Assembly: GCA_021792255.1 (NCBI GenBank) | Contig: JAJYUZ010000001.1 | Span: forward strand, 384,001 to 448,000 | Source of the DNA: Thermoplasmata archaeon | GTDB lineage: Archaea; Thermoplasmatota; Thermoplasmata; Thermoplasmatales; GCA-001856825 | Length of the DNA: 64,000 bases | Reading direction: 5' to 3' | Shown here: piece after piece, positions 1 through 64,000 of the stretch | Layout: each line of letters opens with the position of its first letter | How positions within the stretch are numbered: the stretch's first letter is position 1 | Translations under genes and position numbers: made by a program | Notes under the pieces: generated by a model | Told to the model about the DNA's origin: nothing | The model's database searches: none | Seen by the model: the letters and a program-made list of their open reading frames with translations, nothing else

Positions 1-472
1 TCGCGGGAGCATTGATCGTCATTGAAGTCGAAACCCTGTCAAGTGGGATTCCCTTGAAGATTACCTCCATGTCTTTTAGAGATGAAACGTTGACCCCGCA
101 CTTTCCTACTTCTCCGTGTGCCCTTTCGGAGTTAGCATCGAGCCCGTAAAGGGTAGGCATGTCGAACGCGACGCTCAGTCCGGTCTCTCCCTGAGAAAGG
201 AGCAGTTTTAGTCTCCCATTCGTGTCTTCAGGAGTGCCGAATCCCGAGAACATCCTCATCGTCCACAACTTTCCCCTGTACATGTCCTTGTGAATTCCAC
301 GGGTGTACGGGTACTCCCCTGGGGAGGCTAGTTTCGAATCATAATTTTCCTTGAAATCTTTTGGGCCATAGAAGTCTTTTAGCTTAAATTCAGAACTGTT
401 GGTTCTCTCTACCGCAGAAGCATTTCCTATTTCTTGTCTATATGCCCACTTGCCTTTGTTTTTTTGAGGCAT
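1..472 (-). CDS. Methylmalonyl-CoA mutase, large/N-terminal subunit (runs off the window start)
   Basis: Not in the ORF track; hand translation gives MPQKNKGKW...[35 protein letters not shown]...[15 protein letters not shown]...GEVGKCGV...[10 protein letters not shown], typical MCM motifs; SD-like GAGGT upstream of the ATG at 472. Confidence 0.92.
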
Positions 473-581
473 CGATTACCTCATTAGTATTTATTAAAAA
501 ATTCTTTCCTCTTTTGTCCTAAACGGTATGTCAGATTGTCAGTTACGCAATAATTAATAATTCTCCTTCAATCAGTCGCAG

Positions 582-3236
582 ATGAGCTCAAAAATCAACA
601 TCGAAGGGAAGGAATTCGCCTATTTCCCTCTCAAGGACCTTGAAGCGAAGGGGTACAAAGTAGACAGTTTGCCGTACTCAACCAAAGTGCTTCTCGAAAA
701 TCTACTCAGAAAAATGGACGGAAGGGTCGTTAAGGAGGAGCATTTGATGAAGGTAATTGAAAGGAAAAGAGAAGAAATTCCGTTCTTTCCCTCCCGAGTC
801 ATACTTCAAGACTATACAGGAGTCCCCCTGATCGTCGACCTCATAGCGATGAGGAATGCAGCGTCAAAGATGGGAAAGGATCCCCAGAAGATCAATCCTG
901 TGATACCGGTTCAGCTTGTAGCGGACCATTCAGTCCAAGTCGATAAGTTCGGCACGAAGTACGCTATGCTGCAAAACCTATCTCTAGAATACAAGAGGAA
1001 TGGAGAAAGGTATGCTGCCCTGAAGTGGGCACAAAATAACTTCAGGAACCTCAAAATAGTTCCTCCGGGAAATGGAATAGTTCATCAGGTAAATGTAGAA
1101 TTTCTTTCTGAAGTGGTTGCCGAAAGAGAAGGAACGCTGGTCTTGGACACCCTCATAGGAACCGACTCCCATACAACCATGGTCAACGGCATATCCGTAC
1201 TGGGGTGGGGAGTTGGGGGACTGGAGGCTGAGGCGGTGATGGTCGGTGAGCCGTCCTACATTTTAGTTCCTGAAGTCGTCGGAGTTAAACTGAAGGGCCA
1301 ACCGAAGGAAGGCGTTACCGCTACCGACATCGTATTGTCGTTGACGGAATTCCTGAGAAAGGCAAACGTGGTAGGAAAATTCGTTGAATTTTACGGAGAT
1401 GGAATAAGATATCTGAGCACACAAGACAAGACTACGATATCAAACATGTCTCCAGAGTACGGTGCTACTGTGGGATATTTTCCGTACTCCAGGAACACTT
1501 CGAGGTACCTGTCTTTGACTGGAAGAAGCCCTGAACACATCAAGATTGTCGAGAGTTACCTAAGGGAGCAGGGACTATATTATGACGGAAAGAAGAAAGA
1601 CTACGATCAGTACTTGGATTTTGATCTTTCGAGTGTCGTGCCTTCAATTGCCGGTCCATCCAATCCGGAGGACAGAATTTCTCTTTCAAGTGTTCAGACT
1701 ATCAAAAAGATAATAGAAGACAACCTGTCGAAGAATCTTAACATCAAGGAGGAAAGAAGCTTCGTTTTAAAGGTCGCTGGGAAGGAGACACAACTCAAGG
1801 ATGGTAGCGTAGTAATTGCAGCCATAACGAGTTGTACTAACACATCCAATCCGGAAGTACTGATTGGAGCGGGTCTCATAGCAAAGAGGGCAGTGGAGTT
1901 GGGACTTTCGAGGAGACCATATGTGAAAACGAGTTTCGCTCCTGGGAGTCCCGTAGTGGAAGAATATCTAAAGAAGGCAAATCTTCAGCCTTACCTAGAC
2001 GCATTGGGATTCCACATCGTCGGATACGGATGTACTACGTGCATAGGAAATTCAGGACCACTGATCTCAGAAGTGGACGAAGCCATAAAACAAAACAAGA
2101 TTTACACGGTCGCCGTATTGAGCGGAAACAGAAATTTTGAAGGAAGAATAAACCCTTCCGTCTCTGGTGCTTTTTTGGCCTCACCAATGCTGGTGGTAGC
2201 GTATTCTATTGCGGGCAGAATTGATATCGATTTCACCAATGAATCACTAGCTATCGATCCAAACGGAAATCCCGTGTTCCTCAAAGATCTATGGCCAGAA
2301 GACGATTTGATAAAGCAATACGAGGATGAATTTCTTAGCAAGAAACACTATGCAGAGAGGAAGGAAAAAATATTTGAAGGGGTCGAAGAATGGAAAAATC
2401 TTGAGATCCCTGCGGGTGCGGAGTACGCCTTCGACACAAATTCGACTTACGTGAGAGAGCCGCCGTGGTTTAACGTCTCGTCTACGCTTGTTCCAATAAA
2501 TAATGCAAGAATCCTCGCCATTTTCGGAGACAGAATCACGACCGACCACATTTCTCCAGCCGGAAGCATAGTCCAAGACATGGAAAAGTACAGGAAGATG
2601 TGGGAAGACCTCCAGAGAGGAGACACCTCCTCACTGAACCATGCGGAATCACCTGCTGCCAGATACCTGATGACAAATGGGGTATCCCCAGACGATTTTA
2701 ACTCGTTTGGCGCAAGAAGAGGAAACCATGAGGTCATGATGCGAGGAGGTTTTTCAAATCCCAAAATAAAAAATAAGATGATCGAGAGTGCTGGAGGATT
2801 CACGATCCATTATCCTGGAGGAGAGAAGATGTCTTTCTTCGATGCAGCAGAGCTCTACAAGAAGGAGAGCGTTCCTCTGGTTATTTTTGCAGGAAAGATG
2901 TATGGAGTAGGAAGCAGCAGAGACTGGGCAGCGAAAGCAACATATCTCCTGAACGTAAAAGCAGTCGTAGCTGAAAGTTTCGAGAGAATTCACCGCTCTA
3001 ATCTTACCAACATGGGTGTCATTCCGATCGAAGCAGACACGTCCCAGCTGACCCTAAAGGGAAATGAAACCATTTCCGTGGATCTCAGCAGCGTGAAGGA
3101 AGGAGGCAGCGTCACGATACTTATCAAAGGGGAAGGAGAAAAGACAGTGATCGGAAAAGTCAGGTTGGATACTGAGGCTGAAATCGAGTACTGTAAGAAC
3201 GGAAACATACTCAATTACACACTCTCGAAAATTTAA
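582..3236 (+). CDS. acnA: Aconitate hydratase (AcnA type)
   Basis: QDYTGVP, DHSVQVD, DSHTTM, TSCTNTSN, GYGCTTCIGNSG, TTDHISPAG and GSSRDWAAK motifs. Confidence 0.96.
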   Translation: MSSKINIEGKEFAYFPLKDLEAKGYKVDSLPYSTKVLLENLLRKMDGRVVKEEHLMKVIERKREEIPFFPSRVILQDYTGVPLIVDLIAMRNAASKMGKDPQKINPVIPVQLVADHSVQVDKFGTKYAMLQNLSLEYKRNGERYAALKWAQNNFRNLKIVPPGNGIVHQVNVEFLSEVVAEREGTLVLDTLIGTDSHTTMVNGISVLGWGVGGLEAEAVMVGEPSYILVPEVVGVKLKGQPKEGVTATDIVLSLTEFLRKANVVGKFVEFYGDGIRYLSTQDKTTISNMSPEYGATVGYFPYSRNTSRYLSLTGRSPEHIKIVESYLREQGLYYDGKKKDYDQYLDFDLSSVVPSIAGPSNPEDRISLSSVQTIKKIIEDNLSKNLNIKEERSFVLKVAGKETQLKDGSVVIAAITSCTNTSNPEVLIGAGLIAKRAVELGLSRRPYVKTSFAPGSPVVEEYLKKANLQPYLDALGFHIVGYGCTTCIGNSGPLISEVDEAIKQNKIYTVAVLSGNRNFEGRINPSVSGAFLASPMLVVAYSIAGRIDIDFTNESLAIDPNGNPVFLKDLWPEDDLIKQYEDEFLSKKHYAERKEKIFEGVEEWKNLEIPAGAEYAFDTNSTYVREPPWFNVSSTLVPINNARILAIFGDRITTDHISPAGSIVQDMEKYRKMWEDLQRGDTSSLNHAESPAARYLMTNGVSPDDFNSFGARRGNHEVMMRGGFSNPKIKNKMIESAGGFTIHYPGGEKMSFFDAAELYKKESVPLVIFAGKMYGVGSSRDWAAKATYLLNVKAVVAESFERIHRSNLTNMGVIPIEADTSQLTLKGNETISVDLSSVKEGGSVTILIKGEGEKTVIGKVRLDTEAEIEYCKNGNILNYTLSKI

Positions 3237-3445
3237 GAATCGAGCTTCTAGTAGTAGAGTAGATAAGAGTTTCGACTCTGACCTTCATTTCGGTCGCAGT
3301 GATTGAGCTGACAGTATTTCCACCGCTGTCATCTTTTTCATCATTGGAATGCTGCTAGGAGAAGAGATTCACATTTTAAGTACCAGGAAACGAAATTTAC
3401 AATAGGATAACGATACCGCAGTGGACTTGCCGATGGAAATTGAAG

Positions 3446-4243
3446 CTATCTCAGTCCATAAAAATCGTTATAAAAGTCCATCGAATGCTCTATCTTTTCC
3501 TTGTCAATGCCTTCTTGGATAAGCATTGCCACTCTCTTTGGGACTGAATCCGGTGGTAGGACAAAATTGGGGTTGCTTTCGTCTCCCGCAAAATCGGTCT
3601 CGAAGAAGAATCCAGCTTTTCCCCAGGGAGCCATTCTCACATTTTTTCTACCGGCAGGAACTGAAGGTATTATATCACAATTTTCAGAGAATATGGGTGC
3701 ACTAAAGTGCTTCACGACGAGAGAGTTTTTTCCGTTCTTTTTTGCCATTCTCATAATATCGCACATACCGTTTGAATCGAGTGATTCCGTGTGAAGTATG
3801 ACGGGGATGTCCTTTCCAGCTGTGCACTGGAATATGTACTCCATTATAATGTTACTTTCCACTATTATTTCGTTGGCAGTCTCAAAATGAGGTCTTCCGA
3901 CTTCACCAATCGCGTCCGCCTTTCCGTCTTCTATCAAGCTTATTGCCAGATCTATTGATTTCCTGTAGACTTCAACCGCCTTCTCTCGCCCAAACCTCTC
4001 TCTCATTTCGATATAATTTACTGGATAGGGTCCGATAGTGACCACTACCTCCAAGCCCTCTTGTCTCAGTCCTCTAGATATTGAAATCGTTTCGTCGTAT
4101 TTTTCTGCAAATTCTTCGAACGAACGGCAGTTCTCGGTCAAATTGACCAAATTAATGGAAGTTCCTCCCGCTTTTTTGAAAGTTTTTAAAAAGAAGTCCT
4201 TTGATAAAGGATTCAAGTGAACGTGGTTGTCAAATATGCTCAC
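3446..4243 (-). CDS. TatD-related metal-dependent hydrolase, archaeal type
   Basis: DNHVH, GEVGRPHF, LHTE, KHF and ETD motifs. Confidence 0.82.
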   Translation of the reverse strand: MSIFDNHVHLNPLSKDFFLKTFKKAGGTSINLVNLTENCRSFEEFAEKYDETISISRGLRQEGLEVVVTIGPYPVNYIEMRERFGREKAVEVYRKSIDLAISLIEDGKADAIGEVGRPHFETANEIIVESNIIMEYIFQCTAGKDIPVILHTESLDSNGMCDIMRMAKKNGKNSLVVKHFSAPIFSENCDIIPSVPAGRKNVRMAPWGKAGFFFETDFAGDESNPNFVLPPDSVPKRVAMLIQEGIDKEKIEHSMDFYNDFYGLR

Positions 4244-4376
4244 TCTCGTAAATTGAGTAACTGTTTAAAATTGTATCTAAGAAAGCTCACTGATAAGATC
4301 TGAAAAGCGTTTACAATTTTGTGATCAAGATCCGACTCTCTGCAAGCTTGATATAATCGATAGGCATACGCTATAA

Positions 4377-7300
4377 ATGCTTGAGAGTAGGTTTGGTACT
4401 CTCGGAAATTTCATTAAAAAAAGATACAAAATCATAATCGTAATTTGGATCGTTGCCCTTGTGGCACTCCTTCCTTTTACCGCGCAATCCACTAGCGTCA
4501 CCAATTATAACGTAGAGTTTGGTGGTTCAAGCAAACAATCAATGTCCAACGAAGCTCAGTCGTTGATGAACAGTCAGTTCAACAGCTCGAACAATAGTTC
4601 TTCGAATGGTACCGTTGTGGTCCTGTACATAGACTCTCCATTCTACTCCAGCACATCTTATAGCATATGGAATTCTCTTAACTCTTCGTACAAGAATGAA
4701 CTCAGCAGCATTGGCGTGACCGGTATAATATCTCCGTACACAGTGGCCAATACTGTCGTAAATTCAGTCTCTAATTCCACCCTTACCATCACAATAATAT
4801 CCTCAAAGCCTCAAACGGAACTATCTCTGGCTACGACACCTTTAACAGTTCAGTCTTGAGTGTTAAGAATTTCACCTTCCAGCTAAAAACCATAGACATC
4901 TATTACAACTCGACTTATCAGAACGTATCGTTCGCGGTACAGAGCTACTCAAGCATTCTTACAAGCTATAAAAGTTTGATAAGTGGCGTCGCCAATCTGA
5001 CGTATGGTATTCCCATCGGATACTTCAACGTTTACGAACAAATTCCCTCGTCACTTTCTGTCCCTCAAAGAGACGTTGCTGCTAAGAATCAATTTCTCAA
5101 TGTGACAGGCAATCTTAGCAACAACCGGACTTCACAAAAATACTTCAATTCATTTTATACATCTTGGAACAATTCCGCCTACTTCAACTCCACAAATTCT
5201 ACTTATCTAAGACTGAACTTATCAATCGATCAAGCGTTCAGTCAGTTCAATGCTACCCTGAATCAGACTCAAAGACAGCTGTTTGATACTATTTTTTCCG
5301 GTTTTAACGTTACCTCTTACTCCAACAGTTCGACAAGGGAAAGTACGACACTTCAACTCGATTATGCACTGACGGCTCCCTATGGTGCGGGGGAGATGCA
5401 GATATTCAATGCGACTTATCAGAATTTTGTGATGAACGGGAATGGTACCCTGCTATCGGAAAATTTGACAGGATCGCTTCTGAATTCGAGGGATCCACAG
5501 ATCTCTGAATTTACGACTGCCAGCTTCAATATGACCCCTGAGGAATTTTCCGGATATTTTGTTTCATTGAAATCTATCAATAATTCGTTCGTTGAAATGC
5601 AGATCAACCGATCTCTTCTTTCATCCTCCGTAACGGAGCTCTACCAGTCCATCAATATTCCGGGTTCAGTTTTCTTTTCAGATCTATTTAACAACAATAC
5701 TATTGCATTCAGACAGTATTTTATTAATTTCACTGCATCAAGCATTGATGCGCTTGCGACCCCTCTGGATCAGAACTCTTCCCAGATGGTCTCCCGATTC
5801 CTTTCTACCGGTTCCAAAAACTCCTCCCTCTATTACTCCACTAATTTCCTCAACGATCACTTCGCCGGATACCCCTATTTTTCTTTCACAAATGCTCCTA
5901 AATTTGTCAACATGTCCATCTCTTCGAAGGGAAATGTATCTTCCATTGTCAATGGAGACTATAACGAGTCTGGAATATCTCTAAGCCCTTCCCTATTCCA
6001 ATCCCTAGTTCCGTCAGATTTTTCCGGTTACATAGTAGTGTTGCAGTTCTCCGAGTCGAGCCTGAATGGCACTCAACTGGAGACGCTGAATTCATATATT
6101 GCGAGCGTTCAGAAGAACGTCGATCCCGTGAAAATATATTTCACCAGCGGGGACGAGATCTCTCATGGAATAGAAAGCACAGCATATTCGGGACTAATGT
6201 ATTCTCTGATAATTGGTATAATAGTTTCCATATTCATAGTAGGAATTTACTTCCGATCTGTGCTACTTGCCTTCGTCCCATTGATGTTCTTCGGCGTAAG
6301 TTTCAGCATCACCCTGGGTTTGGTCTACCTAATATTTGGAGTCATAGAAAAGAGCTCTCTGTCATTCATAATTACAACACTGAGTTCCATACTGATTCTG
6401 GGTCTGAGCACAGATTACTCGGTCTACATGCTAAACAGATACATGAAAGAGAGTTCGGAAGACAAGCTCGGGACGACTGTGAAATGGGCAGGGCATGCAG
6501 TGTTCACCTCTGGAGTCACCGTCATAATATCATACATAGTTCTCGCTCTTTTCAACATACCGATCATTGGAGACGGAGGTTTTGTAAACGCTATGGGCAT
6601 CGCTGTTTCACTCGGAGTCGCGTTGACTTTACTTCCGTCGTTTATGGTCCTGTTCAAGAAGAGAATAAAGCCGAAGAAGAGGGTCGTGAATTTTGAGAAA
6701 GTAGCAAACATTAGTAGGAGACACAAGAAGGTCCTGGTAGTTATCCTTGCACTAATTTTTGTTTCGACCATCGTTGTCTACGAAACTACTCCTACTTCCT
6801 TTGATCTCTTCTCACTCATCCCAAACAATGCAGGCAAGACGGGTTACTATGAAATGACTGCGGCATTTGGCGGCGACAGCCTTTCTCCTAACTACGTGCT
6901 CTTGACGTTTCCAAACCAGATATATTCTGGCGGTCATTTCAACGAAGCTGACATAGGTATACTGAACAATGTCTCATCCGCACTGCTCAGGTACTCTGAA
7001 GTTTCTATGATAGGAACGGTGACTTATCCATTCGGCAAATTGGTCAACGTTTCGAACATCAGTGGTAGCACACTGTCCGTCAGCACCATCTTAAATCAAT
7101 CTCTATCGTACGTTGGAAAGGATGGACATACTGTCTTGATAAACGTCACTACAAAGTCAGTCTCTTATACCCAAAACGGAATAAACGAGATAGCCCACAT
7201 AGACGCCCTAATGAAACAGGTAGTCCCATCTGGAGTTACGTACCTGGTCGGAGGATCTGCCCAGGGGCTCCTGGACAGCTCGAACAGCATCGATCTCTCG

Positions 7301-7825
7301 ACATACAGAATCGTAGAAATACTCTCCATCATAGTATTCTTTGTCCTTGCGTTCCAGCTGACATCCCTCTTCACCCCGCTGCGACTCCTTTTCAACGTAG
7401 GAACATCAGCACTCCTCGCAGTATCCCTGTTCTACATAGTCTTCCATTACATCATGAACCTCCCGATCATCGTATTCGGGCCACTGTTCGTCATAGTAAC
7501 GCTATTCGGAGTAGGACTCGACTATGATATCTTCTTGGTAACGAGAACCAGAGAAGCTGTGATGAAAGGGAAGAACGACGAAGAAGCCATCGCGGAAGCA
7601 ATAAAAGAAAATGCGAGCGTAGTGCTTGTCTTGGGATTCATACTTTCAGGAGTGTTTGGGTCACTGATTTTTAGCCCAATAGGGATAATTAGTGAGATAG
7701 GGTTTTCAGTCACCATAGGTGTGCTGATAGACACCATTGTGTCTTGGCTTTTCCTGATACCTGCACTAATGCTGGTCCTCAAGAAATACAACTGGTGGCC
7801 TTCTCACATAAGACGAGACCAATAA
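4377..7825 (+). pseudogene. MMPL/RND-family membrane transporter split by one frameshift between 4775 and 4856 (true lesion, recoding or sequencing error)
   Basis: ORF 4377-4859 has the MMPL N-terminal TM; ORF 4856-7825 has a large Asn/Ser-rich loop and two TM modules with GLSTDY and GVGLDYD motifs, ending NWWP; the downstream frame is open from 4775. Confidence 0.8.
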
Positions 7826-7906
7826 AATTTGAATCAAATTCTGTCGGCCTGGAACTGCAACTTGACTGAGCCAAAAGTATTTTAGGTAATGGGACATAAT
7901 TTGCAC

Positions 7907-8242
7907 ATGACTTCTATAGATTTGTTGAAAGATGTGGTAAAATCTCTGGATGGACTGCCTGATCTAAAGAAGGAAATAGTTTCAATCAACAAGACTTTTC
8001 AATTCAACGTCTCTGACGGTAGCCCGTTTTATGTCCACGCGGGCGATGGTGAGGTGGCGGTCAATGAGGGGACAAAAACGCCATCCGCAGCGACCATAAT
8101 AGCTTCTGAACAAGTTCTTACAGACCTTTTCACCGGAAAGCTCGATGGAGTCCAGGCTTTTATGCAAGGCAAACTCAAAATTAGCGGAGATATTTTCTCA
8201 GTCCAAAAACTGTCTTCTAGTATTCTTAAAGCTAGGAAGTGA
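7907..8242 (+). CDS. SCP2 sterol/lipid-binding domain protein
   Basis: LFTGKLDGVQAFMQGKLKISGD SCP2 signature; ATG 7907 preferred over 7889 (TATA-like element about 25 nt upstream). Confidence 0.88.
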   Translation: MTSIDLLKDVVKSLDGLPDLKKEIVSINKTFQFNVSDGSPFYVHAGDGEVAVNEGTKTPSAATIIASEQVLTDLFTGKLDGVQAFMQGKLKISGDIFSVQKLSSSILKARK

Positions 8243-8246
8243 AAAA

Positions 8247-10238
8247 TTGAGAGTCACGGTCATCGGTTCGGGAGAGATGGGTAGAGGGATTGCTTTGGTT
8301 TTTGCTCAGTACGGAAATGATGTGATTTTGGAAGACTCAATACCAGCCGCATTGGAAAGAGGATCCAAGTACATTAAGGAAAACCTCGAGAAGATGGTAG
8401 AAAAGAGCATAATCAAGCAGGAAGAGAAGGAGAAGATACTGGGAAAGATAGCATATTCCTCGAACTTTGAAGATAGTGCCAAGAGTGCCGATCTTGTGGT
8501 TGAGGCAGTTCCAGAAGTTGTGGAGCTCAAACAAGAGATATTTTCAAAACTGGACAAGATATGCAAACCAGACTCGATTCTTGCAACCAACACATCTAAC
8601 ATCAAGATATCCGAAATCACCAAGAATCTGTCCAGAAAGGAGAGAGTGCTTGGAATGCACTTTTTCAATCCTGCGAACAGGATGAAGCTCGTGGAGATCA
8701 TAAGATCCGAAGCTACGAGCGATGCAAATTTCGAAAAGGCGGTCAAGATAGGCGAAAGCATTGGGAAAGTCCCAGTAAGGGTTCTTAAGGATTCTCCGGG
8801 ATTCATCGTGAACAGAATAAACGCGCCCGACATGCTGTTCTTCTGTTCGGTGATAGACAAAGGAATAGAAAAACCGGAGGAACTGGACTCATATGCAAAG
8901 GGCCAAGGTTTACCAATGGGTCCCTACGAACTGATGGACTTTGTGGGCCTTGATACCGTGGTGCACTCCCTTGATTATTACGCGGTCACAATATCCCCCG
9001 AATACAACAAGTGTACGTCTCTTCGTACCCTGGTGAAGGAAGGCAAGCTGGGAAAGAAGTCTGGAAAAGGTTTCTACGACTGGTCGTCCGGAAAGGCGTC
9101 CATTCCGAAGACAGAACCGTCCGAAAAGGTCACGATAATGGACATTTTTGCTATCGAAATTAACGAGGCGGTAAAGCTCATTGAGGAGGAAGTGGCACTT
9201 CCAGACGAAATTGAGAATGCAGTTAAGCTTGGTCTGAACAGACCATTCGGCCCCATTTCGGTCGCAAAGAGTATGACCAATGCAGAAGTAAAGAAGATGC
9301 TTGAAAAATTGAGCGAGTCTTACAACATTGAAGTCTTCAAACCTGCTGCATCCATTGTGAATGGTAAGTTAAAGGAAGTACTTTCAACCAAGGCATTTGC
9401 TCTGAAGGAAGGAGCCAAACCCATTGCCAGAACTGATGAAAAGAAGGAAAAAATAGAGACAAGTTATTCCACGCTGATAGTCGAAAAGAGGGACAAGCAC
9501 GTCGCAAGAATTCTGCTCAACAGACCTAGACACAACCTCATCAACTCTGACCTACTGAATGATCTGGAAAACGCCATCAAGGAGGTATGGAGTGACAACG
9601 AAATTCGAGTGTTGTTAATCACAGGGAAAGGCGAAACCTTTTCGGCTGGTGCAGAACTTTCACAATTCATACCAGGAGCGTTTGATTTTGTCGAATATTC
9701 TAGGAAGGGAGAAAGAATATTCAAGCTGCTTCAGGAAATTCCTAAGGTCGTGATAGCGGAGATCAAGGGATATGCCCTGGGTGGTGGTTTTGAAATGTCG
9801 CTCTCTGCGGACATACGTGTATCCACACCGGATGCACAGATGGGACTGCCGGAGGTTACGTTAGGCCTAATACCTGCGTGGTCCGGGAGCCAAAGACTGG
9901 CCAGACTGATCGGAAATTCAAGGGCACAGTACATGATACTTACGGGCAAGAGAATAACAGGTGAAGAAGCCAAAAACTTTGGGATCGTCTCGGAAATATT
10001 CCCGAAGGAGAGCATCGACGAAGGCGCGTTGGAAATGGCGGAAACGATTTCAATGAGCACCTCTCCAATAGCAGCCAGTCTTGCAAAGAGACTCATCAAT
10101 AGGGGAGCAGATGTGGCTTATGATTCTGGACTGGAGATGGAGGCTATGGCCGCAGGTATACTGTACGGAACTGAGGATATGAAAGAAGGCATCTCTGCCC
10201 TTCTTCAGAAGAGGAAACCGAGTTACCAGGGAAAGTGA
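8247..10238 (+). CDS. 3-hydroxyacyl-CoA dehydrogenase / enoyl-CoA hydratase fusion
   Basis: GSGEMG Rossmann motif, EAVPE, GMHFFNP, PGFIVNR; C-terminal crotonase (ALGGGFE, GLPEVTLG); likely TTG start at 8247 rather than 8145. Confidence 0.93.
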   Translation: MRVTVIGSGEMGRGIALVFAQYGNDVILEDSIPAALERGSKYIKENLEKMVEKSIIKQEEKEKILGKIAYSSNFEDSAKSADLVVEAVPEVVELKQEIFSKLDKICKPDSILATNTSNIKISEITKNLSRKERVLGMHFFNPANRMKLVEIIRSEATSDANFEKAVKIGESIGKVPVRVLKDSPGFIVNRINAPDMLFFCSVIDKGIEKPEELDSYAKGQGLPMGPYELMDFVGLDTVVHSLDYYAVTISPEYNKCTSLRTLVKEGKLGKKSGKGFYDWSSGKASIPKTEPSEKVTIMDIFAIEINEAVKLIEEEVALPDEIENAVKLGLNRPFGPISVAKSMTNAEVKKMLEKLSESYNIEVFKPAASIVNGKLKEVLSTKAFALKEGAKPIARTDEKKEKIETSYSTLIVEKRDKHVARILLNRPRHNLINSDLLNDLENAIKEVWSDNEIRVLLITGKGETFSAGAELSQFIPGAFDFVEYSRKGERIFKLLQEIPKVVIAEIKGYALGGGFEMSLSADIRVSTPDAQMGLPEVTLGLIPAWSGSQRLARLIGNSRAQYMILTGKRITGEEAKNFGIVSEIFPKESIDEGALEMAETISMSTSPIAASLAKRLINRGADVAYDSGLEMEAMAAGILYGTEDMKEGISALLQKRKPSYQGK

Positions 10239-10388
10239 AATATATCCTCAAACGACCAGCGGTGAATTCCATTCTATAACGAATAGTGGATATAATGTCT
10301 AGACTGCGTCTGCTCTGAGTCTTCAAAACGAGTACTCTAACGATAGAAGAAAGATAATATATATTATATGCCAATATAGAAGCGAATT

Positions 10389-12401
10389 ATGTACCTATTT
10401 TCTATCCTACTTCTGGTCGGTATATTGATTTCTGGCGGACTTTTTCTCTTCCAGGTATCCAGACTCCTCTGGAATATGGCAAGGGTTTCAACTAAAAAAA
10501 CTGCAATAGGCAAGAACGTCCTTTACAGAGTCTTTCTTGGTCTTAGGAATGTGATTTTTCAGGGCAAGCTATTCAAGGACTTCGGAGGGGGAATCATGCA
10601 TGCCTTGATGTTCTGGGGATTCCTTGCATTTGCTTTTTATTCCATCGACGTTTTCCTTACTGGATTAAATCCATCGTCGACATTCTTCCTTACTGGCTGG
10701 CCTGAGTATGCCATCTTTTTCACAGTCGATGTCTTCGCCATAATCGTAGTCGCAGACGTGGTCTATGCTGTGGTCAGGAGGTGGGTAGTGAGAGTGAAAA
10801 GGTATCAGGGGTACAACGGCTTTGAGGCCTCATTCATCCTCTTTCTGATAGCAAGTCTGATGGTCAGTTATTTGATTCTCTCCGCTCTTAGAATCGACGG
10901 ATACACGCATGGAATACCTGGAGAAGTCATGGGAAATCTTCCCGCTTCGGTCACCCCGATCAGTGCCATTGTAGCCTCTATAATTCCATCCATTTCGCTT
11001 TCATCAGCGGTCGATCTCTACTGGTCAATCTGGTCATTCCACGTAATCATTTTCCTAGTATTTCTAGCGTACATTCCTTCGTCTAAGCATCTCCACCTTG
11101 TGGCAGCCCCGTTCAACGTCCTGCTTACAGATGAAAAGCCAAGGGGCCAGCTTTCCTACATAGATTTTGAAAAGGAGACAAAGTTTGGGGCGACGGACAT
11201 AAGGGACTTTAGCTGGAAGGACTACCTCGACTTTTATTCCTGTACCGAGTGCGGACGATGCACCGCAGCCTGTCCTGCAAACCTTACCGGAAAGACGCTC
11301 TCTCCGAGAGACATAATCTGGGATCTGAGGATGGCCCTTTTGGATCAGGGAAACGAAATAAGGCGCCACGACAAGAGTAAGCCAGACGAGGTCTTCAAGA
11401 CTGTACTGAACAACGTCATCAAAGAGGAGGATCTGTGGTCCTGTACCACCTGCAGCGCGTGCGTTGAAGAATGTCCGGTTATGATAAACCACGTCGACAA
11501 GATCGTCGATATGAGAAGGTCCCTGGTTCTCAATCAGGGCAGCGCTCCAAAGGGTATTACGGACATGTACGCCAACATGGAATCCTACCAGAGTCCTTGG
11601 ACGAATGACCCATCGACGAGAGCGGACTGGGCAAAGGGTCTAAACGTACCCGACTTATCAAAGAATCCTGGTCAGAAATTCGAGTACCTCTTCTGGGTGG
11701 GCTGCTCTGGCAGCTACGACCCAAGAAACCAAGAGATTTCCAAAGCTCTCGTAAAAGTATTCGAGAAAGCTGGCGTCTCATATGCCATCCTGGGAACGGA
11801 AGAGAAATGCACGGGCGATCCGGCTAGGAGATCCGGAAATGAATACCAATTCCAATCTCTGCAGACACAAAATGTCGAGACCTTCCAGAAGTACGGTGTG
11901 AAGAAGGTAGTGACGATGTGCCCTCACTGTTTCAACACTTTCAAGAACGAATACAATACGAAAGTGAATTTGGAAGTGGTACACCACACAGAATTCATCG
12001 ATTCCCTACTCAAAGAAGGAAAAATTTCTTTGAAGGAGAAAACGGAGACTGAGAAATTCACCTATCACGACTCTTGCTATCTCGGAAGATACAACAGAGT
12101 TTTTGACGCCCCTAGAAACATCATCGGAAGGGTGACCTCAAACTACCAAGAGATGGAGATGAACAAGACAAAGGGTCTCTGTTGCGGAGCAGGAGGTGCG
12201 AGAATGTGGATGGAAGAGAATGTAGGAACGAAGATATCGCACAAAAGGATCGAGCAAGCCGATAAGATAAATGCGTCTGTAGTAGTGACAGCCTGCCCTT
12301 ACTGCATGTCTATGCTAGACGATGCAAGGAAAGTGACTAACAAAGAAGAGAAAATGAAAGTCAAGGATATTGCAGAGCTGGTCGCAGAAAACCTGTCATA
12401 G
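10389..12401 (+). CDS. Membrane-bound Fe-S oxidoreductase (FadF/EtfD-like, HdrE-HdrD-type fusion)
   Basis: N-terminal multi-TM domain with His residues, CTECGRCTAAC and CTTCSACVEEC 4Fe-4S motifs, two CCG-type domains. Confidence 0.85.
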   Translation: MYLFSILLLVGILISGGLFLFQVSRLLWNMARVSTKKTAIGKNVLYRVFLGLRNVIFQGKLFKDFGGGIMHALMFWGFLAFAFYSIDVFLTGLNPSSTFFLTGWPEYAIFFTVDVFAIIVVADVVYAVVRRWVVRVKRYQGYNGFEASFILFLIASLMVSYLILSALRIDGYTHGIPGEVMGNLPASVTPISAIVASIIPSISLSSAVDLYWSIWSFHVIIFLVFLAYIPSSKHLHLVAAPFNVLLTDEKPRGQLSYIDFEKETKFGATDIRDFSWKDYLDFYSCTECGRCTAACPANLTGKTLSPRDIIWDLRMALLDQGNEIRRHDKSKPDEVFKTVLNNVIKEEDLWSCTTCSACVEECPVMINHVDKIVDMRRSLVLNQGSAPKGITDMYANMESYQSPWTNDPSTRADWAKGLNVPDLSKNPGQKFEYLFWVGCSGSYDPRNQEISKALVKVFEKAGVSYAILGTEEKCTGDPARRSGNEYQFQSLQTQNVETFQKYGVKKVVTMCPHCFNTFKNEYNTKVNLEVVHHTEFIDSLLKEGKISLKEKTETEKFTYHDSCYLGRYNRVFDAPRNIIGRVTSNYQEMEMNKTKGLCCGAGGARMWMEENVGTKISHKRIEQADKINASVVVTACPYCMSMLDDARKVTNKEEKMKVKDIAELVAENLS

Positions 12402-13283
12402 GTGTGACATAATTTTCGGAACCACTTGATAGAGGTCTCCTACGATACCGTAGTCGGCTTCTTGGAAGATGGGTGCGTTCTTGTCTTTGTTGACTGCTAC
12501 TACCACCTTTGAGCCTCTCATTCCAGCTATGTGCTGTATTTGCCCAGAAATCCCGAGGGCTACGTAGACCTTTGGCTTGACCGTTCTACCAGAGTACCCA
12601 ACCTGTCTGTCTTCTGACAACCAGTGGTAATCTAGGCATACCGGTCTTGATCCCGCAAATTCTCCTTTCACTGCTTTGACGAATGGATCTATCTGTTGGA
12701 TTCCCTCCTTCTTTCCTAACCCTCTACCAACGGCGACTATTATATTCGCCTTCTCCAGATTGACTTCCTTTTCTTTTTTCATTTCGATTTCAAGGATCTT
12801 GACCGCCCCTTCTGGAATACTCCTCGTCTCTTTGGGAGAAACCCCGTCACCCGGAACGTCTTCGGAGATCCCGGTGAGAAAAGTGAAAACTTTGGATTTG
12901 GATTCCTCCTCCAAAACTGCCTTCCCACCGAGTCCGTACCTTTTCGTTATGACCGTGGTTTCGTTGAATTTTAGGTCAAATATTTCTGGAGTGACTTCGA
13001 GTGACTTCTGACCGGAAAATAGTGATGCTATATCCCTTCCAAGCACAGTAGATGCTATCAAAATATAGTCATAACCTCCGTTCGAAAATTCATCAGAAAG
13101 AATTGAAGCGATTCCCTTAGGATCTGGTTTCCCTTCTAGGAGGAGGACTTTTTGTGCACCATACTTTGAAATGGACTCATTCCTCTCGGTTGATGAGAGA
13201 ACGAAATCTCCTTTTCCTCTCAGGAAGGTCATTACCTGTTTCGCGCTATCTTCGCTGTCAGAGAATATCAAGAATTTCATCAC
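12396..13283 (-). CDS. etfA: Electron transfer flavoprotein alpha subunit
   Basis: GRG, SRP, QVGYSG, GISGQIQHIAGM, NKDKNAPIF motifs. Confidence 0.93.
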   Translation of the reverse strand: MMKFLIFSDSEDSAKQVMTFLRGKGDFVLSSTERNESISKYGAQKVLLLEGKPDPKGIASILSDEFSNGGYDYILIASTVLGRDIASLFSGQKSLEVTPEIFDLKFNETTVITKRYGLGGKAVLEEESKSKVFTFLTGISEDVPGDGVSPKETRSIPEGAVKILEIEMKKEKEVNLEKANIIVAVGRGLGKKEGIQQIDPFVKAVKGEFAGSRPVCLDYHWLSEDRQVGYSGRTVKPKVYVALGISGQIQHIAGMRGSKVVVAVNKDKNAPIFQEADYGIVGDLYQVVPKIMSHL

Positions 13284-14026
13284 ATGGCCTCCTTTAACAC
13301 TTTAGCTACTTCTTGTGCTCCCTTGTCAACGTCCTCGAACGTCAATCTCTTTCTGTCGCTCTTTGGGGCTTTCCTGGAAATCGTCCTGAAGGTACTATCT
13401 AACTTGATGGAAGATTGTTCAGTGTTTATGGCCTTCTTTCCAGCCTTGATAATTTGCAGCACTGGTGGAAATCTAGGCTCGTTCGTTTCTTGGGTTACGG
13501 AGATGACTACTGGCATTGAAGTTTCTAATTTGATTACCTCTTTTTCAGTAGCTGTGCTCGCCTTCACAATCTTTTCTGCAGTATCAATGGAGATTACGTT
13601 AGGCAATAACGGAACGTTCAACTCGGTCGCTACTAATCCAGGCAATAAGCCGCTCATAGAGTCAGCCGACTGATTTCCAAGCACCACGAGATCGTAGTGC
13701 AGTTGCTTTATCTTTTGGGCTAGCACCTTTGCAGTTAGAGTTGGATTGTTCCCAGTGTATCCGGTTATGAGGTATCCATCGTCCACCCCCATGGCATACG
13801 CCTCTTTCATTACCTGGGTTCCCCTCTCATTCCCAAAAAGTATGGCCGATACCTTCCCCCCATTCTTCTCCTTGATCCTAACAGCAGCCTCCACAGAATT
13901 CTTGCTTAGGTTCTCTAGCTTGAAAGGCACTCCTTCGGTTATAGGTTCTCCCGTCGTTTGATCCACTTTTACAAGTTCTAAATCAGGGATTTGTTTAATA
14001 AGCACGATGATGTCGTATGGCATCAC
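13280..14026 (-). CDS. etfB: Electron transfer flavoprotein beta subunit
   Basis: KQIPD, AYAMGVD, GNQSAD, NEPRFP motifs; overlaps etfA. Confidence 0.92.
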   Translation of the reverse strand: MMPYDIIVLIKQIPDLELVKVDQTTGEPITEGVPFKLENLSKNSVEAAVRIKEKNGGKVSAILFGNERGTQVMKEAYAMGVDDGYLITGYTGNNPTLTAKVLAQKIKQLHYDLVVLGNQSADSMSGLLPGLVATELNVPLLPNVISIDTAEKIVKASTATEKEVIKLETSMPVVISVTQETNEPRFPPVLQIIKAGKKAINTEQSSIKLDSTFRTISRKAPKSDRKRLTFEDVDKGAQEVAKVLKEAM

Positions 14027-14341
14027 AAACCACCGTTTCTGTTATGCGCTCTTACAATATTATCCTTGCTTTCAGCCAGAAGATTTAGAATTCACTTTTG
14101 AAGCGTGCTTCAGACTCGCCGAACAATTCGCCTTCTGAATCGACAGCAAACAGACTTAACTCAAGATAGGACATCGCTACCCGATTGGTGACTTTTAAAG
14201 CGTCCTGTTGTTTGACAGTGGTCATGAGAAGTCGGATCAATCCGCCAATAAGGATGCCTAAAATATTTAGTCGATGCTCAACGGCGTGGCACAGACGTTA
14301 AAGGATTATATATTCGTCTTGATTCTTTAAGTGTAATACTT

Positions 14342-15532
14342 ATGCAAAATAATGAAGTCTATTTGGTCTATTACAAAAGAACCCCATTTTCAAAGTCCAA
14401 ACCTAGCGATCCTACGAAGGATGTTTTTAATAGTATCCGTATGGACGAAGCTCTTGCAGAACTAATGAAAGATTCTGTAAAGACGACCGGTGTGAAATCG
14501 ACCGAAATAAATGACGTCATCCTAGGCTCCGCATTACAAGTTGGGGAGAACTGGATGTACGGCGGAAGACAGCCGGTCTTGCTCGCGGGGTTTCCTGTGG
14601 AAGTTCCCGCAATGGCAATGGACAGGGCGTGCTCATCATCGCTGAATGCAATTACCATTGGTGCAATGGAAATAATGACCGGCAACTCTGAAATTGTCCT
14701 CGCCGGCGGGATGGAACATATGACACACGTTCCGCTCAGTGACAACCAGATGGTCAGCCCTAACCTCAAGTTGCTCCTCAGACCGGAGTACATGAAATAC
14801 GACATGAAGACCGCTTTCAGCATGGGATTGACCGCCGAAAAACTGGCAAAAATGAAAGGAATTCCCAGAGAAGAGATGGATCAGTTTTCATATGAAAGTC
14901 ACAAACTGGCTTCTCAGGCACAAGATAGTGGTTACTTCAAGGACGAAATACTACCGACCGAGGTTGAGTTCGAAGGGGAAACCAAAATTATTGATAAAGA
15001 TCAGAGCATAAGAAAAGATATCTCGATTGAGACGGTGAAAAAACTTCCTCCCGCTTTCAAGGAAGGAGGAGTTATCACTGCTGGAAATTCATCTCCACTA
15101 AACGCAGGTGCTTCTCTTGTAATGTTGGTGTCTGGAAAAAAGGTCAAAGAGTACGGCCTAAAACCTCTTTCAAAAGTGAGCACATTTGGCTGGGCAGCCG
15201 TCGATCCATCGATAATGGGAGAGGGTCCTGTACCTGCATCAAAAAAACTTCTAGCAAAAGCGGGACTGACTTCAGACGATATAGACCTATGGGAAATAAA
15301 TGAGGCGTTTGCAGTCGTAGTGCTGAATGCAATGAAAGAGCTGAACATCTCTAGGAACAAGGTCAACGTTAAAGGAGGAGCGATAGCAATAGGGCACCCG
15401 CTTGGAGCTTCCGGAGCGAGACTTGCTGGGACACTGTCACGACTCCTGAACACGAACGGAAAGGAGAAAGGTATTGCTACCCTTTGCGTAGGTGGAGGAC
15501 AAGGATATTCTGTACTTTTAGAGAAGGTGTAA
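14342..15532 (+). CDS. Acetyl-CoA C-acyltransferase (thiolase)
   Basis: DRACSSS, NEAF, GHPLGASG and CVGGGQG catalytic motifs. Confidence 0.95.
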   Translation: MQNNEVYLVYYKRTPFSKSKPSDPTKDVFNSIRMDEALAELMKDSVKTTGVKSTEINDVILGSALQVGENWMYGGRQPVLLAGFPVEVPAMAMDRACSSSLNAITIGAMEIMTGNSEIVLAGGMEHMTHVPLSDNQMVSPNLKLLLRPEYMKYDMKTAFSMGLTAEKLAKMKGIPREEMDQFSYESHKLASQAQDSGYFKDEILPTEVEFEGETKIIDKDQSIRKDISIETVKKLPPAFKEGGVITAGNSSPLNAGASLVMLVSGKKVKEYGLKPLSKVSTFGWAAVDPSIMGEGPVPASKKLLAKAGLTSDDIDLWEINEAFAVVVLNAMKELNISRNKVNVKGGAIAIGHPLGASGARLAGTLSRLLNTNGKEKGIATLCVGGGQGYSVLLEKV

Positions 15533-15534
15533 AA

Positions 15535-16662
15535 ATGGATTTTGAATTAAGTGATGATGTAAAAGGGGCCATCGCAAGGGCCAAGGATTTTGCTGACAAA
15601 TATTTCACCGAAGAGATTGCTGAAAGGGCGGATTCGGAGGAGCAATTTCCATCCGATATTGTAGCGATTTCTAAAAAAGAGAAGATACTCGATTTCTCAA
15701 ACCCGTGGCAAGTTCTTGTTACAATAGAGGAACTAGTCAGAAGAGACCCAGGACTGGGAATATCTGTAACCATTTCGGCTTTTGGTGCTGAGATCTTCAT
15801 GTTCTTTGGAAACGATGCTCAAAAGGAGAAGTACATGAATCCAGTCTTTGCCGGGAAAAAGTCTCTCGGTCTCGGCGTAACAGAGGCTAGTGGTGGTTCA
15901 GATGTTGCGAGCATCACGACTGAAGCCAAACTTGACGGGGATTCCTATATTCTGAATGGCGGAAAGATGTTCATAAGCAATGGGCAGATCGCAGACAACT
16001 TCCTCGTACTTGCAAGGACCAGTCCTGCGCCATCTCCAGAAAAGAAACACAGAGGACTGAGCGTTTTCGTGGTCGATGCAAAATCGCCTGGATTTGGTAT
16101 AAACAAGCTTCACGGAAAGCTTGGTGTAAGAGCCACTAATACTGCAGAACTCATCTTCGATAATGTGAGGGTACCAAAAGAAAATATGGTCGGAGAGGAA
16201 GGGAAGGGATTCTACTACATTATGACCTTTTTCAATATAAGCAGAATATACGTTGCTGCACAGGGCCTTGGTATTGCCCACGGAGCTCTGGATCGACTTA
16301 TCGAGTACTCAAAGAAGTACGCTGATCACTCCGAAACGGGGGAACTGAAAGAGGACATGCAACTAGCTATTGCGGAAATAGCGACAAGAGTAGAAGCAAC
16401 TCGAAACATCACCTATAAGGCAGCCTCTTACCTATTCAAATTCACACCAAATCCGATCGTGACTAGCATGGCAAAGTTCTATGCTGCAGAATCCGCAGTG
16501 TTCTCAACCCAGAAGGCCATGGAACTGATGTCGCTACACGGACTGACGAGTGATCTGGAGAGATTCTTCAGAGACGCCAAAATTCTCGACATTTGGGAAG
16601 GTACCACTGAGGTAGAGAAACTTATAATCACGAGGATGATGCTGAAGGAAGGAGGAGCGTGA
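15535..16662 (+). CDS. Acyl-CoA dehydrogenase
   Basis: TEASGGSD, KMFISNG, KLGVRA, IWEGTTE with catalytic Glu; ATG 15535 follows the thiolase stop. Confidence 0.93.
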   Translation: MDFELSDDVKGAIARAKDFADKYFTEEIAERADSEEQFPSDIVAISKKEKILDFSNPWQVLVTIEELVRRDPGLGISVTISAFGAEIFMFFGNDAQKEKYMNPVFAGKKSLGLGVTEASGGSDVASITTEAKLDGDSYILNGGKMFISNGQIADNFLVLARTSPAPSPEKKHRGLSVFVVDAKSPGFGINKLHGKLGVRATNTAELIFDNVRVPKENMVGEEGKGFYYIMTFFNISRIYVAAQGLGIAHGALDRLIEYSKKYADHSETGELKEDMQLAIAEIATRVEATRNITYKAASYLFKFTPNPIVTSMAKFYAAESAVFSTQKAMELMSLHGLTSDLERFFRDAKILDIWEGTTEVEKLIITRMMLKEGGA

Positions 16663-16667
16663 CCTAG

Positions 16668-17705
16668 ATGGAAGAAGAGTACGAAATTCTAGAAAATACT
16701 GTTAAAGATTTCAATACCAAGTATGTGGACAACAATTCGATGAAACTCGAAAACGATGAGATGGGAAAGGAGTTTGTCAAGATGCTGGCTGATCAGGGGT
16801 TCCTTTCAATGACTTATCAGCCGGGAGCAGGCAAGAATACAGACATCAAAGCGTTCTCAATTGTTCTTGAAAATCTTGCCAAGTCAGCTCCGGCAATATC
16901 TCTGAAGACCCTGCTTACAAATTCGTTCTTGAGCATAGTGAATGAACAAAGCATTCTTGATGAAGTCGCAAAAGGTGAGAAGTCGGGGACCGTCACCTTT
17001 TCTGATCTCCTGGTTGGTAAGGGTCAAAATGGTAAGCTTTTGATCGAAAATAACAGAGTCAAAGGAGAAAAACAATTCGTGCTTGGAAGCGATTCCGATT
17101 TCATCGTGACAACTTTAGATACTGGAGAACTGGTCTTACTCAGATCCGGATTTAAGGTAGGAAAGAAACACAAGAGGTTGGGATTCAGGAGTGTAGGATT
17201 CGCTAGCATTGTTGTAGACTCTGACGATTTCAAGGTAATAGATAAGGATGGAACAAGGATGCTCCAAAAATTGTACGAAGATCTTTCCGTTCCTGTCGCA
17301 GCGATGTCCCTGGGAATGAGCGAAGGAGTGTCTCAAAAAGCTCTTGATTATGCAAAGGTCAGAACTGCTTTCGGGCATTACCTGAAAGACTTCCAACCGC
17401 TAGCCTTTGAGTTGACTTCTCAGATCGCGGAAATGGAGATCCTGAAGAAGTATTTCCACGACATTGTTTCCTCCACCGTCAATCAGAAGGAGGCGATGTT
17501 TCTGAAGGTCAAGGCCCTAGCTCTTGCAAAGGACATCAGCAAAACGTCGCTCCAGATTCATGGAGGCTATGGTTATCTTGAAGACTTTGGAGTCGAGAAA
17601 TTCTACAGAGATTCAATGGCACTATCGGTCCTGTTCCACCACGAAGAAAAGGACATGGAGAAGCTCTCGGGAATGGTCTTTGAATCAAGGGCGGGGTTCG
17701 TCTAA
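16668..17705 (+). CDS. Acyl-CoA dehydrogenase-like protein, degenerate (possible partner subunit)
   Basis: RTAFG, QIHGGYGY and EKFYRD present; TEPxxGSD and IxEGT motifs absent. Confidence 0.8.
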   Translation: MEEEYEILENTVKDFNTKYVDNNSMKLENDEMGKEFVKMLADQGFLSMTYQPGAGKNTDIKAFSIVLENLAKSAPAISLKTLLTNSFLSIVNEQSILDEVAKGEKSGTVTFSDLLVGKGQNGKLLIENNRVKGEKQFVLGSDSDFIVTTLDTGELVLLRSGFKVGKKHKRLGFRSVGFASIVVDSDDFKVIDKDGTRMLQKLYEDLSVPVAAMSLGMSEGVSQKALDYAKVRTAFGHYLKDFQPLAFELTSQIAEMEILKKYFHDIVSSTVNQKEAMFLKVKALALAKDISKTSLQIHGGYGYLEDFGVEKFYRDSMALSVLFHHEEKDMEKLSGMVFESRAGFV

Positions 17706-17853
17706 GGTACTGGTTTACGATTTGAAACTGAATCACTTCGTGATGGTCGTCATGAAGTGATTTACTCTTTTTTGTAAATATTCAGTAACGGGAATTAGCC
17801 ACAGCTCGAGCGTTCAATTGAAGGAATACGCCAATTTGTTCAACTCTGCAGCG

Positions 17854-19512
17854 TCACTGTGACCTGAGTTCTCTCCTCAATATTTTTCCTACCAGTGTCT
17901 TGGGCAAATCCTTTCTGAATTCCACGTATCTCGGTATCTTGAACTTGGCTATTTTTCCCTGGAAGAAATCCTTGATTTCTTGTTCGGTTGAGGTTTCTCC
18001 ATCCTTAAGGACAACAAACGCCTTCACTACTTCGCCGTGGGCAGCTTCTTTTACTCCGATGGCCGCAGCTTCCTTCACCTTTGGATTTTGGTACAGTATT
18101 TCTTCCACTTCTCGTGGATACACATTGAATCCTCCAACGATAATCACGTCCTTCTTCCTATCCACTATGTAGAAATAGCCTTCCTCATCCATCTTTGCTA
18201 TGTCTCCCGTATACAGCCAGCCGTCCTTTAGAACTCCCGCCGTTTCTTCCGATTCCTTGTAGTACCCTTCCATGACCTGAGGACCCTTTATTATTAGTTC
18301 ACCTTCAGCGTTGATCGGCATTTCTTTGTCCCCGTTTTCTGCATCTACTATCCTCGCATAGGTCGAAGGAACGGGAAGTCCTATAGAACCGGGCTTTATC
18401 TTGCCGAATAGTGGATTTACGTGAGTGACCGGTGAAGCTTCAGTAAGCCCATAGCCTTCCACCAGATGTCCTCCCGTGATCTTGTCCCATTTTTCGATTA
18501 TCTCTACCGGGAGCGAGGCAGAACCGGAAATGCAGTACTGTACTGACTTCATGTCCACCTTTTGAAGATCCTTGTGCAAGAGAATACTCGAGTAGAGAGT
18601 CGGAACACCGGGGAAAAATGTCGGGTGGTATTTTTTGATTAGCTTGAGTATGCCGTCCACTTCGGGTTTTGGTTGAAGAATCATCGTCGCTCCTATCTTG
18701 ATCGGGAAGTTCATGGCTATGGTCATCCCAAAAACGTGAAAGAATGGAATGACGCTCAACATAGAATCCTTGCCGAACTTCTGATCGGGTATCGTGGCAA
18801 TCGATTGAATTGTGTTGGACACAAGATTTCTGTTCGTAAGCATTGCGCCTTTCGGCGTTCCTGTCGTTCCTCCAGTGTACTGGAGAACCGCGAGAGAGCT
18901 GGGATCGTTGTTTTCTTCTGAATCCCCCTTGAATTTCTGATGCTCGTTGAACTTCTTGAACCTATCTGGGATCTTGACGAATTTCTTACCCAGTCTTCGC
19001 TGAAGCCCATAAAGGAAGTTGAGCGGGAAGGCGAGATAATCTTCAATTCTCGTCGCGACCACGACCAGGTCAGGGAATTTCTTCAGTGTTTCTTCTATCC
19101 TGGGTAAGAGGTCGTCAAAGATAATAAGCACTTTAGCGCCTGAGTTCCCGATTATCCGGTCTATTTCTACCTCAAAATATGTGGGCGAGATCTGAGTTAC
19201 AACTGCCCCGATCTTGTTTATTGCAAAGAATGCAATTATGTATTGAGGGCAATTTGGAAGGTCCACTGCTACTTTGTCGCCTTTATTGATACCCAGTGAC
19301 TTCAGGTATGCTGAAAACGAATCGACCCTCTCTTTCAACTCGCCATATTTGATCTTGTAATTGAAAAACACTACTGCCATTCGGTCTGGAATGCTGGTCG
19401 CACTATATTTAAGGAAATCGTACGGCTTCGAATCTTTGCATTCAATGTCTGCAGGGACTCCTTTATCATATGATTTCAACCAAATTCGGTCGCTCTCTGA
19501 AGATTGTCGCAC
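17854..19512 (-). CDS. fadD: Long-chain fatty-acid--CoA ligase
   Basis: YTGGTTGTPKG AMP-binding loop, EGYGLTE, TGD, LPKTLVGK. Confidence 0.92.
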   Translation of the reverse strand: MRQSSESDRIWLKSYDKGVPADIECKDSKPYDFLKYSATSIPDRMAVVFFNYKIKYGELKERVDSFSAYLKSLGINKGDKVAVDLPNCPQYIIAFFAINKIGAVVTQISPTYFEVEIDRIIGNSGAKVLIIFDDLLPRIEETLKKFPDLVVVATRIEDYLAFPLNFLYGLQRRLGKKFVKIPDRFKKFNEHQKFKGDSEENNDPSSLAVLQYTGGTTGTPKGAMLTNRNLVSNTIQSIATIPDQKFGKDSMLSVIPFFHVFGMTIAMNFPIKIGATMILQPKPEVDGILKLIKKYHPTFFPGVPTLYSSILLHKDLQKVDMKSVQYCISGSASLPVEIIEKWDKITGGHLVEGYGLTEASPVTHVNPLFGKIKPGSIGLPVPSTYARIVDAENGDKEMPINAEGELIIKGPQVMEGYYKESEETAGVLKDGWLYTGDIAKMDEEGYFYIVDRKKDVIIVGGFNVYPREVEEILYQNPKVKEAAAIGVKEAAHGEVVKAFVVLKDGETSTEQEIKDFFQGKIAKFKIPRYVEFRKDLPKTLVGKILRRELRSQ

Positions 19513-19750
19513 AATACAAAAAGTTGTCCGATAATTAAAGGTATCGATGAGATTCGCTAATTAACCTTAAGAAATTTTGGCATACTATACTTGAATATTT
19601 TGAGTTCTTTACCATAAGCTGTTAGGTACTTTGGAAAAGTGGTGTACTATCGCTTATTCCAAAAAAAAGGATGAGGAATTATTGACACTATTTTTATGGT
19701 ACTTCTAAATTGCATTACGCTAGATAATCGAAACTCTGGTTGGTGAAAAA

Positions 19751-21013
19751 ATGGAAGATTTTCTGCTTAATGAAAAGGAAAGAAGAACAAAATATGACGT
19801 GAGGAAAACGGTCAAATCGGTTCCCCACGAATTGATAAGAAGAATAGAGAAGGAAGAAATAGTCTTTCCAAAGGAGTTCATAGATTTGATCACTGGGGCG
19901 GGAATAGTTGGCCTGAGATTCCCAGAAATCTATGGCGGCAGGGAAAGTACTTGGACGGGAGAGGTGGCGGCGGTAGAAGAGATGGGTTACCTTGGATTCA
20001 CGCTGAGTTGCATGTATTCTCTTGGAACGATCGTAGGTGAGCCAATCTTCAGGTTCGGGACAAAACAACAAAAGGAAACTTACTTGAGAGGCATAACGAA
20101 GGGCAACAAGTACGGAGCTGAGGCAATCACCGAACCCTCAGGAGGTTCAGACCTTTTTGGAATGATGCACTCGGCCGCCGATAAGAGAGGAAACAAGTTT
20201 ATTCTGAATGGACAGAAACGCTTCATAGTCGGAGGTAAAGGGGCGGATTTCTTTGTCACTTACGCAATAACGGACAAGAATGCCAAATCGAGGACCAGAG
20301 GGATTAGCGCCTTCATCGTAGACAGAGATACTCCTGGACTAAAGGTAGAGACAATGTATGGTCTTATGGGTAACAAGGGAGGAGGAACGGCGAGAATAGT
20401 TTTCAAAGATGCAGAGGTTCCAGAAGAGAACCTGATAGGAGAATTGAACGGAGGCTATGACATTTTCAACAGGATGATGGTTCCAGAAAGGTTGACGACA
20501 GCCGCTGGCTCGATCGGAGTAAGCATGGCAGCACTTGAGGTCGCAACTGCTTACACGCTAAAGAGAGAATCTTTCGGAAAGAAATTGATTGAGCACGAAG
20601 GAATCAGCTTTAAACTCGCCGAGAGCCTGGCATTAGTCCAGAGTGCTTCCTCGATGGTTTATGTTGCTAGCAGGGCAGCAGACCTGCTGGAAGAAGGAAA
20701 GACGACGCTTCCGTATGTCAGAAAACTGGTATCCATTGCTAAACTTCAATCTACCGAGGCAATGTGGAAAATAGTGAACGATTCGATGCAAATGCTAGGC
20801 GGCATTGGATACACGACCGTCTATCCTGTCGAAAGACTCCTGAGGGATTCGAGACTGGGCTTAATCTGGACTGGGAGCAGTGAAGTCATGAAGATGATCA
20901 TACAGCACGAATTTCTGAAAGAGTATACGGACAAGAATTATGCGGTTACGAAGAGGGATATAGAAAAGGACGCACTAGATTTCAAGCTGGAAGAGGAAAA
21001 GGTCTATAACTGA
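19751..21013 (+). CDS. Acyl-CoA dehydrogenase
   Basis: TEPSGGSD, KRFIVGG, RESFG, QMLGGIGY, RDSR; IWTG instead of IxEG, so the catalytic Glu is probably in PERL. Confidence 0.9.
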   Translation: MEDFLLNEKERRTKYDVRKTVKSVPHELIRRIEKEEIVFPKEFIDLITGAGIVGLRFPEIYGGRESTWTGEVAAVEEMGYLGFTLSCMYSLGTIVGEPIFRFGTKQQKETYLRGITKGNKYGAEAITEPSGGSDLFGMMHSAADKRGNKFILNGQKRFIVGGKGADFFVTYAITDKNAKSRTRGISAFIVDRDTPGLKVETMYGLMGNKGGGTARIVFKDAEVPEENLIGELNGGYDIFNRMMVPERLTTAAGSIGVSMAALEVATAYTLKRESFGKKLIEHEGISFKLAESLALVQSASSMVYVASRAADLLEEGKTTLPYVRKLVSIAKLQSTEAMWKIVNDSMQMLGGIGYTTVYPVERLLRDSRLGLIWTGSSEVMKMIIQHEFLKEYTDKNYAVTKRDIEKDALDFKLEEEKVYN

Positions 21014-21109
21014 CTGCTGCCCTTCCACTTTTTTTCTTTCAAAGAAAAAATGGTATTTTTGACTGTGCAACTGGAGGGATCATGTCTCCCTTGCGCGATA
21101 GAAAAATAT

Positions 21110-22309
21110 CTAATTTCGCTTTCTTCCTGGCAAGAATACAAGAAGTATGGCTGATGCTAGGGCAAACACAATCATAATGATGAACGATTGGTACATGCTC
21201 TTGAACACAAGAAGACCGTCAAATAGCAACAATCCTGCGCTTCCTCCGATTGTGCTTCCGACTCCCCATACCAAGGAGTTTGCTCTCGTAAAATGCTCCT
21301 TTGGAACCATCTGAGAAACATAACCGAGCAGCACCGGGAAACCAGTATAAGTGAAGAGAGCAAAGAAAGTGAAACTTATCAAGATGGACCAAAAAGATCT
21401 CGATAGGAACAAGAACAGTAGGAAGAATACTATCAGACCTATCGACGTCAATGAAATCGTAAATTTCCCACCGTACCTCGATGTTAAATACCCGAAGAAT
21501 GGCTGTCCGATCACTGCTGAAAGGAAAGCTATTCCCAGGATCACTCCCATGATCGTTTTTGAGGCAAAAACGCTATCGAGATATGTAGGAATGTAAGTGG
21601 TGCTGACCGAAATGAACATTGATCGCAAAAACACTATGACCACTAGGATCAAGATGAAGAAAGAAGCTGACGTGCCATTTTCAGCCCGATCGGCAACTCT
21701 TGAGTCACGCTGGAAGTTCGATTGAAAATTTTTCCTCTTGAAGAATCCGAGTCCGTAATATACTAAAACCGAAACTATTAGAAAATATATCACAAAATAA
21801 TCGAGACCCAGTGTTATTCCCACTGCAGTTGCAATAAATACGAAGATAATGGGGAAGACACTCCTTCCAAGGCTTCCGAATGAACCGTTTATTCCAAGAT
21901 AAGATGCCGATTCTTTCGGACCGAAAGTGTACGAAATAACCGTTGCCCCTATAGGGTGATATATGGACTGACCTATTCCCAGAATGACTGAACCCAAAAT
22001 CATGATTAGATATGCTTGAGATTTAAAAACGAATGGAAATGAGAAGATAAGAATGGCAACTGCGTTAAGAAATATGCCAAAACTCAGGATTACCCTATCA
22101 TTATCAGCCCTGTCGGCATATGATCCTACGAAGATGCTCAAGAATCCTGAGATGAGATTGTAGAGAACAGGCATCAACCCTATCACGAGTATGGAAAGTC
22201 CTGGAATCTCAACATAGTATGTGATAAGTACTGGGAACAAAAGGAAGTTGCCATCCACTGAAAAATGGCTGAGGGAAGTGAACAGCAGCGATCTTAATTT
22301 TGAATTCAT
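21110..22309 (-). CDS. MFS transporter
   Basis: About 12 hydrophobic helices; GSYADRAD and GYLTSRYG loop motifs; YHP motif. Confidence 0.88.
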   Translation of the reverse strand: MNSKLRSLLFTSLSHFSVDGNFLLFPVLITYYVEIPGLSILVIGLMPVLYNLISGFLSIFVGSYADRADNDRVILSFGIFLNAVAILIFSFPFVFKSQAYLIMILGSVILGIGQSIYHPIGATVISYTFGPKESASYLGINGSFGSLGRSVFPIIFVFIATAVGITLGLDYFVIYFLIVSVLVYYGLGFFKRKNFQSNFQRDSRVADRAENGTSASFFILILVVIVFLRSMFISVSTTYIPTYLDSVFASKTIMGVILGIAFLSAVIGQPFFGYLTSRYGGKFTISLTSIGLIVFFLLFLFLSRSFWSILISFTFFALFTYTGFPVLLGYVSQMVPKEHFTRANSLVWGVGSTIGGSAGLLLFDGLLVFKSMYQSFIIMIVFALASAILLVFLPGRKRN

Positions 22310-22471
22310 GACCGTTGTACCTTATGGTTTTAAACACTTAAAGTTAGTATCTCGGAAGACTGGTGGTCGGATCCAAAATTCACCCCCATTTACCTGGACC
22401 CGCAATCATCGCGAAAGAAGGCTAGCTTGCTCTTTACGCATGACTTATTAGTCAGCTTCTAATAATGCCCG

Positions 22472-23005
22472 TTGACGAATTCAAGAGGTGCAAGGAATAG
22501 GAATGATGCGGAAGAAAGGAGCCCGAGGGAGAGTGAGTCGACAATTGCGAGGGCTATGCTTCCTCCGGATGCGAACCCCGCAGGCAACGTATTTGGAGGT
22601 ACCATCTTGAAAATGATAGACGAGATTGCGGGTATAGTAGCCACGAAACACTGCAGGCGGAATTGTGTAACCGCCAATATCGAACACATCGATTTTATCT
22701 ATCCTGTTCACATCGGCGATCTGCTGGAACTAAAAGGAAGACTGAATTTTGTCGGGAAATCTTCCATGGAAGTAGGGGTGGAAGTCTTCGCGGAAAACCT
22801 AGAAGAGGGAGACATCAACTTTGCAGGCAGAGCCACCGTCACGATGGTTGCACTCGATGAGAGTGCTAGGCCCATCCAGGTGCCACGACTCAAACTGCAA
22901 ACTGAAGAAGATAAGAACATGTTCAAGGCAGGTCTAACAAGGTACAATGAAAGAGTCAAGAGACTTAAGATGCTCAAGAGGACTAAAAAACGAGGATCGA
23001 ACTGA
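22472..23005 (+). CDS. Acyl-CoA thioesterase (hotdog fold, YciA-like)
   Basis: DANPAGNVFGGTILKMIDE and GKSSMEVGV motifs. Confidence 0.9.
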   Translation: MTNSRGARNRNDAEERSPRESESTIARAMLPPDANPAGNVFGGTILKMIDEIAGIVATKHCRRNCVTANIEHIDFIYPVHIGDLLELKGRLNFVGKSSMEVGVEVFAENLEEGDINFAGRATVTMVALDESARPIQVPRLKLQTEEDKNMFKAGLTRYNERVKRLKMLKRTKKRGSN

Positions 23006-23063
23006 AATAATTTCTTTGATGATTTCTGAAATATCCACTCTCTGACTAGCTGATTATTATATA

Positions 23064-23552
23064 ATGGAAGCTGATAAACCAACCATGAACATTGGAAACA
23101 AGGCACCAGATTTTGAACTGGTAGACACGGAATTGAAGAGTGTCAAGCTTTCTGGCTTGATGGGCCACCCTACTGTTTTGGTATTTTTTCCCGGAGCATT
23201 TACCTCGGTTTGCACTGCAGAGCTTTGTACCTTCAGGGATTCTATGGCACGCTTCAACAAGATAAATGCTTCAGTTATAGGGATAAGCGTGGACCAGCCC
23301 TTTTCTCTGGCACAGTTCAAGAAGGAGAACAACTTGAATTTTCCATTGCTGAGCGACTTCACGGAAACGGTGAGCAGAAGCTACGGTGGAGTTCACGAGA
23401 ATTTCGTAAACGTGAAGGGGCTAAACGTTTCAAAGAGGGCAGTCTTTGTATTGGACAAGAACGGAACAGTTGCGTATAAGTGGGTGAGTGAGGATCCGAA
23501 AAAAGAACCCAACTACAAGGAAGTAGAGGAAGCGGTCGCGAAATTAGGGTGA
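23064..23552 (+). CDS. Peroxiredoxin (BCP/AhpE-like)
   Basis: FFPGAFTSVCTAELC (PxxxTxxC), LLSD, KRAVFV; start may be 23085. Confidence 0.92.
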   Translation: MEADKPTMNIGNKAPDFELVDTELKSVKLSGLMGHPTVLVFFPGAFTSVCTAELCTFRDSMARFNKINASVIGISVDQPFSLAQFKKENNLNFPLLSDFTETVSRSYGGVHENFVNVKGLNVSKRAVFVLDKNGTVAYKWVSEDPKKEPNYKEVEEAVAKLG

Positions 23553-23556
23553 ATCT

Positions 23557-24201
23557 TTGCTTTTCTTTATTAATTTCAAAGCGTACAAAGAATCTACGGG
23601 ATCAAATGCGGTTACCCTTATAAGGGGCATTGAAAAGCAGTTCGGAGACCATCCTTCGATAATAGCGGTGTTAAATCCACTGGATTCTTTGATAGATACA
23701 AAATTGACCAAATTTGCACAAACTGCGGACCCGCTGAATCCGGGAGCATACACTGGCCATATTCCCGTCGGATTGCTAGGGGGATATCGCTATTCTGGAG
23801 TCATGATAAATCACTCCGAATGTAAACTGACCCTAGAGAAGATAAGGGATATCGTGCAAATGGCATCAGAACAGGGTTTCAGGACTTTGGTGTGTGCTGC
23901 AGACCTGAAGGAGGTCAAAGAGATAGTTGCATTCTCTCCAGATTACATTGCCTACGAACCCCCGGAACTGATAGGAGGAGAGATATCCGTTTCAACTGCG
24001 AAACCAGAAATCATACAAGAAGCTGTCAAGTTGTTACAAGGCACCGGGTCAAAATTGGTGGTTGGAGCTGGAATAAAGAACAGAAATGACGTGCGAGTCA
24101 GCAAGGAGCTCGGAGCGGAGGGCATACTTGTATCTTCAGGAGTTGTTAAATCCCCGGAGCCAATCGGGGTAATCATAGAAATGATGAAGGAGGTAGTTTA
24201 G
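23557..24201 (+). CDS. tpiA: Triosephosphate isomerase, archaeal type
   Basis: INFKAY, GAYTG, NHSE, YEPPELIG and GAGI motifs; short archaeal length. Confidence 0.93.
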   Translation: MLFFINFKAYKESTGSNAVTLIRGIEKQFGDHPSIIAVLNPLDSLIDTKLTKFAQTADPLNPGAYTGHIPVGLLGGYRYSGVMINHSECKLTLEKIRDIVQMASEQGFRTLVCAADLKEVKEIVAFSPDYIAYEPPELIGGEISVSTAKPEIIQEAVKLLQGTGSKLVVGAGIKNRNDVRVSKELGAEGILVSSGVVKSPEPIGVIIEMMKEVV

Positions 24202-24489
24202 GTGGAAACGTTTGACAGAGGGAGGTACGTAGCAGCAGACGTCGCTAGAGGAAAGATGATGCTAGCATCGTTCTTCATCGCTGCATTCCTAGGATTCCTC
24301 TCAGGACTGTTACCGTCTGCAGAAGGTTTTGTTGGGATAATCCTGCTTTTGGTTGCGCTAATTATAGCGGTATACCTGATACACAGATCGGGCCACGAAA
24401 CAAAGAAGAACACAGACTATGCGATAGCTTTCTTCATATCATTCCTGACATTTTTAGGATTCTGGATAATCTCACTCAATATTCCTTGA
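24202..24489 (+). CDS. Small three-TM membrane protein, possibly archaeal EMC6-like
   Basis: Three hydrophobic segments, C-terminal FLGFWIISLN; starts right after the tpiA stop. Confidence 0.55.
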   Translation: METFDRGRYVAADVARGKMMLASFFIAAFLGFLSGLLPSAEGFVGIILLLVALIIAVYLIHRSGHETKKNTDYAIAFFISFLTFLGFWIISLNIP

Positions 24490-25785
24490 TTCAGTTTCGA
24501 TCCATTTCCCCAGAGAGGGGAATAGAAATCTTTTCTTTATTTCAGTCGGAATAGAGTCGAGGTCGGAACCAGAAATGACCAGCATTTTTTCTGATTTGAA
24601 ATCCTTTGATAGTCGTACCTTGGGGAGAATTTCGGCGATTGCTCCAACTATACTTTTTTCTTCTCTCTCTCTCAGAACGCACACTCTGTCCCCGATCATA
24701 AATGGCATGCCGAATTTTGTTCCGCCCCCCCACTTTTGAAGGAACGATGTTACGTTAGGACTCGTGACCGGAGGCCCGATGTGCAAGGCCGCTTCTCCCA
24801 GTGCCTCTGCCTCCGGGATAATGACGATGTACCCTCCTCTATTGACGAAAACTGAACTGTACAAGATTCTAAATCCAAGGTTCTCTAGTTCTCCCTTTAT
24901 GATGGAACTGATCCTTTTCAGATTTGGCAACAGGACTTCCTCGTTGCATTTCCCGCAGGGTATAAATACGGCTACTGCTTCTTTCGGCAGAGAGAAATTG
25001 CCTATCTTGGGAAACAAAAAGTCTTTCCATTTTTCTTTGGAAAAGAGGCTTGAAGCAAGGATGAAGGTAGCTAGATTTTCTAACGAGACATTCGCAGCCG
25101 CGTTTCTGTTATAGTCGACAGGGTCCGGGATGACCAAGTTCGCTCCGTCGAAATCTTTTGCACCTCTATCGAGAACACAGGGAATCTTCCAGTCCTTAGC
25201 TTTGGATATGACCTCCTCGAATGTCTTGTAACGATATATTAGAAGCTCCGCGACGTAACCGGAGAATCCCTGGATCGAAGACTCGGCTCCATAGCTTCCA
25301 ATACCCTTGAGAAACTGTTTAAGAATTCTCACTTCATTTTTCATTTCTTCGGTAAAATTCTCGGTCACGAATTTTACGTGGAATGGAGTCCTGTCTACAG
25401 CCGTCTTAAGATCTCTTCCCGTAGACGCTTTGTAGCCTGGCACTATATCGATAGTAAAAGACTCTTGCGGCAGGGTGAGATAAGGATGGTCCGAATATTC
25501 CTCTTTACCCTCTGGGAATTCCCTCTTCAGAATCTTGATGACCTCTAGGGGAGCGAACTCTTCCGGGAACAGCATAAAAATGTCAGCGTCTGACCCTTTG
25601 ATGTCAGTTCCCTTTGCAAATGACCCTCCGAGAAAGATTTCGAAATCCAGCTTTTCTTTCTTCCTTAGACTTTTGAGCCGTTTTTCTATCTCTTCGATCA
25701 TTTCCAGTCTTCTCTTTCTTACGGACTTTTTTTCAACTATGCTGTCCAACACCCTGTCCTTTTCAAAGGGAGTTTCGTTCGTCAT
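24472..25785 (-). CDS. cca: CCA-adding enzyme, archaeal class I
   Basis: GSFAKGT..DADIF, HPY, DIVP, AVDRTPFH, GFSGY, DPVD..RNAA motifs. Confidence 0.95.
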   Translation of the reverse strand: MTNETPFEKDRVLDSIVEKKSVRKRRLEMIEEIEKRLKSLRKKEKLDFEIFLGGSFAKGTDIKGSDADIFMLFPEEFAPLEVIKILKREFPEGKEEYSDHPYLTLPQESFTIDIVPGYKASTGRDLKTAVDRTPFHVKFVTENFTEEMKNEVRILKQFLKGIGSYGAESSIQGFSGYVAELLIYRYKTFEEVISKAKDWKIPCVLDRGAKDFDGANLVIPDPVDYNRNAAANVSLENLATFILASSLFSKEKWKDFLFPKIGNFSLPKEAVAVFIPCGKCNEEVLLPNLKRISSIIKGELENLGFRILYSSVFVNRGGYIVIIPEAEALGEAALHIGPPVTSPNVTSFLQKWGGGTKFGMPFMIGDRVCVLREREEKSIVGAIAEILPKVRLSKDFKSEKMLVISGSDLDSIPTEIKKRFLFPSLGKWIETESRNIE

Positions 25786-26147
25786 TTACCCGTCATCAGC
25801 GCTATTATGGCTTCAGCCGGCTTGTAGCCATTCTTTCTCAGAGCTTCAACCGCCTTCGCCCTTTCTACGCCCGTTTTCTGAATCACGAGGTTGATATCCT
25901 CTTCATTTATGTCAGAATCCATTGATTTCGAAGTCTCCGCCCCACCTACAACTTCTTCTCCCCCGACAACTTGATAAGTCCTGGTACCTTGAACATCCAA
26001 AATTGTGACTTGTGGATTCCTAACAGTAATTTTCTTATCACTAAAGATAAAATCCACCTGAATTACTCCGTCCATCTCGCTTGACTTGATTCCGGCCTGC
26101 TGCATCATCCGCCGAATCTGCCTTTCATTCATTCTTCCGCCCATCAT
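25782..26147 (-). CDS. nac: Nascent polypeptide-associated complex protein
   Basis: RRMMQQAGI, TYQVVG and UBA-like EEDINLV...AEAI. Confidence 0.94.
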   Translation of the reverse strand: MMGGRMNERQIRRMMQQAGIKSSEMDGVIQVDFIFSDKKITVRNPQVTILDVQGTRTYQVVGGEEVVGGAETSKSMDSDINEEDINLVIQKTGVERAKAVEALRKNGYKPAEAIIALMTGK

Positions 26148-26297
26148 AGCGATTATAATAGCATATTGCGATAATATCTTTGCTCATTCGATCTCCTTAA
26201 AATTCACTTATATAAATATTGAAAAAGAGATTAATTTAAAGGTTAAATATATAGAAAATGATGTATGTCAGACAGAAAGTCAGGAGAAGGATGTTAA

Positions 26298-26639
26298 ATG
26301 TCTGATCTACCAGACCAGTCTCGAATTACAGTGCGTCTATCACTGGGCTCAGTGACCAAGATCAACGAGCTGATAGAGGAAGGTAAGTTCAAGAATATTT
26401 CGGAGTTCATCAGAGAAGCAATAGAGTCCCATCTTGACGAGCTTACCAGTTCAGGTCCTTCTAAGAAAATGACCCTAAGACTTCCAAGGAACGAAGTCGA
26501 AAACATCGACGTCATTGTGAACAAGGGAATGGCGGTAGATGGGGAAGACCTGATTAGGACAGCTGTCAGGGATTACATCAGGGACAAAATCAGGGAAATG
26601 GAAAGAGAACAGCTGGGCAGAGCTGCGAATAATGGCTGA
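26298..26639 (+). CDS. Tandem ribbon-helix-helix regulator, CdrS-like
   Basis: Two RHH units: RITVRL...EGKFKNISEFIREAI and KMTLRLP...EDLIRTAVRDYI; overlaps the next gene. Confidence 0.8.
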   Translation: MSDLPDQSRITVRLSLGSVTKINELIEEGKFKNISEFIREAIESHLDELTSSGPSKKMTLRLPRNEVENIDVIVNKGMAVDGEDLIRTAVRDYIRDKIREMEREQLGRAANNG

Positions 26640-27501
26640 AACTAAACTCGGAAACGTAAGGGTGTTAGGGGTCGGACACCTTGGAGTTGCGGTGGCCTCG
26701 TACTTTAACGGGGATACACTTACCTCTGGGTTAGATTACGATCCCGAGAGCATAAGGGACTGCAGAGTAGACAATGTGCTTCAGCTCAAGGAATTCGATG
26801 GGGGATTTGGACCAAAGATTGTTGAGGTACTTACTAGCGAGAGAAACACAATACTTGACAACTTTTCCGGGAACCTTATATTCTTGGTCGCTCAAGTAGA
26901 AGGGAGATTCCAGGAAGCAATCATTCCACCGCTCCTCAAGATATTAAGATCGACCGGCGCATTCATTGGATTTTTCCCTATTATTCCGATAGGGGCAGAC
27001 AGAAAAAGGGAGCTAGAAAAGGTTCAGAGAGTGAAGGCAGACTTGGACATGCTCGAATTAATTGACTCCGAATACATCTTATCTGGTTCGAGCAATCAAA
27101 GGGTTCTGGACATAAACAATCGTTATTACAAATACATCTGGGAGAAGGTTGTGAGCATTGCGAGAGTCGTAGACAATTCGACTGCACTTGGGATATCGCT
27201 TCACGACATCAAGATGCTGACGACACTTTATGGACCAGTTCAGGTATCTAGTTTCACTTATCCGTTCGTGAATTTCAGCATCGCGGAAAGGGATCTGTTT
27301 GAGGAAGTCAACAAAATGCCGCGAGAGAAGATAAAGAGAATTTACATGGTGCTGGAGATAGGGAGCGAAGTTGACTCCAACGACGTGATAATGTTCGTAA
27401 AGAAGATAAAAAACAGGCTAGGGAACATTGACTTTAGACAGGGCTTCATCCATACCCAAGGTAATTTCGGGCTGATACTGCTGAGCTTCGGCTCATTCTG
27501 A
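26632..27501 (+). CDS. Highly diverged FtsZ/tubulin-superfamily protein lacking the GGGTG(T/S)G signature
   Basis: VRVLGVGHLG resembles the T1 loop; spacing of IFLVAQVEG...IIPPL...IIP, LIDSE and ISLHDIK parallels FtsZ; downstream of a CdrS-like gene. Confidence 0.55.
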   Translation: MAETKLGNVRVLGVGHLGVAVASYFNGDTLTSGLDYDPESIRDCRVDNVLQLKEFDGGFGPKIVEVLTSERNTILDNFSGNLIFLVAQVEGRFQEAIIPPLLKILRSTGAFIGFFPIIPIGADRKRELEKVQRVKADLDMLELIDSEYILSGSSNQRVLDINNRYYKYIWEKVVSIARVVDNSTALGISLHDIKMLTTLYGPVQVSSFTYPFVNFSIAERDLFEEVNKMPREKIKRIYMVLEIGSEVDSNDVIMFVKKIKNRLGNIDFRQGFIHTQGNFGLILLSFGSF

Positions 27502-27575
27502 AAAGAGTGACGAGTTCCAATTGTGGTAAAAGCAGAAGTTTATTTAGCCTCAAAGTTTCTCCATTATAGGCCGAA

Positions 27576-29039
27576 ATGAGATATCTCGCTAGACGATATG
27601 GAGAGTTCTTCGGGTTCAAGATTCCCAGCGTACTTAGCATAGACCAATTTCCGTTCGACCATCAAACTCTGGAGACTCGCAAGGACCTAATATTTCAAAC
27701 CGGGAACATAGTATTCTTGAACCGGATAAACAAGCTCAATGCGAGGGAATTTATCAGAACCGTAATGGAGGTAAGAACGCGCTATCCGAACAAGTTGATC
27801 TATCTACCCGCATTTGGACTTCCAAACGACTATCCTATTTTGTTCTACGCAGGCATAGACCTGCTAGATGACTCGTCGATAAGATTGCTGGGAGACAACA
27901 ACTGTCTGAGTGAATTCGGCGTCTATAGAGGAAGTGACTGTCTTACCAAGAATGAAGAGCAGAAGGTGAGAGTGCTAGACCTCATCAATCTCTCCCTAGA
28001 AAATGGAAAGTTTAGGGAAATCGTCGAAACGCACAGTTTCTCAAACTTCTCAAAAGAGGCTCTAAGAATACTTGACATGGAATTCTATCAGTACATCGAT
28101 GGGTTTATGGACTATCGACCAAAGAAGATCGTAGCTGCAAATGTTGAAGGAATCTACAGGCCAGAGATAGTCAACTACAGAGAGAGAATTAAGGGCTTGA
28201 GGCAGACTGCAGAAAATCTACTTCTTATTCCTTGTTCGGCAATCAAGCCCTATTCACAGTCAAAGACCCACAGGATTCTTCATTCCTTCGTTCACTCTTC
28301 GCAAGGAGGAATTCAGGAGGTCATAGTCACCAGCCCTCTGGGACTCGTACCTAGGGAGCTAGAGTCATTCTTTCCCCCAATGTACTACGACATACCAGTA
28401 ACCGGTTACTGGTTTGAGGAAGAGAGAAAGGTACTGTACGATTTGTCGAAGGAATACTTCCTGCGGAAAAAGTATGCAAATGTCTTCTATTTACTCCCAC
28501 AGCAAGAGGGTGATATTCTGGGACTCTTCGAGAATACGGAAGGAGTGACTGGTAGCATAAATTTTGAAAACTCCGAGAAATTATCCAAGATTATTGATTC
28601 CCACAAAATTCAGGGTGACAAGCGAAAGAAAGAATCGATCGAGATCGCGAACGTATTGAAATTCATGTTCGATATCGATCTAGAACCTGAGCACCTCAAG
28701 CAAAGAAAAGAAGGCAACAGGAGAATCATTCTCTTGAACGACTTGCCTATCTTGAGGAGAACAATGTCTGGTATCAAAATGATGAAAGGACTCGGCGATG
28801 TACTACTGTCGAAAGGAATGAGGGTCGTCGAAACAGAAGGGATCTTCAAGGGCGACAATCTCTTCATCCCAGGGATAAAAGGAGTTTCTGAGGACGTGAA
28901 GCCCGGGATGGAGGTCGCCTTGGTCAAAGATGGTTCGGTGATAGGGAGGGGTATGTCGCAAGTTTCTGGTCTCGATCTGCTGATGGAAAAGAGAGGAATC
29001 GGTGTCAACGACGTGACATATTTCAACCACGAAGATTAG
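27576..29039 (+). CDS. arcS: Archaeosine synthase alpha subunit (ArcS) with C-terminal PUA domain
   Basis: LIPCSAIKPYSQSKTH, TSPLGLVPRELE, YDIPVTGYW; PUA-like LFIPGI...GRG. Confidence 0.88.
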   Translation: MRYLARRYGEFFGFKIPSVLSIDQFPFDHQTLETRKDLIFQTGNIVFLNRINKLNAREFIRTVMEVRTRYPNKLIYLPAFGLPNDYPILFYAGIDLLDDSSIRLLGDNNCLSEFGVYRGSDCLTKNEEQKVRVLDLINLSLENGKFREIVETHSFSNFSKEALRILDMEFYQYIDGFMDYRPKKIVAANVEGIYRPEIVNYRERIKGLRQTAENLLLIPCSAIKPYSQSKTHRILHSFVHSSQGGIQEVIVTSPLGLVPRELESFFPPMYYDIPVTGYWFEEERKVLYDLSKEYFLRKKYANVFYLLPQQEGDILGLFENTEGVTGSINFENSEKLSKIIDSHKIQGDKRKKESIEIANVLKFMFDIDLEPEHLKQRKEGNRRIILLNDLPILRRTMSGIKMMKGLGDVLLSKGMRVVETEGIFKGDNLFIPGIKGVSEDVKPGMEVALVKDGSVIGRGMSQVSGLDLLMEKRGIGVNDVTYFNHED

Positions 29040-29042
29040 AGA

Positions 29043-29771
29043 TCACAGAACGAAGAGTTTGTAGAGTTTTTCCAGCTGTTTGGGGTCTTTGATCCTCTCT
29101 CTCAGGTCGTTCTTTAGATTAGACCGGTCATAAGAGAATCTCTTCAACTCGAAGGACTCTTTCTCTGTATCAAATACAGCATAAGCAGGTTTGGGGTTCC
29201 CATCTCTCGGTTGCCCTGAAGATCCTGGATTCACTATCAAGTTTCCGCTATAGTTTACTAAGAACTGATAGTGCGTATGCCCCACCAAATAATTCCCTTG
29301 TTCCTGAGTAAAGCTCATGGGATCCCTTAATAGGTCATTGGAGATTTTCCACGGATAAAGGTATCCATAAAGAGAATCGGCAGGAGCACCGTGCACCAGA
29401 TGAAAAGCGACCCCGTCCAGTTCTACATCCAGAGATGTCGGTAATGACCTTAGGAAGTCTATCTCCTTCTTGCCTAGATCCTTCATCGTAATATTTTCTC
29501 TTGTGTAAACAGACAGCTCGTGATTCTCCTGAGAACAGAGACAGTCCTTGTTAAAAGCGGCTGCATAGTCGTGGTTCCCCGATACTATATGCTTTGCCGT
29601 CCTTCTGACTTCTTCCACCACCTCAGTTGGGCTGGTTCCATAATCGACTATGTCCCCAAGAAAAACGGCCTCGTCAAAATTCTCATTATTTAGTAAAGTG
29701 CTCAGTGCGTATTTGTTTGCGTGAATGTCGCTGAATATTAAGATCCTCATAGAGAGCCCAATACGTCTCAT
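29043..29771 (-). CDS. Calcineurin-like metallophosphoesterase
   Basis: SDIHAN, GDIVDYG, GNHD, VHG, GHTH, NPGSSGQPRD. Confidence 0.92.
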   Translation of the reverse strand: MRRIGLSMRILIFSDIHANKYALSTLLNNENFDEAVFLGDIVDYGTSPTEVVEEVRRTAKHIVSGNHDYAAAFNKDCLCSQENHELSVYTRENITMKDLGKKEIDFLRSLPTSLDVELDGVAFHLVHGAPADSLYGYLYPWKISNDLLRDPMSFTQEQGNYLVGHTHYQFLVNYSGNLIVNPGSSGQPRDGNPKPAYAVFDTEKESFELKRFSYDRSNLKNDLRERIKDPKQLEKLYKLFVL

Positions 29772-29855
29772 TCTAAACTTTTTGTGTTCTCTCCAACCTG
29801 TCTCAATTTGACCTCAAACAGATTGCAATTTTGAGGACCAAAATATAGAAATATT

Positions 29856-30893
29856 ATGGGAAATTTAGTTCATGGAGCTATGTTTCCATTTATAGTTTTC
29901 TTGAGGAAACTTAGGCAGAAACTCAAAGACATATTCTATGGAACCATAATATCGACCGTCGTCGTAATATTTTATGGAACGTTCTCGGAGTATTATATCG
30001 AGAATCCTATCCCCAACTCCGGAATACATTCTCTGTTCGAAAGTTTTTGGTGGGTGATCCAGACTATCACCACAGTTGGATATGGAGACGTTCCTATCGT
30101 AAGCTTCTGGGGAAAACTAAATGCCATCGTCGTGATGTTGGTTGGTATAGGGGCTCTAGGGGCATTTACGGCTTCACTTGCAGCAAACATGGTCGATGCA
30201 AACATAGCTGCAAGACTTGGTGAGAGGAGAGTAAATATGAAAGACCACGTAATTGTGTGCAGCGCAGACGAAGGAATAGCCGATGTAGTCAGCGAGTTTA
30301 ATGAAAATGCTCTTGAAGTTGTGCTACTCGATACTGAAGACCCGAAACCCGCGAAGGGGTCTTATACCTTTGTCAGAGGGAAGTGTTCTGCCGAAGATGA
30401 CCTCAAAAACGCGGGGATAGGTAGGGCATCCAAGATACTGATATTCCCTGAGAGAGGGACTTCAGATGCATCTTCTGCAGATGCTAAGTCCATCCTAACG
30501 GCCATGGTAATCAAGAAACTCAAAAACGACTCTTATATCGTTCTTGAGCTCTTAAAGGAGGAGAACAGAGCACACGCAGTTTTGGCTGGGGCTGACGAAG
30601 TGGTGGTCAAAGGCTCTATATCGACGCTTCTGATGACAAGTGCAGTTACTTCACCGGGAGTCAGCAAGCTGTTTTATGAACTTCTAAGGGGAAAAGATGG
30701 TTACAGAATCAAGGAGTACCCAATCGAGGACGGATTCAAGGGCAAGACCTGCAGTGAAATGTACAAGGAAATGGATATCGAAGGTAGGGTGGTCCTAGGG
30801 TTCAGGTCCGAAGATGTTATAAAAATTAGGCCGGCGGGTCAGTCTGTAGTGACGTGGGAGTCCGTGATCGTAATGGAACCCAATTCCGGTTAA
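29856..30893 (+). CDS. Two-TM potassium channel with RCK (TrkA-N) domain, MthK-like
   Basis: TTVGYGD selectivity filter between two TMs; KDHVIVC RCK start; AGADEVV. Confidence 0.92.
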   Translation: MGNLVHGAMFPFIVFLRKLRQKLKDIFYGTIISTVVVIFYGTFSEYYIENPIPNSGIHSLFESFWWVIQTITTVGYGDVPIVSFWGKLNAIVVMLVGIGALGAFTASLAANMVDANIAARLGERRVNMKDHVIVCSADEGIADVVSEFNENALEVVLLDTEDPKPAKGSYTFVRGKCSAEDDLKNAGIGRASKILIFPERGTSDASSADAKSILTAMVIKKLKNDSYIVLELLKEENRAHAVLAGADEVVVKGSISTLLMTSAVTSPGVSKLFYELLRGKDGYRIKEYPIEDGFKGKTCSEMYKEMDIEGRVVLGFRSEDVIKIRPAGQSVVTWESVIVMEPNSG

Positions 30894-30981
30894 TTTGCCT
30901 CAATTTTTGATTTTATTCAATATGACGAGAAAAAATTAATTAATGGCCCCGGAATCCCTTGCACAATAAGAGGTAGATAAA

Positions 30982-32664
30982 TTGGCTAAGTATGTGTTGA
31001 TGTCGGATAACACATTAATGTATGGATATAGGGACTTCCCTCTTCTAGATTTCCTTCCATGCGCTCCCGTTTCGAAGGTTCCCGCTCCTGTCTTCAATTT
31101 TCTCAAGGGTCCACCATATCCGGCAATGAGCGATGGACAACCAATCCACACAGCATATGCCGTCAGGAAAATGGAAGCTTCACTTCTTAGAAGGAATAAG
31201 AGAGAAGATATTTATGTCGCTCAGAACGATAGTATCGAGAGTGCCATAAAGGACGATACAGAAGTCATTGGCGTAAGCACCATGGACCCTCTGGGACTCG
31301 GTCCGACCACAATGTCCTACTACGTCCTTTTCGGAGGGGACCCATACGCTTGGGTGAGGAAAGAGTGGGAGACACTGATTGCAAAGATAAATGCGGCTAG
31401 GAAGGGAAAGAAAGCCAAGCTCTTGATTGGAGGACCCGGCGTCCTGGAATTCTTCCAGATGAGGGAGGAACTAGACAAAGAAGGAATCGATTTTGCGTTC
31501 TCCGGCGAAGCCGACGACATAATGCCGGACTTATTCGAACAAGTGGCAGCAGATAACATAGATTCAAAGATGTTTTACAAGGGATATACGGAATACGACG
31601 AAAAGTTCAGCAGGAAGTACAAGCAGGACGAAAAGATAATTTCGAGAGCCCAGACTGGTAAACTTTATCCTAGGTTGGAGGAGATCCCGACCATCGTCAA
31701 TCCCTCTGTCAAAGGTATGGTCGAGGTGATGAGAGGCTGCGGGATAGGATGCGACTTCTGTGAAGTCACTCTGAGACCCTTAAGGTATTACACCCCAGAA
31801 ATGATCAGGACGGAAGTCGAAGTAAACCTAAAGAAGGGCGGAAATTCTCACGTTTGGCTTCACTCCGACGACATTTGGGGATATAAGCACGACAATTTCT
31901 TTAGACCAAATGAAGAGGAACTCGTAGACATGTTCAAGGTGGTAATGGATACCCCCGGCATATCGGGAATGAATCCGACCCACGGAAGAATCTCAATTCC
32001 TTCTGGATTTCCAGAGCTAATGGAGAAAATTCAAAAGATACTGAAGGCAGGACCGAACAACTGGATCGGAGTCCAAACGGGACTGGAGACTGGAAGCGAA
32101 ACGCTGGCAAAGAAGCACATGCCGAACAAGACTATGCCTCTCAAGATAGGACCGGATGGAAGCTGGGAGGAGATTGTCTGGCAGGGCGTGTACAACGAAA
32201 CTAAGTACTACTGGAGATCAGCATTCACACTGCAGGTTGGACAGCCTGGTGAGACCGAGGAAGATCTGTGGGAAACGGTCGCTATGATTAACAGATTGAG
32301 CAATTCTACCCTAACGGATGGTAGACCCTTCGAGTTCACAATCACTCCACTGCAAAATGTTCCAATGGGAAGAATTACTTCAAAGAAATTTGACAGCGAC
32401 CTGCTTAACGAAGCTGAGCTAGGAGTTTACTATGCTTCCTATCGGCACCTCGCTAAAATGGCATCCAGAAGAAGATCAGAGGGAGAAGGTAACATGATCG
32501 TCAGAGCAGGAACGGGGGCGATCGTGTCAGTAGGCGGATACCTCATGATGAAGGTAGTAGAAGATGTAGCAAGAAAGAAGGGAGTCGACATTTCAAAGGT
32601 CAAGAGATATGGTCTGGAACAGAGAAGGGAGTTTTCTTCTCAGAGTTCACTTGCACATGCGTGA
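30982..32664 (+). CDS. B12-binding-like radical SAM protein, probable GDGT ring synthase (GrsA/GrsB family)
   Basis: RGCGIGCDFC CxxxCxxC; N-terminal FPLLDFLPCAP and STMDPLGLGP resemble, from memory, Grs-family proteins. Confidence 0.65.
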   Translation: MAKYVLMSDNTLMYGYRDFPLLDFLPCAPVSKVPAPVFNFLKGPPYPAMSDGQPIHTAYAVRKMEASLLRRNKREDIYVAQNDSIESAIKDDTEVIGVSTMDPLGLGPTTMSYYVLFGGDPYAWVRKEWETLIAKINAARKGKKAKLLIGGPGVLEFFQMREELDKEGIDFAFSGEADDIMPDLFEQVAADNIDSKMFYKGYTEYDEKFSRKYKQDEKIISRAQTGKLYPRLEEIPTIVNPSVKGMVEVMRGCGIGCDFCEVTLRPLRYYTPEMIRTEVEVNLKKGGNSHVWLHSDDIWGYKHDNFFRPNEEELVDMFKVVMDTPGISGMNPTHGRISIPSGFPELMEKIQKILKAGPNNWIGVQTGLETGSETLAKKHMPNKTMPLKIGPDGSWEEIVWQGVYNETKYYWRSAFTLQVGQPGETEEDLWETVAMINRLSNSTLTDGRPFEFTITPLQNVPMGRITSKKFDSDLLNEAELGVYYASYRHLAKMASRRRSEGEGNMIVRAGTGAIVSVGGYLMMKVVEDVARKKGVDISKVKRYGLEQRREFSSQSSLAHA

Positions 32665-32715
32665 TGCAGAATATTGTCCTCAGTGGTCAAAGAGCTTCAC
32701 GATCAGGAATAAGAA

Positions 32716-33804
32716 TTATTCGCTCTTCGACAACGGATAGACCCTTCCTCTCCAGACCACCTTCTTGCTGAACTTTCCTGACATCAAGTTCCAGACGTAC
32801 ACGAAAGGTAAAATGAATGTTAAAGAAAGAAAATACCATACTCTTACCGGGACCTTCCTTTGACTATTAAAGGAGTTGAAGAAATAGACGAAGAGGAAAA
32901 CCGCGAACAGATCGTTCACCAACACTGAGAAGACGATTGCCGATAGGAGAAGATAAATTGAGGCCAAGTAGTAAACCATACCGAACAAGAAAGTCTTATT
33001 ACTGGAATAAATCGAAAATGCAGTCTGTCGATTGGACCATTCGAGGAACGTTCGAAAGTCGTCGGTGGAATATATCTTTGGTCTTGACTCGGGAACATAA
33101 GAAATTTTGAGTCCCTTTGCCTCAGCAATTCTCAAGATTGCTATGTCGTCGGAAATCGATTGAGAAAATGATTTTAAAGACTCCTCGTCTAACAATTCTT
33201 TCCTGAAAGCCATTGAACCACCCCAGACGAATTTTGTCAAGTTCGATTCCATCATAGACTGTCCTGCAAGACCCCAGAACATCTTTAACTTGCTCCAGAA
33301 GCCTCCTGCGGGATAGAATATGGGGAACGAAGTGGAGACACCTACCTTTGGGTCAGAGAGGGGACCAACCAGATTTGCAAGCCACGACCGTTCAGCCCTG
33401 ATATCGGAATCTGCAACGACATAGGAATCGTATTCAGGGTATCTCAAAATTGCAGAATATATCGCCCTCACTTTTCCACTACATTTGGTGCAGCTAGCTG
33501 TCGATTCTATGTACTCGATTCCTTCCTTCTTCAAGTAAGGTACTGACAGATCCTCGACACTGTCTACTACGGCCATCAGATCGAACGAGCTAAAGTCCTG
33601 GTTCTTCAGAGAGGCCAGGTTTTCGTCTAGTTCAAAGTCGACTCCTCTCGTAGGAACGATTACCAAAACTCTTGACTGAGGTGAGGTAGATATCTGTGAA
33701 AGGAAGCTATCCCTCTTATGATCGTTTCTGCTGAGGTACGTTAGCATGATCCCCGCAGAAAGCAAAATATTTAACGAAAATATGACCCACAAGTACAGGT
33801 ACAT
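32716..33804 (-). CDS. Membrane GT-A glycosyltransferase (GT2/GT21, ceramide glucosyltransferase/HpnI-like)
   Basis: N-terminal TM, SGK, VADSD DxD, WGGSMA, SDD, WSNRQ, C-terminal TMs and WRGR. Confidence 0.82.
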   Translation of the reverse strand: MYLYLWVIFSLNILLSAGIMLTYLSRNDHKRDSFLSQISTSPQSRVLVIVPTRGVDFELDENLASLKNQDFSSFDLMAVVDSVEDLSVPYLKKEGIEYIESTASCTKCSGKVRAIYSAILRYPEYDSYVVADSDIRAERSWLANLVGPLSDPKVGVSTSFPIFYPAGGFWSKLKMFWGLAGQSMMESNLTKFVWGGSMAFRKELLDEESLKSFSQSISDDIAILRIAEAKGLKISYVPESRPKIYSTDDFRTFLEWSNRQTAFSIYSSNKTFLFGMVYYLASIYLLLSAIVFSVLVNDLFAVFLFVYFFNSFNSQRKVPVRVWYFLSLTFILPFVYVWNLMSGKFSKKVVWRGRVYPLSKSE

Positions 33805-33941
33805 TTTTGCGGGAAGTCGAGCCAGACAAATAAAGTTTCTCTGATTTTAGAAACGAATTTATCGTGCTCCACGGACCTGTAGATGGGACAATTGAATGCG
33901 ATAATGGAAATGTAGAAGTAAGATCAGGTTTTAACAGTAAT

Positions 33942-35096
33942 ATGGTAAATACACCGTATGGTGGGAAACTAAAGGTATCCTTGGACCTAAAGAATCAGGA
34001 GAAACACATTGAAGGACTAAAGGGTATGACTCAAGTCGAACCATTTACCGATTTCTTTTATGATTCCCTGAAATTGGGTGACGGTGCATACAGCCCTTTG
34101 GAGGGATTCATGAGCGAAGAAGAAGCCAACAGCGTCATGAAAAAGAAAAGTCTGCTCAACGGTCTCCCCTGGACTATACCGATTATTTTCACAATTAATG
34201 CCGATATGAGCGACGGACTCAGACCAGGAGATCAGATAGCACTTCTTGATCCGACTCACAGACCATACGGTGAGATGGAGGTTGAGACGAAATTCAAGCT
34301 AGACAAGAAGGAGATTGCAGAGTCGATCTACGGCACCAAAGAAATGAAACATCCAAACGTTCAGGACTTGTTTGAAAAATACGGCGATAAAGCTATATCT
34401 GGTAGAGTCAAAATATACAGAGATCCGGAATTACCTGGGGGAGCCTACGAAAGACATCCCTCGGAAGTGAGGGAAGAATTTACCAAAAAAGGCTGGAAAA
34501 ATGTCGTTGCCTATCAGGCCAGGAATCCACCACACGTTGCCCACGAGTACCTTCAGAAAGTGTCGCTCGAGTTCCCTGGAATAGACGGTCTGTTCGTACA
34601 CCTAGTCGTCGGAAGATTGAAGAAGGGGGACTACAAAGCAAACGTCATTCTTGACTCCTACGATGCCCTCATCAGGAATTATTACAGGATGGAGAAAACG
34701 ATGATGGGTTCGCTTTCAATCACGATGAGGTACGCTGGACCGAGGGCTTCGATTTTCTTGGCGATAATCAGAAGGAATTATGGGGCGACTCATTACATTA
34801 TTGGGAGAGACCAGGCGGGCGTTGGTAATTACTACGACCCGTACGCTGCTCAAAGAATATTTGACGAACTTGACGTGGGGATGATTCCGCTAAAATTCAA
34901 GGACACTTTCTATTGTAAGAGGTGCATGGGAATCACTTCTGAAAGCGTTTGTCCGCACGCCATTGGGGACAGGATGATTATAAGCCAGACAAATATAAGA
35001 GAGATGCTGAGAACTGGCCAAGAAATCCCTACCGAAATTCTGAGGCCAGAGATTGCGAGAATACTCAAGAAAGGGGACGTCATCAACGAAGGGTAG
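33942..35096 (+). CDS. sat: Sulfate adenylyltransferase (ATP sulfurylase)
   Basis: GAYSPLEGFM, QARNPPHVAHE, MRYAGPR, RRNYGATH, GRDQAGVG, Zn-site CKRC...CPH; ATG 33942 preferred over 33864. Confidence 0.93.
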   Translation: MVNTPYGGKLKVSLDLKNQEKHIEGLKGMTQVEPFTDFFYDSLKLGDGAYSPLEGFMSEEEANSVMKKKSLLNGLPWTIPIIFTINADMSDGLRPGDQIALLDPTHRPYGEMEVETKFKLDKKEIAESIYGTKEMKHPNVQDLFEKYGDKAISGRVKIYRDPELPGGAYERHPSEVREEFTKKGWKNVVAYQARNPPHVAHEYLQKVSLEFPGIDGLFVHLVVGRLKKGDYKANVILDSYDALIRNYYRMEKTMMGSLSITMRYAGPRASIFLAIIRRNYGATHYIIGRDQAGVGNYYDPYAAQRIFDELDVGMIPLKFKDTFYCKRCMGITSESVCPHAIGDRMIISQTNIREMLRTGQEIPTEILRPEIARILKKGDVINEG

Positions 35097-35203
35097 GAAA
35101 TAAGGCGGCCAGGAAGTGTGAAATAATTCCTGCATTCATTCCTGGTTGAGTTTCTTGAATGAGAGTCGGAAATGTTTATGTTTTGAAAGAAATAACCATT
35201 GCT

Positions 35204-35277
35204 GGGCCCGTAGCTTAGACAGGTAGAGCGACCGGCTCTTAACCAGTAGGTCAGGGGTTCAAATCCCCTCGGGCCCG
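35204..35277 (+). tRNA. tRNA-Lys(CUU), no intron, no encoded CCA
   Basis: GGGCCCG/CGGGCCC acceptor stem, TAGCTTAG D-arm start, anticodon loop CT-CTT-AA (CTT at 35238-35240), GTTCAAATC T-loop. Confidence 0.95.
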
Positions 35278-35551
35278 TGTTTCATTTCGTGGTTCCCCTT
35301 TCCCCTGCCTCAGTCTTGCAAAAACTGACTTCCTCACACGAATAAATTCCGTGGGGTTCCCGATTCAAAGAGTTGCAACTCGTAAGGATAGTACATATCT
35401 TCCAACACCCGCGTTCCTGCCCCCTTGTTGCTACTCAGCCAATCCTTAGCATCTATGAAATAGACTCTTCTTGCGTTCATCTAGAATTTTAATAATTAAA
35501 TTTTTACAATCGTCACTCACTTATCGAACTTCTTGTCCTGAGCACTTTTTG

Positions 35552-35878
35552 TCACAATGAGTTGGTTCTTAATATCTGGTGCACTAGGTCTACATACCGT
35601 GGATTGATAAAATAATAACTAAATTTCCACTCCTCTCGCCTCTTTAGTAGGCCTACCTCGTACATCTTTAGAAGGTGAGCTGTAACGGTTGGTTGGGGCA
35701 GCCCGAGGGCCGGTTGGAGTTCACACGAACAAACGCTATTGTATTTTGAGATAATCTCTAGTATGGCTATCCTGCCTTTGTTTCCCAACACCCCTAATAT
35801 CTTTGAAAAATCCTCATATTTCTCTGAGTCGACTTCATCTATCTTTCTTATACTGCAGTACTCTGCCTCATCTTTCAT
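35552..35878 (-). CDS. arsR: ArsR/SmtB metalloregulator
   Basis: RIAIL, VCSCEL Cys box, QPTVTAHL helix-turn-helix; overlaps acr3. Confidence 0.88.
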   Translation of the reverse strand: MKDEAEYCSIRKIDEVDSEKYEDFSKILGVLGNKGRIAILEIISKYNSVCSCELQPALGLPQPTVTAHLLKMYEVGLLKRREEWKFSYYFINPRYVDLVHQILRTNSL

Positions 35879-36936
35879 TTACTTATCTCCATTGAACTTA
35901 ACTTCTTCACCGTATTTATTCTCTGTTCCCTCCCGAGCTGAACCCATACTAGGAAGAGCATCAAGGGAATCTCCAGTAGGGGCCCAATGGCGGTGGTTAT
36001 TGCAACGTAGGGATAGATCGCAAATGCCGCTATCGCAATAGCAATGCTCACCTCAAAGTCTCTGGCAGATACTGTAAACCCTACCGCAGTCGAGTCGGGA
36101 TAATTATGCCCAAGCTTCCTTGAAGCGAGATAACCTGTCTGAAAGAGTAAAAAATAGAAGATGAGCATCACTATGCCCACCATCCAGACTAACGATGGTG
36201 TATCAATTATTCCGTAGCCCTCTCCCCAGAATATGACTAGTATTGTGAACAGCAGCGCTAATGTCTGCACTGATCCCAATTTGTTTAGCACCCGAGAGAA
36301 ATAGGCTTTTCGGCGCAGCAATCTTCTGGTTGTTATTCCCGCAATCAAGGGTAAGACGAGGTATAGTAGTACACTCTCCAGAATTAGTGCAGGACTTACA
36401 ATTACCGATGTGCGTGCAAGGAGGTATACCAAGAAAGGGGTAGTTATGACCTGAATTATTGAGTTCCACGCAACAAAAGACACTCCCAGTGGAAGATTAC
36501 CGTGAGCAAGATCAGTCCAAACCATTACCATCGCAATACAAGGAGCCACCCCAAGCAGAATTATTCCAACAAGCATCTGAGATGCAATGTTAGAACTTAT
36601 TAGATTCAAAGGCCTGTAGACTTCATAGACGAAAAAGTAAGCAATACCCGCCACCAGAAACGGAGCTATAGCATAATTGAGCATGACCATAAGTCCCACT
36701 GTTTTAACGTTCCTGAGACTCTTTCCCAGCTCATTCAACCGGACCTTGGTCATTGCTGGATATATCATGAAGAAAAGACCAACTGGAATCCCGTATGTGG
36801 CCACAATTGAGCCGCCCGCTTTAATCTTTAGTCCTAGAGCGAGCCCTGCGACAATGGCGATAACAACGAAGACGGGAAACAATATGGTTTTGATACCAAT
36901 TTTCCTACGAATGTTATTAACTGCCATGGAAGTCAA
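35875..36936 (-). CDS. acr3: Acr3-family arsenite efflux transporter
   Basis: MIYPAM, GVAPCIAMVMVW, FEVSIAIA and GPLLEIP motifs. Confidence 0.92.
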   Translation of the reverse strand: MTSMAVNNIRRKIGIKTILFPVFVVIAIVAGLALGLKIKAGGSIVATYGIPVGLFFMIYPAMTKVRLNELGKSLRNVKTVGLMVMLNYAIAPFLVAGIAYFFVYEVYRPLNLISSNIASQMLVGIILLGVAPCIAMVMVWTDLAHGNLPLGVSFVAWNSIIQVITTPFLVYLLARTSVIVSPALILESVLLYLVLPLIAGITTRRLLRRKAYFSRVLNKLGSVQTLALLFTILVIFWGEGYGIIDTPSLVWMVGIVMLIFYFLLFQTGYLASRKLGHNYPDSTAVGFTVSARDFEVSIAIAIAAFAIYPYVAITTAIGPLLEIPLMLFLVWVQLGREQRINTVKKLSSMEISK

Positions 36937-37445
36937 TTAGACTTGATTACTTTTATAAATTCTGGCATAAATTCACTCAGGTCAAAGTGCGTTCTCGCAG
37001 TGATGATAGTTTCGGATGACCTTATCACTGGCGAATCTACGAATATCGCACCTGCATTTTCAACCTCCGATCTAATGGTAGGATGACCTGTAACCCTCAT
37101 CCCTTTTAGGAGTCCCGCCTCGGCCAAAAGGAGAGGAGAGTGACATATTGTTGCAAAAAAAGTACCCTCATCTGACATCTTCCTGACAATATCTACGGTT
37201 CTATGATTCCGCAGCAGGTTCTCAGGGGATTTAGCACCCGGGAAAAACACGAAATCGTACCTTAATGGAATATCTGAAAGCAGTCGTGTTGGGGTTATCT
37301 GATCGATTCCAAATTGCCCTTTGTATGGTCTATTTTGCCATGCGAGAATGTCGAAATCAATTTTCTCCTCTCGCAACCTGTAATAGGGAACCCAAAGTTC
37401 TAGATCATGGAAGCCTTCATCGAGCATTATTGCGACCTTTTTCAT
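36933..37445 (-). CDS. DJ-1/PfpI family protein
   Basis: GFHDLELWVPYYRL and ICHSP nucleophile elbow; overlaps acr3. Confidence 0.88.
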   Translation of the reverse strand: MKKVAIMLDEGFHDLELWVPYYRLREEKIDFDILAWQNRPYKGQFGIDQITPTRLLSDIPLRYDFVFFPGAKSPENLLRNHRTVDIVRKMSDEGTFFATICHSPLLLAEAGLLKGMRVTGHPTIRSEVENAGAIFVDSPVIRSSETIITARTHFDLSEFMPEFIKVIKSN

Positions 37446-37693
37446 GGCTTCGAATTATAATATCGTATTAAAACATTATGATATGATAAATATGAAATAT
37501 ACCACCCAGAAAACAAGTTATCTCTGTGTTTGCGTGGTTATCGGCTATGTACTTATGAACAACTGCGATCTCAAACTGCCCCAGTTATCAGGAGCGTCAG
37601 ACTTACATTGACCCGGATGTTTTGACGAATGATTGTCTATGAGATGTCATCTTCTTTTTACTCTTGCAGTTTCTTCTATGCTCCGACCTCGTA

Positions 37694-37945
37694 TTAGAGC
37701 TCTTCGTACAGTCCTCGAGGTGTTGTCGGTATTCCTTTATAAATCTCCTTAGTCCTCAAGTCCTTCTCTGTCAGCTTTGATACTCCGATTTTGAACCGTT
37801 TTTCGTATTGCCCTGTCGAGCGCTCTTTGTTTAGAAGATTCTGAAAGAAAGGTTTAAGCTCCTCATATTTTGGAGCGTACTTTATTGGTGTAAGAATCGA
37901 TCCGACTTCATCGTTTATTCTCCTTTCTATACACTTTAACTGCAC
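37694..37945 (-). pseudogene. Probable gene remnant of unknown origin
   Basis: 83-aa GTG-start ORF with no recognisable motif, flanked by stop-rich sequence at the edge of the tRNA-adjacent islet. Confidence 0.3.
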
Positions 37946-38067
37946 TGCCTGTCTACTTTGTCGTTAATGAAGGTCCCAGTTCTGATATTATACCGATTTA
38001 TATCTAAACTGGAGGATAATACTACTGTCAATAATAAAATTCAAAAGCTCAGAGTCATTACAATTCA

Positions 38068-40422
38068 ATGGTTAGAAGGAAGGGAACAGCGAAGTTCAAT
38101 CTGTTTAAAGACATATTCGGATTAGAGATTGCCAACGAGTCACTTTCTTTTACCCTACGTAGAGACAAGTTAGAGAGTAAGTATTCGAATAAGAGTCAGC
38201 CTTCAAGTGTAGCACAGAGACTAAGATTAAATGGACTTACAATTGATTCCAACAGAGTGATTTTTGACTTTGGCCCTAGCACGCTTGAGTTTGCTTCAGT
38301 CTCAGACAGGTTGTTCCATTTTACTTGGTTAAGTAAAGGAACGACGCTTCCAAAATTCAGAGAAGACCTGACTCAAGTCAGAGATGGGAAGCTAGAAGAT
38401 TTCAATTTGTCGTATAAGAATGACGTAGTTTCTATTGAAATGGGGAATGTAAATATTAGCGTCGATAGAAAAGGATCGATAGAGTACAGGTACAGGGGAG
38501 ATGTCTTAAGGAACGATTTACCTCCATTGATCTCGTCTAGAGTCGTGCACAAGTCGAAGGTTCGAACCAAGAGCAAGTTTTTTGGGACTGGGGAGAGAGC
38601 TCTTCCATTCGATCTGAGGGGAAACAAAGTGATCCTCTGGAATCACGACGCTAACGGAAGCTATGGTCCTGGAGTTGATCCTCTTTATATTTCCATCCCT
38701 ACGATCGTTGACATAGATTCCACGGTTGGTTACGGCATAGAATACATGAATCCTAGCAGAGGTGCAATAGATCTTTGCAAATCCAAGAAGGATCTCTTGG
38801 TCGCTGAGTTTGATTCTGCGGGACTGGAGTATTATGTTGCATTTGGAAATATGGAGGAAATACTGGAAGAATTTGCAAAAGTCACGGGATTTCCGATGCT
38901 TCCTCCTAGATGGTCCTTAGGGTTCCATCAATCCAAGTACAGCTACATGAGTCAACAGCAAGTAGAGGAGATCGCTGATAATTTCCAGAAGCTACACCTT
39001 CCTCTGTCTGCCATACATATGGATATTGACTATATGGACGGATTCAGAGTGTTTACTCTAAACAAGAACACATTTCCTGACCTTAAGAGACTTTCTCATA
39101 GTTTTAAGACAAGAGGAATAAACTTGGTACCAATACTTGATCCAGCAGTAAAGTGGGATGAAAAATACTCAGTTTTCAATGAGATGATATCGAACCGAAA
39201 CTACGTAAAAGACCCGGAAGGAAAGGCGATAGGAGCTCCGGTCTGGGCAGGAAAATCTGTCTTTCCAGACTTTTCATCCGATAACACACAGAAGTGGTGG
39301 TCTTCTCTTTACTCTTTCTTTGCGACATATGAGATCAATGGGGTCTGGCATGACATGAACGAACCAGCGGTTTTCTCTCTTTGGGGGGATAACAGTCTTC
39401 CGCAACACGCAATTCACGAAAAGGGAACCCACACCGAAATTCACAACATATATGCCCTGTACATGGCCAAGGCCGGATATGAGGGAATGACAAATAGTGT
39501 TAATGAACAAAGACCATTCTTTCTGTCGAGATCTGGATGGGCAGGCATTCAAAGATACTCGTTTGTATGGACGGGGGACACTGAGAGCACCTGGGCGGAA
39601 CTCAGACAAACTGTTCCCACTATACTTAACCTCAGCCTATCGGGAATTCCCTACACTGGGGTAGACATTGGTGGGTTTAGTGGCACTCCTTCCAGAAGTC
39701 TTTTCATAAGGTGGTTCCAACTCGGTTCATTCTTGCCACTTTTTAGAACTCATTCAGCTAGGGGAAACGGAGAAAGAGAGCCCTGGGCGTACGGAGAGGA
39801 TGTGCTAGAGATAATCAGAAAATTTCTCGAGATTAGGTACTCACTCCTACCGTACTGGTTTTCTGTGGCGTACGAAAGTCACAAAACAGGACATCCGATT
39901 ATAAGACCCGTCTCTTATCTCTATCCAGAGATTTTTGACGAACACTCGTTTATGGTTGGAGATTCGGTCTTGGTGTACCCAGTGCTTGAAGAATCTGTTG
40001 CCAAAATGACGCTAAATCTTCCTCCCGGAAGGTGGTACTCCCTTTGGGATTCTAGCGTAAGTGAGGGAGAAGTCACACTGCTGACGGATGAAAAGTCCTT
40101 TCCCGTTTTTATAAGGGAGGGAAGTGTGATTCCGAGGGAGGATGGAAAGCTACACTTTGACATCTATCCCGCTGGTAACCTCAAGTTTACTTTCTATGAG
40201 GACGATGACAGATTGCGCCCCAACTTCAAGATTATCAAATTTACTGGGAAAACAGAGGGGAACATTTTCGTGCTCGAATACGCAACTGAGGGTGACCTCC
40301 AGAACAGTGAAGAGATATCCCTCGAATTGAAAAATATGGACTACGTCTTCAAGGAGACAAAAAGCAGCAGACTAACTGTATCAAGACGGAGAGGAACCGT
40401 CGAAATCGTCCCAAAGAAATGA
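38068..40422 (+). CDS. GH31 alpha-glucosidase
   Basis: MDIDYMDG, WHDMNEP nucleophile, SRSGWAG, WTGD acid/base, DIGGF, REPW. Confidence 0.93.
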   Translation: MVRRKGTAKFNLFKDIFGLEIANESLSFTLRRDKLESKYSNKSQPSSVAQRLRLNGLTIDSNRVIFDFGPSTLEFASVSDRLFHFTWLSKGTTLPKFREDLTQVRDGKLEDFNLSYKNDVVSIEMGNVNISVDRKGSIEYRYRGDVLRNDLPPLISSRVVHKSKVRTKSKFFGTGERALPFDLRGNKVILWNHDANGSYGPGVDPLYISIPTIVDIDSTVGYGIEYMNPSRGAIDLCKSKKDLLVAEFDSAGLEYYVAFGNMEEILEEFAKVTGFPMLPPRWSLGFHQSKYSYMSQQQVEEIADNFQKLHLPLSAIHMDIDYMDGFRVFTLNKNTFPDLKRLSHSFKTRGINLVPILDPAVKWDEKYSVFNEMISNRNYVKDPEGKAIGAPVWAGKSVFPDFSSDNTQKWWSSLYSFFATYEINGVWHDMNEPAVFSLWGDNSLPQHAIHEKGTHTEIHNIYALYMAKAGYEGMTNSVNEQRPFFLSRSGWAGIQRYSFVWTGDTESTWAELRQTVPTILNLSLSGIPYTGVDIGGFSGTPSRSLFIRWFQLGSFLPLFRTHSARGNGEREPWAYGEDVLEIIRKFLEIRYSLLPYWFSVAYESHKTGHPIIRPVSYLYPEIFDEHSFMVGDSVLVYPVLEESVAKMTLNLPPGRWYSLWDSSVSEGEVTLLTDEKSFPVFIREGSVIPREDGKLHFDIYPAGNLKFTFYEDDDRLRPNFKIIKFTGKTEGNIFVLEYATEGDLQNSEEISLELKNMDYVFKETKSSRLTVSRRRGTVEIVPKK

Positions 40423-40504
40423 GGGAGCAAATTCATAGAGGATTCACAGTTTTTGTCTCCATTTCTGAACAAATCTAGTGAGTGACTTTAATTTAGAAAC
40501 TCGA

Positions 40505-41611
40505 TCAACTGTTTGTCTTTTGGGCAACCTTCTTTAGGGCCGAAGGAGAGGCAGACTGTTTATTCTTCACTTTCTTTCTTTTTTGCACCCTCTTTGTATC
40601 TATCTCCAGGATAAGTTCTGACATTCTTACGTCTTCAAGCCTCGCCGTCTTACCTCCGACCGAGTAGGTCCTCCCTCTGGAATTGATGAAGAACGTGTGT
40701 CTCAGACCCATCACTATTTCAGCGGCAGGGATTTCTCCCTTTAACACTACCTCTTTATCTCTCAGCATTCCCTTAACCTCTCCCCTGAAACTGTGTTCTA
40801 TTTTGTTGATAGAATTAATCGCTTCACAGGCAAACCACGCGGATGAAAAGACCCATTTCTTCCTTGATTCGAAGTCCGCGACATACTCTCCCGGCAACCA
40901 TATCGTATGGTAATAATAGTAGCTGAGAACGTGAATCATCTCGTCCTCACCGAAGTAGAGTGCGTAATGATTATCGATTCCTATCCCGTCGACGTTAAGA
41001 ACTCCAGTTGATCTATCTACTATCAGGACCTCAGACGCAGATCCAGGACGCCTCCGAATGATCATTTCTGTCCTAAGTGATTCAAGTGATTCATCGTCTG
41101 TATCTGGATAAACCACTAGACCGATCGTAATCCCCCTTCTCGCTGCTTCGATTAGGTATTTTTTTACATATCTGAAAGTGGGGTTAGTCACAGAAATTAA
41201 AATTTCAGTTTTAGCTCCGTTGATCATTGACTTCACGCTTTCATTTATGTATTGTTTCTTGTTCATTAGCCAAAGGGCGGGTATTGCACTCTTCCCGCTC
41301 ACCTTTCGGGCCTTGACGAAATCAGAGATCTCTTTCTTGAAGACCTGTAGGCTTTCTATGTTTCGGTCCAAGACTGTTTCAACAGGAAGGGCTCTGTAAG
41401 TCCGTTTTTGAGCCATGCTTCCCTCTATGTAACCTTTGTCTGTTAGTGTCTGGAACACGTCATATACCCTAGGTTGAGGAACCCCAGAAATCTTGGCTGC
41501 TTCTGTCGAAGTGAGCGGACCATTGATGACCAGACTTCTATATATTTTGATTTCGTACTGTGAGAGGCCAAGTTTTTCTAAACCGGCAAAAATTTCCTCT
41601 TCCTGCGGCAT
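40505..41611 (-). CDS. trmB: TrmB-family sugar-sensing transcriptional regulator
   Basis: LGLSQYE...SGVPQPRVYDV HTH and C-terminal SVGG..A..ED sugar-binding motif; likely start is ATG 41611 (the longer ORF overlaps malK). Confidence 0.9.
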   Translation of the reverse strand: MPQEEEIFAGLEKLGLSQYEIKIYRSLVINGPLTSTEAAKISGVPQPRVYDVFQTLTDKGYIEGSMAQKRTYRALPVETVLDRNIESLQVFKKEISDFVKARKVSGKSAIPALWLMNKKQYINESVKSMINGAKTEILISVTNPTFRYVKKYLIEAARRGITIGLVVYPDTDDESLESLRTEMIIRRRPGSASEVLIVDRSTGVLNVDGIGIDNHYALYFGEDEMIHVLSYYYYHTIWLPGEYVADFESRKKWVFSSAWFACEAINSINKIEHSFRGEVKGMLRDKEVVLKGEIPAAEIVMGLRHTFFINSRGRTYSVGGKTARLEDVRMSELILEIDTKRVQKRKKVKNKQSASPSALKKVAQKTNS

Positions 41612-41787
41612 GAATTTATCCTCATTTGCCGAAGAATATCCTACCTCATCAATATTCCCCTCCCTTTCCCAAAATAATGTTTTTTTACCCGGAGATATAG
41701 TATGGTAAATCGATTTGATACTTTTGGCAGTAGTAGAGTTGTAGAAGGTCTGCAAAGTATAATATCTGTCAAATCTATACTTGGTGT

Positions 41788-42996
41788 ATGCCGGCGCTGT
41801 CCATACAGAACGTTCGGAAAAAGTTTGGCAATAAGGTAACTGCTCTGGACGATGTTTCTCTTGATGTCGATTCGGGGGAGTTCTTTGTTCTTCTTGGGCC
41901 GTCAGGAAGCGGGAAGACAACACTGATAAGATGTGTTGCTGGACTTGAAACGGTTGATTCTGGAAAGATAATCATCGGTGATAGGGTTGTTACTGATTTT
42001 CCCCCCGGTGAAAGAAATGTTGCGATGGTCTTTCAGAATTATGCTCTCTACCCATTCCTTTCTGTTTATGATAATCTCTCTTTCCCCCTCCGAGCACGGG
42101 GACGACTTTCAAAGCTGCTGAAGGCCCAGTCCTCAGTGGGAACAGCGCAGAGTACGAGCAAACTGAGTTCCATGCTCGGATATGGTCCTGTCAACCGCCA
42201 GACGTTGAAGAAGGATATAGACGATAGAGTCCACACCGTTGCAAAGATGCTGCAGATAAACGATCTTCTAGACAGGAAACCTGGTGAAATCTCAGGTGGA
42301 CAACGTCAGAGGGTAGCTCTTGGGAGAGCACTAATACGTGACGCAAGCGTCTATTTGATGGATGAGCCTCTGAGCAATCTTGATGCCAAACTAAGATCTT
42401 CGACGCGTGTCGAACTAAAGAATCTGCAAAAAACATTGGGGATAACAATTGTGTATGTAACTCACGATCAGATCGAAGCTATGACGATGGGTGATCGCAT
42501 CGGAGTGATAAACAAAGGCAAGCTCATTCAGATGGGCGAACCTCACGACGTTTACAATCTTCCGGAAGACCTATTCGTTGCCAGCTTCCTAGGAGATCCA
42601 CCAATCAACATTATAGAAGCAAAAGTGTCACAAGATGATGCGTCCTCAATAGAATTTGGAGGGTACAAGTTGACCATCCCCGGTAAACCCTCTTTCACAT
42701 CCTTTAGAGGAAGTAAACTGAAGATGGGAGTAAGACCAGAAGATGTCTTAATATCGGACGTAGGCGCAAGTGCAGTGGTAAGACTTGTCAGATCAATAGG
42801 GCGCACAAACTACGTGTCCATGGCACTCACTGAAACGCAGGAATCCGTCACCAAGGTGACCACTGAGGAAGTAAATCTGAAGGACGGCCAGACAGTGAAA
42901 GTGCTTCCTAACATTTCCGCTCTTGATATATTCGAAAGTGAAACGCAGAAGCTCGTCTGGTCAAGCAAGAAAAAAAGTCATTCTGCCAGGAACTAA
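41788..42996 (+). CDS. malK: Sugar ABC transporter ATPase (MalK-like)
   Basis: GPSGSGKT, VFQNYALYP, ISGGQRQR, DEPLSNLD, VTHDQ, C-terminal GVRPED. Confidence 0.92.
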   Translation: MPALSIQNVRKKFGNKVTALDDVSLDVDSGEFFVLLGPSGSGKTTLIRCVAGLETVDSGKIIIGDRVVTDFPPGERNVAMVFQNYALYPFLSVYDNLSFPLRARGRLSKLLKAQSSVGTAQSTSKLSSMLGYGPVNRQTLKKDIDDRVHTVAKMLQINDLLDRKPGEISGGQRQRVALGRALIRDASVYLMDEPLSNLDAKLRSSTRVELKNLQKTLGITIVYVTHDQIEAMTMGDRIGVINKGKLIQMGEPHDVYNLPEDLFVASFLGDPPINIIEAKVSQDDASSIEFGGYKLTIPGKPSFTSFRGSKLKMGVRPEDVLISDVGASAVVRLVRSIGRTNYVSMALTETQESVTKVTTEEVNLKDGQTVKVLPNISALDIFESETQKLVWSSKKKSHSARN

Positions 42997-43022
42997 AGTC
43001 CCATAACGGTTGGCTTGAACTC

Positions 43023-43949
43023 TCACTTGTACATCGTTATTGAGAATCCTGCAATGAGATATTTCTGGAATACCAGGAATATTATGAATATTGGCAGTCC
43101 CATTATAACAGCGAAAGCAGAAAACATGCCGTAATTTATGGCGTGCGAAGATATCTGGGTCGTAGCGTACATACCCAGAGCCAGATTCCAAAGACTATTT
43201 TTTGTCACCATGATGTTGATGTAAGCATAATCGGTATACGGCCCCAAAAAGGATAGCAAGAGTGCCAATATTAGCACAGGTTTTGTCATGGGTATCAATA
43301 TTCTGAACAACGCCTGCGTCCTCGAATAACCGTCGATTTGAGCGGCTTCCTCGAAATCCTTTGGAATCGAGTCTATGTAGTTCTTGCTAAGCCAAGCAGC
43401 AAATATGACTGCACCTGCCGAGTAAGTGATTATCAGACCCCAATATGTATTCGTGAGGTGTAAGGACGAAAACATGTCGTAGTAAGGTATTATCATTATG
43501 ACGAAGGGGAATGTGGACAGAATCAGAAGCATGTAGAGTATTGCCTTCTTTCCAGGTATGTTAAAACGCGCTAGTCCAATCCCTGATGTTATCGATAGGA
43601 CCAATCCCAGTACAGTTGCCGTTCCGGCATAAATAAGGGTATTCGGGAACCAGAATCGTAAGAGGGAGTCGTTCTGGTATGCAAAGAGTGCAAAGTAATT
43701 GTCGAATGACAGCTTCGTGATAGTTGGAAGCATGGAAGTAACAGAAACTGAAGCAAGAGATGCTAATGGACTTAGAGAATTGACCACGATGTAGTATATT
43801 GGAAAGACTGCGAAAACTCCCACCAAGATTAGAACGATGTGTGTCAATACCCGCTTTGTCTTCCTAATCCTTCTGTAATAATTATTCCTGGCTTCACTAA
43901 CCGATTTCTGTTGTATTTCATTTCCGGGGGTATTTTCGTTATTTATCAT
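43023..43949 (-). CDS. Maltodextrin ABC permease (MalG-like)
   Basis: IPKDFEEAAQIDG EAA loop; six TMs. Confidence 0.9.
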   Translation of the reverse strand: MINNENTPGNEIQQKSVSEARNNYYRRIRKTKRVLTHIVLILVGVFAVFPIYYIVVNSLSPLASLASVSVTSMLPTITKLSFDNYFALFAYQNDSLLRFWFPNTLIYAGTATVLGLVLSITSGIGLARFNIPGKKAILYMLLILSTFPFVIMIIPYYDMFSSLHLTNTYWGLIITYSAGAVIFAAWLSKNYIDSIPKDFEEAAQIDGYSRTQALFRILIPMTKPVLILALLLSFLGPYTDYAYINIMVTKNSLWNLALGMYATTQISSHAINYGMFSAFAVIMGLPIFIIFLVFQKYLIAGFSITMYK

Positions 43950-43957
43950 ATTTCACC

Positions 43958-44872
43958 TCAGTAGAGCACGCTCATCATCTTCGTGTACTTGTTAATGACA
44001 ATGACAAACACGAGTAGAAAGAGAACGCTTACAATTGCATACGCGGATGCTACTCCAAACTGCAGCAGGGATTGCTGTTCGTAGTACGTGTAAGTCACCA
44101 ATATGTAAGTTGATGTTCCTGGCCCTCCATTAGTAAGTAGATATGGAATGTAGAAGTTGTTCCAAGTAAAAATGAAACCAAACACCGTTATGAACGCGAT
44201 CTGCCTCTTCAAAAGGGGGAGAGTTATTCTCCCGAGCACACCAAACGTTCCATATCCATCCATTCTTGCGGCATCGTAAAGCTCATTCGGAACGCTCTGG
44301 AGGGAGGCAGTGTAGACGATCGTGTAGTAAGGAAAGGACAGCCAGAGATTCACCATTATCATGGAAAACATGGCAAGTGCTGGAGAACCAAGCCAGAATA
44401 TCTTGTGTATGCCAAAGAGAGCGAGGAATTTGTTCACGAATCCCAATTGGTAATCCAGTAGTCCCCTCCACACGAGAATCGTTATGAATGCTGGATAGGC
44501 CCAGGGAACCAGATACGCTGTCCGGTAAATTTTGCGGCCCCTAAGGCCCGGTTGATTCATCAGTAGCGCGAGAATGAATCCCATAGACGCCATGAGCACT
44601 ATGCTCCCACCACTCCAGACAGCCGTCTGTCCGAGTATCTTTAGGAGCGTCCCCGAGGATATAATGACGACATAATTACGCAAACCAACTATCTGATAAT
44701 AAAAGAGGTGCGCGATGCTCCGATTTGTAAGTGAAGAGAAAATACCAATACCTAAAGGATAGAAGTCTAGAAACCAGAGAACGGCAAGCACAGGTAGAAT
44801 GTAAATTATTCCTTTCCACTCGTATCTCTTTTTAATCGAGTTCGAATTTCCTGCCGACCTAAACATACTCAT
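43958..44872 (-). CDS. Maltodextrin ABC permease (MalF-like)
   Basis: GLRNY, PWAYP, ELYDAARMDG EAA loop, LTNGGP. Confidence 0.9.
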   Translation of the reverse strand: MSMFRSAGNSNSIKKRYEWKGIIYILPVLAVLWFLDFYPLGIGIFSSLTNRSIAHLFYYQIVGLRNYVVIISSGTLLKILGQTAVWSGGSIVLMASMGFILALLMNQPGLRGRKIYRTAYLVPWAYPAFITILVWRGLLDYQLGFVNKFLALFGIHKIFWLGSPALAMFSMIMVNLWLSFPYYTIVYTASLQSVPNELYDAARMDGYGTFGVLGRITLPLLKRQIAFITVFGFIFTWNNFYIPYLLTNGGPGTSTYILVTYTYYEQQSLLQFGVASAYAIVSVLFLLVFVIVINKYTKMMSVLY

Positions 44873-44878
44873 CCTCAG

Positions 44879-44905
44879 AATAAAAAATAAATTAAGAAAA
44901 AATAA
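44879..44905 (-). terminator. U-rich archaeal terminator candidate between the binding-protein and permease genes
   Basis: A-rich run on + (T-rich on -) shortly downstream of the binding-protein stop. Confidence 0.4.
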
Positions 44906-44941
44906 GGAATTTACTCTGGCAACATAGAGTGATTCACTTAT

Positions 44942-46351
44942 CTATATTCTGTTGGTCACTCCAGCTTGTAATATAAGGGTAAAGACTTGCGCTGTTGAAT
45001 TCTCTAGAACCATCGTTAGAGGCACTCCATTAGTTTGCAAGCCAGAAATTATTGCTGCTTCAATCTGATTCATCGTGGAAGCTGGTGTTATTGCAGAGTT
45101 GCCCGTAGCATTCTGTTCAAGATTTGATGCGCCCTGCCCAAAGGGAGTCCAGTAATATGCCATCTGCGGGATGTTGGGGAATTTCTGTGTGTGACTCTCC
45201 TGCGCCACCCATCCAGCTACCAGTGGATCCGATCCGGGGTTTGCACTGATGTAAGTTCCCACTGACTTAAGAGCTGGTAGGTCGCCCGCTTGGGTATAAA
45301 GATTTAGCTGAGCAGTGTAGTTCGTCATTTCTTCAACAAATTGGACAGAAGCCCATATCTGAGCTGCGGTTGCCCCACTTGCCTTGTTGTTCGCTACTAG
45401 GTATCCGATTGATCCCCAGAGAGGTTGTGGCCAAAATCCAGTCGCATTGTTGAACGGCATCGGAGCTACTCCTAGGTTATTGCCAAGCGCTTTCAGGTAA
45501 GTAGATTGATCCCAAGGCCCGTCAAACATGAATGCGGAGTGGTTAGACTCAAAGTATGCCTGCTCATCGCTCATTCCGCTCAGTCCCGGCTGGTCTATAT
45601 GATACTTAACTGTCCAGTTCCAGACATAGCTCATCGCGGCTACGTCCGGAGTGCTGTTCAGCATTGGGTAGCCCGTAGAATTAAATATCTCGCCTCCAAA
45701 TGCAGGATACCAAGCTGCGAATCTGTATCCTGAAGTTGCTCCTATGTCATATGGTAATCCAAGATATGATGAACCCATGTTCGTCACGTTGACCGCGTCC
45801 TGAACCATCTGATACAGAGTGGACGGTGGTTGCCCATTGGGTAGCAAAGCCTTGTTGTAATACATTGCAATTCCATTTGTATTTACTGGCAGACCATAGA
45901 TTGCTCCATTAAGTGTCCAATCGCTTATAGTACCTGAGGTGTAGTTGGAAAACACGCTTGAAGGCAAATACTGACTTAGATTTACCAGGAGACCTCCACT
46001 GTAGAGGCTCCCACCATTATCGCTTGAATCCCTGTAGACATTAGGTGCCGTACCAGAAGTAGCATCGGTAACAAAATTTGTTGACCCGACTGAAACCCCA
46101 TAAGTTATATCGACGGTAACATTAGAATGTGCTGCTTCGAAAAGTGCCAAAGACTGATTGAATGCTGCTGATTCACCACCAGATGCACTTGTATCCCAGA
46201 TTGTAATAGTCACCTTTGCAGCGGGTGGTGTGCTTTTGTGAGGCAGTGAAACCGCAACAGCGACGGCAGCAATTATCACCACAACAACTATTGCCACAAT
46301 TAAAACGTTCCTCCGGCTTTTGGGAGGACTACCACTATCAGTAGTACTCAT
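44942..46351 (-). CDS. Maltodextrin ABC substrate-binding protein, N-terminally membrane-anchored
   Basis: N-terminal TM, GAIYGLP, MYYNK, DGPW, PNIPQMAYYW MalE-like motifs; many N-x-S/T sequons. Confidence 0.88.
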   Translation of the reverse strand: MSTTDSGSPPKSRRNVLIVAIVVVVIIAAVAVAVSLPHKSTPPAAKVTITIWDTSASGGESAAFNQSLALFEAAHSNVTVDITYGVSVGSTNFVTDATSGTAPNVYRDSSDNGGSLYSGGLLVNLSQYLPSSVFSNYTSGTISDWTLNGAIYGLPVNTNGIAMYYNKALLPNGQPPSTLYQMVQDAVNVTNMGSSYLGLPYDIGATSGYRFAAWYPAFGGEIFNSTGYPMLNSTPDVAAMSYVWNWTVKYHIDQPGLSGMSDEQAYFESNHSAFMFDGPWDQSTYLKALGNNLGVAPMPFNNATGFWPQPLWGSIGYLVANNKASGATAAQIWASVQFVEEMTNYTAQLNLYTQAGDLPALKSVGTYISANPGSDPLVAGWVAQESHTQKFPNIPQMAYYWTPFGQGASNLEQNATGNSAITPASTMNQIEAAIISGLQTNGVPLTMVLENSTAQVFTLILQAGVTNRI

Positions 46352-46439
46352 AGGATAATATATGAAACTCCTTACCTTAAATGTTTGCTTTGGGCTACTG
46401 GACCAAACTAATATAGCCCAACGGGGTTCATTACATTAC

Positions 46440-48314
46440 ATGCCACAAATTGTGAGCTCTGATGGATTCTTTAGTAAAGTTAGATTCCAAATGAGCAAAT
46501 TTGATGGAATCAAAACTGCATATCTATCCGGTGACTTAAACTGCTGGGGAGAGGGAAGCATTGTTCTCAGTGGCGAGGATTCGTTGTCGGTAGATGTAAC
46601 TCTCCCACCTGGACATTATAATTACACAATACTCATCAACCAGTACCAACGTTATCTAGAAAGTGGTAGACCGAGCAAAAAAAGATCGAGCATAGAGTTA
46701 GGTCTAGGGAAGGTGTATCATAACCCTGATCTGTCACAATTCTCCTGCATCTCTCAGGGGCTGATGGAACTGAGAGTAGCCGTTCCAAAAGCGACCAAGA
46801 AGATCGAACTTTTGTGTAAGGGAAACACGATCAAAGAAAAGAGGGTGAAACTTGACAAATATGATCTGGGAGTTTTCTTTGTTAACAATCCAGGTGATTA
46901 CGCTTTTGTGGTAGACGACAAAAGATACCCGGCACAAGGGAATTTTTCCCCGAAGAATGAAACTCGAAAATTGTACGATTCCAGTGGAATAATTTATCAC
47001 ATCTTTCCGGACAGATTCAATAGATCGGAACAGAGCGATGGCAGAGTGTTCGAGAAATGGGGGGCGGCACCCAAGTACAACAATTTCTTTGGCGGGAACA
47101 TTAAGGGCATAACCGAGAAACTGGGATACCTGCAGTCTATAGGAGCCGAGTTTCTTTACATAAATCCAATTTTCAAGGCCAATTCTAATCACAGATACGA
47201 TGTCTCAGATTACTATGAAGTAGACCCTATTTTGGGGGATATGCAATCATTAAAGGAATTGGTTCAAGAGGCCCACAGGAAAGGTATGAAGATAATTCTT
47301 GATATGGTCTTTAACCACTCATCCACAACATTCGCGCCTTTTCTAGATGTCATTAAAAATGGAACAAATTCGAAGTTCTTCGATTGGTACTTGTTCCACT
47401 CAAACGACTTTAGAGTTTACAGAGGGAGATACAAACCCACCGATAAAAATAATGAACCTTCTTACGAGACATTTATGGGTCATGGCCTCTTGCCGAAGCT
47501 GAATCATTTGAACAAGGAAGTCAGGAACTATTTTAGAGGAGTGATCCGGTACTATGCAGAAGAGATTCGAGTTGATGGATTTAGATTCGATGTTGCCCAT
47601 TCCATGTTCCTCGATTTCTTCCGAGAGCTGAATGAAGATTTTGATCGGAGGAAGGAAAGGAAGATTACGATAGGAGAAGCTTGGTGCCTGTCTCCACTAT
47701 TCTTTAGAGAGAAATATTGGAACAGCGTGACCAACTATTACCTCAGAGACGCAATAATATCCTACGTAAACGGTTCAATAGATATTTCTGAATTCGATAC
47801 AAGGCTTGAAAAATATATTATCACCACTGGAAGGACGGAAATAGAGGGAGTGATGAACATTCTCGATTCTCACGACACGATAAGGATATTAAACAAATTC
47901 AAAGGGAGTTTGAACAGAGTAAAACTAGCATTCGCAATACTCTATTTGCTAAATGGATTGCCTACTATATATTATGGCGACGAAGTCGGCCTCCATGGAG
48001 GGAGAGATCCGGACGATAGAAGATGTTTTCCGTGGGAAAAAATAGACAGTGAACTGCTTGTCTTTTTCAAAAATCTGGCCGATTTTAGAATGAGGCACGA
48101 CATTGGATATGGGGGGGCTATTTCTTGTCTCTCGAATTCATCGTGGGACGCCCTCATTCGCTATAGAAAGAAGGATCAGATCAGACTCTACGTGCCAAAG
48201 AAACTGACTAAACTCCCTGAAAATACAAAGGATTCGCTTGTCGTCAAGCGATATAACACAGCTAGTAACTACGTGAGCGCGGGTGACTTTTTCTTTACAA
48301 TAACTTCTCGCTGA
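46440..48314 (+). CDS. GH13 neopullulanase/cyclomaltodextrinase with N-terminal CBM48-like domain
   Basis: IFPDRF, NHRYD, DMVFNH, GFRFDVA, IGEAW, DSHD, IYYGDE; start 46440 preferred over 46362. Confidence 0.9.
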   Translation: MPQIVSSDGFFSKVRFQMSKFDGIKTAYLSGDLNCWGEGSIVLSGEDSLSVDVTLPPGHYNYTILINQYQRYLESGRPSKKRSSIELGLGKVYHNPDLSQFSCISQGLMELRVAVPKATKKIELLCKGNTIKEKRVKLDKYDLGVFFVNNPGDYAFVVDDKRYPAQGNFSPKNETRKLYDSSGIIYHIFPDRFNRSEQSDGRVFEKWGAAPKYNNFFGGNIKGITEKLGYLQSIGAEFLYINPIFKANSNHRYDVSDYYEVDPILGDMQSLKELVQEAHRKGMKIILDMVFNHSSTTFAPFLDVIKNGTNSKFFDWYLFHSNDFRVYRGRYKPTDKNNEPSYETFMGHGLLPKLNHLNKEVRNYFRGVIRYYAEEIRVDGFRFDVAHSMFLDFFRELNEDFDRRKERKITIGEAWCLSPLFFREKYWNSVTNYYLRDAIISYVNGSIDISEFDTRLEKYIITTGRTEIEGVMNILDSHDTIRILNKFKGSLNRVKLAFAILYLLNGLPTIYYGDEVGLHGGRDPDDRRCFPWEKIDSELLVFFKNLADFRMRHDIGYGGAISCLSNSSWDALIRYRKKDQIRLYVPKKLTKLPENTKDSLVVKRYNTASNYVSAGDFFFTITSR

Positions 48315-48357
48315 GAAATTTCAGTATTATTTCTCTGAAGACTGATATTGCTGAGCT

Positions 48358-49044
48358 TTATTCCTTGAGTTTAAACCTGCCGATTTTTTCCATGATCTCA
48401 AGCAATTCCTTAGAGTACGGAGATGAATCGAATAGATCCGTTTCTGTCACTCGAGAGTAATGACCATTTGCGTGGATGATCCTTCCTTTCCCCTGGTGGA
48501 AAGCAACGTGACCCTCGAAAAATACCAAATCCCCAGGAAGTGCGGACTCGAAGTCTGGTACAGTTTCTGATGCCTTACTTTGCTGATCAGAATTTCTGGG
48601 AATCTCCGTCCCAGAAAAACGAAAGAGTCTTTGAGTATATCCGGAACAGTCAAATCCGAAATCGGATGTCCCTCCCCAAAGGTAAGGGATACCGACGAAC
48701 CTCCTTGTCAAATTGACTGGGATGAAGGTTTCCTCGATCGGGCGGAGATATCTCTTAGGTAACTTGAAAACGCTGACGTCACGCTTGCTCACATACGATC
48801 CAAAGGGAAAAGACAACTTTTCACTTCGAACTTGATGTGACAATTTATAGTGTCTTTCACTCCATTCTCCTAAGAGAGCAGTTTTCACGTATCCTATCAC
48901 TCCATCTACGCTCTTCACCTTAGAAAAAGTTCCCAAGTTCTCTAGTAATTCGACAGACTCTCCGAAGATTACCTGTGAATCTCTTTCAGATTCCGTGGAA
49001 GGTTTAGTCCAGATATCTGCAACACTGGTAACGATCATCTGCAT
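48358..49044 (-). CDS. SH3b + NlpC/P60 (C40) peptidase, YkfC/dipeptidyl-peptidase VI-like, cytoplasmic
   Basis: PYLWGG..FGFDCSG, PGDLVFF.GHV, IIHA (Cys-His-His); N-terminal SH3b-like SQVIFGESV; no signal peptide. Confidence 0.88.
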   Translation of the reverse strand: MQMIVTSVADIWTKPSTESERDSQVIFGESVELLENLGTFSKVKSVDGVIGYVKTALLGEWSERHYKLSHQVRSEKLSFPFGSYVSKRDVSVFKLPKRYLRPIEETFIPVNLTRRFVGIPYLWGGTSDFGFDCSGYTQRLFRFSGTEIPRNSDQQSKASETVPDFESALPGDLVFFEGHVAFHQGKGRIIHANGHYSRVTETDLFDSSPYSKELLEIMEKIGRFKLKE

Positions 49045-49100
49045 TAGATTTCGAATGAGTGCAGTTAGAAAAATGTTTTGCCAAAATTCCTTTCTAGGCG

Positions 49101-50351
49101 TTAATTCTCGTTCAGAAGACTGGTCAATAAATTTGGAAGTTCTATTACTTCCTCGCTCTTGTTCAAGTTTGCAAAACAGATCGGACAGGCGGTAACTATC
49201 TTTTGCGCATTCACGCTCTTCAGTTGTAGAAACCGATTTTGGGACACCTTCTCTGCTATCTCTCCATAGAGCAATTCGTCCGGACCACCACAGCAGGAAG
49301 TGTTTTCACCGCTCATCTTTGGAAGTTCTAGATTCGTAAGATTTGACAGAAGTCTTGAAGGAGAATTGTTGATCTTTCCTCCTCTGGTCAGCAAGCACGG
49401 CTCGTGGAGTGTCGTCGAAGCATCAGACTTTTTGAATTTCTTAGTGTCCAGAATGTCTAAGTAGTATAGAACTTCTAAATCGAAGCCCCTTACATATTTT
49501 GGATACTTTGAAGTCAGGAGGTCGTAGGTGTGGGGATCTGCGACAATCAATCTTTCTATTCCTTTTGCCTTTAGCAGCGAATAAACTCTGTTTGCATATT
49601 CTGAGAACTCTTTCTCGTACCCAAGATCGTACAAGAATGTTCCTGGATAAGGTTCATCCTTTCCGAGATAAGAAAACGATATTCCTGAACTTTCTAGCAG
49701 GGTGACAATGTTCCTGAGTTCAGTTTCCATATATGATTTCATTTTCTTATCTAAGCTCAGCCCTGCGACTTTTATAAGCGATGGATGCTTGGAAATGAAT
49801 CCGGCGAACCGTTGGGAGAGTTTCTTTCCTAACAATTTTTTCATCCTTCCAAGCGACGTGCTATATGGCATTAACTGGAACATATTCCCGGTGTAAAATA
49901 AAGTCCTAGAGCCATCTTCAAAATGCAGATCTTGGGCCCACTTAGAGCACTTCTCTCTGACGCCCAAGGGATTCATGTACTTCATCGTCACACTTACAAT
50001 CATCTTGGCAATCTGTTGCTCGTTCTGTTCATTAAAATAATCTAGGTTCGCAATGACCGTCCTCGACAATTCACTGACTCTACCTGCATTGACTCCAGCA
50101 GGGCACACTTGGAGACACGCATTACAGCTTAGGCAACTGTAAAATGAATCAGAGAATCTCAGCTCGATTTTCCCCTTTTCAGAAATTTCCCTGAGAAGAT
50201 AATTTCCTAAATCGACCCTTCCTCTAGCTCCGTATATTGAATTAAATCCCACGGCTGGAAAAGTTGGACAAACCGACTCACAAAAACCGCAGTTTATGCA
50301 CTTACCTGCTTCATCAGATATCAGCTGAAGTATCGGATCCTCAAACGTCAA
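49101..50351 (-). CDS. GlcF-like Fe-S subunit of a 2-hydroxyacid dehydrogenase
   Basis: CINCGFCESVCP, CLSCNACLQVCP, HEPC, CCG, TACPIC; overlaps the GlcD-like gene. Confidence 0.85.
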   Translation of the reverse strand: MTFEDPILQLISDEAGKCINCGFCESVCPTFPAVGFNSIYGARGRVDLGNYLLREISEKGKIELRFSDSFYSCLSCNACLQVCPAGVNAGRVSELSRTVIANLDYFNEQNEQQIAKMIVSVTMKYMNPLGVREKCSKWAQDLHFEDGSRTLFYTGNMFQLMPYSTSLGRMKKLLGKKLSQRFAGFISKHPSLIKVAGLSLDKKMKSYMETELRNIVTLLESSGISFSYLGKDEPYPGTFLYDLGYEKEFSEYANRVYSLLKAKGIERLIVADPHTYDLLTSKYPKYVRGFDLEVLYYLDILDTKKFKKSDASTTLHEPCLLTRGGKINNSPSRLLSNLTNLELPKMSGENTSCCGGPDELLYGEIAEKVSQNRFLQLKSVNAQKIVTACPICFANLNKSEEVIELPNLLTSLLNEN

Positions 50352-51741
50352 AGATCTTTCCCCTGTTCAGCAGATTTTTTGGATCTATGGTAGTCTTAAT
50401 GGACTTCATTAGTTCCATCGTTCCTGGTGAATTTTTGAGTCTAAATTCTTCCTTGAGCAAGTCCTTTTTTTCCATTCCGATACCGTGTTCCGCGGATACA
50501 CTTCCCGCGTGCTTTAGTGAAATCATCCCCAACTCCTTTTGGAAACGTTCTACGCTCTCCACCTTTTCCTTGCTTGAAAGATCCACAAAGATGTTTGCGT
50601 GTATATTTCCGTCCCCTATGTGACCGAAAATTGCGGCTCTGATTGCAAACGATTCCATGGATTCCTTTACTTCTTTCAGGGTAGCGGGCAGTTCTGAAGT
50701 TGGTACCACTATGTCGCTCAAAACGACACGCTCTGAAGTCGATTTCCGTTGCGAAAGTATCGAAGAGTATAGCCCTTTTCTTGCCTCGTACATTTTCTGC
50801 ATTTCACTTTCGTCAGTGGTTACCTTGACCGAAATTGGATGAAATTCTGATAGCATCGTTGCAACCTCTTTGAGTTGTCTTTCGAGAGATTCTTTTGTAG
50901 ATGCGATGTCTAATAGAAGCATATAGTTGGTTTTCTCGGGGAATTCTATCTCCTTTGTTAGCCTTATAGATTCGAGCGATATTCTGTCCATGAATTCTGC
51001 CACTTGTGGATTTATTCCCTTTCCCTTGATTGATGCAACCGCCTTTCCTGCGCTTTCTATGTCTTCAAAATAGGAGAGGACTCTTCCTACCTTTTCTGGC
51101 TTAGGCCAAATCTTTAAAATGGCCTTGGTCATAATTCCGAGAGTCCCCTCGCTTCCAATCAGTAGGGCCGTGAGATCGTACCCAGCGCTTCTCTTGAGAG
51201 TCATTCCGCCCATCTGCACGATCTCTCCATTGGGCAGTACGGCCTCTATCCCAAGCACCCAGTCCTTGGTGACCCCATACATTGCTCCCCTGAGTCCTCC
51301 AGCGTTTGTTGACAGAGACCCGCCAACAGTGCATACTCTAGAGCTCGCAGGGTCTGGTGGATAGAAATGGTCATATTTTGACAAAAACTCGTTCAAGTCG
51401 TCTAACCTGACTCCCGACTCCACGAGTGCGTATCTGTCCTCAACCTTGACTTCCAAAATCTTGTTGAACTTCGAAAGACTGATTATTACTCCGTTGCCAT
51501 TGAGAACTGATGACCCTGTCAGGGAAGAGCCACCGCCCCTTGCCGTCATCTGCACATCGTTTTCATAGCAGTACTTCATTATTTGAGACAGTTCTTGGAC
51601 GCTTTCTGGGATGACAACAGCTAGAGGGAAGTCACCTTGGTGCTCTGATGCATCTCTCGTGTAAGGAATCATTTCCTCTTTGGAAAAAAGAACGTTATTT
51701 CCTGAAATTCTCCTCAATCCTGAAGAAATATCCATTCTCAT
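50341..51741 (-). CDS. GlcD-like FAD-linked D-2-hydroxyacid (D-lactate/glycolate) dehydrogenase
   Basis: RGGGSSLTG, YPPDPAS, NAGG, GSEGTLG, GHIGDGNIH, AEHGIG motifs. Confidence 0.9.
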   Translation of the reverse strand: MRMDISSGLRRISGNNVLFSKEEMIPYTRDASEHQGDFPLAVVIPESVQELSQIMKYCYENDVQMTARGGGSSLTGSSVLNGNGVIISLSKFNKILEVKVEDRYALVESGVRLDDLNEFLSKYDHFYPPDPASSRVCTVGGSLSTNAGGLRGAMYGVTKDWVLGIEAVLPNGEIVQMGGMTLKRSAGYDLTALLIGSEGTLGIMTKAILKIWPKPEKVGRVLSYFEDIESAGKAVASIKGKGINPQVAEFMDRISLESIRLTKEIEFPEKTNYMLLLDIASTKESLERQLKEVATMLSEFHPISVKVTTDESEMQKMYEARKGLYSSILSQRKSTSERVVLSDIVVPTSELPATLKEVKESMESFAIRAAIFGHIGDGNIHANIFVDLSSKEKVESVERFQKELGMISLKHAGSVSAEHGIGMEKKDLLKEEFRLKNSPGTMELMKSIKTTIDPKNLLNRGKIFDV

Positions 51742-51953
51742 CTGGAATTAAGATTAATTCAATAAGTTTACGATTATGAGTACCTCTGCGTTATTTATTT
51801 GACCCCATTAGATGGAAGAGGACTGAAATGGTCCACTCATCCTCGAATTTTAGAATTGTTCAGATCTGACGTCGACATGAATTTGTTCTATGGCTCCGGA
51901 GGAATCAGGTTGATCTGACCGGTGGGCTAAGTATATTATTCAGGTCATCATAT

Positions 51954-53099
51954 TTGCTTATGAAGAAGATACCGGCGTTGCTAGTGACAGTTATATTGAT
52001 TGTGTTGACCCTTTCCATAACAAATTTTGTTGCCCCTACGTATTCTTCTTTAGGTCACAGCGACAATGGAAATTATCCGGCCGTCTCTCAGGCATCTTAC
52101 TATAATGGCACAAAGGCGGTGGACTATGGGCTTATGGTTCACACCGATTACATTCACAAAGCGTACTATCCAGCAGGAATTAATCAGTCGATTCTTCAGA
52201 AGAACTTGGATTACTTTAATTCAGAGGACTGTGCCCATTTTGTCTCGGAATCTCTAATCGCGGGAGGACTCACAGTGTTGGCAAGCAATCCACCGGGGGA
52301 CAATTTGACCAGCTACGATCAAGGATACTTTGGGAACGGGAGCTATGGAATTGTAGGAGTATACAGACTCGCTGATTGGCTTGCGGGATACGACCTGCCA
52401 ATCTTCCCTAACAATGCTACGGACGAGCAAACTATCGGATATTATCCAATCCCAGCGTCCTACGCTGGCAGCCCACAAGCGACCATGTTCTATGTTTTCA
52501 ACTATACGATGTTCCCATCATATTTCCTTTCACCGGGTGACGTGGTCATGGATGGAGGCGCGGGAGGCGGTCACGCAATGCTATACATCGGAAACGGACA
52601 GGTTGTCCAAACGGACCCCGCTGCGATATGGAATTATTCCCCTGCCGTGGACAATAATATCACTTTTTATGGTATATTGAGCTACTTTGGAAAGAATGTT
52701 TCTTCGCTGTACGTTCATATTCCTACTTTTGGTGAAAAGAGCGTAAGAATATCGGTACTGAACGACAATACGAACATAACAGGAAACCTCTCTGCAGTCA
52801 AGGCTGGAGAAAAACTGACGTTTATTGGCTCTTTCCCGAACGGAGTTGGTGAAGGGAATTACACCTATCAATGGATCGTTAACGGAAAATCAATGTCCAA
52901 TAGTCAGTTCTTTAACCTCACTCCATCATCGGGAACGTACAACATTGAAGTCGTATCCACCGGTTCAACTGGATCTGTAAATACGTCTATGTCATTTACG
53001 ATTGGTGGTAGTTCAACAACGACAACCATTCTGGTTGTTGGATTGGTAATTGTGGTAGCAGCTGTCTCTGCAATATTCCTCTTCAAAAGGAGAAAATGA
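51954..53099 (+). CDS. Secreted, membrane-anchored Amidase_6-like (NlpC/P60/CHAP superfamily) hydrolase with PKD-like domain
   Basis: Signal peptide; DCAHFVSESLIAGG (cf. DCxNFVSQxLxAGG); PGDVV...GHAMLY; PKD-like NYTYQW; C-terminal TM and FKRRK tail. Confidence 0.7.
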   Translation: MLMKKIPALLVTVILIVLTLSITNFVAPTYSSLGHSDNGNYPAVSQASYYNGTKAVDYGLMVHTDYIHKAYYPAGINQSILQKNLDYFNSEDCAHFVSESLIAGGLTVLASNPPGDNLTSYDQGYFGNGSYGIVGVYRLADWLAGYDLPIFPNNATDEQTIGYYPIPASYAGSPQATMFYVFNYTMFPSYFLSPGDVVMDGGAGGGHAMLYIGNGQVVQTDPAAIWNYSPAVDNNITFYGILSYFGKNVSSLYVHIPTFGEKSVRISVLNDNTNITGNLSAVKAGEKLTFIGSFPNGVGEGNYTYQWIVNGKSMSNSQFFNLTPSSGTYNIEVVSTGSTGSVNTSMSFTIGGSSTTTTILVVGLVIVVAAVSAIFLFKRRK

Positions 53100-53182
53100 G
53101 TTGGCGATTGGTGAAAGAGAACTTCGCGCGCATAATACCTCTCGAATGAGGAAGGACAAGCTTACTCTAGATACGGTGAAGT

Positions 53183-54319
53183 ATGAAGACTAGCGAAACG
53201 TATGCATTCTCTACGATATATACCGGACAAGGGATAGTCCACAGGGGATTCCTGAAGATAATCGACGGATCGATTGAGGAATTAGGTGAGGCTCCTCAGA
53301 ATTCCATTGACCTCACGGATAGGATTGCAGTCCCCGGATTCATAGATATACACACTCATGGAATTAATGGAATCGACTCCTTCAACCTGACGAAGACAGA
53401 GCTCCTAGAGTGGAGCCAATTGTTACTAGAAAGGGGGACACTGGGATTTGTGCCGACTATCGTTTCTGCTCCTATTGAGAAGATAAAGGGTTTCTTGGGA
53501 GTCTTAAAGAGTTCTGAAGGATCTGAAAACGGAGCCGAAATAATTGGAGGAAGAATGGAAGGGCCCTTCATAAGTCATGTCAGGAAGGGAGCACACGATC
53601 CGTCTTTACTCAGAGTTCCTGCGAATACCAATTTTCAAGCAATCTTGTCGCAATTCAAAGGAATTCTTAAGATTGTAGACATTGCACCCGAACTGGACGG
53701 AGCTGGAGAGCTAATTTCAGAACTGGTCAGAGAAGACGTGGTGGTATCAATCGGTCACACGGATTGCGATTCCGTCACCGCGAAACGCGCATTTGCCTTG
53801 GGAGCGACGCTGGTGACGCACCTGTACAATGCGATGCGACCATTTCATCATCGATTCCCCGGGGCAATTGACTTCGCATTGTTAGAGAAGAATGTTATGG
53901 CAGAGATTATCTGTGATCTCGTTCACGTATCTCCTGAAGCAATCAAACTCGCCATCAGTAATAAAGGAGCAAAAAGAATTGTGCTTATTACTGACTCGAC
54001 GCCAGCAACTGGCAGGCCCGATGGAAAATACAAACTAGGTCGACTTGATGTTCTAAAACAGGGAGATAAGTGCACGATAAGTGGGACAGAGACGCTGGCA
54101 GGAAGTGTACTCACCATGGATAGAGCAGTCAAGAATCTAGTAGACTTAAAATATGATCTGGATGAGGTGGTCAAGATGTCTTCAAAAAATCCTGCTACCT
54201 TACTCGGAAGGAAAGACTTGGGCAGTATAAAGAAAGGGAAAAAGGCCAATATTACAATTCTGGACAAATCCCTAAGAGTAAGAGGTGTCGTTTCCAGGGG
54301 TGCGCTGATAGAGTTCTAG
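53183..54319 (+). CDS. nagA: N-acetylglucosamine-6-phosphate deacetylase
   Basis: PGFIDIHTHG, EGPFI, KGAH, GHT, THLYNAM, DLVHV, ITDS, LAGS. Confidence 0.94.
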   Translation: MKTSETYAFSTIYTGQGIVHRGFLKIIDGSIEELGEAPQNSIDLTDRIAVPGFIDIHTHGINGIDSFNLTKTELLEWSQLLLERGTLGFVPTIVSAPIEKIKGFLGVLKSSEGSENGAEIIGGRMEGPFISHVRKGAHDPSLLRVPANTNFQAILSQFKGILKIVDIAPELDGAGELISELVREDVVVSIGHTDCDSVTAKRAFALGATLVTHLYNAMRPFHHRFPGAIDFALLEKNVMAEIICDLVHVSPEAIKLAISNKGAKRIVLITDSTPATGRPDGKYKLGRLDVLKQGDKCTISGTETLAGSVLTMDRAVKNLVDLKYDLDEVVKMSSKNPATLLGRKDLGSIKKGKKANITILDKSLRVRGVVSRGALIEF

Positions 54320-54353
54320 TAATGTCTAATATTATGTTGGCTATGCGATAATC

Positions 54354-55196
54354 ATGCCTGAAAGGGAAAGATTGCCAGACACCGAAAAGTCAAATCCTAG
54401 AACAACGAACATCCCTGAACTTTCAACCTATGAAATCGTCAATCTGATTCATTCGGAGGACATCAGTGCATTTAGAGCCATTGACGGCACAACAAGACCC
54501 ATTTCTAAAGTCATAGATTCTTGTTTCAAAAAACTAATGATGGGTGGAAGGGTTGTGTATGTTGGATCTGGCACCAGTGGCAGAATCGGAGCACAAGACG
54601 CGATTGAAATGTGGCCAACGTATGGACTGGGTAAGGAGACATTTGATTATGTGATAGCAGGAGGTGAACGAGCCCTGACCAGGTCAATCGAAGGTGCAGA
54701 AGACTCAAGAGAAAGTGCGGTAGAAATGATCGAGAAGAAAAACATTACTGCTAACGACTGTGTAATAGGTATTACCGCATCTGGCCGAACGCCATTCGTG
54801 TTCGGAGCTTTGGAGAGCGCATCTAAAAAGGGAGCCTATACCGCTGCGATAGTGAATTCGAGAAATTCTCCATTGAAGGAAGTATCGAGAAATGTCATAT
54901 TCCTGAACACGGGAGAAGAAGTCATCCAGGGATCAACGAGAATGAAAGCTGCGACCGCTCAAAAGATGGTTCTGAACATAATCAGCACATCTCTTGCAAT
55001 CAAACTGGGACGAACTTACGGAAATCAAATGATTCATATGAAGGCGTCTTACAATGCAAAGCTAAGAAACAGGGCAGTCAGAATTCTAGCACAAAGGTTC
55101 GATATTTCTGTGATCGAAGCAGAGAAGAGACTCAAATCGCACAAGTACAACTTGAGCGAAACAGTAAAAGAGCTGGAACAGGTCAAGAGAGATTGA
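54354..55196 (+). CDS. murQ: N-acetylmuramic acid 6-phosphate etherase
   Basis: TEKSNP, GSGTSGRIGAQDAIE..PTYG, IEGAED (both catalytic Glu kept), ASGRTP, GSTRMKAATAQKMVLN, GNQM. Confidence 0.92.
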   Translation: MPERERLPDTEKSNPRTTNIPELSTYEIVNLIHSEDISAFRAIDGTTRPISKVIDSCFKKLMMGGRVVYVGSGTSGRIGAQDAIEMWPTYGLGKETFDYVIAGGERALTRSIEGAEDSRESAVEMIEKKNITANDCVIGITASGRTPFVFGALESASKKGAYTAAIVNSRNSPLKEVSRNVIFLNTGEEVIQGSTRMKAATAQKMVLNIISTSLAIKLGRTYGNQMIHMKASYNAKLRNRAVRILAQRFDISVIEAEKRLKSHKYNLSETVKELEQVKRD

Positions 55197-56265
55197 GGAA
55201 TACCGTGTTGTGAAAGAGCCTCCTCAATCTTAAATTCTTAATATTCTCCCTCGTAGGATATACCCTGTTCGTCAGGAGAATACACGCCAACTTCATGTCA
55301 GAATTAATGCATATAGAGGTCCCCGTAAAACCAGTATGGCCGAAAGTACCGTATGGAGAAAATTCTCCCATGAAACCGTTGAAATCAAATGACTCGCTCT
55401 TTACTTCCGGCACTGGCACCTTCGTCATCCAACCCAGTCCAAACATTCCACCAAGATGTGCATTCTTATTCCTCGTTGCCAGTTCCCAAACACTCCTCTG
55501 TAGAAGCTCTCCATTCGCGAGAGAATGAATTATCCTGTTTATCTCTGAAGCGGTCGAAAATAGGCCCGCGTGTCCAGCGACCCCTCCGAGATAGTAAGAC
55601 TTTTCATCGTGCACTTTCCCCCACACCAAACCTCTTTCTTCTGTAACTTCGGTAGGAGCTATTCTTTCCTTGCTCTGATGGGGGTTAAATCCCGAGTTCT
55701 TGAGTCCGAGTTTTTCCGCTACTTCGTGTTTCCAAATCGTGTCAAGGGGCTTGTTGTGCAGTTCTTCCAGTACGAACCCGAGAAGTATGTAATTCAGGTC
55801 GCTGTAAAGCTCCTTCTTGTTCACAGTCGCCTTTTCTGCTTCTACTTCGATTCCAGAAAGATATGCCCTTCTGTCTCTTCCCGCGGTGTAGAGAGGTTTG
55901 TCTGGTATGAGCCCTGAAGTATGAGTCATCAGATTTTCTATGGTAAATTTCCCCAGATTCGGGAATTCTCCAAACAACCCGATATCAGCTATCGAATCCT
56001 TTAAGGATATCTTCCCTTTTGCGAGAAGCCTGCACATCAGCAGGGACGTCACCAGGGGTTTCGTTAGCGATGCTAGATCGAATATCGTGTCTTTGTTGTA
56101 GCTGAACCCCAGTTCGTCGATTTGTCCAAATGCGTTTTGATAAAGGACCTTTCCATCGAGAGAAACGAGGGCGCTCAAACCCCTTGTGGAGGAAGGTACA
56201 TTGTCGTGCAGCACCGAGTCGATTTCAGTGGAAAGCTTCTCTTCATCAATGGTACTCATATTCAA
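55183..56265 (-). CDS. Beta-lactamase-fold serine hydrolase, AmiE/YbbE-like (putative MurNAc-L-Ala amidase)
   Basis: FDLASLTK (SxxK), HTSGL, YSD, GKVHDE...GGVAGHAGLFS, GHTGFTG, LTNRVYP; no signal peptide. Confidence 0.8.
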   Translation of the reverse strand: MNMSTIDEEKLSTEIDSVLHDNVPSSTRGLSALVSLDGKVLYQNAFGQIDELGFSYNKDTIFDLASLTKPLVTSLLMCRLLAKGKISLKDSIADIGLFGEFPNLGKFTIENLMTHTSGLIPDKPLYTAGRDRRAYLSGIEVEAEKATVNKKELYSDLNYILLGFVLEELHNKPLDTIWKHEVAEKLGLKNSGFNPHQSKERIAPTEVTEERGLVWGKVHDEKSYYLGGVAGHAGLFSTASEINRIIHSLANGELLQRSVWELATRNKNAHLGGMFGLGWMTKVPVPEVKSESFDFNGFMGEFSPYGTFGHTGFTGTSICINSDMKLACILLTNRVYPTRENIKNLRLRRLFHNTVFLNLS

Positions 56266-56312
56266 CTATCTTCTATTGGTATTATAATCATTCTGATTTC
56301 AGCTCCTTCGAA

Positions 56313-57212
56313 TCACCTTGGTTTTAATAGATCCTTTTTCATTATTGTGAATCTTCTGGTCACCTTGAAACCAAATCTTGAATAGAGGTGAGTGGCCCGT
56401 TCGCTTGTCCACAAAAAGTAAGCGTGCTTCAGACCCAGCCCCTTCATGTTGTTCAACAATTGGGCTAGGATCAGTGCCCCTATCCCCTTTGATCTCTCTT
56501 TGTCCTCGACGCCGAATGGACCAAACCTTTCCCCCGGGGAGTACCACATGTCGCCCCTTCCAGCAGAAAACATTCCATAGCCAACTATTCTCCTTCCGAT
56601 TCTTGCAATCACAACTTGATCCTTGATTCCCATTTCAGCGACTCCCTTTGCACGATAGTAACAGTCGGAATTGAAGTTCTTTTCCACGAACGAAAGGAAC
56701 TTGGCCTCTTCACCTTGTCTGAGGGAGGAAACTTCAAACTCACTCGGCTCTATTTCTAAGTGCTGCATCTTTCCAATTTCTGCTTCCATGGAAATAGCCT
56801 CTTCGTGTGGGACGAAACCCAGCCTACCCAGTTCCCTTGCCAGCGAACGATACCTAACGGCGTCCACTCCTGGCATCAAGTAATTTGGTACCACATTAGA
56901 GTAGTATACCGTTTTCACTTTTCTATTGAGGAATTCTTCAAATTGCAAGTCCATTAATTTTCCAAAATTCTTCCTATCCTTGAATCCGCTCCCGAAGAAC
57001 CACCCCTTGTCGCTCTCGGAGGATTCGTAGTAGAATTTCTTCTTCCTAGTTACAGCGAGCGAGAATGCATCTTCCAGTGTAATCGGTAAAATGGGGTTCA
57101 AGTATTCGTCCTGAAGAAAGCTTCTTCGGATTTCCCGAGTCGTCACCGGATCGAGGCTATAAAATGAATTCCACTTTTTTTGAATTTCTTCTGCAGAATC
57201 ATTCTTACTCAT
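56313..57212 (-). CDS. GNAT N-acetyltransferase, probably tandem-GNAT (GlmA-like)
   Basis: C-terminal FGPFGV...RSKGIG acetyl-CoA motif, LYSRFGF; PNYLMPGV motif. Confidence 0.75.
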   Translation of the reverse strand: MSKNDSAEEIQKKWNSFYSLDPVTTREIRRSFLQDEYLNPILPITLEDAFSLAVTRKKKFYYESSESDKGWFFGSGFKDRKNFGKLMDLQFEEFLNRKVKTVYYSNVVPNYLMPGVDAVRYRSLARELGRLGFVPHEEAISMEAEIGKMQHLEIEPSEFEVSSLRQGEEAKFLSFVEKNFNSDCYYRAKGVAEMGIKDQVVIARIGRRIVGYGMFSAGRGDMWYSPGERFGPFGVEDKERSKGIGALILAQLLNNMKGLGLKHAYFLWTSERATHLYSRFGFKVTRRFTIMKKDLLKPR

Positions 57213-58218
57213 AGAGATAGCACGCCACTAGGTGGTCTTTTTCAACTTCTCTGAACTTAGGCCTCTCCTTCCTGCAGTTGTCCATTACGAATGGACACTT
57301 GTTCGCGTAACTGCATTCATTTTTCCCCTCGTTGACGTATTCAGATATCTGTCCCTTTGACTCGTCCAAATTCCACTTCTTCTTGGGATCGGGGACAGGT
57401 ATTGAATCTATCAGGGACTTAGTGTATGGATGCATGGGGTTGTTTATGATCCTGTCAGATTTGGCGACTTCCACCAGCTGACCGAGATGCATGACCGCAA
57501 TTCTATCCGAGACATATTGAGTGACTGCAATGTCGTGTGAGATGAACATCATTGATTTGCCAAACTTGCGTTTCAGATCCAGAAGAATATTTAGGATGTC
57601 GGCTCTCAGTGAAACATCAAGCATAGAAACTGGCTCATCGGCGATGATGAAGTCCGGATTGTTGATTACCGCCCTGGCTATACCTATTCTTTGCCTTTGA
57701 CCGCCACTCAGTTGGTTCGGGAATTTATTCAGGAACTGTTCCGCTGGTGTCAGGCCAACCATTTCTATGGTCTCGATCGCCTTATTCAGAACTTCTTCCT
57801 CTTTCAGTTCCTTGTGAAACACTCTGAGAGGCGTAACTATTGATTTATAGACTGAGATCACCGGGTTTAGAGAACTGTATGGGTCCTGGAAAATCATCTG
57901 TGTCTTTTCCCTGAAACCGAACAGCTGGCGCCCTGTGTATTTCATTATATTGTTACCATTGAAAATTATTTGTCCGGAATCGACGTCCATTAACTTCAAC
58001 AGCGCAAGTCCTAGAGTCGTCTTTCCACTGCCGCTCTCCCCTATGAGTCCGAAAATTTCGTGCTCTTTGATCTGCAGTTTGACCTGGTCCAGGGCTCGTG
58101 TTGTCCTGCTCTCTCTCCTTATGATCCCTCTCTTGTTGATGAAATCCTTCGTGAGTTCATTAGTTTCGATCGTACTACTTTCCATCAGATCACCTTCCAT
58201 AGAGATGACACGCGGCAT
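57205..58218 (-). CDS. Opp/Dpp-type ABC ATPase (OppF-like)
   Basis: GESGSGKT, FQDPYSSLNP, LSGGQRQR, DEPVSMLD, HPYT, C-terminal Cys motif. Confidence 0.93.
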   Translation of the reverse strand: MPRVISMEGDLMESSTIETNELTKDFINKRGIIRRESRTTRALDQVKLQIKEHEIFGLIGESGSGKTTLGLALLKLMDVDSGQIIFNGNNIMKYTGRQLFGFREKTQMIFQDPYSSLNPVISVYKSIVTPLRVFHKELKEEEVLNKAIETIEMVGLTPAEQFLNKFPNQLSGGQRQRIGIARAVINNPDFIIADEPVSMLDVSLRADILNILLDLKRKFGKSMMFISHDIAVTQYVSDRIAVMHLGQLVEVAKSDRIINNPMHPYTKSLIDSIPVPDPKKKWNLDESKGQISEYVNEGKNECSYANKCPFVMDNCRKERPKFREVEKDHLVACYLYE

Positions 58219-59161
58219 AGTGTCCCTGTGAAACCATTTTCAATTCTGGCACCTCGTTCTTACACCTGTCGAATACGCTGTCGCACCTGTCCTTGAATGG
58301 GCATCCTTTAATTTCCTCTGAAAGATCTGGTGGAGTTCCTCTGATTCCCTTGACGGACTTCTCTTGTTCGAGAGATGGAATCGAGGCCAGTAGGGCCTTT
58401 GTATATGGATGCTGAGGACTGTCGAAGATTTCGTTAGATGGTCCACTTTCTGCAATCTTACCCGCGTACATCACATTGACTTTGTCTGCTATGTTAGCCA
58501 CCAGAGAAATATCGTGCGTAATGAAGATCAGTGAAATTGAAAGGTCATCCTTTAACTTGAGTAGCCTCGTCAGTATCTGTCTCTGAACCACTACGTCAAG
58601 GGCAGTCGTGGCCTCATCTGCTATTAGAATCTTAGGATCACAAGACAATGCCAGTGCTATGTTGACTCTTTGTTTCATCCCACCGCTCAACTCGTGAGGG
58701 AAAGATTTTCTAACGTTCTTGGTGAGCCCCGCAAGTTGAAGCATATAGTCGATCCTCTCGTCCACCTCATCTTCCTTGTACCCGTGTTCAACCATAACGT
58801 CCCCCATCTGATCCTCAATTCTCATTACTGGATTTAGTGAGTTCATAGCACTCTGGAATATCATAGAGACTTCTTTCCATCTGTACTTTCTGAGCGCGGA
58901 TGGTTTCATCTTTAAAACATCAGACTTCCCCTCACTCCCGTAGTACACAACTTTTCCACCCTTGATTTTCCCCGGATATTCGAGGAGTTTAAGGAAGGTC
59001 ATTGCCAGTGTGGATTTACCAGATCCGCTTTCACCCACTATCCCAATCACTTCTCCCTTGTTGACATCAAGACTGACGTGTGAAACGGCTTTTATTGTCC
59101 TATCAGGAAGTACGTAGTCTACGGAGAGATCGACCACTTCCATAATCGTTGAAGTCGTCAT
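58190..59161 (-). CDS. Opp/Dpp-type ABC ATPase (OppD-like)
   Basis: GESGSGKS, FQSAMNSLNP, LSGGMKQR, DEATTALD, HPYT. Confidence 0.93.
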   Translation of the reverse strand: MTTSTIMEVVDLSVDYVLPDRTIKAVSHVSLDVNKGEVIGIVGESGSGKSTLAMTFLKLLEYPGKIKGGKVVYYGSEGKSDVLKMKPSALRKYRWKEVSMIFQSAMNSLNPVMRIEDQMGDVMVEHGYKEDEVDERIDYMLQLAGLTKNVRKSFPHELSGGMKQRVNIALALSCDPKILIADEATTALDVVVQRQILTRLLKLKDDLSISLIFITHDISLVANIADKVNVMYAGKIAESGPSNEIFDSPQHPYTKALLASIPSLEQEKSVKGIRGTPPDLSEEIKGCPFKDRCDSVFDRCKNEVPELKMVSQGHYAACHLYGR

Positions 59162-60063
59162 TTCCCATTCCCCTTTGAAGCTTTTGAAATTTCGTATATC
59201 GCATTCGATAGGAAATTAGCGCCAATTCCCAATATCACGATCCCCAATCCCGGGGGAAGTAGCCACCACCATGCTCTGTAAACGATTCCATCTTCGGCCT
59301 GGAAGAAATATAGCATGGTCCCCCAGTTCACAGACCTTAGGTCTCCAAGACCAAAAAAGGCAAGACCAGCTTGAGCTACTACTCCACCGACTGCCAAGAA
59401 TATCGCATTGATGAAGATTATAGGAAGGAGGTTCGGAAGGATATCTCTGATAATAATCTGCATTCCATTCAGCCCCGAGAGCTTTGAAGCCATGATGTAT
59501 GGTCTTTCTTTGAGAGACAGTGTTTGCGATCTTACTACCCTAGCAAGAAAAGGCCAACTCAAGATCGAGAGGACAAAAATCGTAGTTTCCAGAGTCGGTG
59601 GGAGAAATGCGGAAAGTATGACGAGCAAAGGAAATCCCGGGATCACCAGCAGAACGTCTACTGCCCTCATCAGTACGTCGTCGACCTGTCTTCCAAAGTA
59701 TCCTGCCACCACTCCAACTAGAACTCCTATGAAAGCAGAAAGGAGCGCGATGCTTAATCCCACGACCAGAGATGTTCCAGTACCGATGAGGAACCAAGAG
59801 AATATGTCAGCCCCTTCGTAATCGGTACCTAGCAGGTGTTGATAACTCGGTGGTTGGAAGGCTAGAGAGTTAGTGTTATAGGGCGAATACGGAGCAAAAA
59901 AGTATCCGAATATCGCAAGAAGACCCAATGCCGTCAGAATTATGAGACCCGCCCGTCCTTTTTTGTGCGACCATACTCCCTTCATGAAGCTCCTGAACCT
60001 GTTCATCGGGCTATTGCTTGCCAACGCCCTTTGTATTTCTTCCGCTCTTGCTTCGGACATCAT
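59158..60063 (-). CDS. Opp/Dpp-type ABC permease (OppC-like)
   Basis: HLLGTD, ARVVRSQ, WGTML, WWWLLPPG. Confidence 0.92.
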   Translation of the reverse strand: MMSEARAEEIQRALASNSPMNRFRSFMKGVWSHKKGRAGLIILTALGLLAIFGYFFAPYSPYNTNSLAFQPPSYQHLLGTDYEGADIFSWFLIGTGTSLVVGLSIALLSAFIGVLVGVVAGYFGRQVDDVLMRAVDVLLVIPGFPLLVILSAFLPPTLETTIFVLSILSWPFLARVVRSQTLSLKERPYIMASKLSGLNGMQIIIRDILPNLLPIIFINAIFLAVGGVVAQAGLAFFGLGDLRSVNWGTMLYFFQAEDGIVYRAWWWLLPPGLGIVILGIGANFLSNAIYEISKASKGNGK

Positions 60064-61058
60064 TTTAAAACCACCCTTGGATCCAAATACGCATACAGCA
60101 AATCGACTATAAAATTGGCAATAATGGTAGTAAATGTAATCATGACGAAAATTCCCTCGATCAGAGGATAATCAGAGACCGTCACGGCATTGTATAGAAC
60201 ATATCCAATCCCGGGGTAAGAGAATACGACTTCGACCAGAAACGCACCTCCAACGATTGATGCAAACGCTAGTGCGACGCTGGTCGCAACAGGTAACCTG
60301 GCGTTCTTGTTCACATACTGTTTCCTTATCGTATTGTCACTAAGTCCTTTGGCCTTGGCAAGGAGAACATAGTCCTCGTCTAGCACAGTCACTACCGTAT
60401 TTCTCATCAGAAGTGCAAATCCCGTGAAAGACGTGATAACAAGAGTTATAATCGGGAGCGCAGAATGTCTGAGTACCGATAGGACGAATGGAAGATTAGT
60501 TCCAGGGGTTACCGTTATTCCATATCCCTGAGCCACAGGGAATATATGAAAACCATTGATCACAATCAGAACTGCAAAAACGAGTTGGAATATTAGAGCC
60601 AGCCAGAAGTATGGTACTGAAGTGAGAGATATAGAAAAGCCCTGCAAGAATGAATCGCTTGCGCCTCTCTTCCATCCTGAATAGGAGCCAATGAATATTC
60701 CTAACACGATTGAAATCATCAAAGAGGTACCTAGGAGAAACAGGGTCCAAGGGAGATGTGTCATAATCAATTGCGAGACGGGCTCTGGATAATAATAGAA
60801 CGAAGGTCCAAAGTTTCCATGAATAAGGGACCCCCAAAATCCGACATATTGTTGCCACAGGGTACCTCCAAGATGGAGTTCGCTCTCGATTATCTTGAGC
60901 TGGTATGGATTTATGCGCCCTGCATATTTTGTAAGCAAAACATCCATAACTGGATTTCCCGGTACAGCCCTAGGAAGAAGAAAGACAAGGGTCAAAGCAA
61001 TGAAAAGAGTGATCGCCATATATATGGTTCTGCGTATAAGATACCGAAGCGTTATCAT
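60060..61058 (-). CDS. Opp/Dpp-type ABC permease (OppB-like)
   Basis: PGNP, EDYVLLAKAKGL, EVVFSYPGIG, DYPL, LDPRV. Confidence 0.92.
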   Translation of the reverse strand: MITLRYLIRRTIYMAITLFIALTLVFLLPRAVPGNPVMDVLLTKYAGRINPYQLKIIESELHLGGTLWQQYVGFWGSLIHGNFGPSFYYYPEPVSQLIMTHLPWTLFLLGTSLMISIVLGIFIGSYSGWKRGASDSFLQGFSISLTSVPYFWLALIFQLVFAVLIVINGFHIFPVAQGYGITVTPGTNLPFVLSVLRHSALPIITLVITSFTGFALLMRNTVVTVLDEDYVLLAKAKGLSDNTIRKQYVNKNARLPVATSVALAFASIVGGAFLVEVVFSYPGIGYVLYNAVTVSDYPLIEGIFVMITFTTIIANFIVDLLYAYLDPRVVLK

Positions 61059-61337
61059 TTCAATGTTATTAGCTCATGTGATATAGTCCTTTTTGAACCT
61101 GAACTTACCCTCCCCTCACTTCAATCTCATAGTCGTATACTTTGGTGACGAACCTAAAAATTAAGATCGGAGGTGCTCGTCTATCTAAGATAATTCTAAT
61201 TGCGAGTTTTCATAATTTAAATTTTAATTGAAATGCGTTCTTAACGACCCACTTTTTTAACTGTTTTAAGTGGGGTTTAAGTAGTTTATCTCTTAAAAGA
61301 CCAGAAATCTATAAATTCAGGATGTATTATAAAGTCT

Positions 61338-63182
61338 ATGACGTCTGAAAATTCTGGAAACAAAGGAACTAAGGTACGGAGTAAAATCTTGACAATAGCA
61401 ATTGTTACCTTCGTTCTGACTATGTCTTTCGCAGTTCTTTTTGCGAATGGAAACGCAGCAACGCAACCCAGCGGAACGTATATCTGGGGTACTCCGGTAA
61501 GTACTCCGGTCACGGACCTTAACCCGCTTGTGGCAACCAATCTTGCAGGCGAAGCGACAGCAATAATGTATCCAACAAGTCTTCTGTATCCTCTGTCAGA
61601 TGGCAGTTTGATACCCTGGCTAGCAGAAAACTACACGATAAGTTCAAACGGCTTGGTCTATACATTTAATTTAGTCCACAACGCAACGTGGATGAATGGA
61701 ACGAGTGTCGCTGGTCCAATAACTGCTCAGGATGTTGCATTTACATTCAATGTCCTTAAAGCAAATTCGACGCTCGATTCGTATGGAGTAGATCCCTATC
61801 TCAAGTCTGTCACCGCTGTGAACAACTATACGGTCCAATTCGTGCTTAACTCATCTTCAATAATGATGTTGACGTATCTTGCAACACAAACGGTAATACC
61901 CGCCGCGTGGGGATCCCTAGTGAATGGCAATCTTTCGGCGGTAGGAGGCTACAACAATCTTGACACACCTCACCAACTGCAGGCAGGGCCTTTTATCCTA
62001 CAGTCTGCAAGTGAAACCTCATTAAACTTCGTTGCAAATACTCATTTCTGGATGGGTACACCTCACGTACTGAATTTGATCGTTGAGCCGTTTAAGTCTA
62101 CCTCCGCAATGACTCTCTCATTCCAAAGTGGAGCTATTGACGCAGAGTATCCGGCCATCAGCGACTATGCTGCACTAAGCACAACCTCTAATGTAGTCAA
62201 CAATATTTACAAGGAACCCTGGTCATACTACCTGTGGGACAACACACAAGTAGCACCATACAACAACACGAGTTTCAGACAGGGGCTTGCTTATGCAATT
62301 AACAAGACTCAAATCATGCAGAAGGCAGAAGATGGCATAGGCGGAAGCGGATCGTATGGAGGAGAACCTTGGACGAATACTTCTTGGTGGGCAGCAGGTT
62401 TGCCCGAGTATAAGTACAACACCACACTCGCTACGCAGTCATTCGAAGCCGCTGGTCTTACTATGAAGGGAGGTTTCTGGACATATCCAAACGGGACTGC
62501 AGTGCAGATCAAGATCGTGGATCCACCAGTTTCTGATTGGACTACGGCTGCCTCTTTCATTGCCAATGACTTGGGCCAGGCAGGATTCCAGGTAACGGAG
62601 TCTATAGTGCCTTTCAGTACATGGGCAACCGACATGTTCCACAGCAAAGTGTCCCAAGCAACTAATGTCATCAGCTACTTTGGTGCAACGCCATCATACT
62701 CCAACGCTTGGTATGTGTTACAGGACCTTTATTCCTACAACAGCTTCTGGGATGGCTATATAACTCACTGGAACAATGCAACGGTCAACAACATATTCAA
62801 TCAGACAGCGACCTTGGTCAATAACAACACATTACTGCTCCAAAAACTTGCAGTAGCACAGAGAATAATTGCACAGCAGGTACCAATGGTTCTGATAGGA
62901 GATGTTGGCAATTACTATGCGTATAACGATCAGAAGATAACCGGATTTGTTGCAAACGAGCCACCAGATGGAACCTACAATCTGATAAGAATATCAGTAC
63001 CATCCTCGGTAACGACTACCCCAACTTCGACGATACCTTCCTACGTGTATGCACTGATAGTAGTGATTGTTCTGATAGTTGTCATAGTGCCTATAGTCTA
63101 CATAATGTCCAAGAGAGGAAAGGCGAAGAAAACGGAAGAAGCCCCCTCGACACAACCGCAGGAACCTGAAAAGAAAACATAG
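61338..63182 (+). CDS. Family-5 ABC substrate-binding protein (OppA/DppA-like), C-terminally membrane-anchored
   Basis: Signal peptide, LNP, PWLAE, ITAQDVAFT, GPF, FRQGLAYAIN; Ser/Thr linker, TM and charged tail. Confidence 0.9.
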   Translation: MTSENSGNKGTKVRSKILTIAIVTFVLTMSFAVLFANGNAATQPSGTYIWGTPVSTPVTDLNPLVATNLAGEATAIMYPTSLLYPLSDGSLIPWLAENYTISSNGLVYTFNLVHNATWMNGTSVAGPITAQDVAFTFNVLKANSTLDSYGVDPYLKSVTAVNNYTVQFVLNSSSIMMLTYLATQTVIPAAWGSLVNGNLSAVGGYNNLDTPHQLQAGPFILQSASETSLNFVANTHFWMGTPHVLNLIVEPFKSTSAMTLSFQSGAIDAEYPAISDYAALSTTSNVVNNIYKEPWSYYLWDNTQVAPYNNTSFRQGLAYAINKTQIMQKAEDGIGGSGSYGGEPWTNTSWWAAGLPEYKYNTTLATQSFEAAGLTMKGGFWTYPNGTAVQIKIVDPPVSDWTTAASFIANDLGQAGFQVTESIVPFSTWATDMFHSKVSQATNVISYFGATPSYSNAWYVLQDLYSYNSFWDGYITHWNNATVNNIFNQTATLVNNNTLLLQKLAVAQRIIAQQVPMVLIGDVGNYYAYNDQKITGFVANEPPDGTYNLIRISVPSSVTTTPTSTIPSYVYALIVVIVLIVVIVPIVYIMSKRGKAKKTEEAPSTQPQEPEKKT

Positions 63183-63194
63183 TATTTGACCATC

Positions 63195-63222
63195 TTTTTT
63201 TTATTTTTCTTTATTTTCTTTC
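63195..63222 (+). terminator. U-rich archaeal terminator downstream of the OppA-like gene
   Basis: Long T-rich tract beginning about 12 nt after the stop codon. Confidence 0.55.
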
Positions 63223-63304
63223 AATTTTAAATCACAGCTAACCTCTTTTGAATCGCTAGGATTTGTGACCACATTTTAATTATACGAACCTGAATTCTCT
63301 CCAG

Positions 63305-64000
63305 TCACCGGTAGATTAGGAATTCTTCTCTATTCTCGATAAACAACGACTCATCAGATTTCAGTTTCTCTTCAAGCGCTTCCATTTCACCGTTTTGGAG
63401 GTAGTTTCTTATCAGAGAAGTGCCAGCAACTCGGTCAAAATAGTCGTTGTGAAACTGGAATTCTTCTGGATAGTCGTGAATTAATAAGTCCAGTAGCCTG
63501 GCACTGAATATGAATGGCCTAAATTTGTTCCTGTCTCTTATGTGAACCTCAATGCCCTGACATTTCATACCCTGGAACTTTGAGAACGTCGGTGTGAACC
63601 TGATCTCGCTTACTGCCACACCGGGCATATTAAGATCGTTGATTTCGTGGGCGAATTTGTGACCATCTATCCACGGTGCACCGATTATCTCAAACGGTTT
63701 TGTAGTTCCCCTTCCTTCAGAGACGTTTGTTCCCTCGAACATTACCTGTCCGGGATAAACGGTGGCCGTGTCAATTGAGGGCATGTTGGGAGACGGAAGT
63801 GTCCATGGCCATCCCGTTTCATCAAACCACATTTTTCTATTCCAAGAAGCCATCCTTGAGATTCTTAAATCGACCCTGTTCTCGAACAAATTTGCATTGG
63901 TCATCGAGGCAAGCTCCCCTAACGTCATTCCGTGCCTCATCGTAATGGCATAGGCACCAATATAAGATCTGTACTTGGGATAATCAAGAATTGGCCCTTC
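63305..64000 (-). CDS. namZ: Exo-beta-N-acetylmuramidase NamZ (DUF1343/YbbC family), 5' part outside the window
   Basis: Frame open to the window end: EGPILD...RHGMTLGELA, W.LPSPNMP, YPG, EGTNVSEGRGTTKPFE.IGAPW, FTPTFSKF, FDRVAGT. Confidence 0.88.
   Translation of the reverse strand, partial: EGPILDYPKYRSYIGAYAITMRHGMTLGELASMTNANLFENRVDLRISRMASWNRKMWFDETGWPWTLPSPNMPSIDTATVYPGQVMFEGTNVSEGRGTTKPFEIIGAPWIDGHKFAHEINDLNMPGVAVSEIRFTPTFSKFQGMKCQGIEVHIRDRNKFRPFIFSARLLDLLIHDYPEEFQFHNDYFDRVAGTSLIRNYLQNGEMEALEEKLKSDESLFIENREEFLIYR

What the first reader, a model, noticed from the sequence alone, without database searches (positions are those of the whole stretch)
48358..64000. Apparent bacterial peptidoglycan-scavenging and catabolism system in an archaeon
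Seen: thirteen contiguous genes - YkfC-like NlpC/P60 peptidase, GlcF, GlcD, surface-anchored Amidase_6-like hydrolase, NagA, MurQ, AmiE-like serine hydrolase, GNAT, five Opp genes - plus NamZ, in a window full of archaeal markers (cca, nac, arcS, trmB). Established: in Bacillus subtilis NamZ, AmiE, MurQ, NagA and YkfC act in cell-wall recycling; MurNAc is a bacterial wall sugar, and Thermoplasmatales make no peptidoglycan. Inference: this archaeon cuts bacterial walls at its surface, imports fragments, splits sugar from stem peptide and catabolises both, so a self-recycling pathway would serve to eat bacterial necromass or prey. Isolated archaeal peptidoglycan hydrolases are known; I do not know of a complete catabolic cluster like this, but could not check the literature.
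Basis: partly seen in the sequence, partly recalled or inferred. Interest (0 to 1): 0.95.

Follow-up and report, generated by a model that had tools for sequence, protein, structure and literature searches.

The report
Archaeal pathway for eating bacterial cell walls
A wall-less acid-mine archaeon, and some of its relatives, carry a complete-looking set of bacterial-type genes for importing and digesting fragments of bacterial cell wall, which suggests they feed on dead or shedding bacteria.

Summary
The cluster runs about 8 kb past the window end and adds a MurK-like kinase, NagZ-like GH3, dipeptide epimerase, PBP4-type peptidase, diaminopimelate decarboxylase and a C45 hydrolase. It is not a chimera: composition matches the genome, depth is flat with bridging contigs from other studies, and the cluster recurs in related archaeal genomes, two of them closed. 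NamZ occurs in 31 of 168 genomes of the order and 10 of 401 sampled in the phylum. Only the binding protein and one orphan surface protein are membrane-anchored, and every enzyme lacks a signal peptide. So fragments are probably imported by the Opp system and dismantled in the cytoplasm. No MurB, glycan-strand cutter or classical amidase was found. This favours scavenging released fragments over attacking walls. The 'Amidase_6-like' call for the surface protein is not supported; it belongs to an orphan archaeal family with a plausible Cys/His hydrolase core. Ten literature searches found no archaeal precedent. Nothing is shown biochemically or by expression.

The parts
48358..49044 (-). YkfC-like NlpC/P60 cysteine peptidase with N-terminal SH3b domain; proposed gamma-D-Glu-(meso-DAP/L-Lys) endopeptidase acting on free stem peptide; no signal peptide
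   Evidence: Pfam NLPC_P60 70.9 bits and SH3_16 33.1 bits. Best PDB match is 3H41, then 'dipeptidyl-peptidase VI' entries. C133, H179 and H191 are invariant in 7 orthologues. No TM segment.
49101..50351 (-). Fe-S / CCG-domain subunit (GlcF/LdhH-like); proposed electron-transfer partner of the FAD oxidase
   Evidence: Fer4_8 and CCG domains. NCBIfam GlcF 79.6 bits and LdhH 73 bits, both below cut-off. Overlaps the next gene by 11 nt.
50341..51741 (-). FAD-linked oxidase (GlcD-like); proposed D-lactate dehydrogenase for the D-lactate released by MurQ
   Evidence: FAD_binding_4 151 bits and FAD-oxidase_C 198.6 bits. TIGR00387 404.7 vs 567.9, below cut-off. Sits within the fetched ~40-kb cluster stretch in G002, G018, G021 and G023; no hit in the G029 stretch nor in the G077, G094 and G107 stretches.
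51954..53099 (+). Orphan archaeal surface protein: N-terminal TM/signal anchor, about 215-aa domain with invariant Cys93/His207/Gln219/Asp221 (candidate papain-like hydrolase), Ig/PKD-like domain, C-terminal TM anchor followed by KRRK; 14 N-x-S/T sequons
   Evidence: No Pfam or NCBIfam family. Sub-threshold NLPC_P60, PKD and Amidase_6 hits. 87 homologues, all unannotated; the names that carry an organism are archaeal. Invariant residues. AF2 pLDDT 82.4. Foldseek hits only the Ig/PKD part. One full-length representative in 1.84 billion proteins. TM segments at 8-26 and 359-377.
53183..54319 (+). NagA, GlcNAc-6-phosphate deacetylase
   Evidence: TIGR00221 282.7 bits vs cut-off 225.65.
54354..55196 (+). 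MurQ, MurNAc-6-phosphate etherase (gives GlcNAc-6-P plus D-lactate)
   Evidence: NF003915 311.2 vs 168. 187 bits to solved MurQ 4LZJ/1NRI over residues 10-263. DAIE82 and EGAED113 motifs present.
55183..56265 (-). AmiE-like serine hydrolase (beta-lactamase/PBP fold); proposed MurNAc-L-Ala amidase; cytoplasmic
   Evidence: PF00144 154.1 bits. Best NCBIfam hit PBP4B 124.8 bits, below cut-off. S66-L-T-K and H310-T-G motifs. B. subtilis amiE is listed under PF00144 in PMC10653849 Table 1. Its 3' end overlaps the end of murQ by 14 nt.
56313..57212 (-). GNAT-domain protein (C-terminal about 100 aa), last-but-one gene of the opp transcription unit; role unknown
   Evidence: Acetyltransf_7, _1 and _10 hits. 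Weak PDB hit to 'predicted acetyltransferase' 5KF1. Present in the G002, G018, G077 and G094 clusters.
57205..61058 (-). OppF, OppD (ATPases) and OppC, OppB (6-TM permeases) of an Opp/Dpp-family ABC importer
   Evidence: ABC_tran plus oligo_HPY twice; BPD_transp_1 plus OppC_N; BPD_transp_1 plus BPD_transp_1_N. Six TM segments each in OppB and OppC.
61338..63182 (+). OppA-like family-5 substrate-binding protein with N-terminal anchor, Thr/Ser-rich linker and C-terminal TM anchor; 16 sequons; ligand unknown
   Evidence: SBP_bac_5 175.7 bits. TM segments at 13-31 and 572-590. Weak, about equal similarity to glutathione/peptide, nickel and chitin/oligosaccharide binders.
63305..64000 (-). NamZ (GH171) exo-beta-N-acetylmuramidase, C-terminal 231 codons. 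The gene (404 aa, no signal peptide) starts beyond the window end; the whole gene is L003:1305-2519(-) = C3:447305-448519
   Evidence: NamZ_N 225.7 and NamZ_C 170.6 bits for the full protein. 198 bits to DUF1343 structure 4K05. Starts at the mature domain, whereas bacterial relatives carry signal peptides.
64000..64000 (.). Marker for the part of the system that lies BEYOND the window end. Coordinates are in L003 = C3:446001-466000; add 62000 to get extrapolated window coordinates.
- MurK-like BcrAD_BadFG sugar kinase, L003:2638-3690(+).
- NagZ-like GH3, L003:3724-5148(-).
- YkfB-like dipeptide epimerase, L003:5288-6352(+).
- PBP4/S13 DD-peptidase, L003:6524-7615(+).
- LysA diaminopimelate decarboxylase, L003:7711-8979(-).
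- C45 Ntn hydrolase, L003:9122-10396(-); membership tentative.
   Evidence: Kinase: PF01869 117.3 bits; PDB 8ZO3 MurNAc/GlcNAc kinase 100.5 bits and 2E2N hexokinase 109 bits.
GH3: 205.3 bits; NF003740 187.3 vs 207; KHFPGHG167-x4-DSH178.
Epimerase: NF041118 222.8 vs 500; PDB 3JVA 225.5 bits and 1JPM 214.8 bits.
S13: TIGR00666 109.5 vs 107.8; S30-N-M-K and K308-T-G.
LysA: TIGR01048 342.3 vs 297.9; DapB and DapF not found.
C45: NF040521 123.2 vs 85; found only in the G002 and G018 clusters among those fetched.
None has a TM segment.

Best explanation
This is a bacterial-type pathway for catabolising peptidoglycan fragments. It was acquired by gene transfer and is long resident in a subset of wall-less acidophilic archaea of the Thermoplasmata kind, rebuilt so that digestion happens inside the cell.

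Proposed steps (all inferred from families and context; none is shown by experiment):
1. Bacterial turnover products, or fragments of dead cells, are captured by a glycosylated, membrane-anchored OppA-like binding protein and imported by OppBCDF. An orphan surface protein with a Cys/His core may trim or un-crosslink fragments outside the cell.
2. In the cytoplasm, NagZ removes terminal GlcNAc. The AmiE-like serine hydrolase splits MurNAc from the stem peptide. NamZ removes terminal MurNAc from peptide-free glycan.
3. A MurK-like kinase makes MurNAc-6-P and GlcNAc-6-P, replacing the bacterial PTS.
4. MurQ gives GlcNAc-6-P plus D-lactate. NagA gives GlcN-6-P. A NagB-II-like deaminase encoded elsewhere gives fructose-6-P.
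5. D-lactate is oxidised to pyruvate by the GlcD/GlcF-type dehydrogenase.
6. The stem peptide is trimmed by the PBP4-type DD-peptidase and cut by the YkfC-like endopeptidase into L-Ala-D-Glu and meso-DAP. The epimerase makes L-Ala-L-Glu for ordinary dipeptidases. The orphan LysA turns meso-DAP into lysine.

The ecological role is scavenging of bacterial wall material in acid mine environments.
For: Specific families over curated cut-offs: MurQ, NagA, LysA, PBP4, NamZ_N/C, NLPC_P60 plus SH3_16, PF00144.

Catalytic motifs and residues are kept: MurQ, GH3 (KHFPGHG-x4-DSH), SxxK in both serine hydrolases, and Cys-His-His in the YkfC-like protein.

Nearest solved structures are MurQ, DUF1343/NamZ-family proteins, a MurNAc/GlcNAc kinase, a YkfC-type peptidase and L-Ala-D/L-Glu epimerases.

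The genes are one contiguous block of about 24 kb with overlapping or tightly spaced units.

The block is conserved, with shuffled order and roughly 30-80% identity, in G002, G018, G021, G023, G029, G094 and the closed genomes G077 and G107.

No signal peptide or TM segment in any enzyme, whereas bacterial NamZ relatives carry signal peptides.

No MurB (0 of 18 genomes of the genus), and only AroA-like sub-threshold MurA hits.

DapB and DapF not found, and LysX not found, so LysA has no biosynthetic context.

B. subtilis NagZ, AmiE and NamZ together digest peptidoglycan from the non-reducing ends, and amiE is a PF00144 protein (PMC8054146 passages; PMC10653849 Table 1).

The DNA is held by runs labelled mine drainage, mine tailings and sediment metagenomes from 3 studies.
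Against: There are no expression data: no RNA holder was listed. There is no biochemistry.

Several calls are below curated cut-offs:
- TIGR00274 for MurQ, 260 vs 302.
- NagZ, 187 vs 207.
- Epimerase, 223 vs 500.
- GlcD, 405 vs 568.
- GlcF.
- NagK-type kinase, 68 vs 370.
- NagB-II-like, 102 vs 430.

The kinase is as close to a 'hexokinase' entry as to MurK.

The binding protein's ligand cannot be inferred.

No AnmK and no S66 LD-carboxypeptidase were found, so anhydro-muropeptides and tetrapeptide trimming are not covered in the usual way.

No shared operator motif links the transcription units.

The trait is patchy: 2 of 18 genomes in the genus and 31 of 168 in the order.

LysA also occurs in three genomes of the genus where no NamZ, and no MurQ over its cut-off, was detected; these are 83-87% complete.

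The GlcDF genes sit beside the cluster only in family f1 among the loci fetched.
Confidence: 0.75

Rival explanations
1. Active attack on bacteria. The archaeon degrades intact walls of live or dead cells at its own surface, using the anchored orphan hydrolase, and lives as a predator or wall-lytic grazer.
For: The orphan surface protein has an invariant Cys/His/Gln/Asp set. Its predicted topology has a helix starting at the Cys and a strand starting at the His, which fits a papain-like hydrolase. Its His motif resembles that of RipA/RipB-type peptidoglycan endopeptidases at E about 0.05. It lies within 20 kb of NamZ in 13 genomes. It co-occurs with NamZ in 17 of the 20 genomes that have it, against 14 of the 148 that lack it.
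Against: Family membership is not established. No fold match was obtained for the catalytic domain, and the domain-only model failed at pLDDT 38. No GH73, GH25, SLT, Amidase_2 or Amidase_3 was found in the genome. All known-family enzymes are cytoplasmic. The surface protein is missing from 14 NamZ-positive genomes, including G077 and G029.
Confidence: 0.12
2. General amino-sugar and peptide scavenging. The cluster mainly serves chitin or glycoprotein GlcNAc and ordinary or D-amino-acid peptides, and the peptidoglycan-type enzymes are promiscuous.
For: Opp-family binding proteins include chitin-oligosaccharide and peptide binders, and this OppA is not specifically close to any of them. The kinase is as close to a hexokinase entry as to MurK. 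NagA, NagZ and NagB serve any GlcNAc source. Several specific calls are below curated cut-offs.
Against: MurQ and NamZ have only MurNAc substrates known (PMC8054146 passages). The YkfC-type peptidase, the L-Ala-D/L-Glu epimerase, the DD-peptidase and DAP decarboxylase all fit one molecule, the murein stem peptide. These parts travel together in nine fetched genomes.
Confidence: 0.09
3. Self-recycling. These archaea make an unrecognised MurNAc-containing polymer and the cluster recycles it.
For: In bacteria the same genes recycle the cell's own wall (PMC5061867 passages).
Against: MurB was found in 0 of 18 genomes of the genus. MurA hits reach 82 bits against a cut-off of 393, and such below-cut-off hits also ring in archaeal controls. 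DapB and DapF were not found. 16 of 18 genomes of the genus lack NamZ.
Confidence: 0.03
4. Assembly or binning artefact: a bacterial fragment joined to an archaeal contig.
For: Nearly every family in the cluster is typically bacterial. The nearest named NamZ relatives outside the archaeal group are bacterial.
Against: The cluster sits at 432-456 kb of a 498-kb contig, with an archaeal-type cca 24 kb upstream. GC is flat. Tetranucleotide distance of the three 10-kb windows is at the 19th-23rd percentile of 153 windows. Depth is flat with no joints in 4 runs. A contig from another study bridges 46763-49021, and a single contig covers 44231-58693. The same cluster is in nine other archaeal assemblies, including two single-contig genomes.
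Confidence: 0.01

Closest known systems
Bacillus subtilis murQ-murR-murP-amiE-nagZ-namZ recycling operon together with ykfABCD (stem-peptide catabolism)
   Same: The enzyme families are the same: MurQ, a PF00144 AmiE-type protein, GH3 NagZ, GH171 NamZ, the YkfC NlpC/P60 plus SH3b peptidase, and the YkfB epimerase. Sources: PMC8054146 and PMC5061867 passages, and PMC10653849 Table 1. The content of the ykf operon is recalled, not read here.
   Different: In B. subtilis NagZ, AmiE and NamZ are secreted, and MurNAc enters through the MurP PTS (PMC8054146 passages). Here all three lack signal peptides, there is no PTS gene in the cluster, a MurK-like kinase is present, and uptake is by an Opp-type ABC system. 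No MurR-type regulator was seen. The host makes no peptidoglycan, so the pathway serves feeding, not recycling.
Gram-negative cytoplasmic muropeptide recycling (E. coli AmpG/Opp, NagZ, AmpD, LdcA, AnmK, MurQ)
   Same: The logic is import first, then cytoplasmic dismantling. Opp serves as a recycling permease (PMC10622912, abstract start in the search listing only). NagZ, MurQ and NagA are cytoplasmic.
   Different: No AmpD-type Amidase_2, no LdcA (S66) and no AnmK were found. A PF00144 hydrolase and NamZ are present instead. The details of the E. coli pathway are recalled.
Tannerella forsythia MurNAc scavenging (NamZ1/NamZ2, MurK, MurQ)
   Same: This is an organism unable to make MurNAc that lives on wall fragments from neighbouring bacteria, with NamZ paralogues and a MurK kinase (preprint 10.1101/2021.12.02.470905 and PMC10465942, abstract starts in search listings only). 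Two NamZ types also occur in these archaea.
   Different: Tannerella is a bacterium that uses MurNAc to build its own wall. Here no wall is built and both sugar and peptide appear to be burnt or salvaged.
Laterally acquired peptidoglycan-degradation genes in anaerobic ciliates
   Same: A peptidoglycan-free lineage acquired pbp4b, NamZ, murQ and lysA from bacteria, which the authors interpret as letting it decompose bacterial cell walls (PMC13198582, passages).
   Different: The hosts are eukaryotes and the genes are not in one cluster. AnmK is present there but was not found here. No archaeal case is described in that paper's passages.

Membership tests
MurQ (MurNAc-6-P etherase) | Score over curated family cut-offs | tested here: met
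   NF003915 311.2 vs 168 and NF009222 261.4 vs 255. The stricter equivalog TIGR00274 is 260.2 vs 302, not met.
MurQ (MurNAc-6-P etherase) | Full-length SIS-fold alignment to solved MurQ with both acidic catalytic motifs | tested here: met
   187 bits to 4LZJ/1NRI over residues 10-263. DAIE at 82 and EGAED at 113. That these motifs hold the catalytic Glu residues is recalled.
MurQ (MurNAc-6-P etherase) | Etherase activity on MurNAc-6-P | not testable with these tools
   Needs an enzyme assay.
NamZ / GH171 exo-beta-N-acetylmuramidase | Both Pfam domains (NamZ_N, NamZ_C) over gathering score | tested here: met
   225.7 and 170.6 bits vs 26.9 and 25. 198 bits to DUF1343 structure 4K05.
NamZ / GH171 exo-beta-N-acetylmuramidase | Secreted, as the founding member is | tested here: not met
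   10 of 10 archaeal copies start at the mature domain with no signal peptide, whereas bacterial relatives carry one. This concerns location, not fold membership.
AmiE-type MurNAc-L-Ala amidase (PF00144) | Beta-lactamase/PBP fold with SxxK nucleophile motif, in a murQ context | tested here: met
   PF00144 154.1 bits. S66-L-T-K. The gene overlaps the 3' end of murQ. B. subtilis amiE is listed under PF00144 (PMC10653849 Table 1).
AmiE-type MurNAc-L-Ala amidase (PF00144) | Specific orthology to AmiE, and amidase activity | tested here: inconclusive
   No AmiE-specific model exists in the libraries used. The best NCBIfam hit is PBP4B, 124.8 vs 385. PDB neighbours are esterases and D-amino-acid amidases or peptidases at E 1e-12 to 1e-6.
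NagZ (GH3 beta-N-acetylglucosaminidase) | Curated NagZ model cut-off | tested here: not met
   NF003740 187.3 vs 207. The GH3 N-terminal domain scores 205.3 vs 27.
NagZ (GH3 beta-N-acetylglucosaminidase) | KH(F/I)PG(H/L)G-x4-D(S/T)H signature (motif recalled) | tested here: met
   KHFPGHG at 167, DSH at 178.
YkfC / dipeptidyl-peptidase VI (NlpC/P60 plus SH3b) | NLPC_P60 and bacterial SH3 domains with a Cys-His-His triad | tested here: met
   Invariant C133, H179 and H191. The best PDB match is 3H41; that 3H41 is a YkfC is recalled.
YkfB-type L-Ala-D/L-Glu epimerase | Curated equivalog cut-off | tested here: not met
   NF041118 222.8 vs 500 and NF011708 129.2 vs 343. Even so, the top PDB hits are dipeptide epimerases, 3JVA at 225.5 bits and 1JPM at 214.8 bits.
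LysA (diaminopimelate decarboxylase) | Curated equivalog cut-off | tested here: met
   TIGR01048 342.3 vs 297.9.
MurK (MurNAc/GlcNAc kinase, BcrAD_BadFG) | Family domain and closeness to a characterised MurK | tested here: inconclusive
   PF01869 117.3 bits. 8ZO3 MurNAc/GlcNAc kinase 100.5 bits, but 2E2N hexokinase 109 bits.
NlpC/P60 or Amidase_6 (for the orphan surface protein 51954-53099) | Pfam gathering score or profile-profile match | tested here: not met
   NLPC_P60 15 bits vs 23 and Amidase_6 14.4 vs 23.2. hhalign probability 20% over 26 columns. PDB profile hits at E about 0.05.
NlpC/P60 or Amidase_6 (for the orphan surface protein 51954-53099) | Papain-like fold with the Cys at a helix N-terminus and the His on a beta-strand | tested here: inconclusive
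   DSSP of the model shows a helix at 93-103 and strands at 207-213 and 216-220, coinciding with invariant C93, H207, Q219 and D221. Foldseek gave no match to this domain. The domain-only model failed.

The most novel reading that the evidence does not exclude
A subset of wall-less acidophilic archaea are dedicated consumers of bacterial murein. They depend on bacteria for lysine (meso-DAP converted by an orphan LysA, with neither lysine pathway detected). They also carry a previously unknown, archaea-only family of surface-anchored cysteine hydrolases that cleaves peptidoglycan at very low pH. That would be a cross-domain nutritional dependency and a new peptidoglycan hydrolase family.
Probability: 0.2. 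Interest if true: 0.88.

Novelty: new variant of a known kind. Interest (0 to 1): 0.74.

Why it matters
Peptidoglycan is a large pool of microbial necromass, and its breakdown is usually credited to bacteria and to eukaryotic grazers. A conserved, near-complete murein catabolic pathway in archaea that make no murein would give these abundant acid-mine heterotrophs a defined food source. It would link archaeal growth to bacterial turnover.

It also shows how a recycling pathway can be turned into a feeding pathway by removing signal peptides and swapping the uptake system.

The idea is directly testable, because the cluster is present in two closed genomes of the order. It also points to an orphan surface protein family that may be a new acid-stable wall hydrolase, and to possible lysine salvage from meso-DAP.

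Tried and rejected

**Orphan surface protein.**
- The protein-atlas search gave no usable hit.
- Foldseek against PDB and BFVD matched only the Ig/PKD module.
- A domain-only AlphaFold model from a 7-row alignment failed at pLDDT 38 and was not used.
- hhalign of the orphan family against the YkfC-like alignment gave 20% probability.
- The profile search of 1.84 billion representatives found no relative of the N-terminal domain among the 150 of 234 hits listed. The remaining 84 were not seen.

**Shared operator.** I searched 15 cluster intergenic stretches (1,720 nt) against 779 genome stretches for a shared operator motif. Nothing survived Bonferroni correction; the eye-catching CTGAA was 12 observed vs 5.5 expected.

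**Expression.** No RNA holder was listed for the 10-kb stretch, so nothing can be said about expression.

**NamZ tree.** The tree is the quick search only; the careful search did not finish in 300 s. Support is SH-aLRT, several branches are long, and every second database hit was left out (60 of 119 used). Most database rows carry no taxon name, so no donor is named. I first read the higher identity to bacterial NamZ (47-52%) as a sign of separate acquisition for G000. The tree does not require that.

**Papers.** PMC3102087 held 'muropeptide' only in its reference list. PMC12448462 mentions peptidoglycan once, unrelated. PMC3750248 and PMC7285479 had zero occurrences of the wall-related terms searched.

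Full report
**What is there.**
The window is C3:384001-448000 of a 1.587-Mb, 11-contig genome, 93.55% complete and 0.46% contaminated. Contig C3 is 498,134 bp.

Pfam and NCBIfam confirm most names:
- NlpC/P60 plus SH3b
- an Fe-S/CCG protein
- a GlcD-like FAD oxidase
- NagA, over its cut-off
- MurQ, over two of three curated cut-offs
- a PF00144 beta-lactamase-fold protein
- a GNAT-domain protein
- OppF, OppD, OppC and OppB
- a family-5 binding protein
- NamZ

The ORF at 51954-53099 has no family at normal thresholds.

**The cluster is larger than the finding.**
Reading on past the window end (L003 = C3:446001-466000) gives:
- the full NamZ (404 aa)
- a BcrAD_BadFG sugar kinase
- a GH3 enzyme whose best model is NagZ
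- an enolase-superfamily protein whose best model and best solved relatives are L-Ala-D/L-Glu dipeptide epimerases
- a PBP4/S13 DD-peptidase, marginally over cut-off
- LysA, over cut-off
- a C45 Ntn hydrolase

After these come PEPCK and unrelated genes. The system therefore spans about C3:432358-456396, roughly 24 kb and 20 genes.

**Not an artefact.**
- GC is flat at about 0.44 across the window and all contigs.
- The three 10-kb windows covering the cluster lie at the 19th-23rd percentile of tetranucleotide distance among 153 windows of the six largest contigs.
- An archaeal-type CCA-adding enzyme, over its cut-off, lies 24 kb upstream on the same contig.
- The 45-55 kb stretch is held by 10 runs from 3 studies, labelled mine drainage, sediment and mine tailings metagenomes.
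- Laying Logan contigs of four runs on 40-60 kb shows flat depth and no joints.
- A 2,259-bp contig from a run not flagged as a possible source bridges the amylase gene into the YkfC-like gene. In one run, which may be the source, a single 14,463-bp contig covers 44231-58693.

Most decisively, the same gene set occurs in other archaeal assemblies of the same order:
- It is collinear from PEPCK to YkfC in G002, of the same genus.
- It is rearranged in G018, G021 and G023 (same family), in G029 and G094, and in two single-contig genomes, G077 (1.94 Mb) and G107 (2.23 Mb).

**Who has it.**
Where sources name the homologues of the orphan surface protein, the labels are 'Thermoplasmata archaeon', 'Thermoplasmataceae archaeon', 'Methanomassiliicoccales archaeon', 'uncultured archaeon' and one 'Bathyarchaeia archaeon'. 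I did not name the genome further.

- NamZ_N is found in 31 of 168 genomes of the order: 13 of 74 high-quality genomes and 12 of 37 genera.
- By family, not counting G000: f1 4/24, f4 2/16, f5 0/21, f7 24/103.
- In an even sample of the phylum it is in 10 of 401 genomes. Outside this order it is only in one genus (g79, family f30, 3 of 3).
- MurQ is over its cut-off in 7 of 40 nearest relatives.
- In the window's own genus only G000 and G002 carry it.

Identities of roughly 30-80% and shuffled gene order point to long residence with much loss, or to transfer within the order.

The quick NamZ tree shows two deep archaeal types:
- Type A is G000, G002, G018, G029, G077a and G094, with SH-aLRT support 86.
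- Type B is G021, G023, G077b and G107, with support 100.
- The tree has long branches and used 60 of 119 database hits.

The archaeal copies are not scattered among the signal-peptide-bearing, presumably bacterial, sequences. The few named neighbours are Aminicenantia, Acidobacteriota and 'bacterium'. No donor can be named from this.

**How it most likely works.**
A Kyte-Doolittle scan and inspection of N-termini show membrane anchors only in OppA and the orphan protein, each with an N-terminal and a C-terminal segment and many N-x-S/T sequons. OppB and OppC are the permeases. Every enzyme is soluble with no signal sequence.

Bacterial relatives of NamZ begin with typical signal peptides, while all 10 archaeal copies start at the mature domain. 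In B. subtilis, NagZ, AmiE and NamZ are secreted, jointly digest peptidoglycan from the non-reducing ends, and the sugars enter through PTS transporters (PMC8054146, passages). The archaeal system therefore looks re-plumbed: fragments are imported first and dismantled in the cytoplasm.

Inferred sugar branch:
- NagZ removes GlcNAc.
- The PF00144 protein removes the peptide. B. subtilis amiE is itself a PF00144 protein (PMC10653849 Table 1).
- NamZ removes MurNAc.
- The kinase phosphorylates the sugars. Its solved relatives include a MurNAc/GlcNAc kinase.
- MurQ yields GlcNAc-6-P and D-lactate.
- NagA deacetylates. A NagB-II-like gene elsewhere (below cut-off) would finish the route to fructose-6-P.
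- The GlcD/GlcF pair is well placed to oxidise the D-lactate. It sits beside the cluster in the five family-f1 genomes examined, but not in the four f7 loci.

Inferred peptide branch:
- The S13 DD-peptidase trims the peptide.
- The YkfC-like endopeptidase cuts it; Cys-His-His is invariant.
- The dipeptide epimerase acts on L-Ala-D-Glu.
- LysA decarboxylates meso-DAP.

LysA is an orphan. DapB and DapF were not found and the DapA-like hit is below cut-off in this genome. LysX was over cut-off in 0 of 18 genomes of the genus. LysA itself is present in only 5 of 18. This suggests meso-DAP from murein is decarboxylated to lysine. However, three of those five genomes show no NamZ and no MurQ over cut-off, so the link is not exclusive.

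**Scavenger or attacker.**
MurB was found in 0 of 18 genomes of the genus, and MurA-like hits are far below cut-off. So the substrate is foreign. GH73, GH25, SLT, Amidase_2, Amidase_3, AnmK and S66 were all not found in this genome. There is thus no recognisable way to cut intact glycan strands. This favours use of fragments already released by bacterial turnover, autolysis or other organisms' enzymes.

**The orphan surface protein.**
It is the one open element.
- Its 87 homologues are all unannotated.
- In 1.84 billion representative proteins the family collapses to one full-length representative plus fragments. Every other listed hit (150 of 234 listed) matches only the C-terminal Ig/PKD-like module.
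- The full-length model is confident: pLDDT 82.4, pTM 0.75. It places invariant C93 at the start of a helix, invariant H207 at the start of a strand, and Q219 and D221 on the next strand. That is the layout expected of a papain-like or NlpC/P60-like hydrolase.
- Family membership failed every test, and no fold match to that domain was obtained.
- It is genetically tied to the system. It lies inside the cluster in 7 fetched genomes, and within 12-19 kb of NamZ on the same contig in 6 more.
- It is present in 17 of 31 NamZ-positive genomes, against 3 of 137 NamZ-negative ones. Relatives are not independent, so this is descriptive.
- It is absent from G077 and G029, which have the rest of the system, so it is an accessory part.

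**Comparison and novelty.**
The parts are known families. The closest systems are:
- the B. subtilis murQ/amiE/nagZ/namZ and ykf genes
- Gram-negative cytoplasmic recycling
- MurNAc scavenging by Tannerella
- a recently reported set of the same genes laterally acquired by anaerobic ciliates (PMC13198582, passages)

What is new:
- The host domain: archaea without murein.
- The re-plumbed topology.
- The joining of the sugar, D-lactate, stem-peptide and DAP branches in one locus.
- The orphan surface protein.

The NamZ founding paper describes the family as mainly in Bacteroidetes, with some Firmicutes, Actinobacteria and gamma-proteobacteria. It has no occurrence of 'archaea'. Ten full-text searches and term look-ups in two likely papers found no archaeal description. 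Supplements were closed and subscription journals are not held, so a passing mention elsewhere cannot be excluded.

**Verdict.**
I rate it a new variant of a known kind of system, with interest 0.74.

Noticed in passing
window 38068-48314: An alpha-glucan utilisation locus directly abuts the murein cluster: a MalA-like alpha-glucosidase, a TrmB-like regulator, two sugar ABC permeases, an SBP_bac_8 binding protein and a GH13 alpha-amylase. Together they make a carbohydrate-scavenging neighbourhood.
   Followed up: partly
window 42020-42050, 43939-43980, 57884-57914, 58671-58700: Contigs from several runs of different studies end or branch at the same places, with loose ends. These are probably strain variants or short repeats (one site lies in an ABC ATPase gene). 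None lies at the suspected join at 46-50 kb.
   Followed up: no
G077:C1:1615419-1616105 and 1620616-1621206; also G080 and G090: Some genomes of the order carry two NamZ paralogues about 5-9 kb apart. They belong to two deeply separated types, reminiscent of the NamZ1/NamZ2 pair reported for Tannerella.
   Followed up: partly
L003:1305-2519 (NamZ residues about 92-113): The archaeal NamZ has an insertion of about 20 residues relative to the solved DUF1343 protein 4K05. Its significance is unknown.
   Followed up: no
G008:C86:17445-18656: The LysA match in this genome of the same genus contains an in-frame TAG, so it is possibly a pseudogene or a sequencing error.
   Followed up: no
window 56313-57212: The 299-aa protein has a GNAT domain only in its last 100 or so residues; its N-terminal 190 or so residues match nothing. 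It is co-transcribed with the opp genes (8-nt overlap) and is conserved in four other clusters. Its role is unknown; acetylation of de-N-acetylated sugars or of D-amino acids is only a guess.
   Followed up: partly
window 582-19512: Aconitase, an MMPL/RND transporter, a FadB-like fusion protein, an HdrD/TfrB-like CCG protein and a FadD-like ligase lie upstream. This fits an aerobic heterotroph that oxidises fatty acids.
   Followed up: no
G000:C6:241202-242104: A 329-aa SIS-domain ORF is the best NagB-II-like candidate (101.8 bits vs cut-off 430). It is unlinked to the cluster here, whereas in G029 a 322-aa SIS ORF sits right next to nagA-murQ.
   Followed up: partly

Follow-up and report, generated by a model that had tools for sequence, protein, structure and literature searches.

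A predicted surface-anchored papain-like hydrolase associated with a muropeptide catabolic island in a Thermoplasmata archaeon

To our knowledge, archaea make no murein, which raises the question of what a gene for a predicted membrane-anchored Cys-His hydrolase, resembling bacterial wall hydrolases, is doing in a Thermoplasmata archaeon, directly upstream of genes for the use of MurNAc. The host is a wall-less, acidophilic Thermoplasmata archaeon of an acid mine. We analysed the gene in its setting within a 64,000-nucleotide stretch of DNA (the window), together with its relatives and the genomes that carry them. On balance, we think it probable that the product is a surface hydrolase that releases importable peptidoglycan fragments and thereby feeds a catabolic island, serving scavenging over killing.

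The open reading frame spans 51954..53099 on the plus strand and reads as 381 residues from a TTG codon. However, TTG 51954 is probably not the start; ATG 51960 is the likelier one, because the 379 residues that it gives are also the length of P0001, a database protein 99% identical to the target. A TATA-like box (TATATTAT, 51932..51939, plus strand), read from the sequence, lies about 25 nt upstream of ATG 51960. By the general geometry of archaeal promoters, its position suggests a leaderless transcript that begins the target-nagA-murQ run.

The ends of the protein are its only hydrophobic stretches, with Kyte-Doolittle means above 1.6 (19-residue windows) at residues 1-31 and 349-380 only. 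The N-terminal segment (residues 1-31; 51954..52046, plus strand), in which AF2 places a helix at residues 6-22, is predicted to be a Sec-type signal peptide, which would be cleaved, or a signal anchor, and it leads into a low-confidence linker at residues 23-46 (pLDDT <50). At the other end, a transmembrane helix (residues 357-380; 53022..53096, plus strand) follows a Thr-rich linker and closes with the basic tail KRRK. Among 43 family members, the N-terminus is hydrophobic in 40, the C-terminus in 42, and at least three Lys or Arg residues stand within the last eight positions in all. The target has 14 N-x-S/T sequons versus 4.8 ± 1.9 in ectodomain shuffles, of which 1 in 2000 reached 14. 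Its density of 3.67 sequons per 100 residues compares with 0.33-0.71 in five cytoplasmic neighbours and 2.6-2.8 in two solute-binding proteins. Members of the family carry 8-19 sequons (median 13), six positions being kept in at least 39 of the 43. Sequence features in line with the surface architecture proposed in an earlier, sequence-only reading of this DNA (signal peptide, C-terminal transmembrane segment with basic tail, many sequons) are thus seen both in the target and throughout its family.

That reading also proposed a Cys/His active site of the NlpC/P60-superfamily type, and the pattern of conservation agrees with it. Cys93 (52230..52232, plus strand), the only cysteine of the protein and its predicted nucleophile, sits in the invariant motif EDCAHFVSE, and the motif GGAGxGHAMLYIGNG holds His207 (52572..52574, plus strand), which is predicted to act as general base. 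Gln219 (52608..52610, plus strand), 12 residues past His207, is the candidate third active-site residue. All three are unchanged in 43 of 43 relatives, down to 43% identity. The Cys motif aligns with bona fide Amidase_6 domains and with the remote relative P0095. The His207 strand aligns with the 3pbi 'invasion protein' chain, with RipA chains and with the island's own canonical NlpC/P60 protein, and Gln219 lines up with a second His that never varies in the canonical NlpC/P60 profile (H87 of A4, 12 past the catalytic His). A family-specific insertion in the catalytic domain sets the Cys-to-His spacing at 111-118 residues. The order of Cys before His (non-permuted), with a polar residue about 12 positions after the His, is that of the NlpC/P60 superfamily.

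The catalytic domain (residues ~47-258; 52092..52727, plus strand) was compared with known structures through an AF2 model of the full-length protein (mean pLDDT 82.7), which has a helix at 93-103 and strands at 197-227. A domain-only model built on a 22-row alignment (A2) had a mean pLDDT of 35.4, and the fold is read from the full-length model alone. In a wide structural search with VIA-align, which is independent of Foldseek, 22 of the 50 matches listed span residues ~44-260. By their titles, 20 of these 22 are NlpC/P60, CHAP or Tae peptidoglycan hydrolases, with Z 8.0-10.7, only moderately above the background of Z 7-8 stated by the tool. The best match listed is the endolysin 8tw1_A (Z 10.7, rmsd 2.6, 124 residues aligned); others are Tae3 (4hz9; Z 9.3, 112 of 118 residues), CwlO (Z 8.9), and LytE, SagA and MepS (Z 8.0-8.6). 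A whole-model Foldseek search of the PDB returned Ig/PKD/FN3-type matches only (best E 3e-4) and none for the catalytic domain, and searching the PDB by sequence, with either the protein itself or the A1 profile as query, yielded only sub-threshold matches (best E 0.024-0.09). A fold other than papain-like NlpC/P60 had been named at the outset as grounds for giving up the idea of a wall-lytic enzyme; the modelled domain instead appears papain-like and is best placed in the NlpC/P60 superfamily. Structural neighbours that differ in bond specificity score within about 2 Z of one another and do not narrow down the bond cut.

At the level of named families, the affinity is remote. No Pfam or NCBIfam family passes on the target at E ≤ 0.01: NLPC_P60 (PF00877) matches residues 192-221 with E 0.025 and 15 bits (cut-off 23), and Amidase_6 (PF12671) matches residues 70-115 with E 0.042 and 14.4 bits (cut-off 23.2). 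Weak matches to Amidase_6 recur in 34 of the 43 members (best E 1.5e-4) and to NLPC_P60 in 29 (best E 0.006); CHAP is not among the 25 most-matched Pfam families across the 43. In a language-model atlas, 28 of the 30 best named clusters are Amidase_6 (score 0.93, with 195-197 of 256 features shared). Profile comparison by hhalign with 19 actinobacterial bona fide Amidase_6 domains gave 89.2% (E 2.2e-6) over 45 columns of the Cys half, the His not being reached, and the control comparison of Amidase_6 with NLPC_P60 gave 2%. With P0095, which reaches the NLPC_P60 cut-off, the value was 95.4% (E 1.8e-8), the 104 aligned columns running from the Cys to the His; with the canonical NLPC_P60 profile it was weak, 30.6% over 25 columns. 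By profile and language-model comparison, the Cys half thus appears nearest to Amidase_6, at the level of remote homology. The description 'Amidase_6-like' given at first sight survives in this remote sense, and not as membership by the Pfam cut-off.

The family is otherwise isolated. None of the 87 homologues of the target at E ≤ 1e-3 is annotated, and a profile search of 1.84 billion representative proteins found nine at E ≤ 1e-3, one of them full-length. Remote relatives beyond the family are P0091 and P0095, which carry NLPC_P60, and P0093, an LRAT protein; no other bridge to a characterised enzyme emerged from the search of the 1.84 billion representatives. Judged by these searches, the family is essentially one isolated cluster in sequence space, confined to Thermoplasmata.

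Between the catalytic domain and the membrane helix lies an Ig/PKD-like beta-sandwich (residues 259-351; 52728..53006, plus strand), as supported by structure matches and weak profile matches. Pfam PKD (PF00801) matches residues 280-348 with E 0.03 and 14.7 bits (cut-off 23.5), and weak PKD_3 matches occur in 26 of 43 family members. The PKD domain of an archaeal S-layer protein (1l0q) is matched by Foldseek with E 5e-4 and by VIA-align with Z 8.7; among the VIA-align matches listed, FN3, Ig and PKD chains fit the sandwich at Z 8-9.4. PHROGs adds a Hoc-like Ig-domain match at residues 273-361. The spacer expected from the sequence is borne out by these matches as an Ig-like sandwich, its PKD subtype being less certain; it would be a stalk, or possibly a substrate-binding module.

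The genes around the target bear most directly on its function. It had been described as the head of a nagA-murQ run, and both genes do follow directly on the same strand: nagA, for GlcNAc-6-phosphate deacetylase (53183..54319, plus strand; TIGR00221, 282.7 bits, cut-off 225.65), and murQ, for MurNAc-6-phosphate etherase (54354..55196, plus strand; NF003915, 311.2 bits, cut-off 168). The three may be co-transcribed; a Shine-Dalgarno-like GGTGA motif directly precedes nagA, and there is no T-run between the target and nagA. The link proves stronger than that description, as the run lies inside a gene island of about 27 kb for muropeptide catabolism. Upstream of the target, all on the minus strand, are a cytoplasmic SH3 + NlpC/P60 protein (48358..49044), the sole PF00877 match in the genome and presumably a stem-peptide endopeptidase like YkfC, and genes for a GlcF-like Fe-S/CCG subunit (49101..50351; domain matches) and a GlcD-like FAD dehydrogenase (50341..51741; GlcD 404.7 bits, below the cut-off of 567.9). 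MurQ would release D-lactate, for which the GlcD/F-like pair (49101..51741) is a candidate dehydrogenase.

Downstream of murQ, a PBP4B-like serine hydrolase of beta-lactamase fold (55183..56265, minus strand; PF00144, E 7e-45; PBP4B 124.8 bits, below cut-off) shows no visible signal peptide and is hence called cytoplasmic. It may be a MurNAc-L-Ala amidase of the AmiE type or a D-peptidase. It is followed by a GNAT acetyltransferase with an N-terminal extra part of about 190 residues (56313..57212, minus strand), which has a homologue close to the target at 6 of the 22 related loci, and by an Opp/Dpp-type ABC importer of two ATPases and two permeases (57205..61058, minus strand). A family-5 solute-binding protein (61338..63182, plus strand) shares the surface layout of the target, with 16 sequons and an anchoring transmembrane segment at its C-terminus, and a NamZ exo-beta-N-acetylmuramidase (63305..64000, minus strand) is cut by the window end (full gene 404 residues, L025:305-1519). 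Opp-type neighbours fit plain peptide scavenging equally well. The island also holds a BadF-type sugar kinase, NagZ, an L-Ala-D/L-Glu epimerase-like protein, PBP4 and LysA. By prediction, the target is the only exported enzyme of the island; the other enzymes have no transmembrane segments and few sequons.

This association recurs in related genomes. Within the flanks fetched for 22 related loci, NagA was found at 10, MurQ at 8, the beta-lactamase-fold gene at 9, the NlpC-SH3 gene at 10 and an Opp-type component at 15, tblastn matches to ABC components being possible paralogues; every one of the 22 had at least one island gene. Among 301 sampled genomes of the class, the target occurs in 5, MurQ over its cut-off in 13 and NamZ in 11; both MurQ and NamZ are present in each of the 5 target genomes, with MurQ no more than 27 kb away from any of the 6 target copies. 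Five further genomes, in which the target locus has no MurQ or NamZ nearby, have both genes elsewhere. As one of these five duplicates G113, the total is nine distinct target-bearing genomes; MurQ and NamZ are present in nine of nine, a co-occurrence signal that kinship among the genomes inflates, and the target is counted as an island member. Conversely, 11 sampled genomes have MurQ together with NamZ, and 6 of these are without the target; the pathway is therefore independent of it. The large surface proteins of target-less islands were considered as substitute hydrolases, but Pfam shows an SBP_bac_5 domain only; the 1291-residue surface protein of one such island has no match in the present genome.

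On the basis of these results, we propose the following role. The target would be an N-glycosylated ecto-enzyme held on the archaeal membrane by its C-terminal helix, its Ig/PKD-like stalk lifting the catalytic domain away from the surface. The domain would act as a papain-like hydrolase through Cys93 and His207, with Gln219 as the likely third residue, and would cut amide bonds in the peptide part of peptidoglycan, either a stem or cross-link bond or possibly MurNAc-L-Ala. Its action at the archaeal surface may set soluble pieces loose from wall debris or trim muropeptides that have been shed. The family-5 binding protein and the Opp-type ABC transporter would import the fragments, and NagZ, NamZ and the amidase-like beta-lactamase-fold enzyme would dismantle the sugar-peptide in the cytoplasm. 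The BadF-type kinase, MurQ and NagA could then convert MurNAc to GlcN-6-P and D-lactate, the latter being oxidised by the GlcD/F-like dehydrogenase, while use of the stem peptide would be the task of the NlpC/P60-SH3 endopeptidase, the L-Ala-D/L-Glu epimerase-like protein, the PBP4-type DD-peptidase and LysA. Searches of the host genome (93.55% complete) did not find NagB (as PF01182) or the S66 enzyme LdcA, and those for the other wall-lytic families GH25, GH73 and SLT were likewise negative. No secreted glycan-cleaving enzyme that would yield importable sugar-containing fragments from intact sacculi was thus found, which counts against the proposal. Of the two uses first considered for the enzyme, scavenging and antagonism, the catabolic context favours scavenging.

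It is also conceivable, although we regard it as unlikely, that the enzyme is a surface peptidase or amidase on another substrate, such as detrital proteins and peptides, poly-gamma-glutamate-type polymers or the host's own surface glycoproteins, and that the Opp importer takes up ordinary peptides. The commonest neighbour of the family is indeed the Opp-type transporter (15 of 22 loci), no sugar-pathway gene exceeding 10 of 22 in the fetched flanks. The target matches no curated peptidoglycan hydrolase family at threshold, and Pfam and NCBIfam recognise no peptidoglycan-binding domain in it. In addition, the NlpC/P60-LRAT superfamily includes acyltransferases, and the remote match P0093 is an LRAT protein. 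However, the permuted order of residues is that of LRAT, whereas Cys before His, as in the target, is the hydrolase type. The nearest structural and profile relatives are wall hydrolases, and MurQ and NamZ, though few genomes of the class carry them (13 and 11 of 301), are present in all nine target genomes.

Two readings assign the enzyme to attack on bacteria. In the first, which we hold to be rather unlikely, the host grazes by contact on living or freshly dead bacteria, the tethered hydrolase opening their murein and the island yielding carbon, nitrogen and lysine; if true, this would amount to a system of lytic feeding across domains, with at its core a glycan-shielded enzyme of a lineage-specific hydrolase family that had so far gone unrecognised. 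In the second, which seems quite improbable, the enzyme is mainly a contact-dependent weapon against living bacteria and nutrition is a by-product. Its fold class is common to bacteriolytic endolysins and to the T6SS amidase effectors Tae3, Tae4 and Ssp1, Tae3 being itself placed in Amidase_6 by a published classification (PMC10318531), and experiments have shown archaeal peptidoglycan hydrolases of other families to kill bacteria (PMC12352652). An archaeon that has no peptidoglycan would need no immunity protein, and the phyletic spread is patchy (5 of 301 genomes). Against use as a weapon, the gene lies in a conserved chromosomal catabolic island and not on a plasmid or in a variable locus, the enzyme is predicted to be anchored and not diffusible, and the outer membrane of Gram-negative bacteria would presumably shield the wall from a tethered enzyme. 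Neither a delivery system nor a companion toxin was seen within the window.

A non-catalytic receptor or adhesin, in which a degenerate hydrolase fold binds wall fragments or bacteria, is very improbable. Inactive NlpC/P60 proteins do exist, an NCBIfam model being named for the peptidoglycan-binding RipD; this model is among the NCBIfam matches of the neighbouring NlpC/P60 gene, and the layout of the target resembles that of the nearby tethered solute-binding proteins. Yet Cys93, His207 and Gln219 are invariant, and the catalytic cysteine is the sole cysteine in 29 of the 43 members, a pattern expected of an active enzyme. Although the top structural match listed is a phage endolysin, a viral endolysin relic or a bacterial contaminant can practically be dismissed, as PHROGs yields the Hoc-like Ig match and no lysin family, no phage genes are among the flanking ORFs scanned, the GC content is even (0.41-0.47), the contig is 498 kb long, the window holds archaeal markers (an ArcS-type DUF5591+PUA protein and a TrmB regulator), the named relatives are without exception archaeal MAGs of Thermoplasmatota type, and the anchoring and sequon pattern is that of the genome's own surface proteins, all in keeping with the first impression of a native archaeal gene.

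If our preferred reading, a surface hydrolase that scavenges peptidoglycan for the island, is correct, bacterial cell walls are a source of food for some archaea, which exploit them through a surface enzyme and an island for MurNAc and stem-peptide breakdown. It would also provide a candidate acid-adapted, glycosylated enzyme of the NlpC/P60 type and a defined gene set with which to consider peptidoglycan turnover in acid mine drainage. As the family is isolated and invisible to Pfam, surveys based on Pfam probably undercount archaeal wall hydrolases.

The nearest precedent for the setting is the survey of Strock et al. (2025, PLoS Biol), according to which murein-less archaea encode exported wall hydrolases, with Thermoplasmatota named as rich in them (PMC12352652). 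As cited here, that survey leaves the choice between killing and scavenging open for archaeal peptidoglycan hydrolases (PMC12352652), a question on which the present locus bears. It required a Pfam-recognised catalytic domain together with a Pfam wall-binding domain (PMC12352652), and the domain list in its supplement includes Amidase_6, NLPC_P60 and CHAP (PMC12352652). The target, which has no Pfam domain of either kind at E ≤ 0.01, fails this modular definition and would therefore lie outside the catalogue. The hydrolases of that survey are described as patchy and plasmid-biased (PMC12352652), whereas the target is embedded in a catabolic island.

Among enzyme families, the closest likeness of the Cys half is to Amidase_6. 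There is little difference in the N-terminal helix and Cys motif (...AAVxYA...EDCAHFVSEALIAGGL in the target family, ...AAxAYAD...DCANFVSQCxxAGG in bacterial Amidase_6), and Cys precedes His in both. However, the family-specific insertion gives the target a Cys-to-His spacing of 111-118, and the profile match stops before the His. The effector Tae3 cleaves the mDAP-D-Ala cross-link. A 2023 classification assigns this T6SS effector (PDB 4HZ9) to Amidase_6 (PMC10318531), and in Bacillus subtilis the members YhbB and YjcM figure as uncharacterised proteins (PMC10653849). In contrast to Tae3, which is T6SS cargo, the target is archaeal, rich in sequons and anchored by a transmembrane helix; its predicted Sec-type N-terminus and membrane anchor point to a deployment unlike T6SS delivery.

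With canonical NlpC/P60 enzymes (PF00877: RipA/RipB, LytE, CwlO, MepS and YkfC) the target appears, from its model, to share the papain-like fold. The His strand aligns as GDxxxxG...GHxxxYxGNGxxxx-polar, with Gln219 at the third catalytic position. It differs from them in a Cys motif of the Amidase_6 type and not DCSG, in a much longer Cys-His spacing and in having Gln as the third residue. The CHAP endolysins of phages (Lys2972, 8tw1; LysIME-EF1, 6ist; LysGH15, 4olk), which include the best structural score (Z 10.7), have a Cys-His site and act extracellularly as amidases or endopeptidases on peptidoglycan, but the target is tethered where they are soluble, and has no phage context.

Finally, the island can be set beside the bacterial systems for MurNAc recycling and rescue, of which there is a murQ-amiE-nagZ-namZ type in B. 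subtilis and a NagZ-AmpD-LdcA-MurQ type in E. coli. Our searches of the literature for archaeal, including Thermoplasmata, MurQ, NamZ, etherase or muramic acid found no relevant paper. Like the bacterial systems, the island holds NagZ, NamZ, a beta-lactamase-fold enzyme, a kinase, MurQ, NagA and stem-peptide enzymes. It differs from them in that its archaeal host has no wall to recycle, that its glycosidases and amidases, the target aside, look cytoplasmic, and that uptake would proceed through an ABC system and not through a PTS or AmpG. What further sets it apart from these bacterial counterparts is its front end, a predicted exported enzyme drawn from a lineage-specific family.

The open reading frame at 51954–53099 on the forward strand encodes 381 residues counted from its TTG and agrees with its earlier description as an anchored surface glycoprotein, with hydropathy peaks only at residues 1–31 and 349–380, a C-terminal KRRK and 14 N-x-S/T sequons. 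The ATG at 51960, two codons inside, is the likelier start, as it yields 379 residues, the length of P0001, a 99%-identical database copy of the target. About 25 nt upstream of this ATG lies the TATA-like TATATTAT (51932–51939). Among archaeal promoters, a TATA-like box at about 25 nt before the start codon fits a leaderless mRNA, and this geometry suggests that the target transcript is leaderless. Shuffled ectodomains contained 4.8 ± 1.9 sequons and reached 14 in 1 of 2000 cases, and the density of 3.67 per 100 residues compares with 0.33–0.71 in five cytoplasmic neighbours and 2.6–2.8 in the two tethered solute-binding proteins of the window. C93 is the sole cysteine, and the ectodomain pI is 4.6.

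The gene belongs to an island of about 27 kb in a murein-less archaeon, spanning 48358–64000 of the window and 305–7979 of L025, the stretch of the source genome beyond the window end (contig G000:C3, about 432.4–455.0 kb). Upstream, on the reverse strand, are a cytoplasmic SH3+NlpC/P60 protein (48358–49044), which is the only PF00877 match in the genome, and a GlcF-like Fe-S/CCG protein with a GlcD-like FAD dehydrogenase (49101–51741), both scoring below the glycolate-oxidase cut-offs. This pair directly adjoins the target, beside murQ, in an arrangement kept in the related locus L023, and it fits a putative role in oxidizing the D-lactate released by MurQ. Downstream on the target's own strand are nagA (TIGR00221) and murQ (NF003915), both over their cut-offs, so that the target does head a nagA-murQ run, as had been proposed; a GGTGA motif just before the nagA start and the absence of a T-run between the two genes are compatible with co-transcription of target and nagA. 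Then follow a β-lactamase-fold hydrolase gene (reverse strand), whose 3' end overlaps convergently with that of murQ (forward strand) by 14 bp (55183–55196), a 299-residue GNAT protein (56313–57212, reverse strand) with its GNAT domain at about 198–287 and no family match in its N-terminal part of about 190 residues, four Opp-type ABC genes, a tethered family-5 solute-binding protein and, at the window edge, NamZ.

L025 adds a sugar kinase of BadF type, which resembles NagK at a score below cut-off; a GH3 NagZ, whose 187.3 bits fall short of the required 207; an MR/MLE enzyme that matches L-Ala-D/L-Glu epimerase best, again below cut-off; and, both over their cut-offs, a PBP4-type S13 DD-peptidase (5524–6615, forward strand) and LysA. 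The S13 protein has no signal peptide or transmembrane segment and carries an SxxK-like SNMK motif near residue 30; it resembles a DD-carboxypeptidase/endopeptidase that is cytoplasmic and shortened at its N-terminus, an unusual form in this family. Adjoining LysA at the far edge is a C45-family autoproteolytic acyltransferase/hydrolase (L025:8122–9396, reverse strand; NF040521, 123 bits, over cut-off), a candidate member of the island. A separate α-glucan utilization cluster abuts the island at 38068–48314 and contains a GH31 enzyme, a TrmB regulator, a MalK-type ATPase, two permeases, an α-amylase-family enzyme and a tethered SBP_bac_8 protein with 13 sequons.

By these gene assignments, the island appears to hold both halves of a near-complete muropeptide route: a sugar branch of NagZ, NamZ, the BadF-type kinase, MurQ and NagA, and a peptide branch of the NlpC/P60-SH3 protein, the epimerase-like protein, the cytoplasmic PBP4-type DD-peptidase and LysA. 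We take AmiE/NamZ/MurQ and YkfB/YkfC of B. subtilis to be analogues of these enzymes. None of the other island enzymes, whether upstream, downstream or in L025, has a hydrophobic segment or raised sequon density, and therefore the target and the binding protein would be the only exported parts.

In our assessment, the target would form the cell-surface end of a murein-degrading island in this archaeon. On this model the protein would reach the surface, carry N-glycans and be anchored in the membrane by its C-terminal helix, possibly also by its N-terminal segment if this is not cleaved. There, its Cys93-His207(-Gln219) site would attack murein at amide bonds of the peptide moiety. As to which bond, structural neighbours with differing specificities tied in score among the VIA-align matches listed; Tae3, the nearest named relative, cuts mDAP-D-Ala cross-links. 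The family-5 protein may capture the soluble products for import through the ABC system. In the cytoplasm, NagZ, NamZ, an amidase-like enzyme, the kinase, MurQ, NagA and the oxidation of D-lactate would then dispose of the sugar part, and NlpC/P60-SH3, epimerase, PBP4 and LysA of the peptide part. The weak point of this mechanism is how sugar-bearing fragments of importable size would arise from intact sacculi without a secreted glycan-cleaving enzyme; searches of the source genome, which is 93.55% complete, turned up no GH25, GH73 or SLT. The organism may instead rely on bacteria for muropeptides, either shed by them or produced by their lytic enzymes, and the target may trim or un-crosslink these. 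It is also possible that the target serves mainly to kill bacteria, perhaps with feeding alongside, but nutrition is the likelier main role, given its place in the island and its tethering.

The link between target and island was followed in 22 related loci of named metagenome-assembled genomes (L002–L023), seven of which span less than 9 kb. Tblastn restricted to the fetched flanks placed NagA near the target in 10 loci, MurQ in 8, the β-lactamase-fold gene in 9, NlpC-SH3 in 10, the GNAT protein in 6 and an Opp-type component in 15, although ABC matches may be paralogues; at least one island gene was present in 22/22 flanks and at least one of four murein-specific genes in 15/22. When 301 genomes were sampled evenly across the class, 5 contained the target, 13 MurQ over its cut-off and 11 NamZ, and all five target genomes fall among the 11 with both MurQ and NamZ, a co-occurrence whose statistics are inflated by kinship, with at least three family-level groups (f1, f3, f11) involved. 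MurQ lies within 27 kb on the same contig for 6/6 target copies in this sample. As a falsification test, we took five loci without nearby MurQ or NamZ, and all five genomes carry both elsewhere; because G301 has the coordinates of G113, this gives 9/9 distinct target-bearing genomes with both enzymes. A rival reading has the target act on a substrate other than murein, which would agree with the Opp linkage but sits poorly with this strict co-occurrence. Several MurQ matches in G080, G096, G032, G243 and G141 include a single in-frame stop codon (TGA, TAA or TAG); overhanging matches, sequencing errors or broken genes could account for this. Some genomes carry two target paralogues with island genes near each copy, namely one Ca. 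Sysuiplasma genome (L008 and L021; 58% and 44% identity to the target) and G080 (contigs C5 and C6).

Six sampled genomes, one merely 78% complete, have MurQ and NamZ without the target, which is thus better regarded as an optional front end than as part of the pathway core. The target-less islands of G091 and G025 have no recognizable exported hydrolase and encode a long tethered family-5 binding protein of 1093 (L028:12914–16195, reverse strand) or 1291 residues (L029:12250–16125, forward strand), with 2.8–2.9 sequons per 100 residues. Their C-terminal 500–700 or so residues have no Pfam match and might carry an unrecognized function. The G091 island also includes a CUT1-type sugar ABC system (SBP_bac_1) adjoining NagZ.

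A word-indexed protein search found 87 target homologues at E ≤ 1e-3 (210–442 residues), none with a precomputed Pfam domain, and the few named ones are Thermoplasmata, Thermoplasmataceae, Methanomassiliicoccales, 'Bathyarchaeia' or uncultured-archaeon records. An alignment of 43 of them (43–68% identity to the target) has 57 invariant columns, including the motifs EDC(93)AHFVSE and GGAGxGH(207)AMLYIGNGxVVQ(219)TDP. C93, H207 and Q219 are kept in 43/43 members, which disfavours a non-catalytic binder, and the catalytic cysteine is the sole one in 29. Surface features are similarly conserved, with 8–19 sequons per member (median 13), six positions (N77, N154, N183, N235, N248, N302) retained in at least 39, hydrophobic N- and C-termini in 40 and 42, respectively, and at least three K/R within the final eight residues in all 43. 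Viral or contaminant origin is disfavoured, in keeping with the sequence-only reading, by archaeal genes in the window (a DUF5591+PUA protein of ArcS type and the TrmB regulator), by its even GC (0.41–0.47) on a 498-kb contig of a 1.59-Mb genome, by the archaeal named homologues and by a PHROGs comparison that yielded no lysin family, just a Hoc-like Ig-domain match at residues 273–361. Three studies contributed metagenome runs (mine drainage, mine tailings and sediment) that contain near-identical DNA; the assembly may itself derive from several of these runs.

The family stands far apart from others in sequence space: its catalytic-domain profile found nine proteins at E ≤ 1e-3 among 1.84 billion 50%-identity representatives, only P0032 being full-length. 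No Pfam or NCBIfam model matches the target at E ≤ 0.01, and at E ≤ 10 there are sub-threshold matches to NLPC_P60 (15 bits), Amidase_6 (14.4 bits) and PKD (14.7 bits); weak matches recur among the 43 members to Amidase_6 (34), NLPC_P60 (29), PKD_3 (26) and Ig_2 (16). The fold evidence comes from one full-length AF2 model (mean pLDDT 82.7, mostly above 90 in the catalytic and Ig domains). Foldseek with the whole model matched only the Ig/PKD domain. An independent VIA-align search listed 50 matches, 22 of which cover residues of about 44–260 at Z 8.0–10.7, and 20 of these carry titles of peptidoglycan hydrolases of the NlpC/P60, CHAP or Tae groups, in line with the papain-like fold expected from the sequence alone; a diffocin baseplate chain and an unnamed 'bacterial peptidase' make up the rest. 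The top match among those listed is endolysin Lys2972 (8tw1_A; Z 10.7, rmsd 2.6, 124 aligned), and Tae3 (4hz9) aligns over 112 of 118 residues at Z 9.3. As Z 7–8 is background by the tool's own warning, the argument rests on the agreement among matches rather than on the height of Z. The remaining matches listed are Ig, FN3 or PKD chains over residues 259–351, which makes the suggested PKD-like spacer an Ig-like sandwich, with PKD as a candidate subtype that scores below the Pfam threshold.

Remote profile matches included the NLPC_P60 proteins P0091 (83 bits) and P0095 (23.1 bits, barely over cut-off) and the LRAT protein P0093. With hhalign, the family profile matched P0095 at 95.4% (E 1.8e-8) over 104 columns from Cys motif to His motif, with a family-specific insertion visible and a Cys-His spacing of 111–118 residues in the family. 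It matched 19 bona fide actinobacterial Amidase_6 domains at 89.2% (E 2.2e-6), limited to 45 columns of the N-terminal helix and Cys motif, and the island's canonical NlpC/P60 domain (11 rows) at 30.6% in the His strand, where Q219 aligns with the second conserved His; the control, Amidase_6 against NLPC_P60, gave 2%. A protein-language-model atlas assigned 28 of the 30 best named clusters to Amidase_6 (score 0.93), by a measure uncalibrated for protein parts. Our reading is that the family is probably a separate lineage of the NlpC/P60 superfamily, outside Pfam Amidase_6 and NLPC_P60 by their cut-offs, with a Cys half that seems Amidase_6-like and a His half nearer canonical NlpC/P60. The proposed Amidase_6-like Cys/His domain is supported at the level of remote homology, in the Cys half, and falls below the Pfam cut-off.

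A 2023 classification of papain-like enzymes places Tae3 in Amidase_6 and counts this family among those with a complete core, a full triad not being required (PMC10318531), and another source lists YhbB and YjcM, the Amidase_6 proteins of B. subtilis, as uncharacterized (PMC10653849). We found no relevant open-access full text on MurQ, NamZ, etherase or muramic acid in Thermoplasmata or archaea. Archaeal peptidoglycan hydrolases themselves are known: according to a survey, they occur in 175 of 3706 archaeal genomes, with Thermoplasmatota prominent, and whether they serve scavenging or killing is left undecided there (PMC12352652). That screen, as described there, required Pfam-recognized catalytic and wall-binding domains, from a list that takes in Amidase_6, NLPC_P60 and CHAP. 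The target has no Pfam domain at threshold and was therefore presumably missed. Compared with these known enzymes, the target probably represents a branch of the NlpC/P60 superfamily that is so far unrecognized, specific to its lineage and anchored in archaeal fashion.
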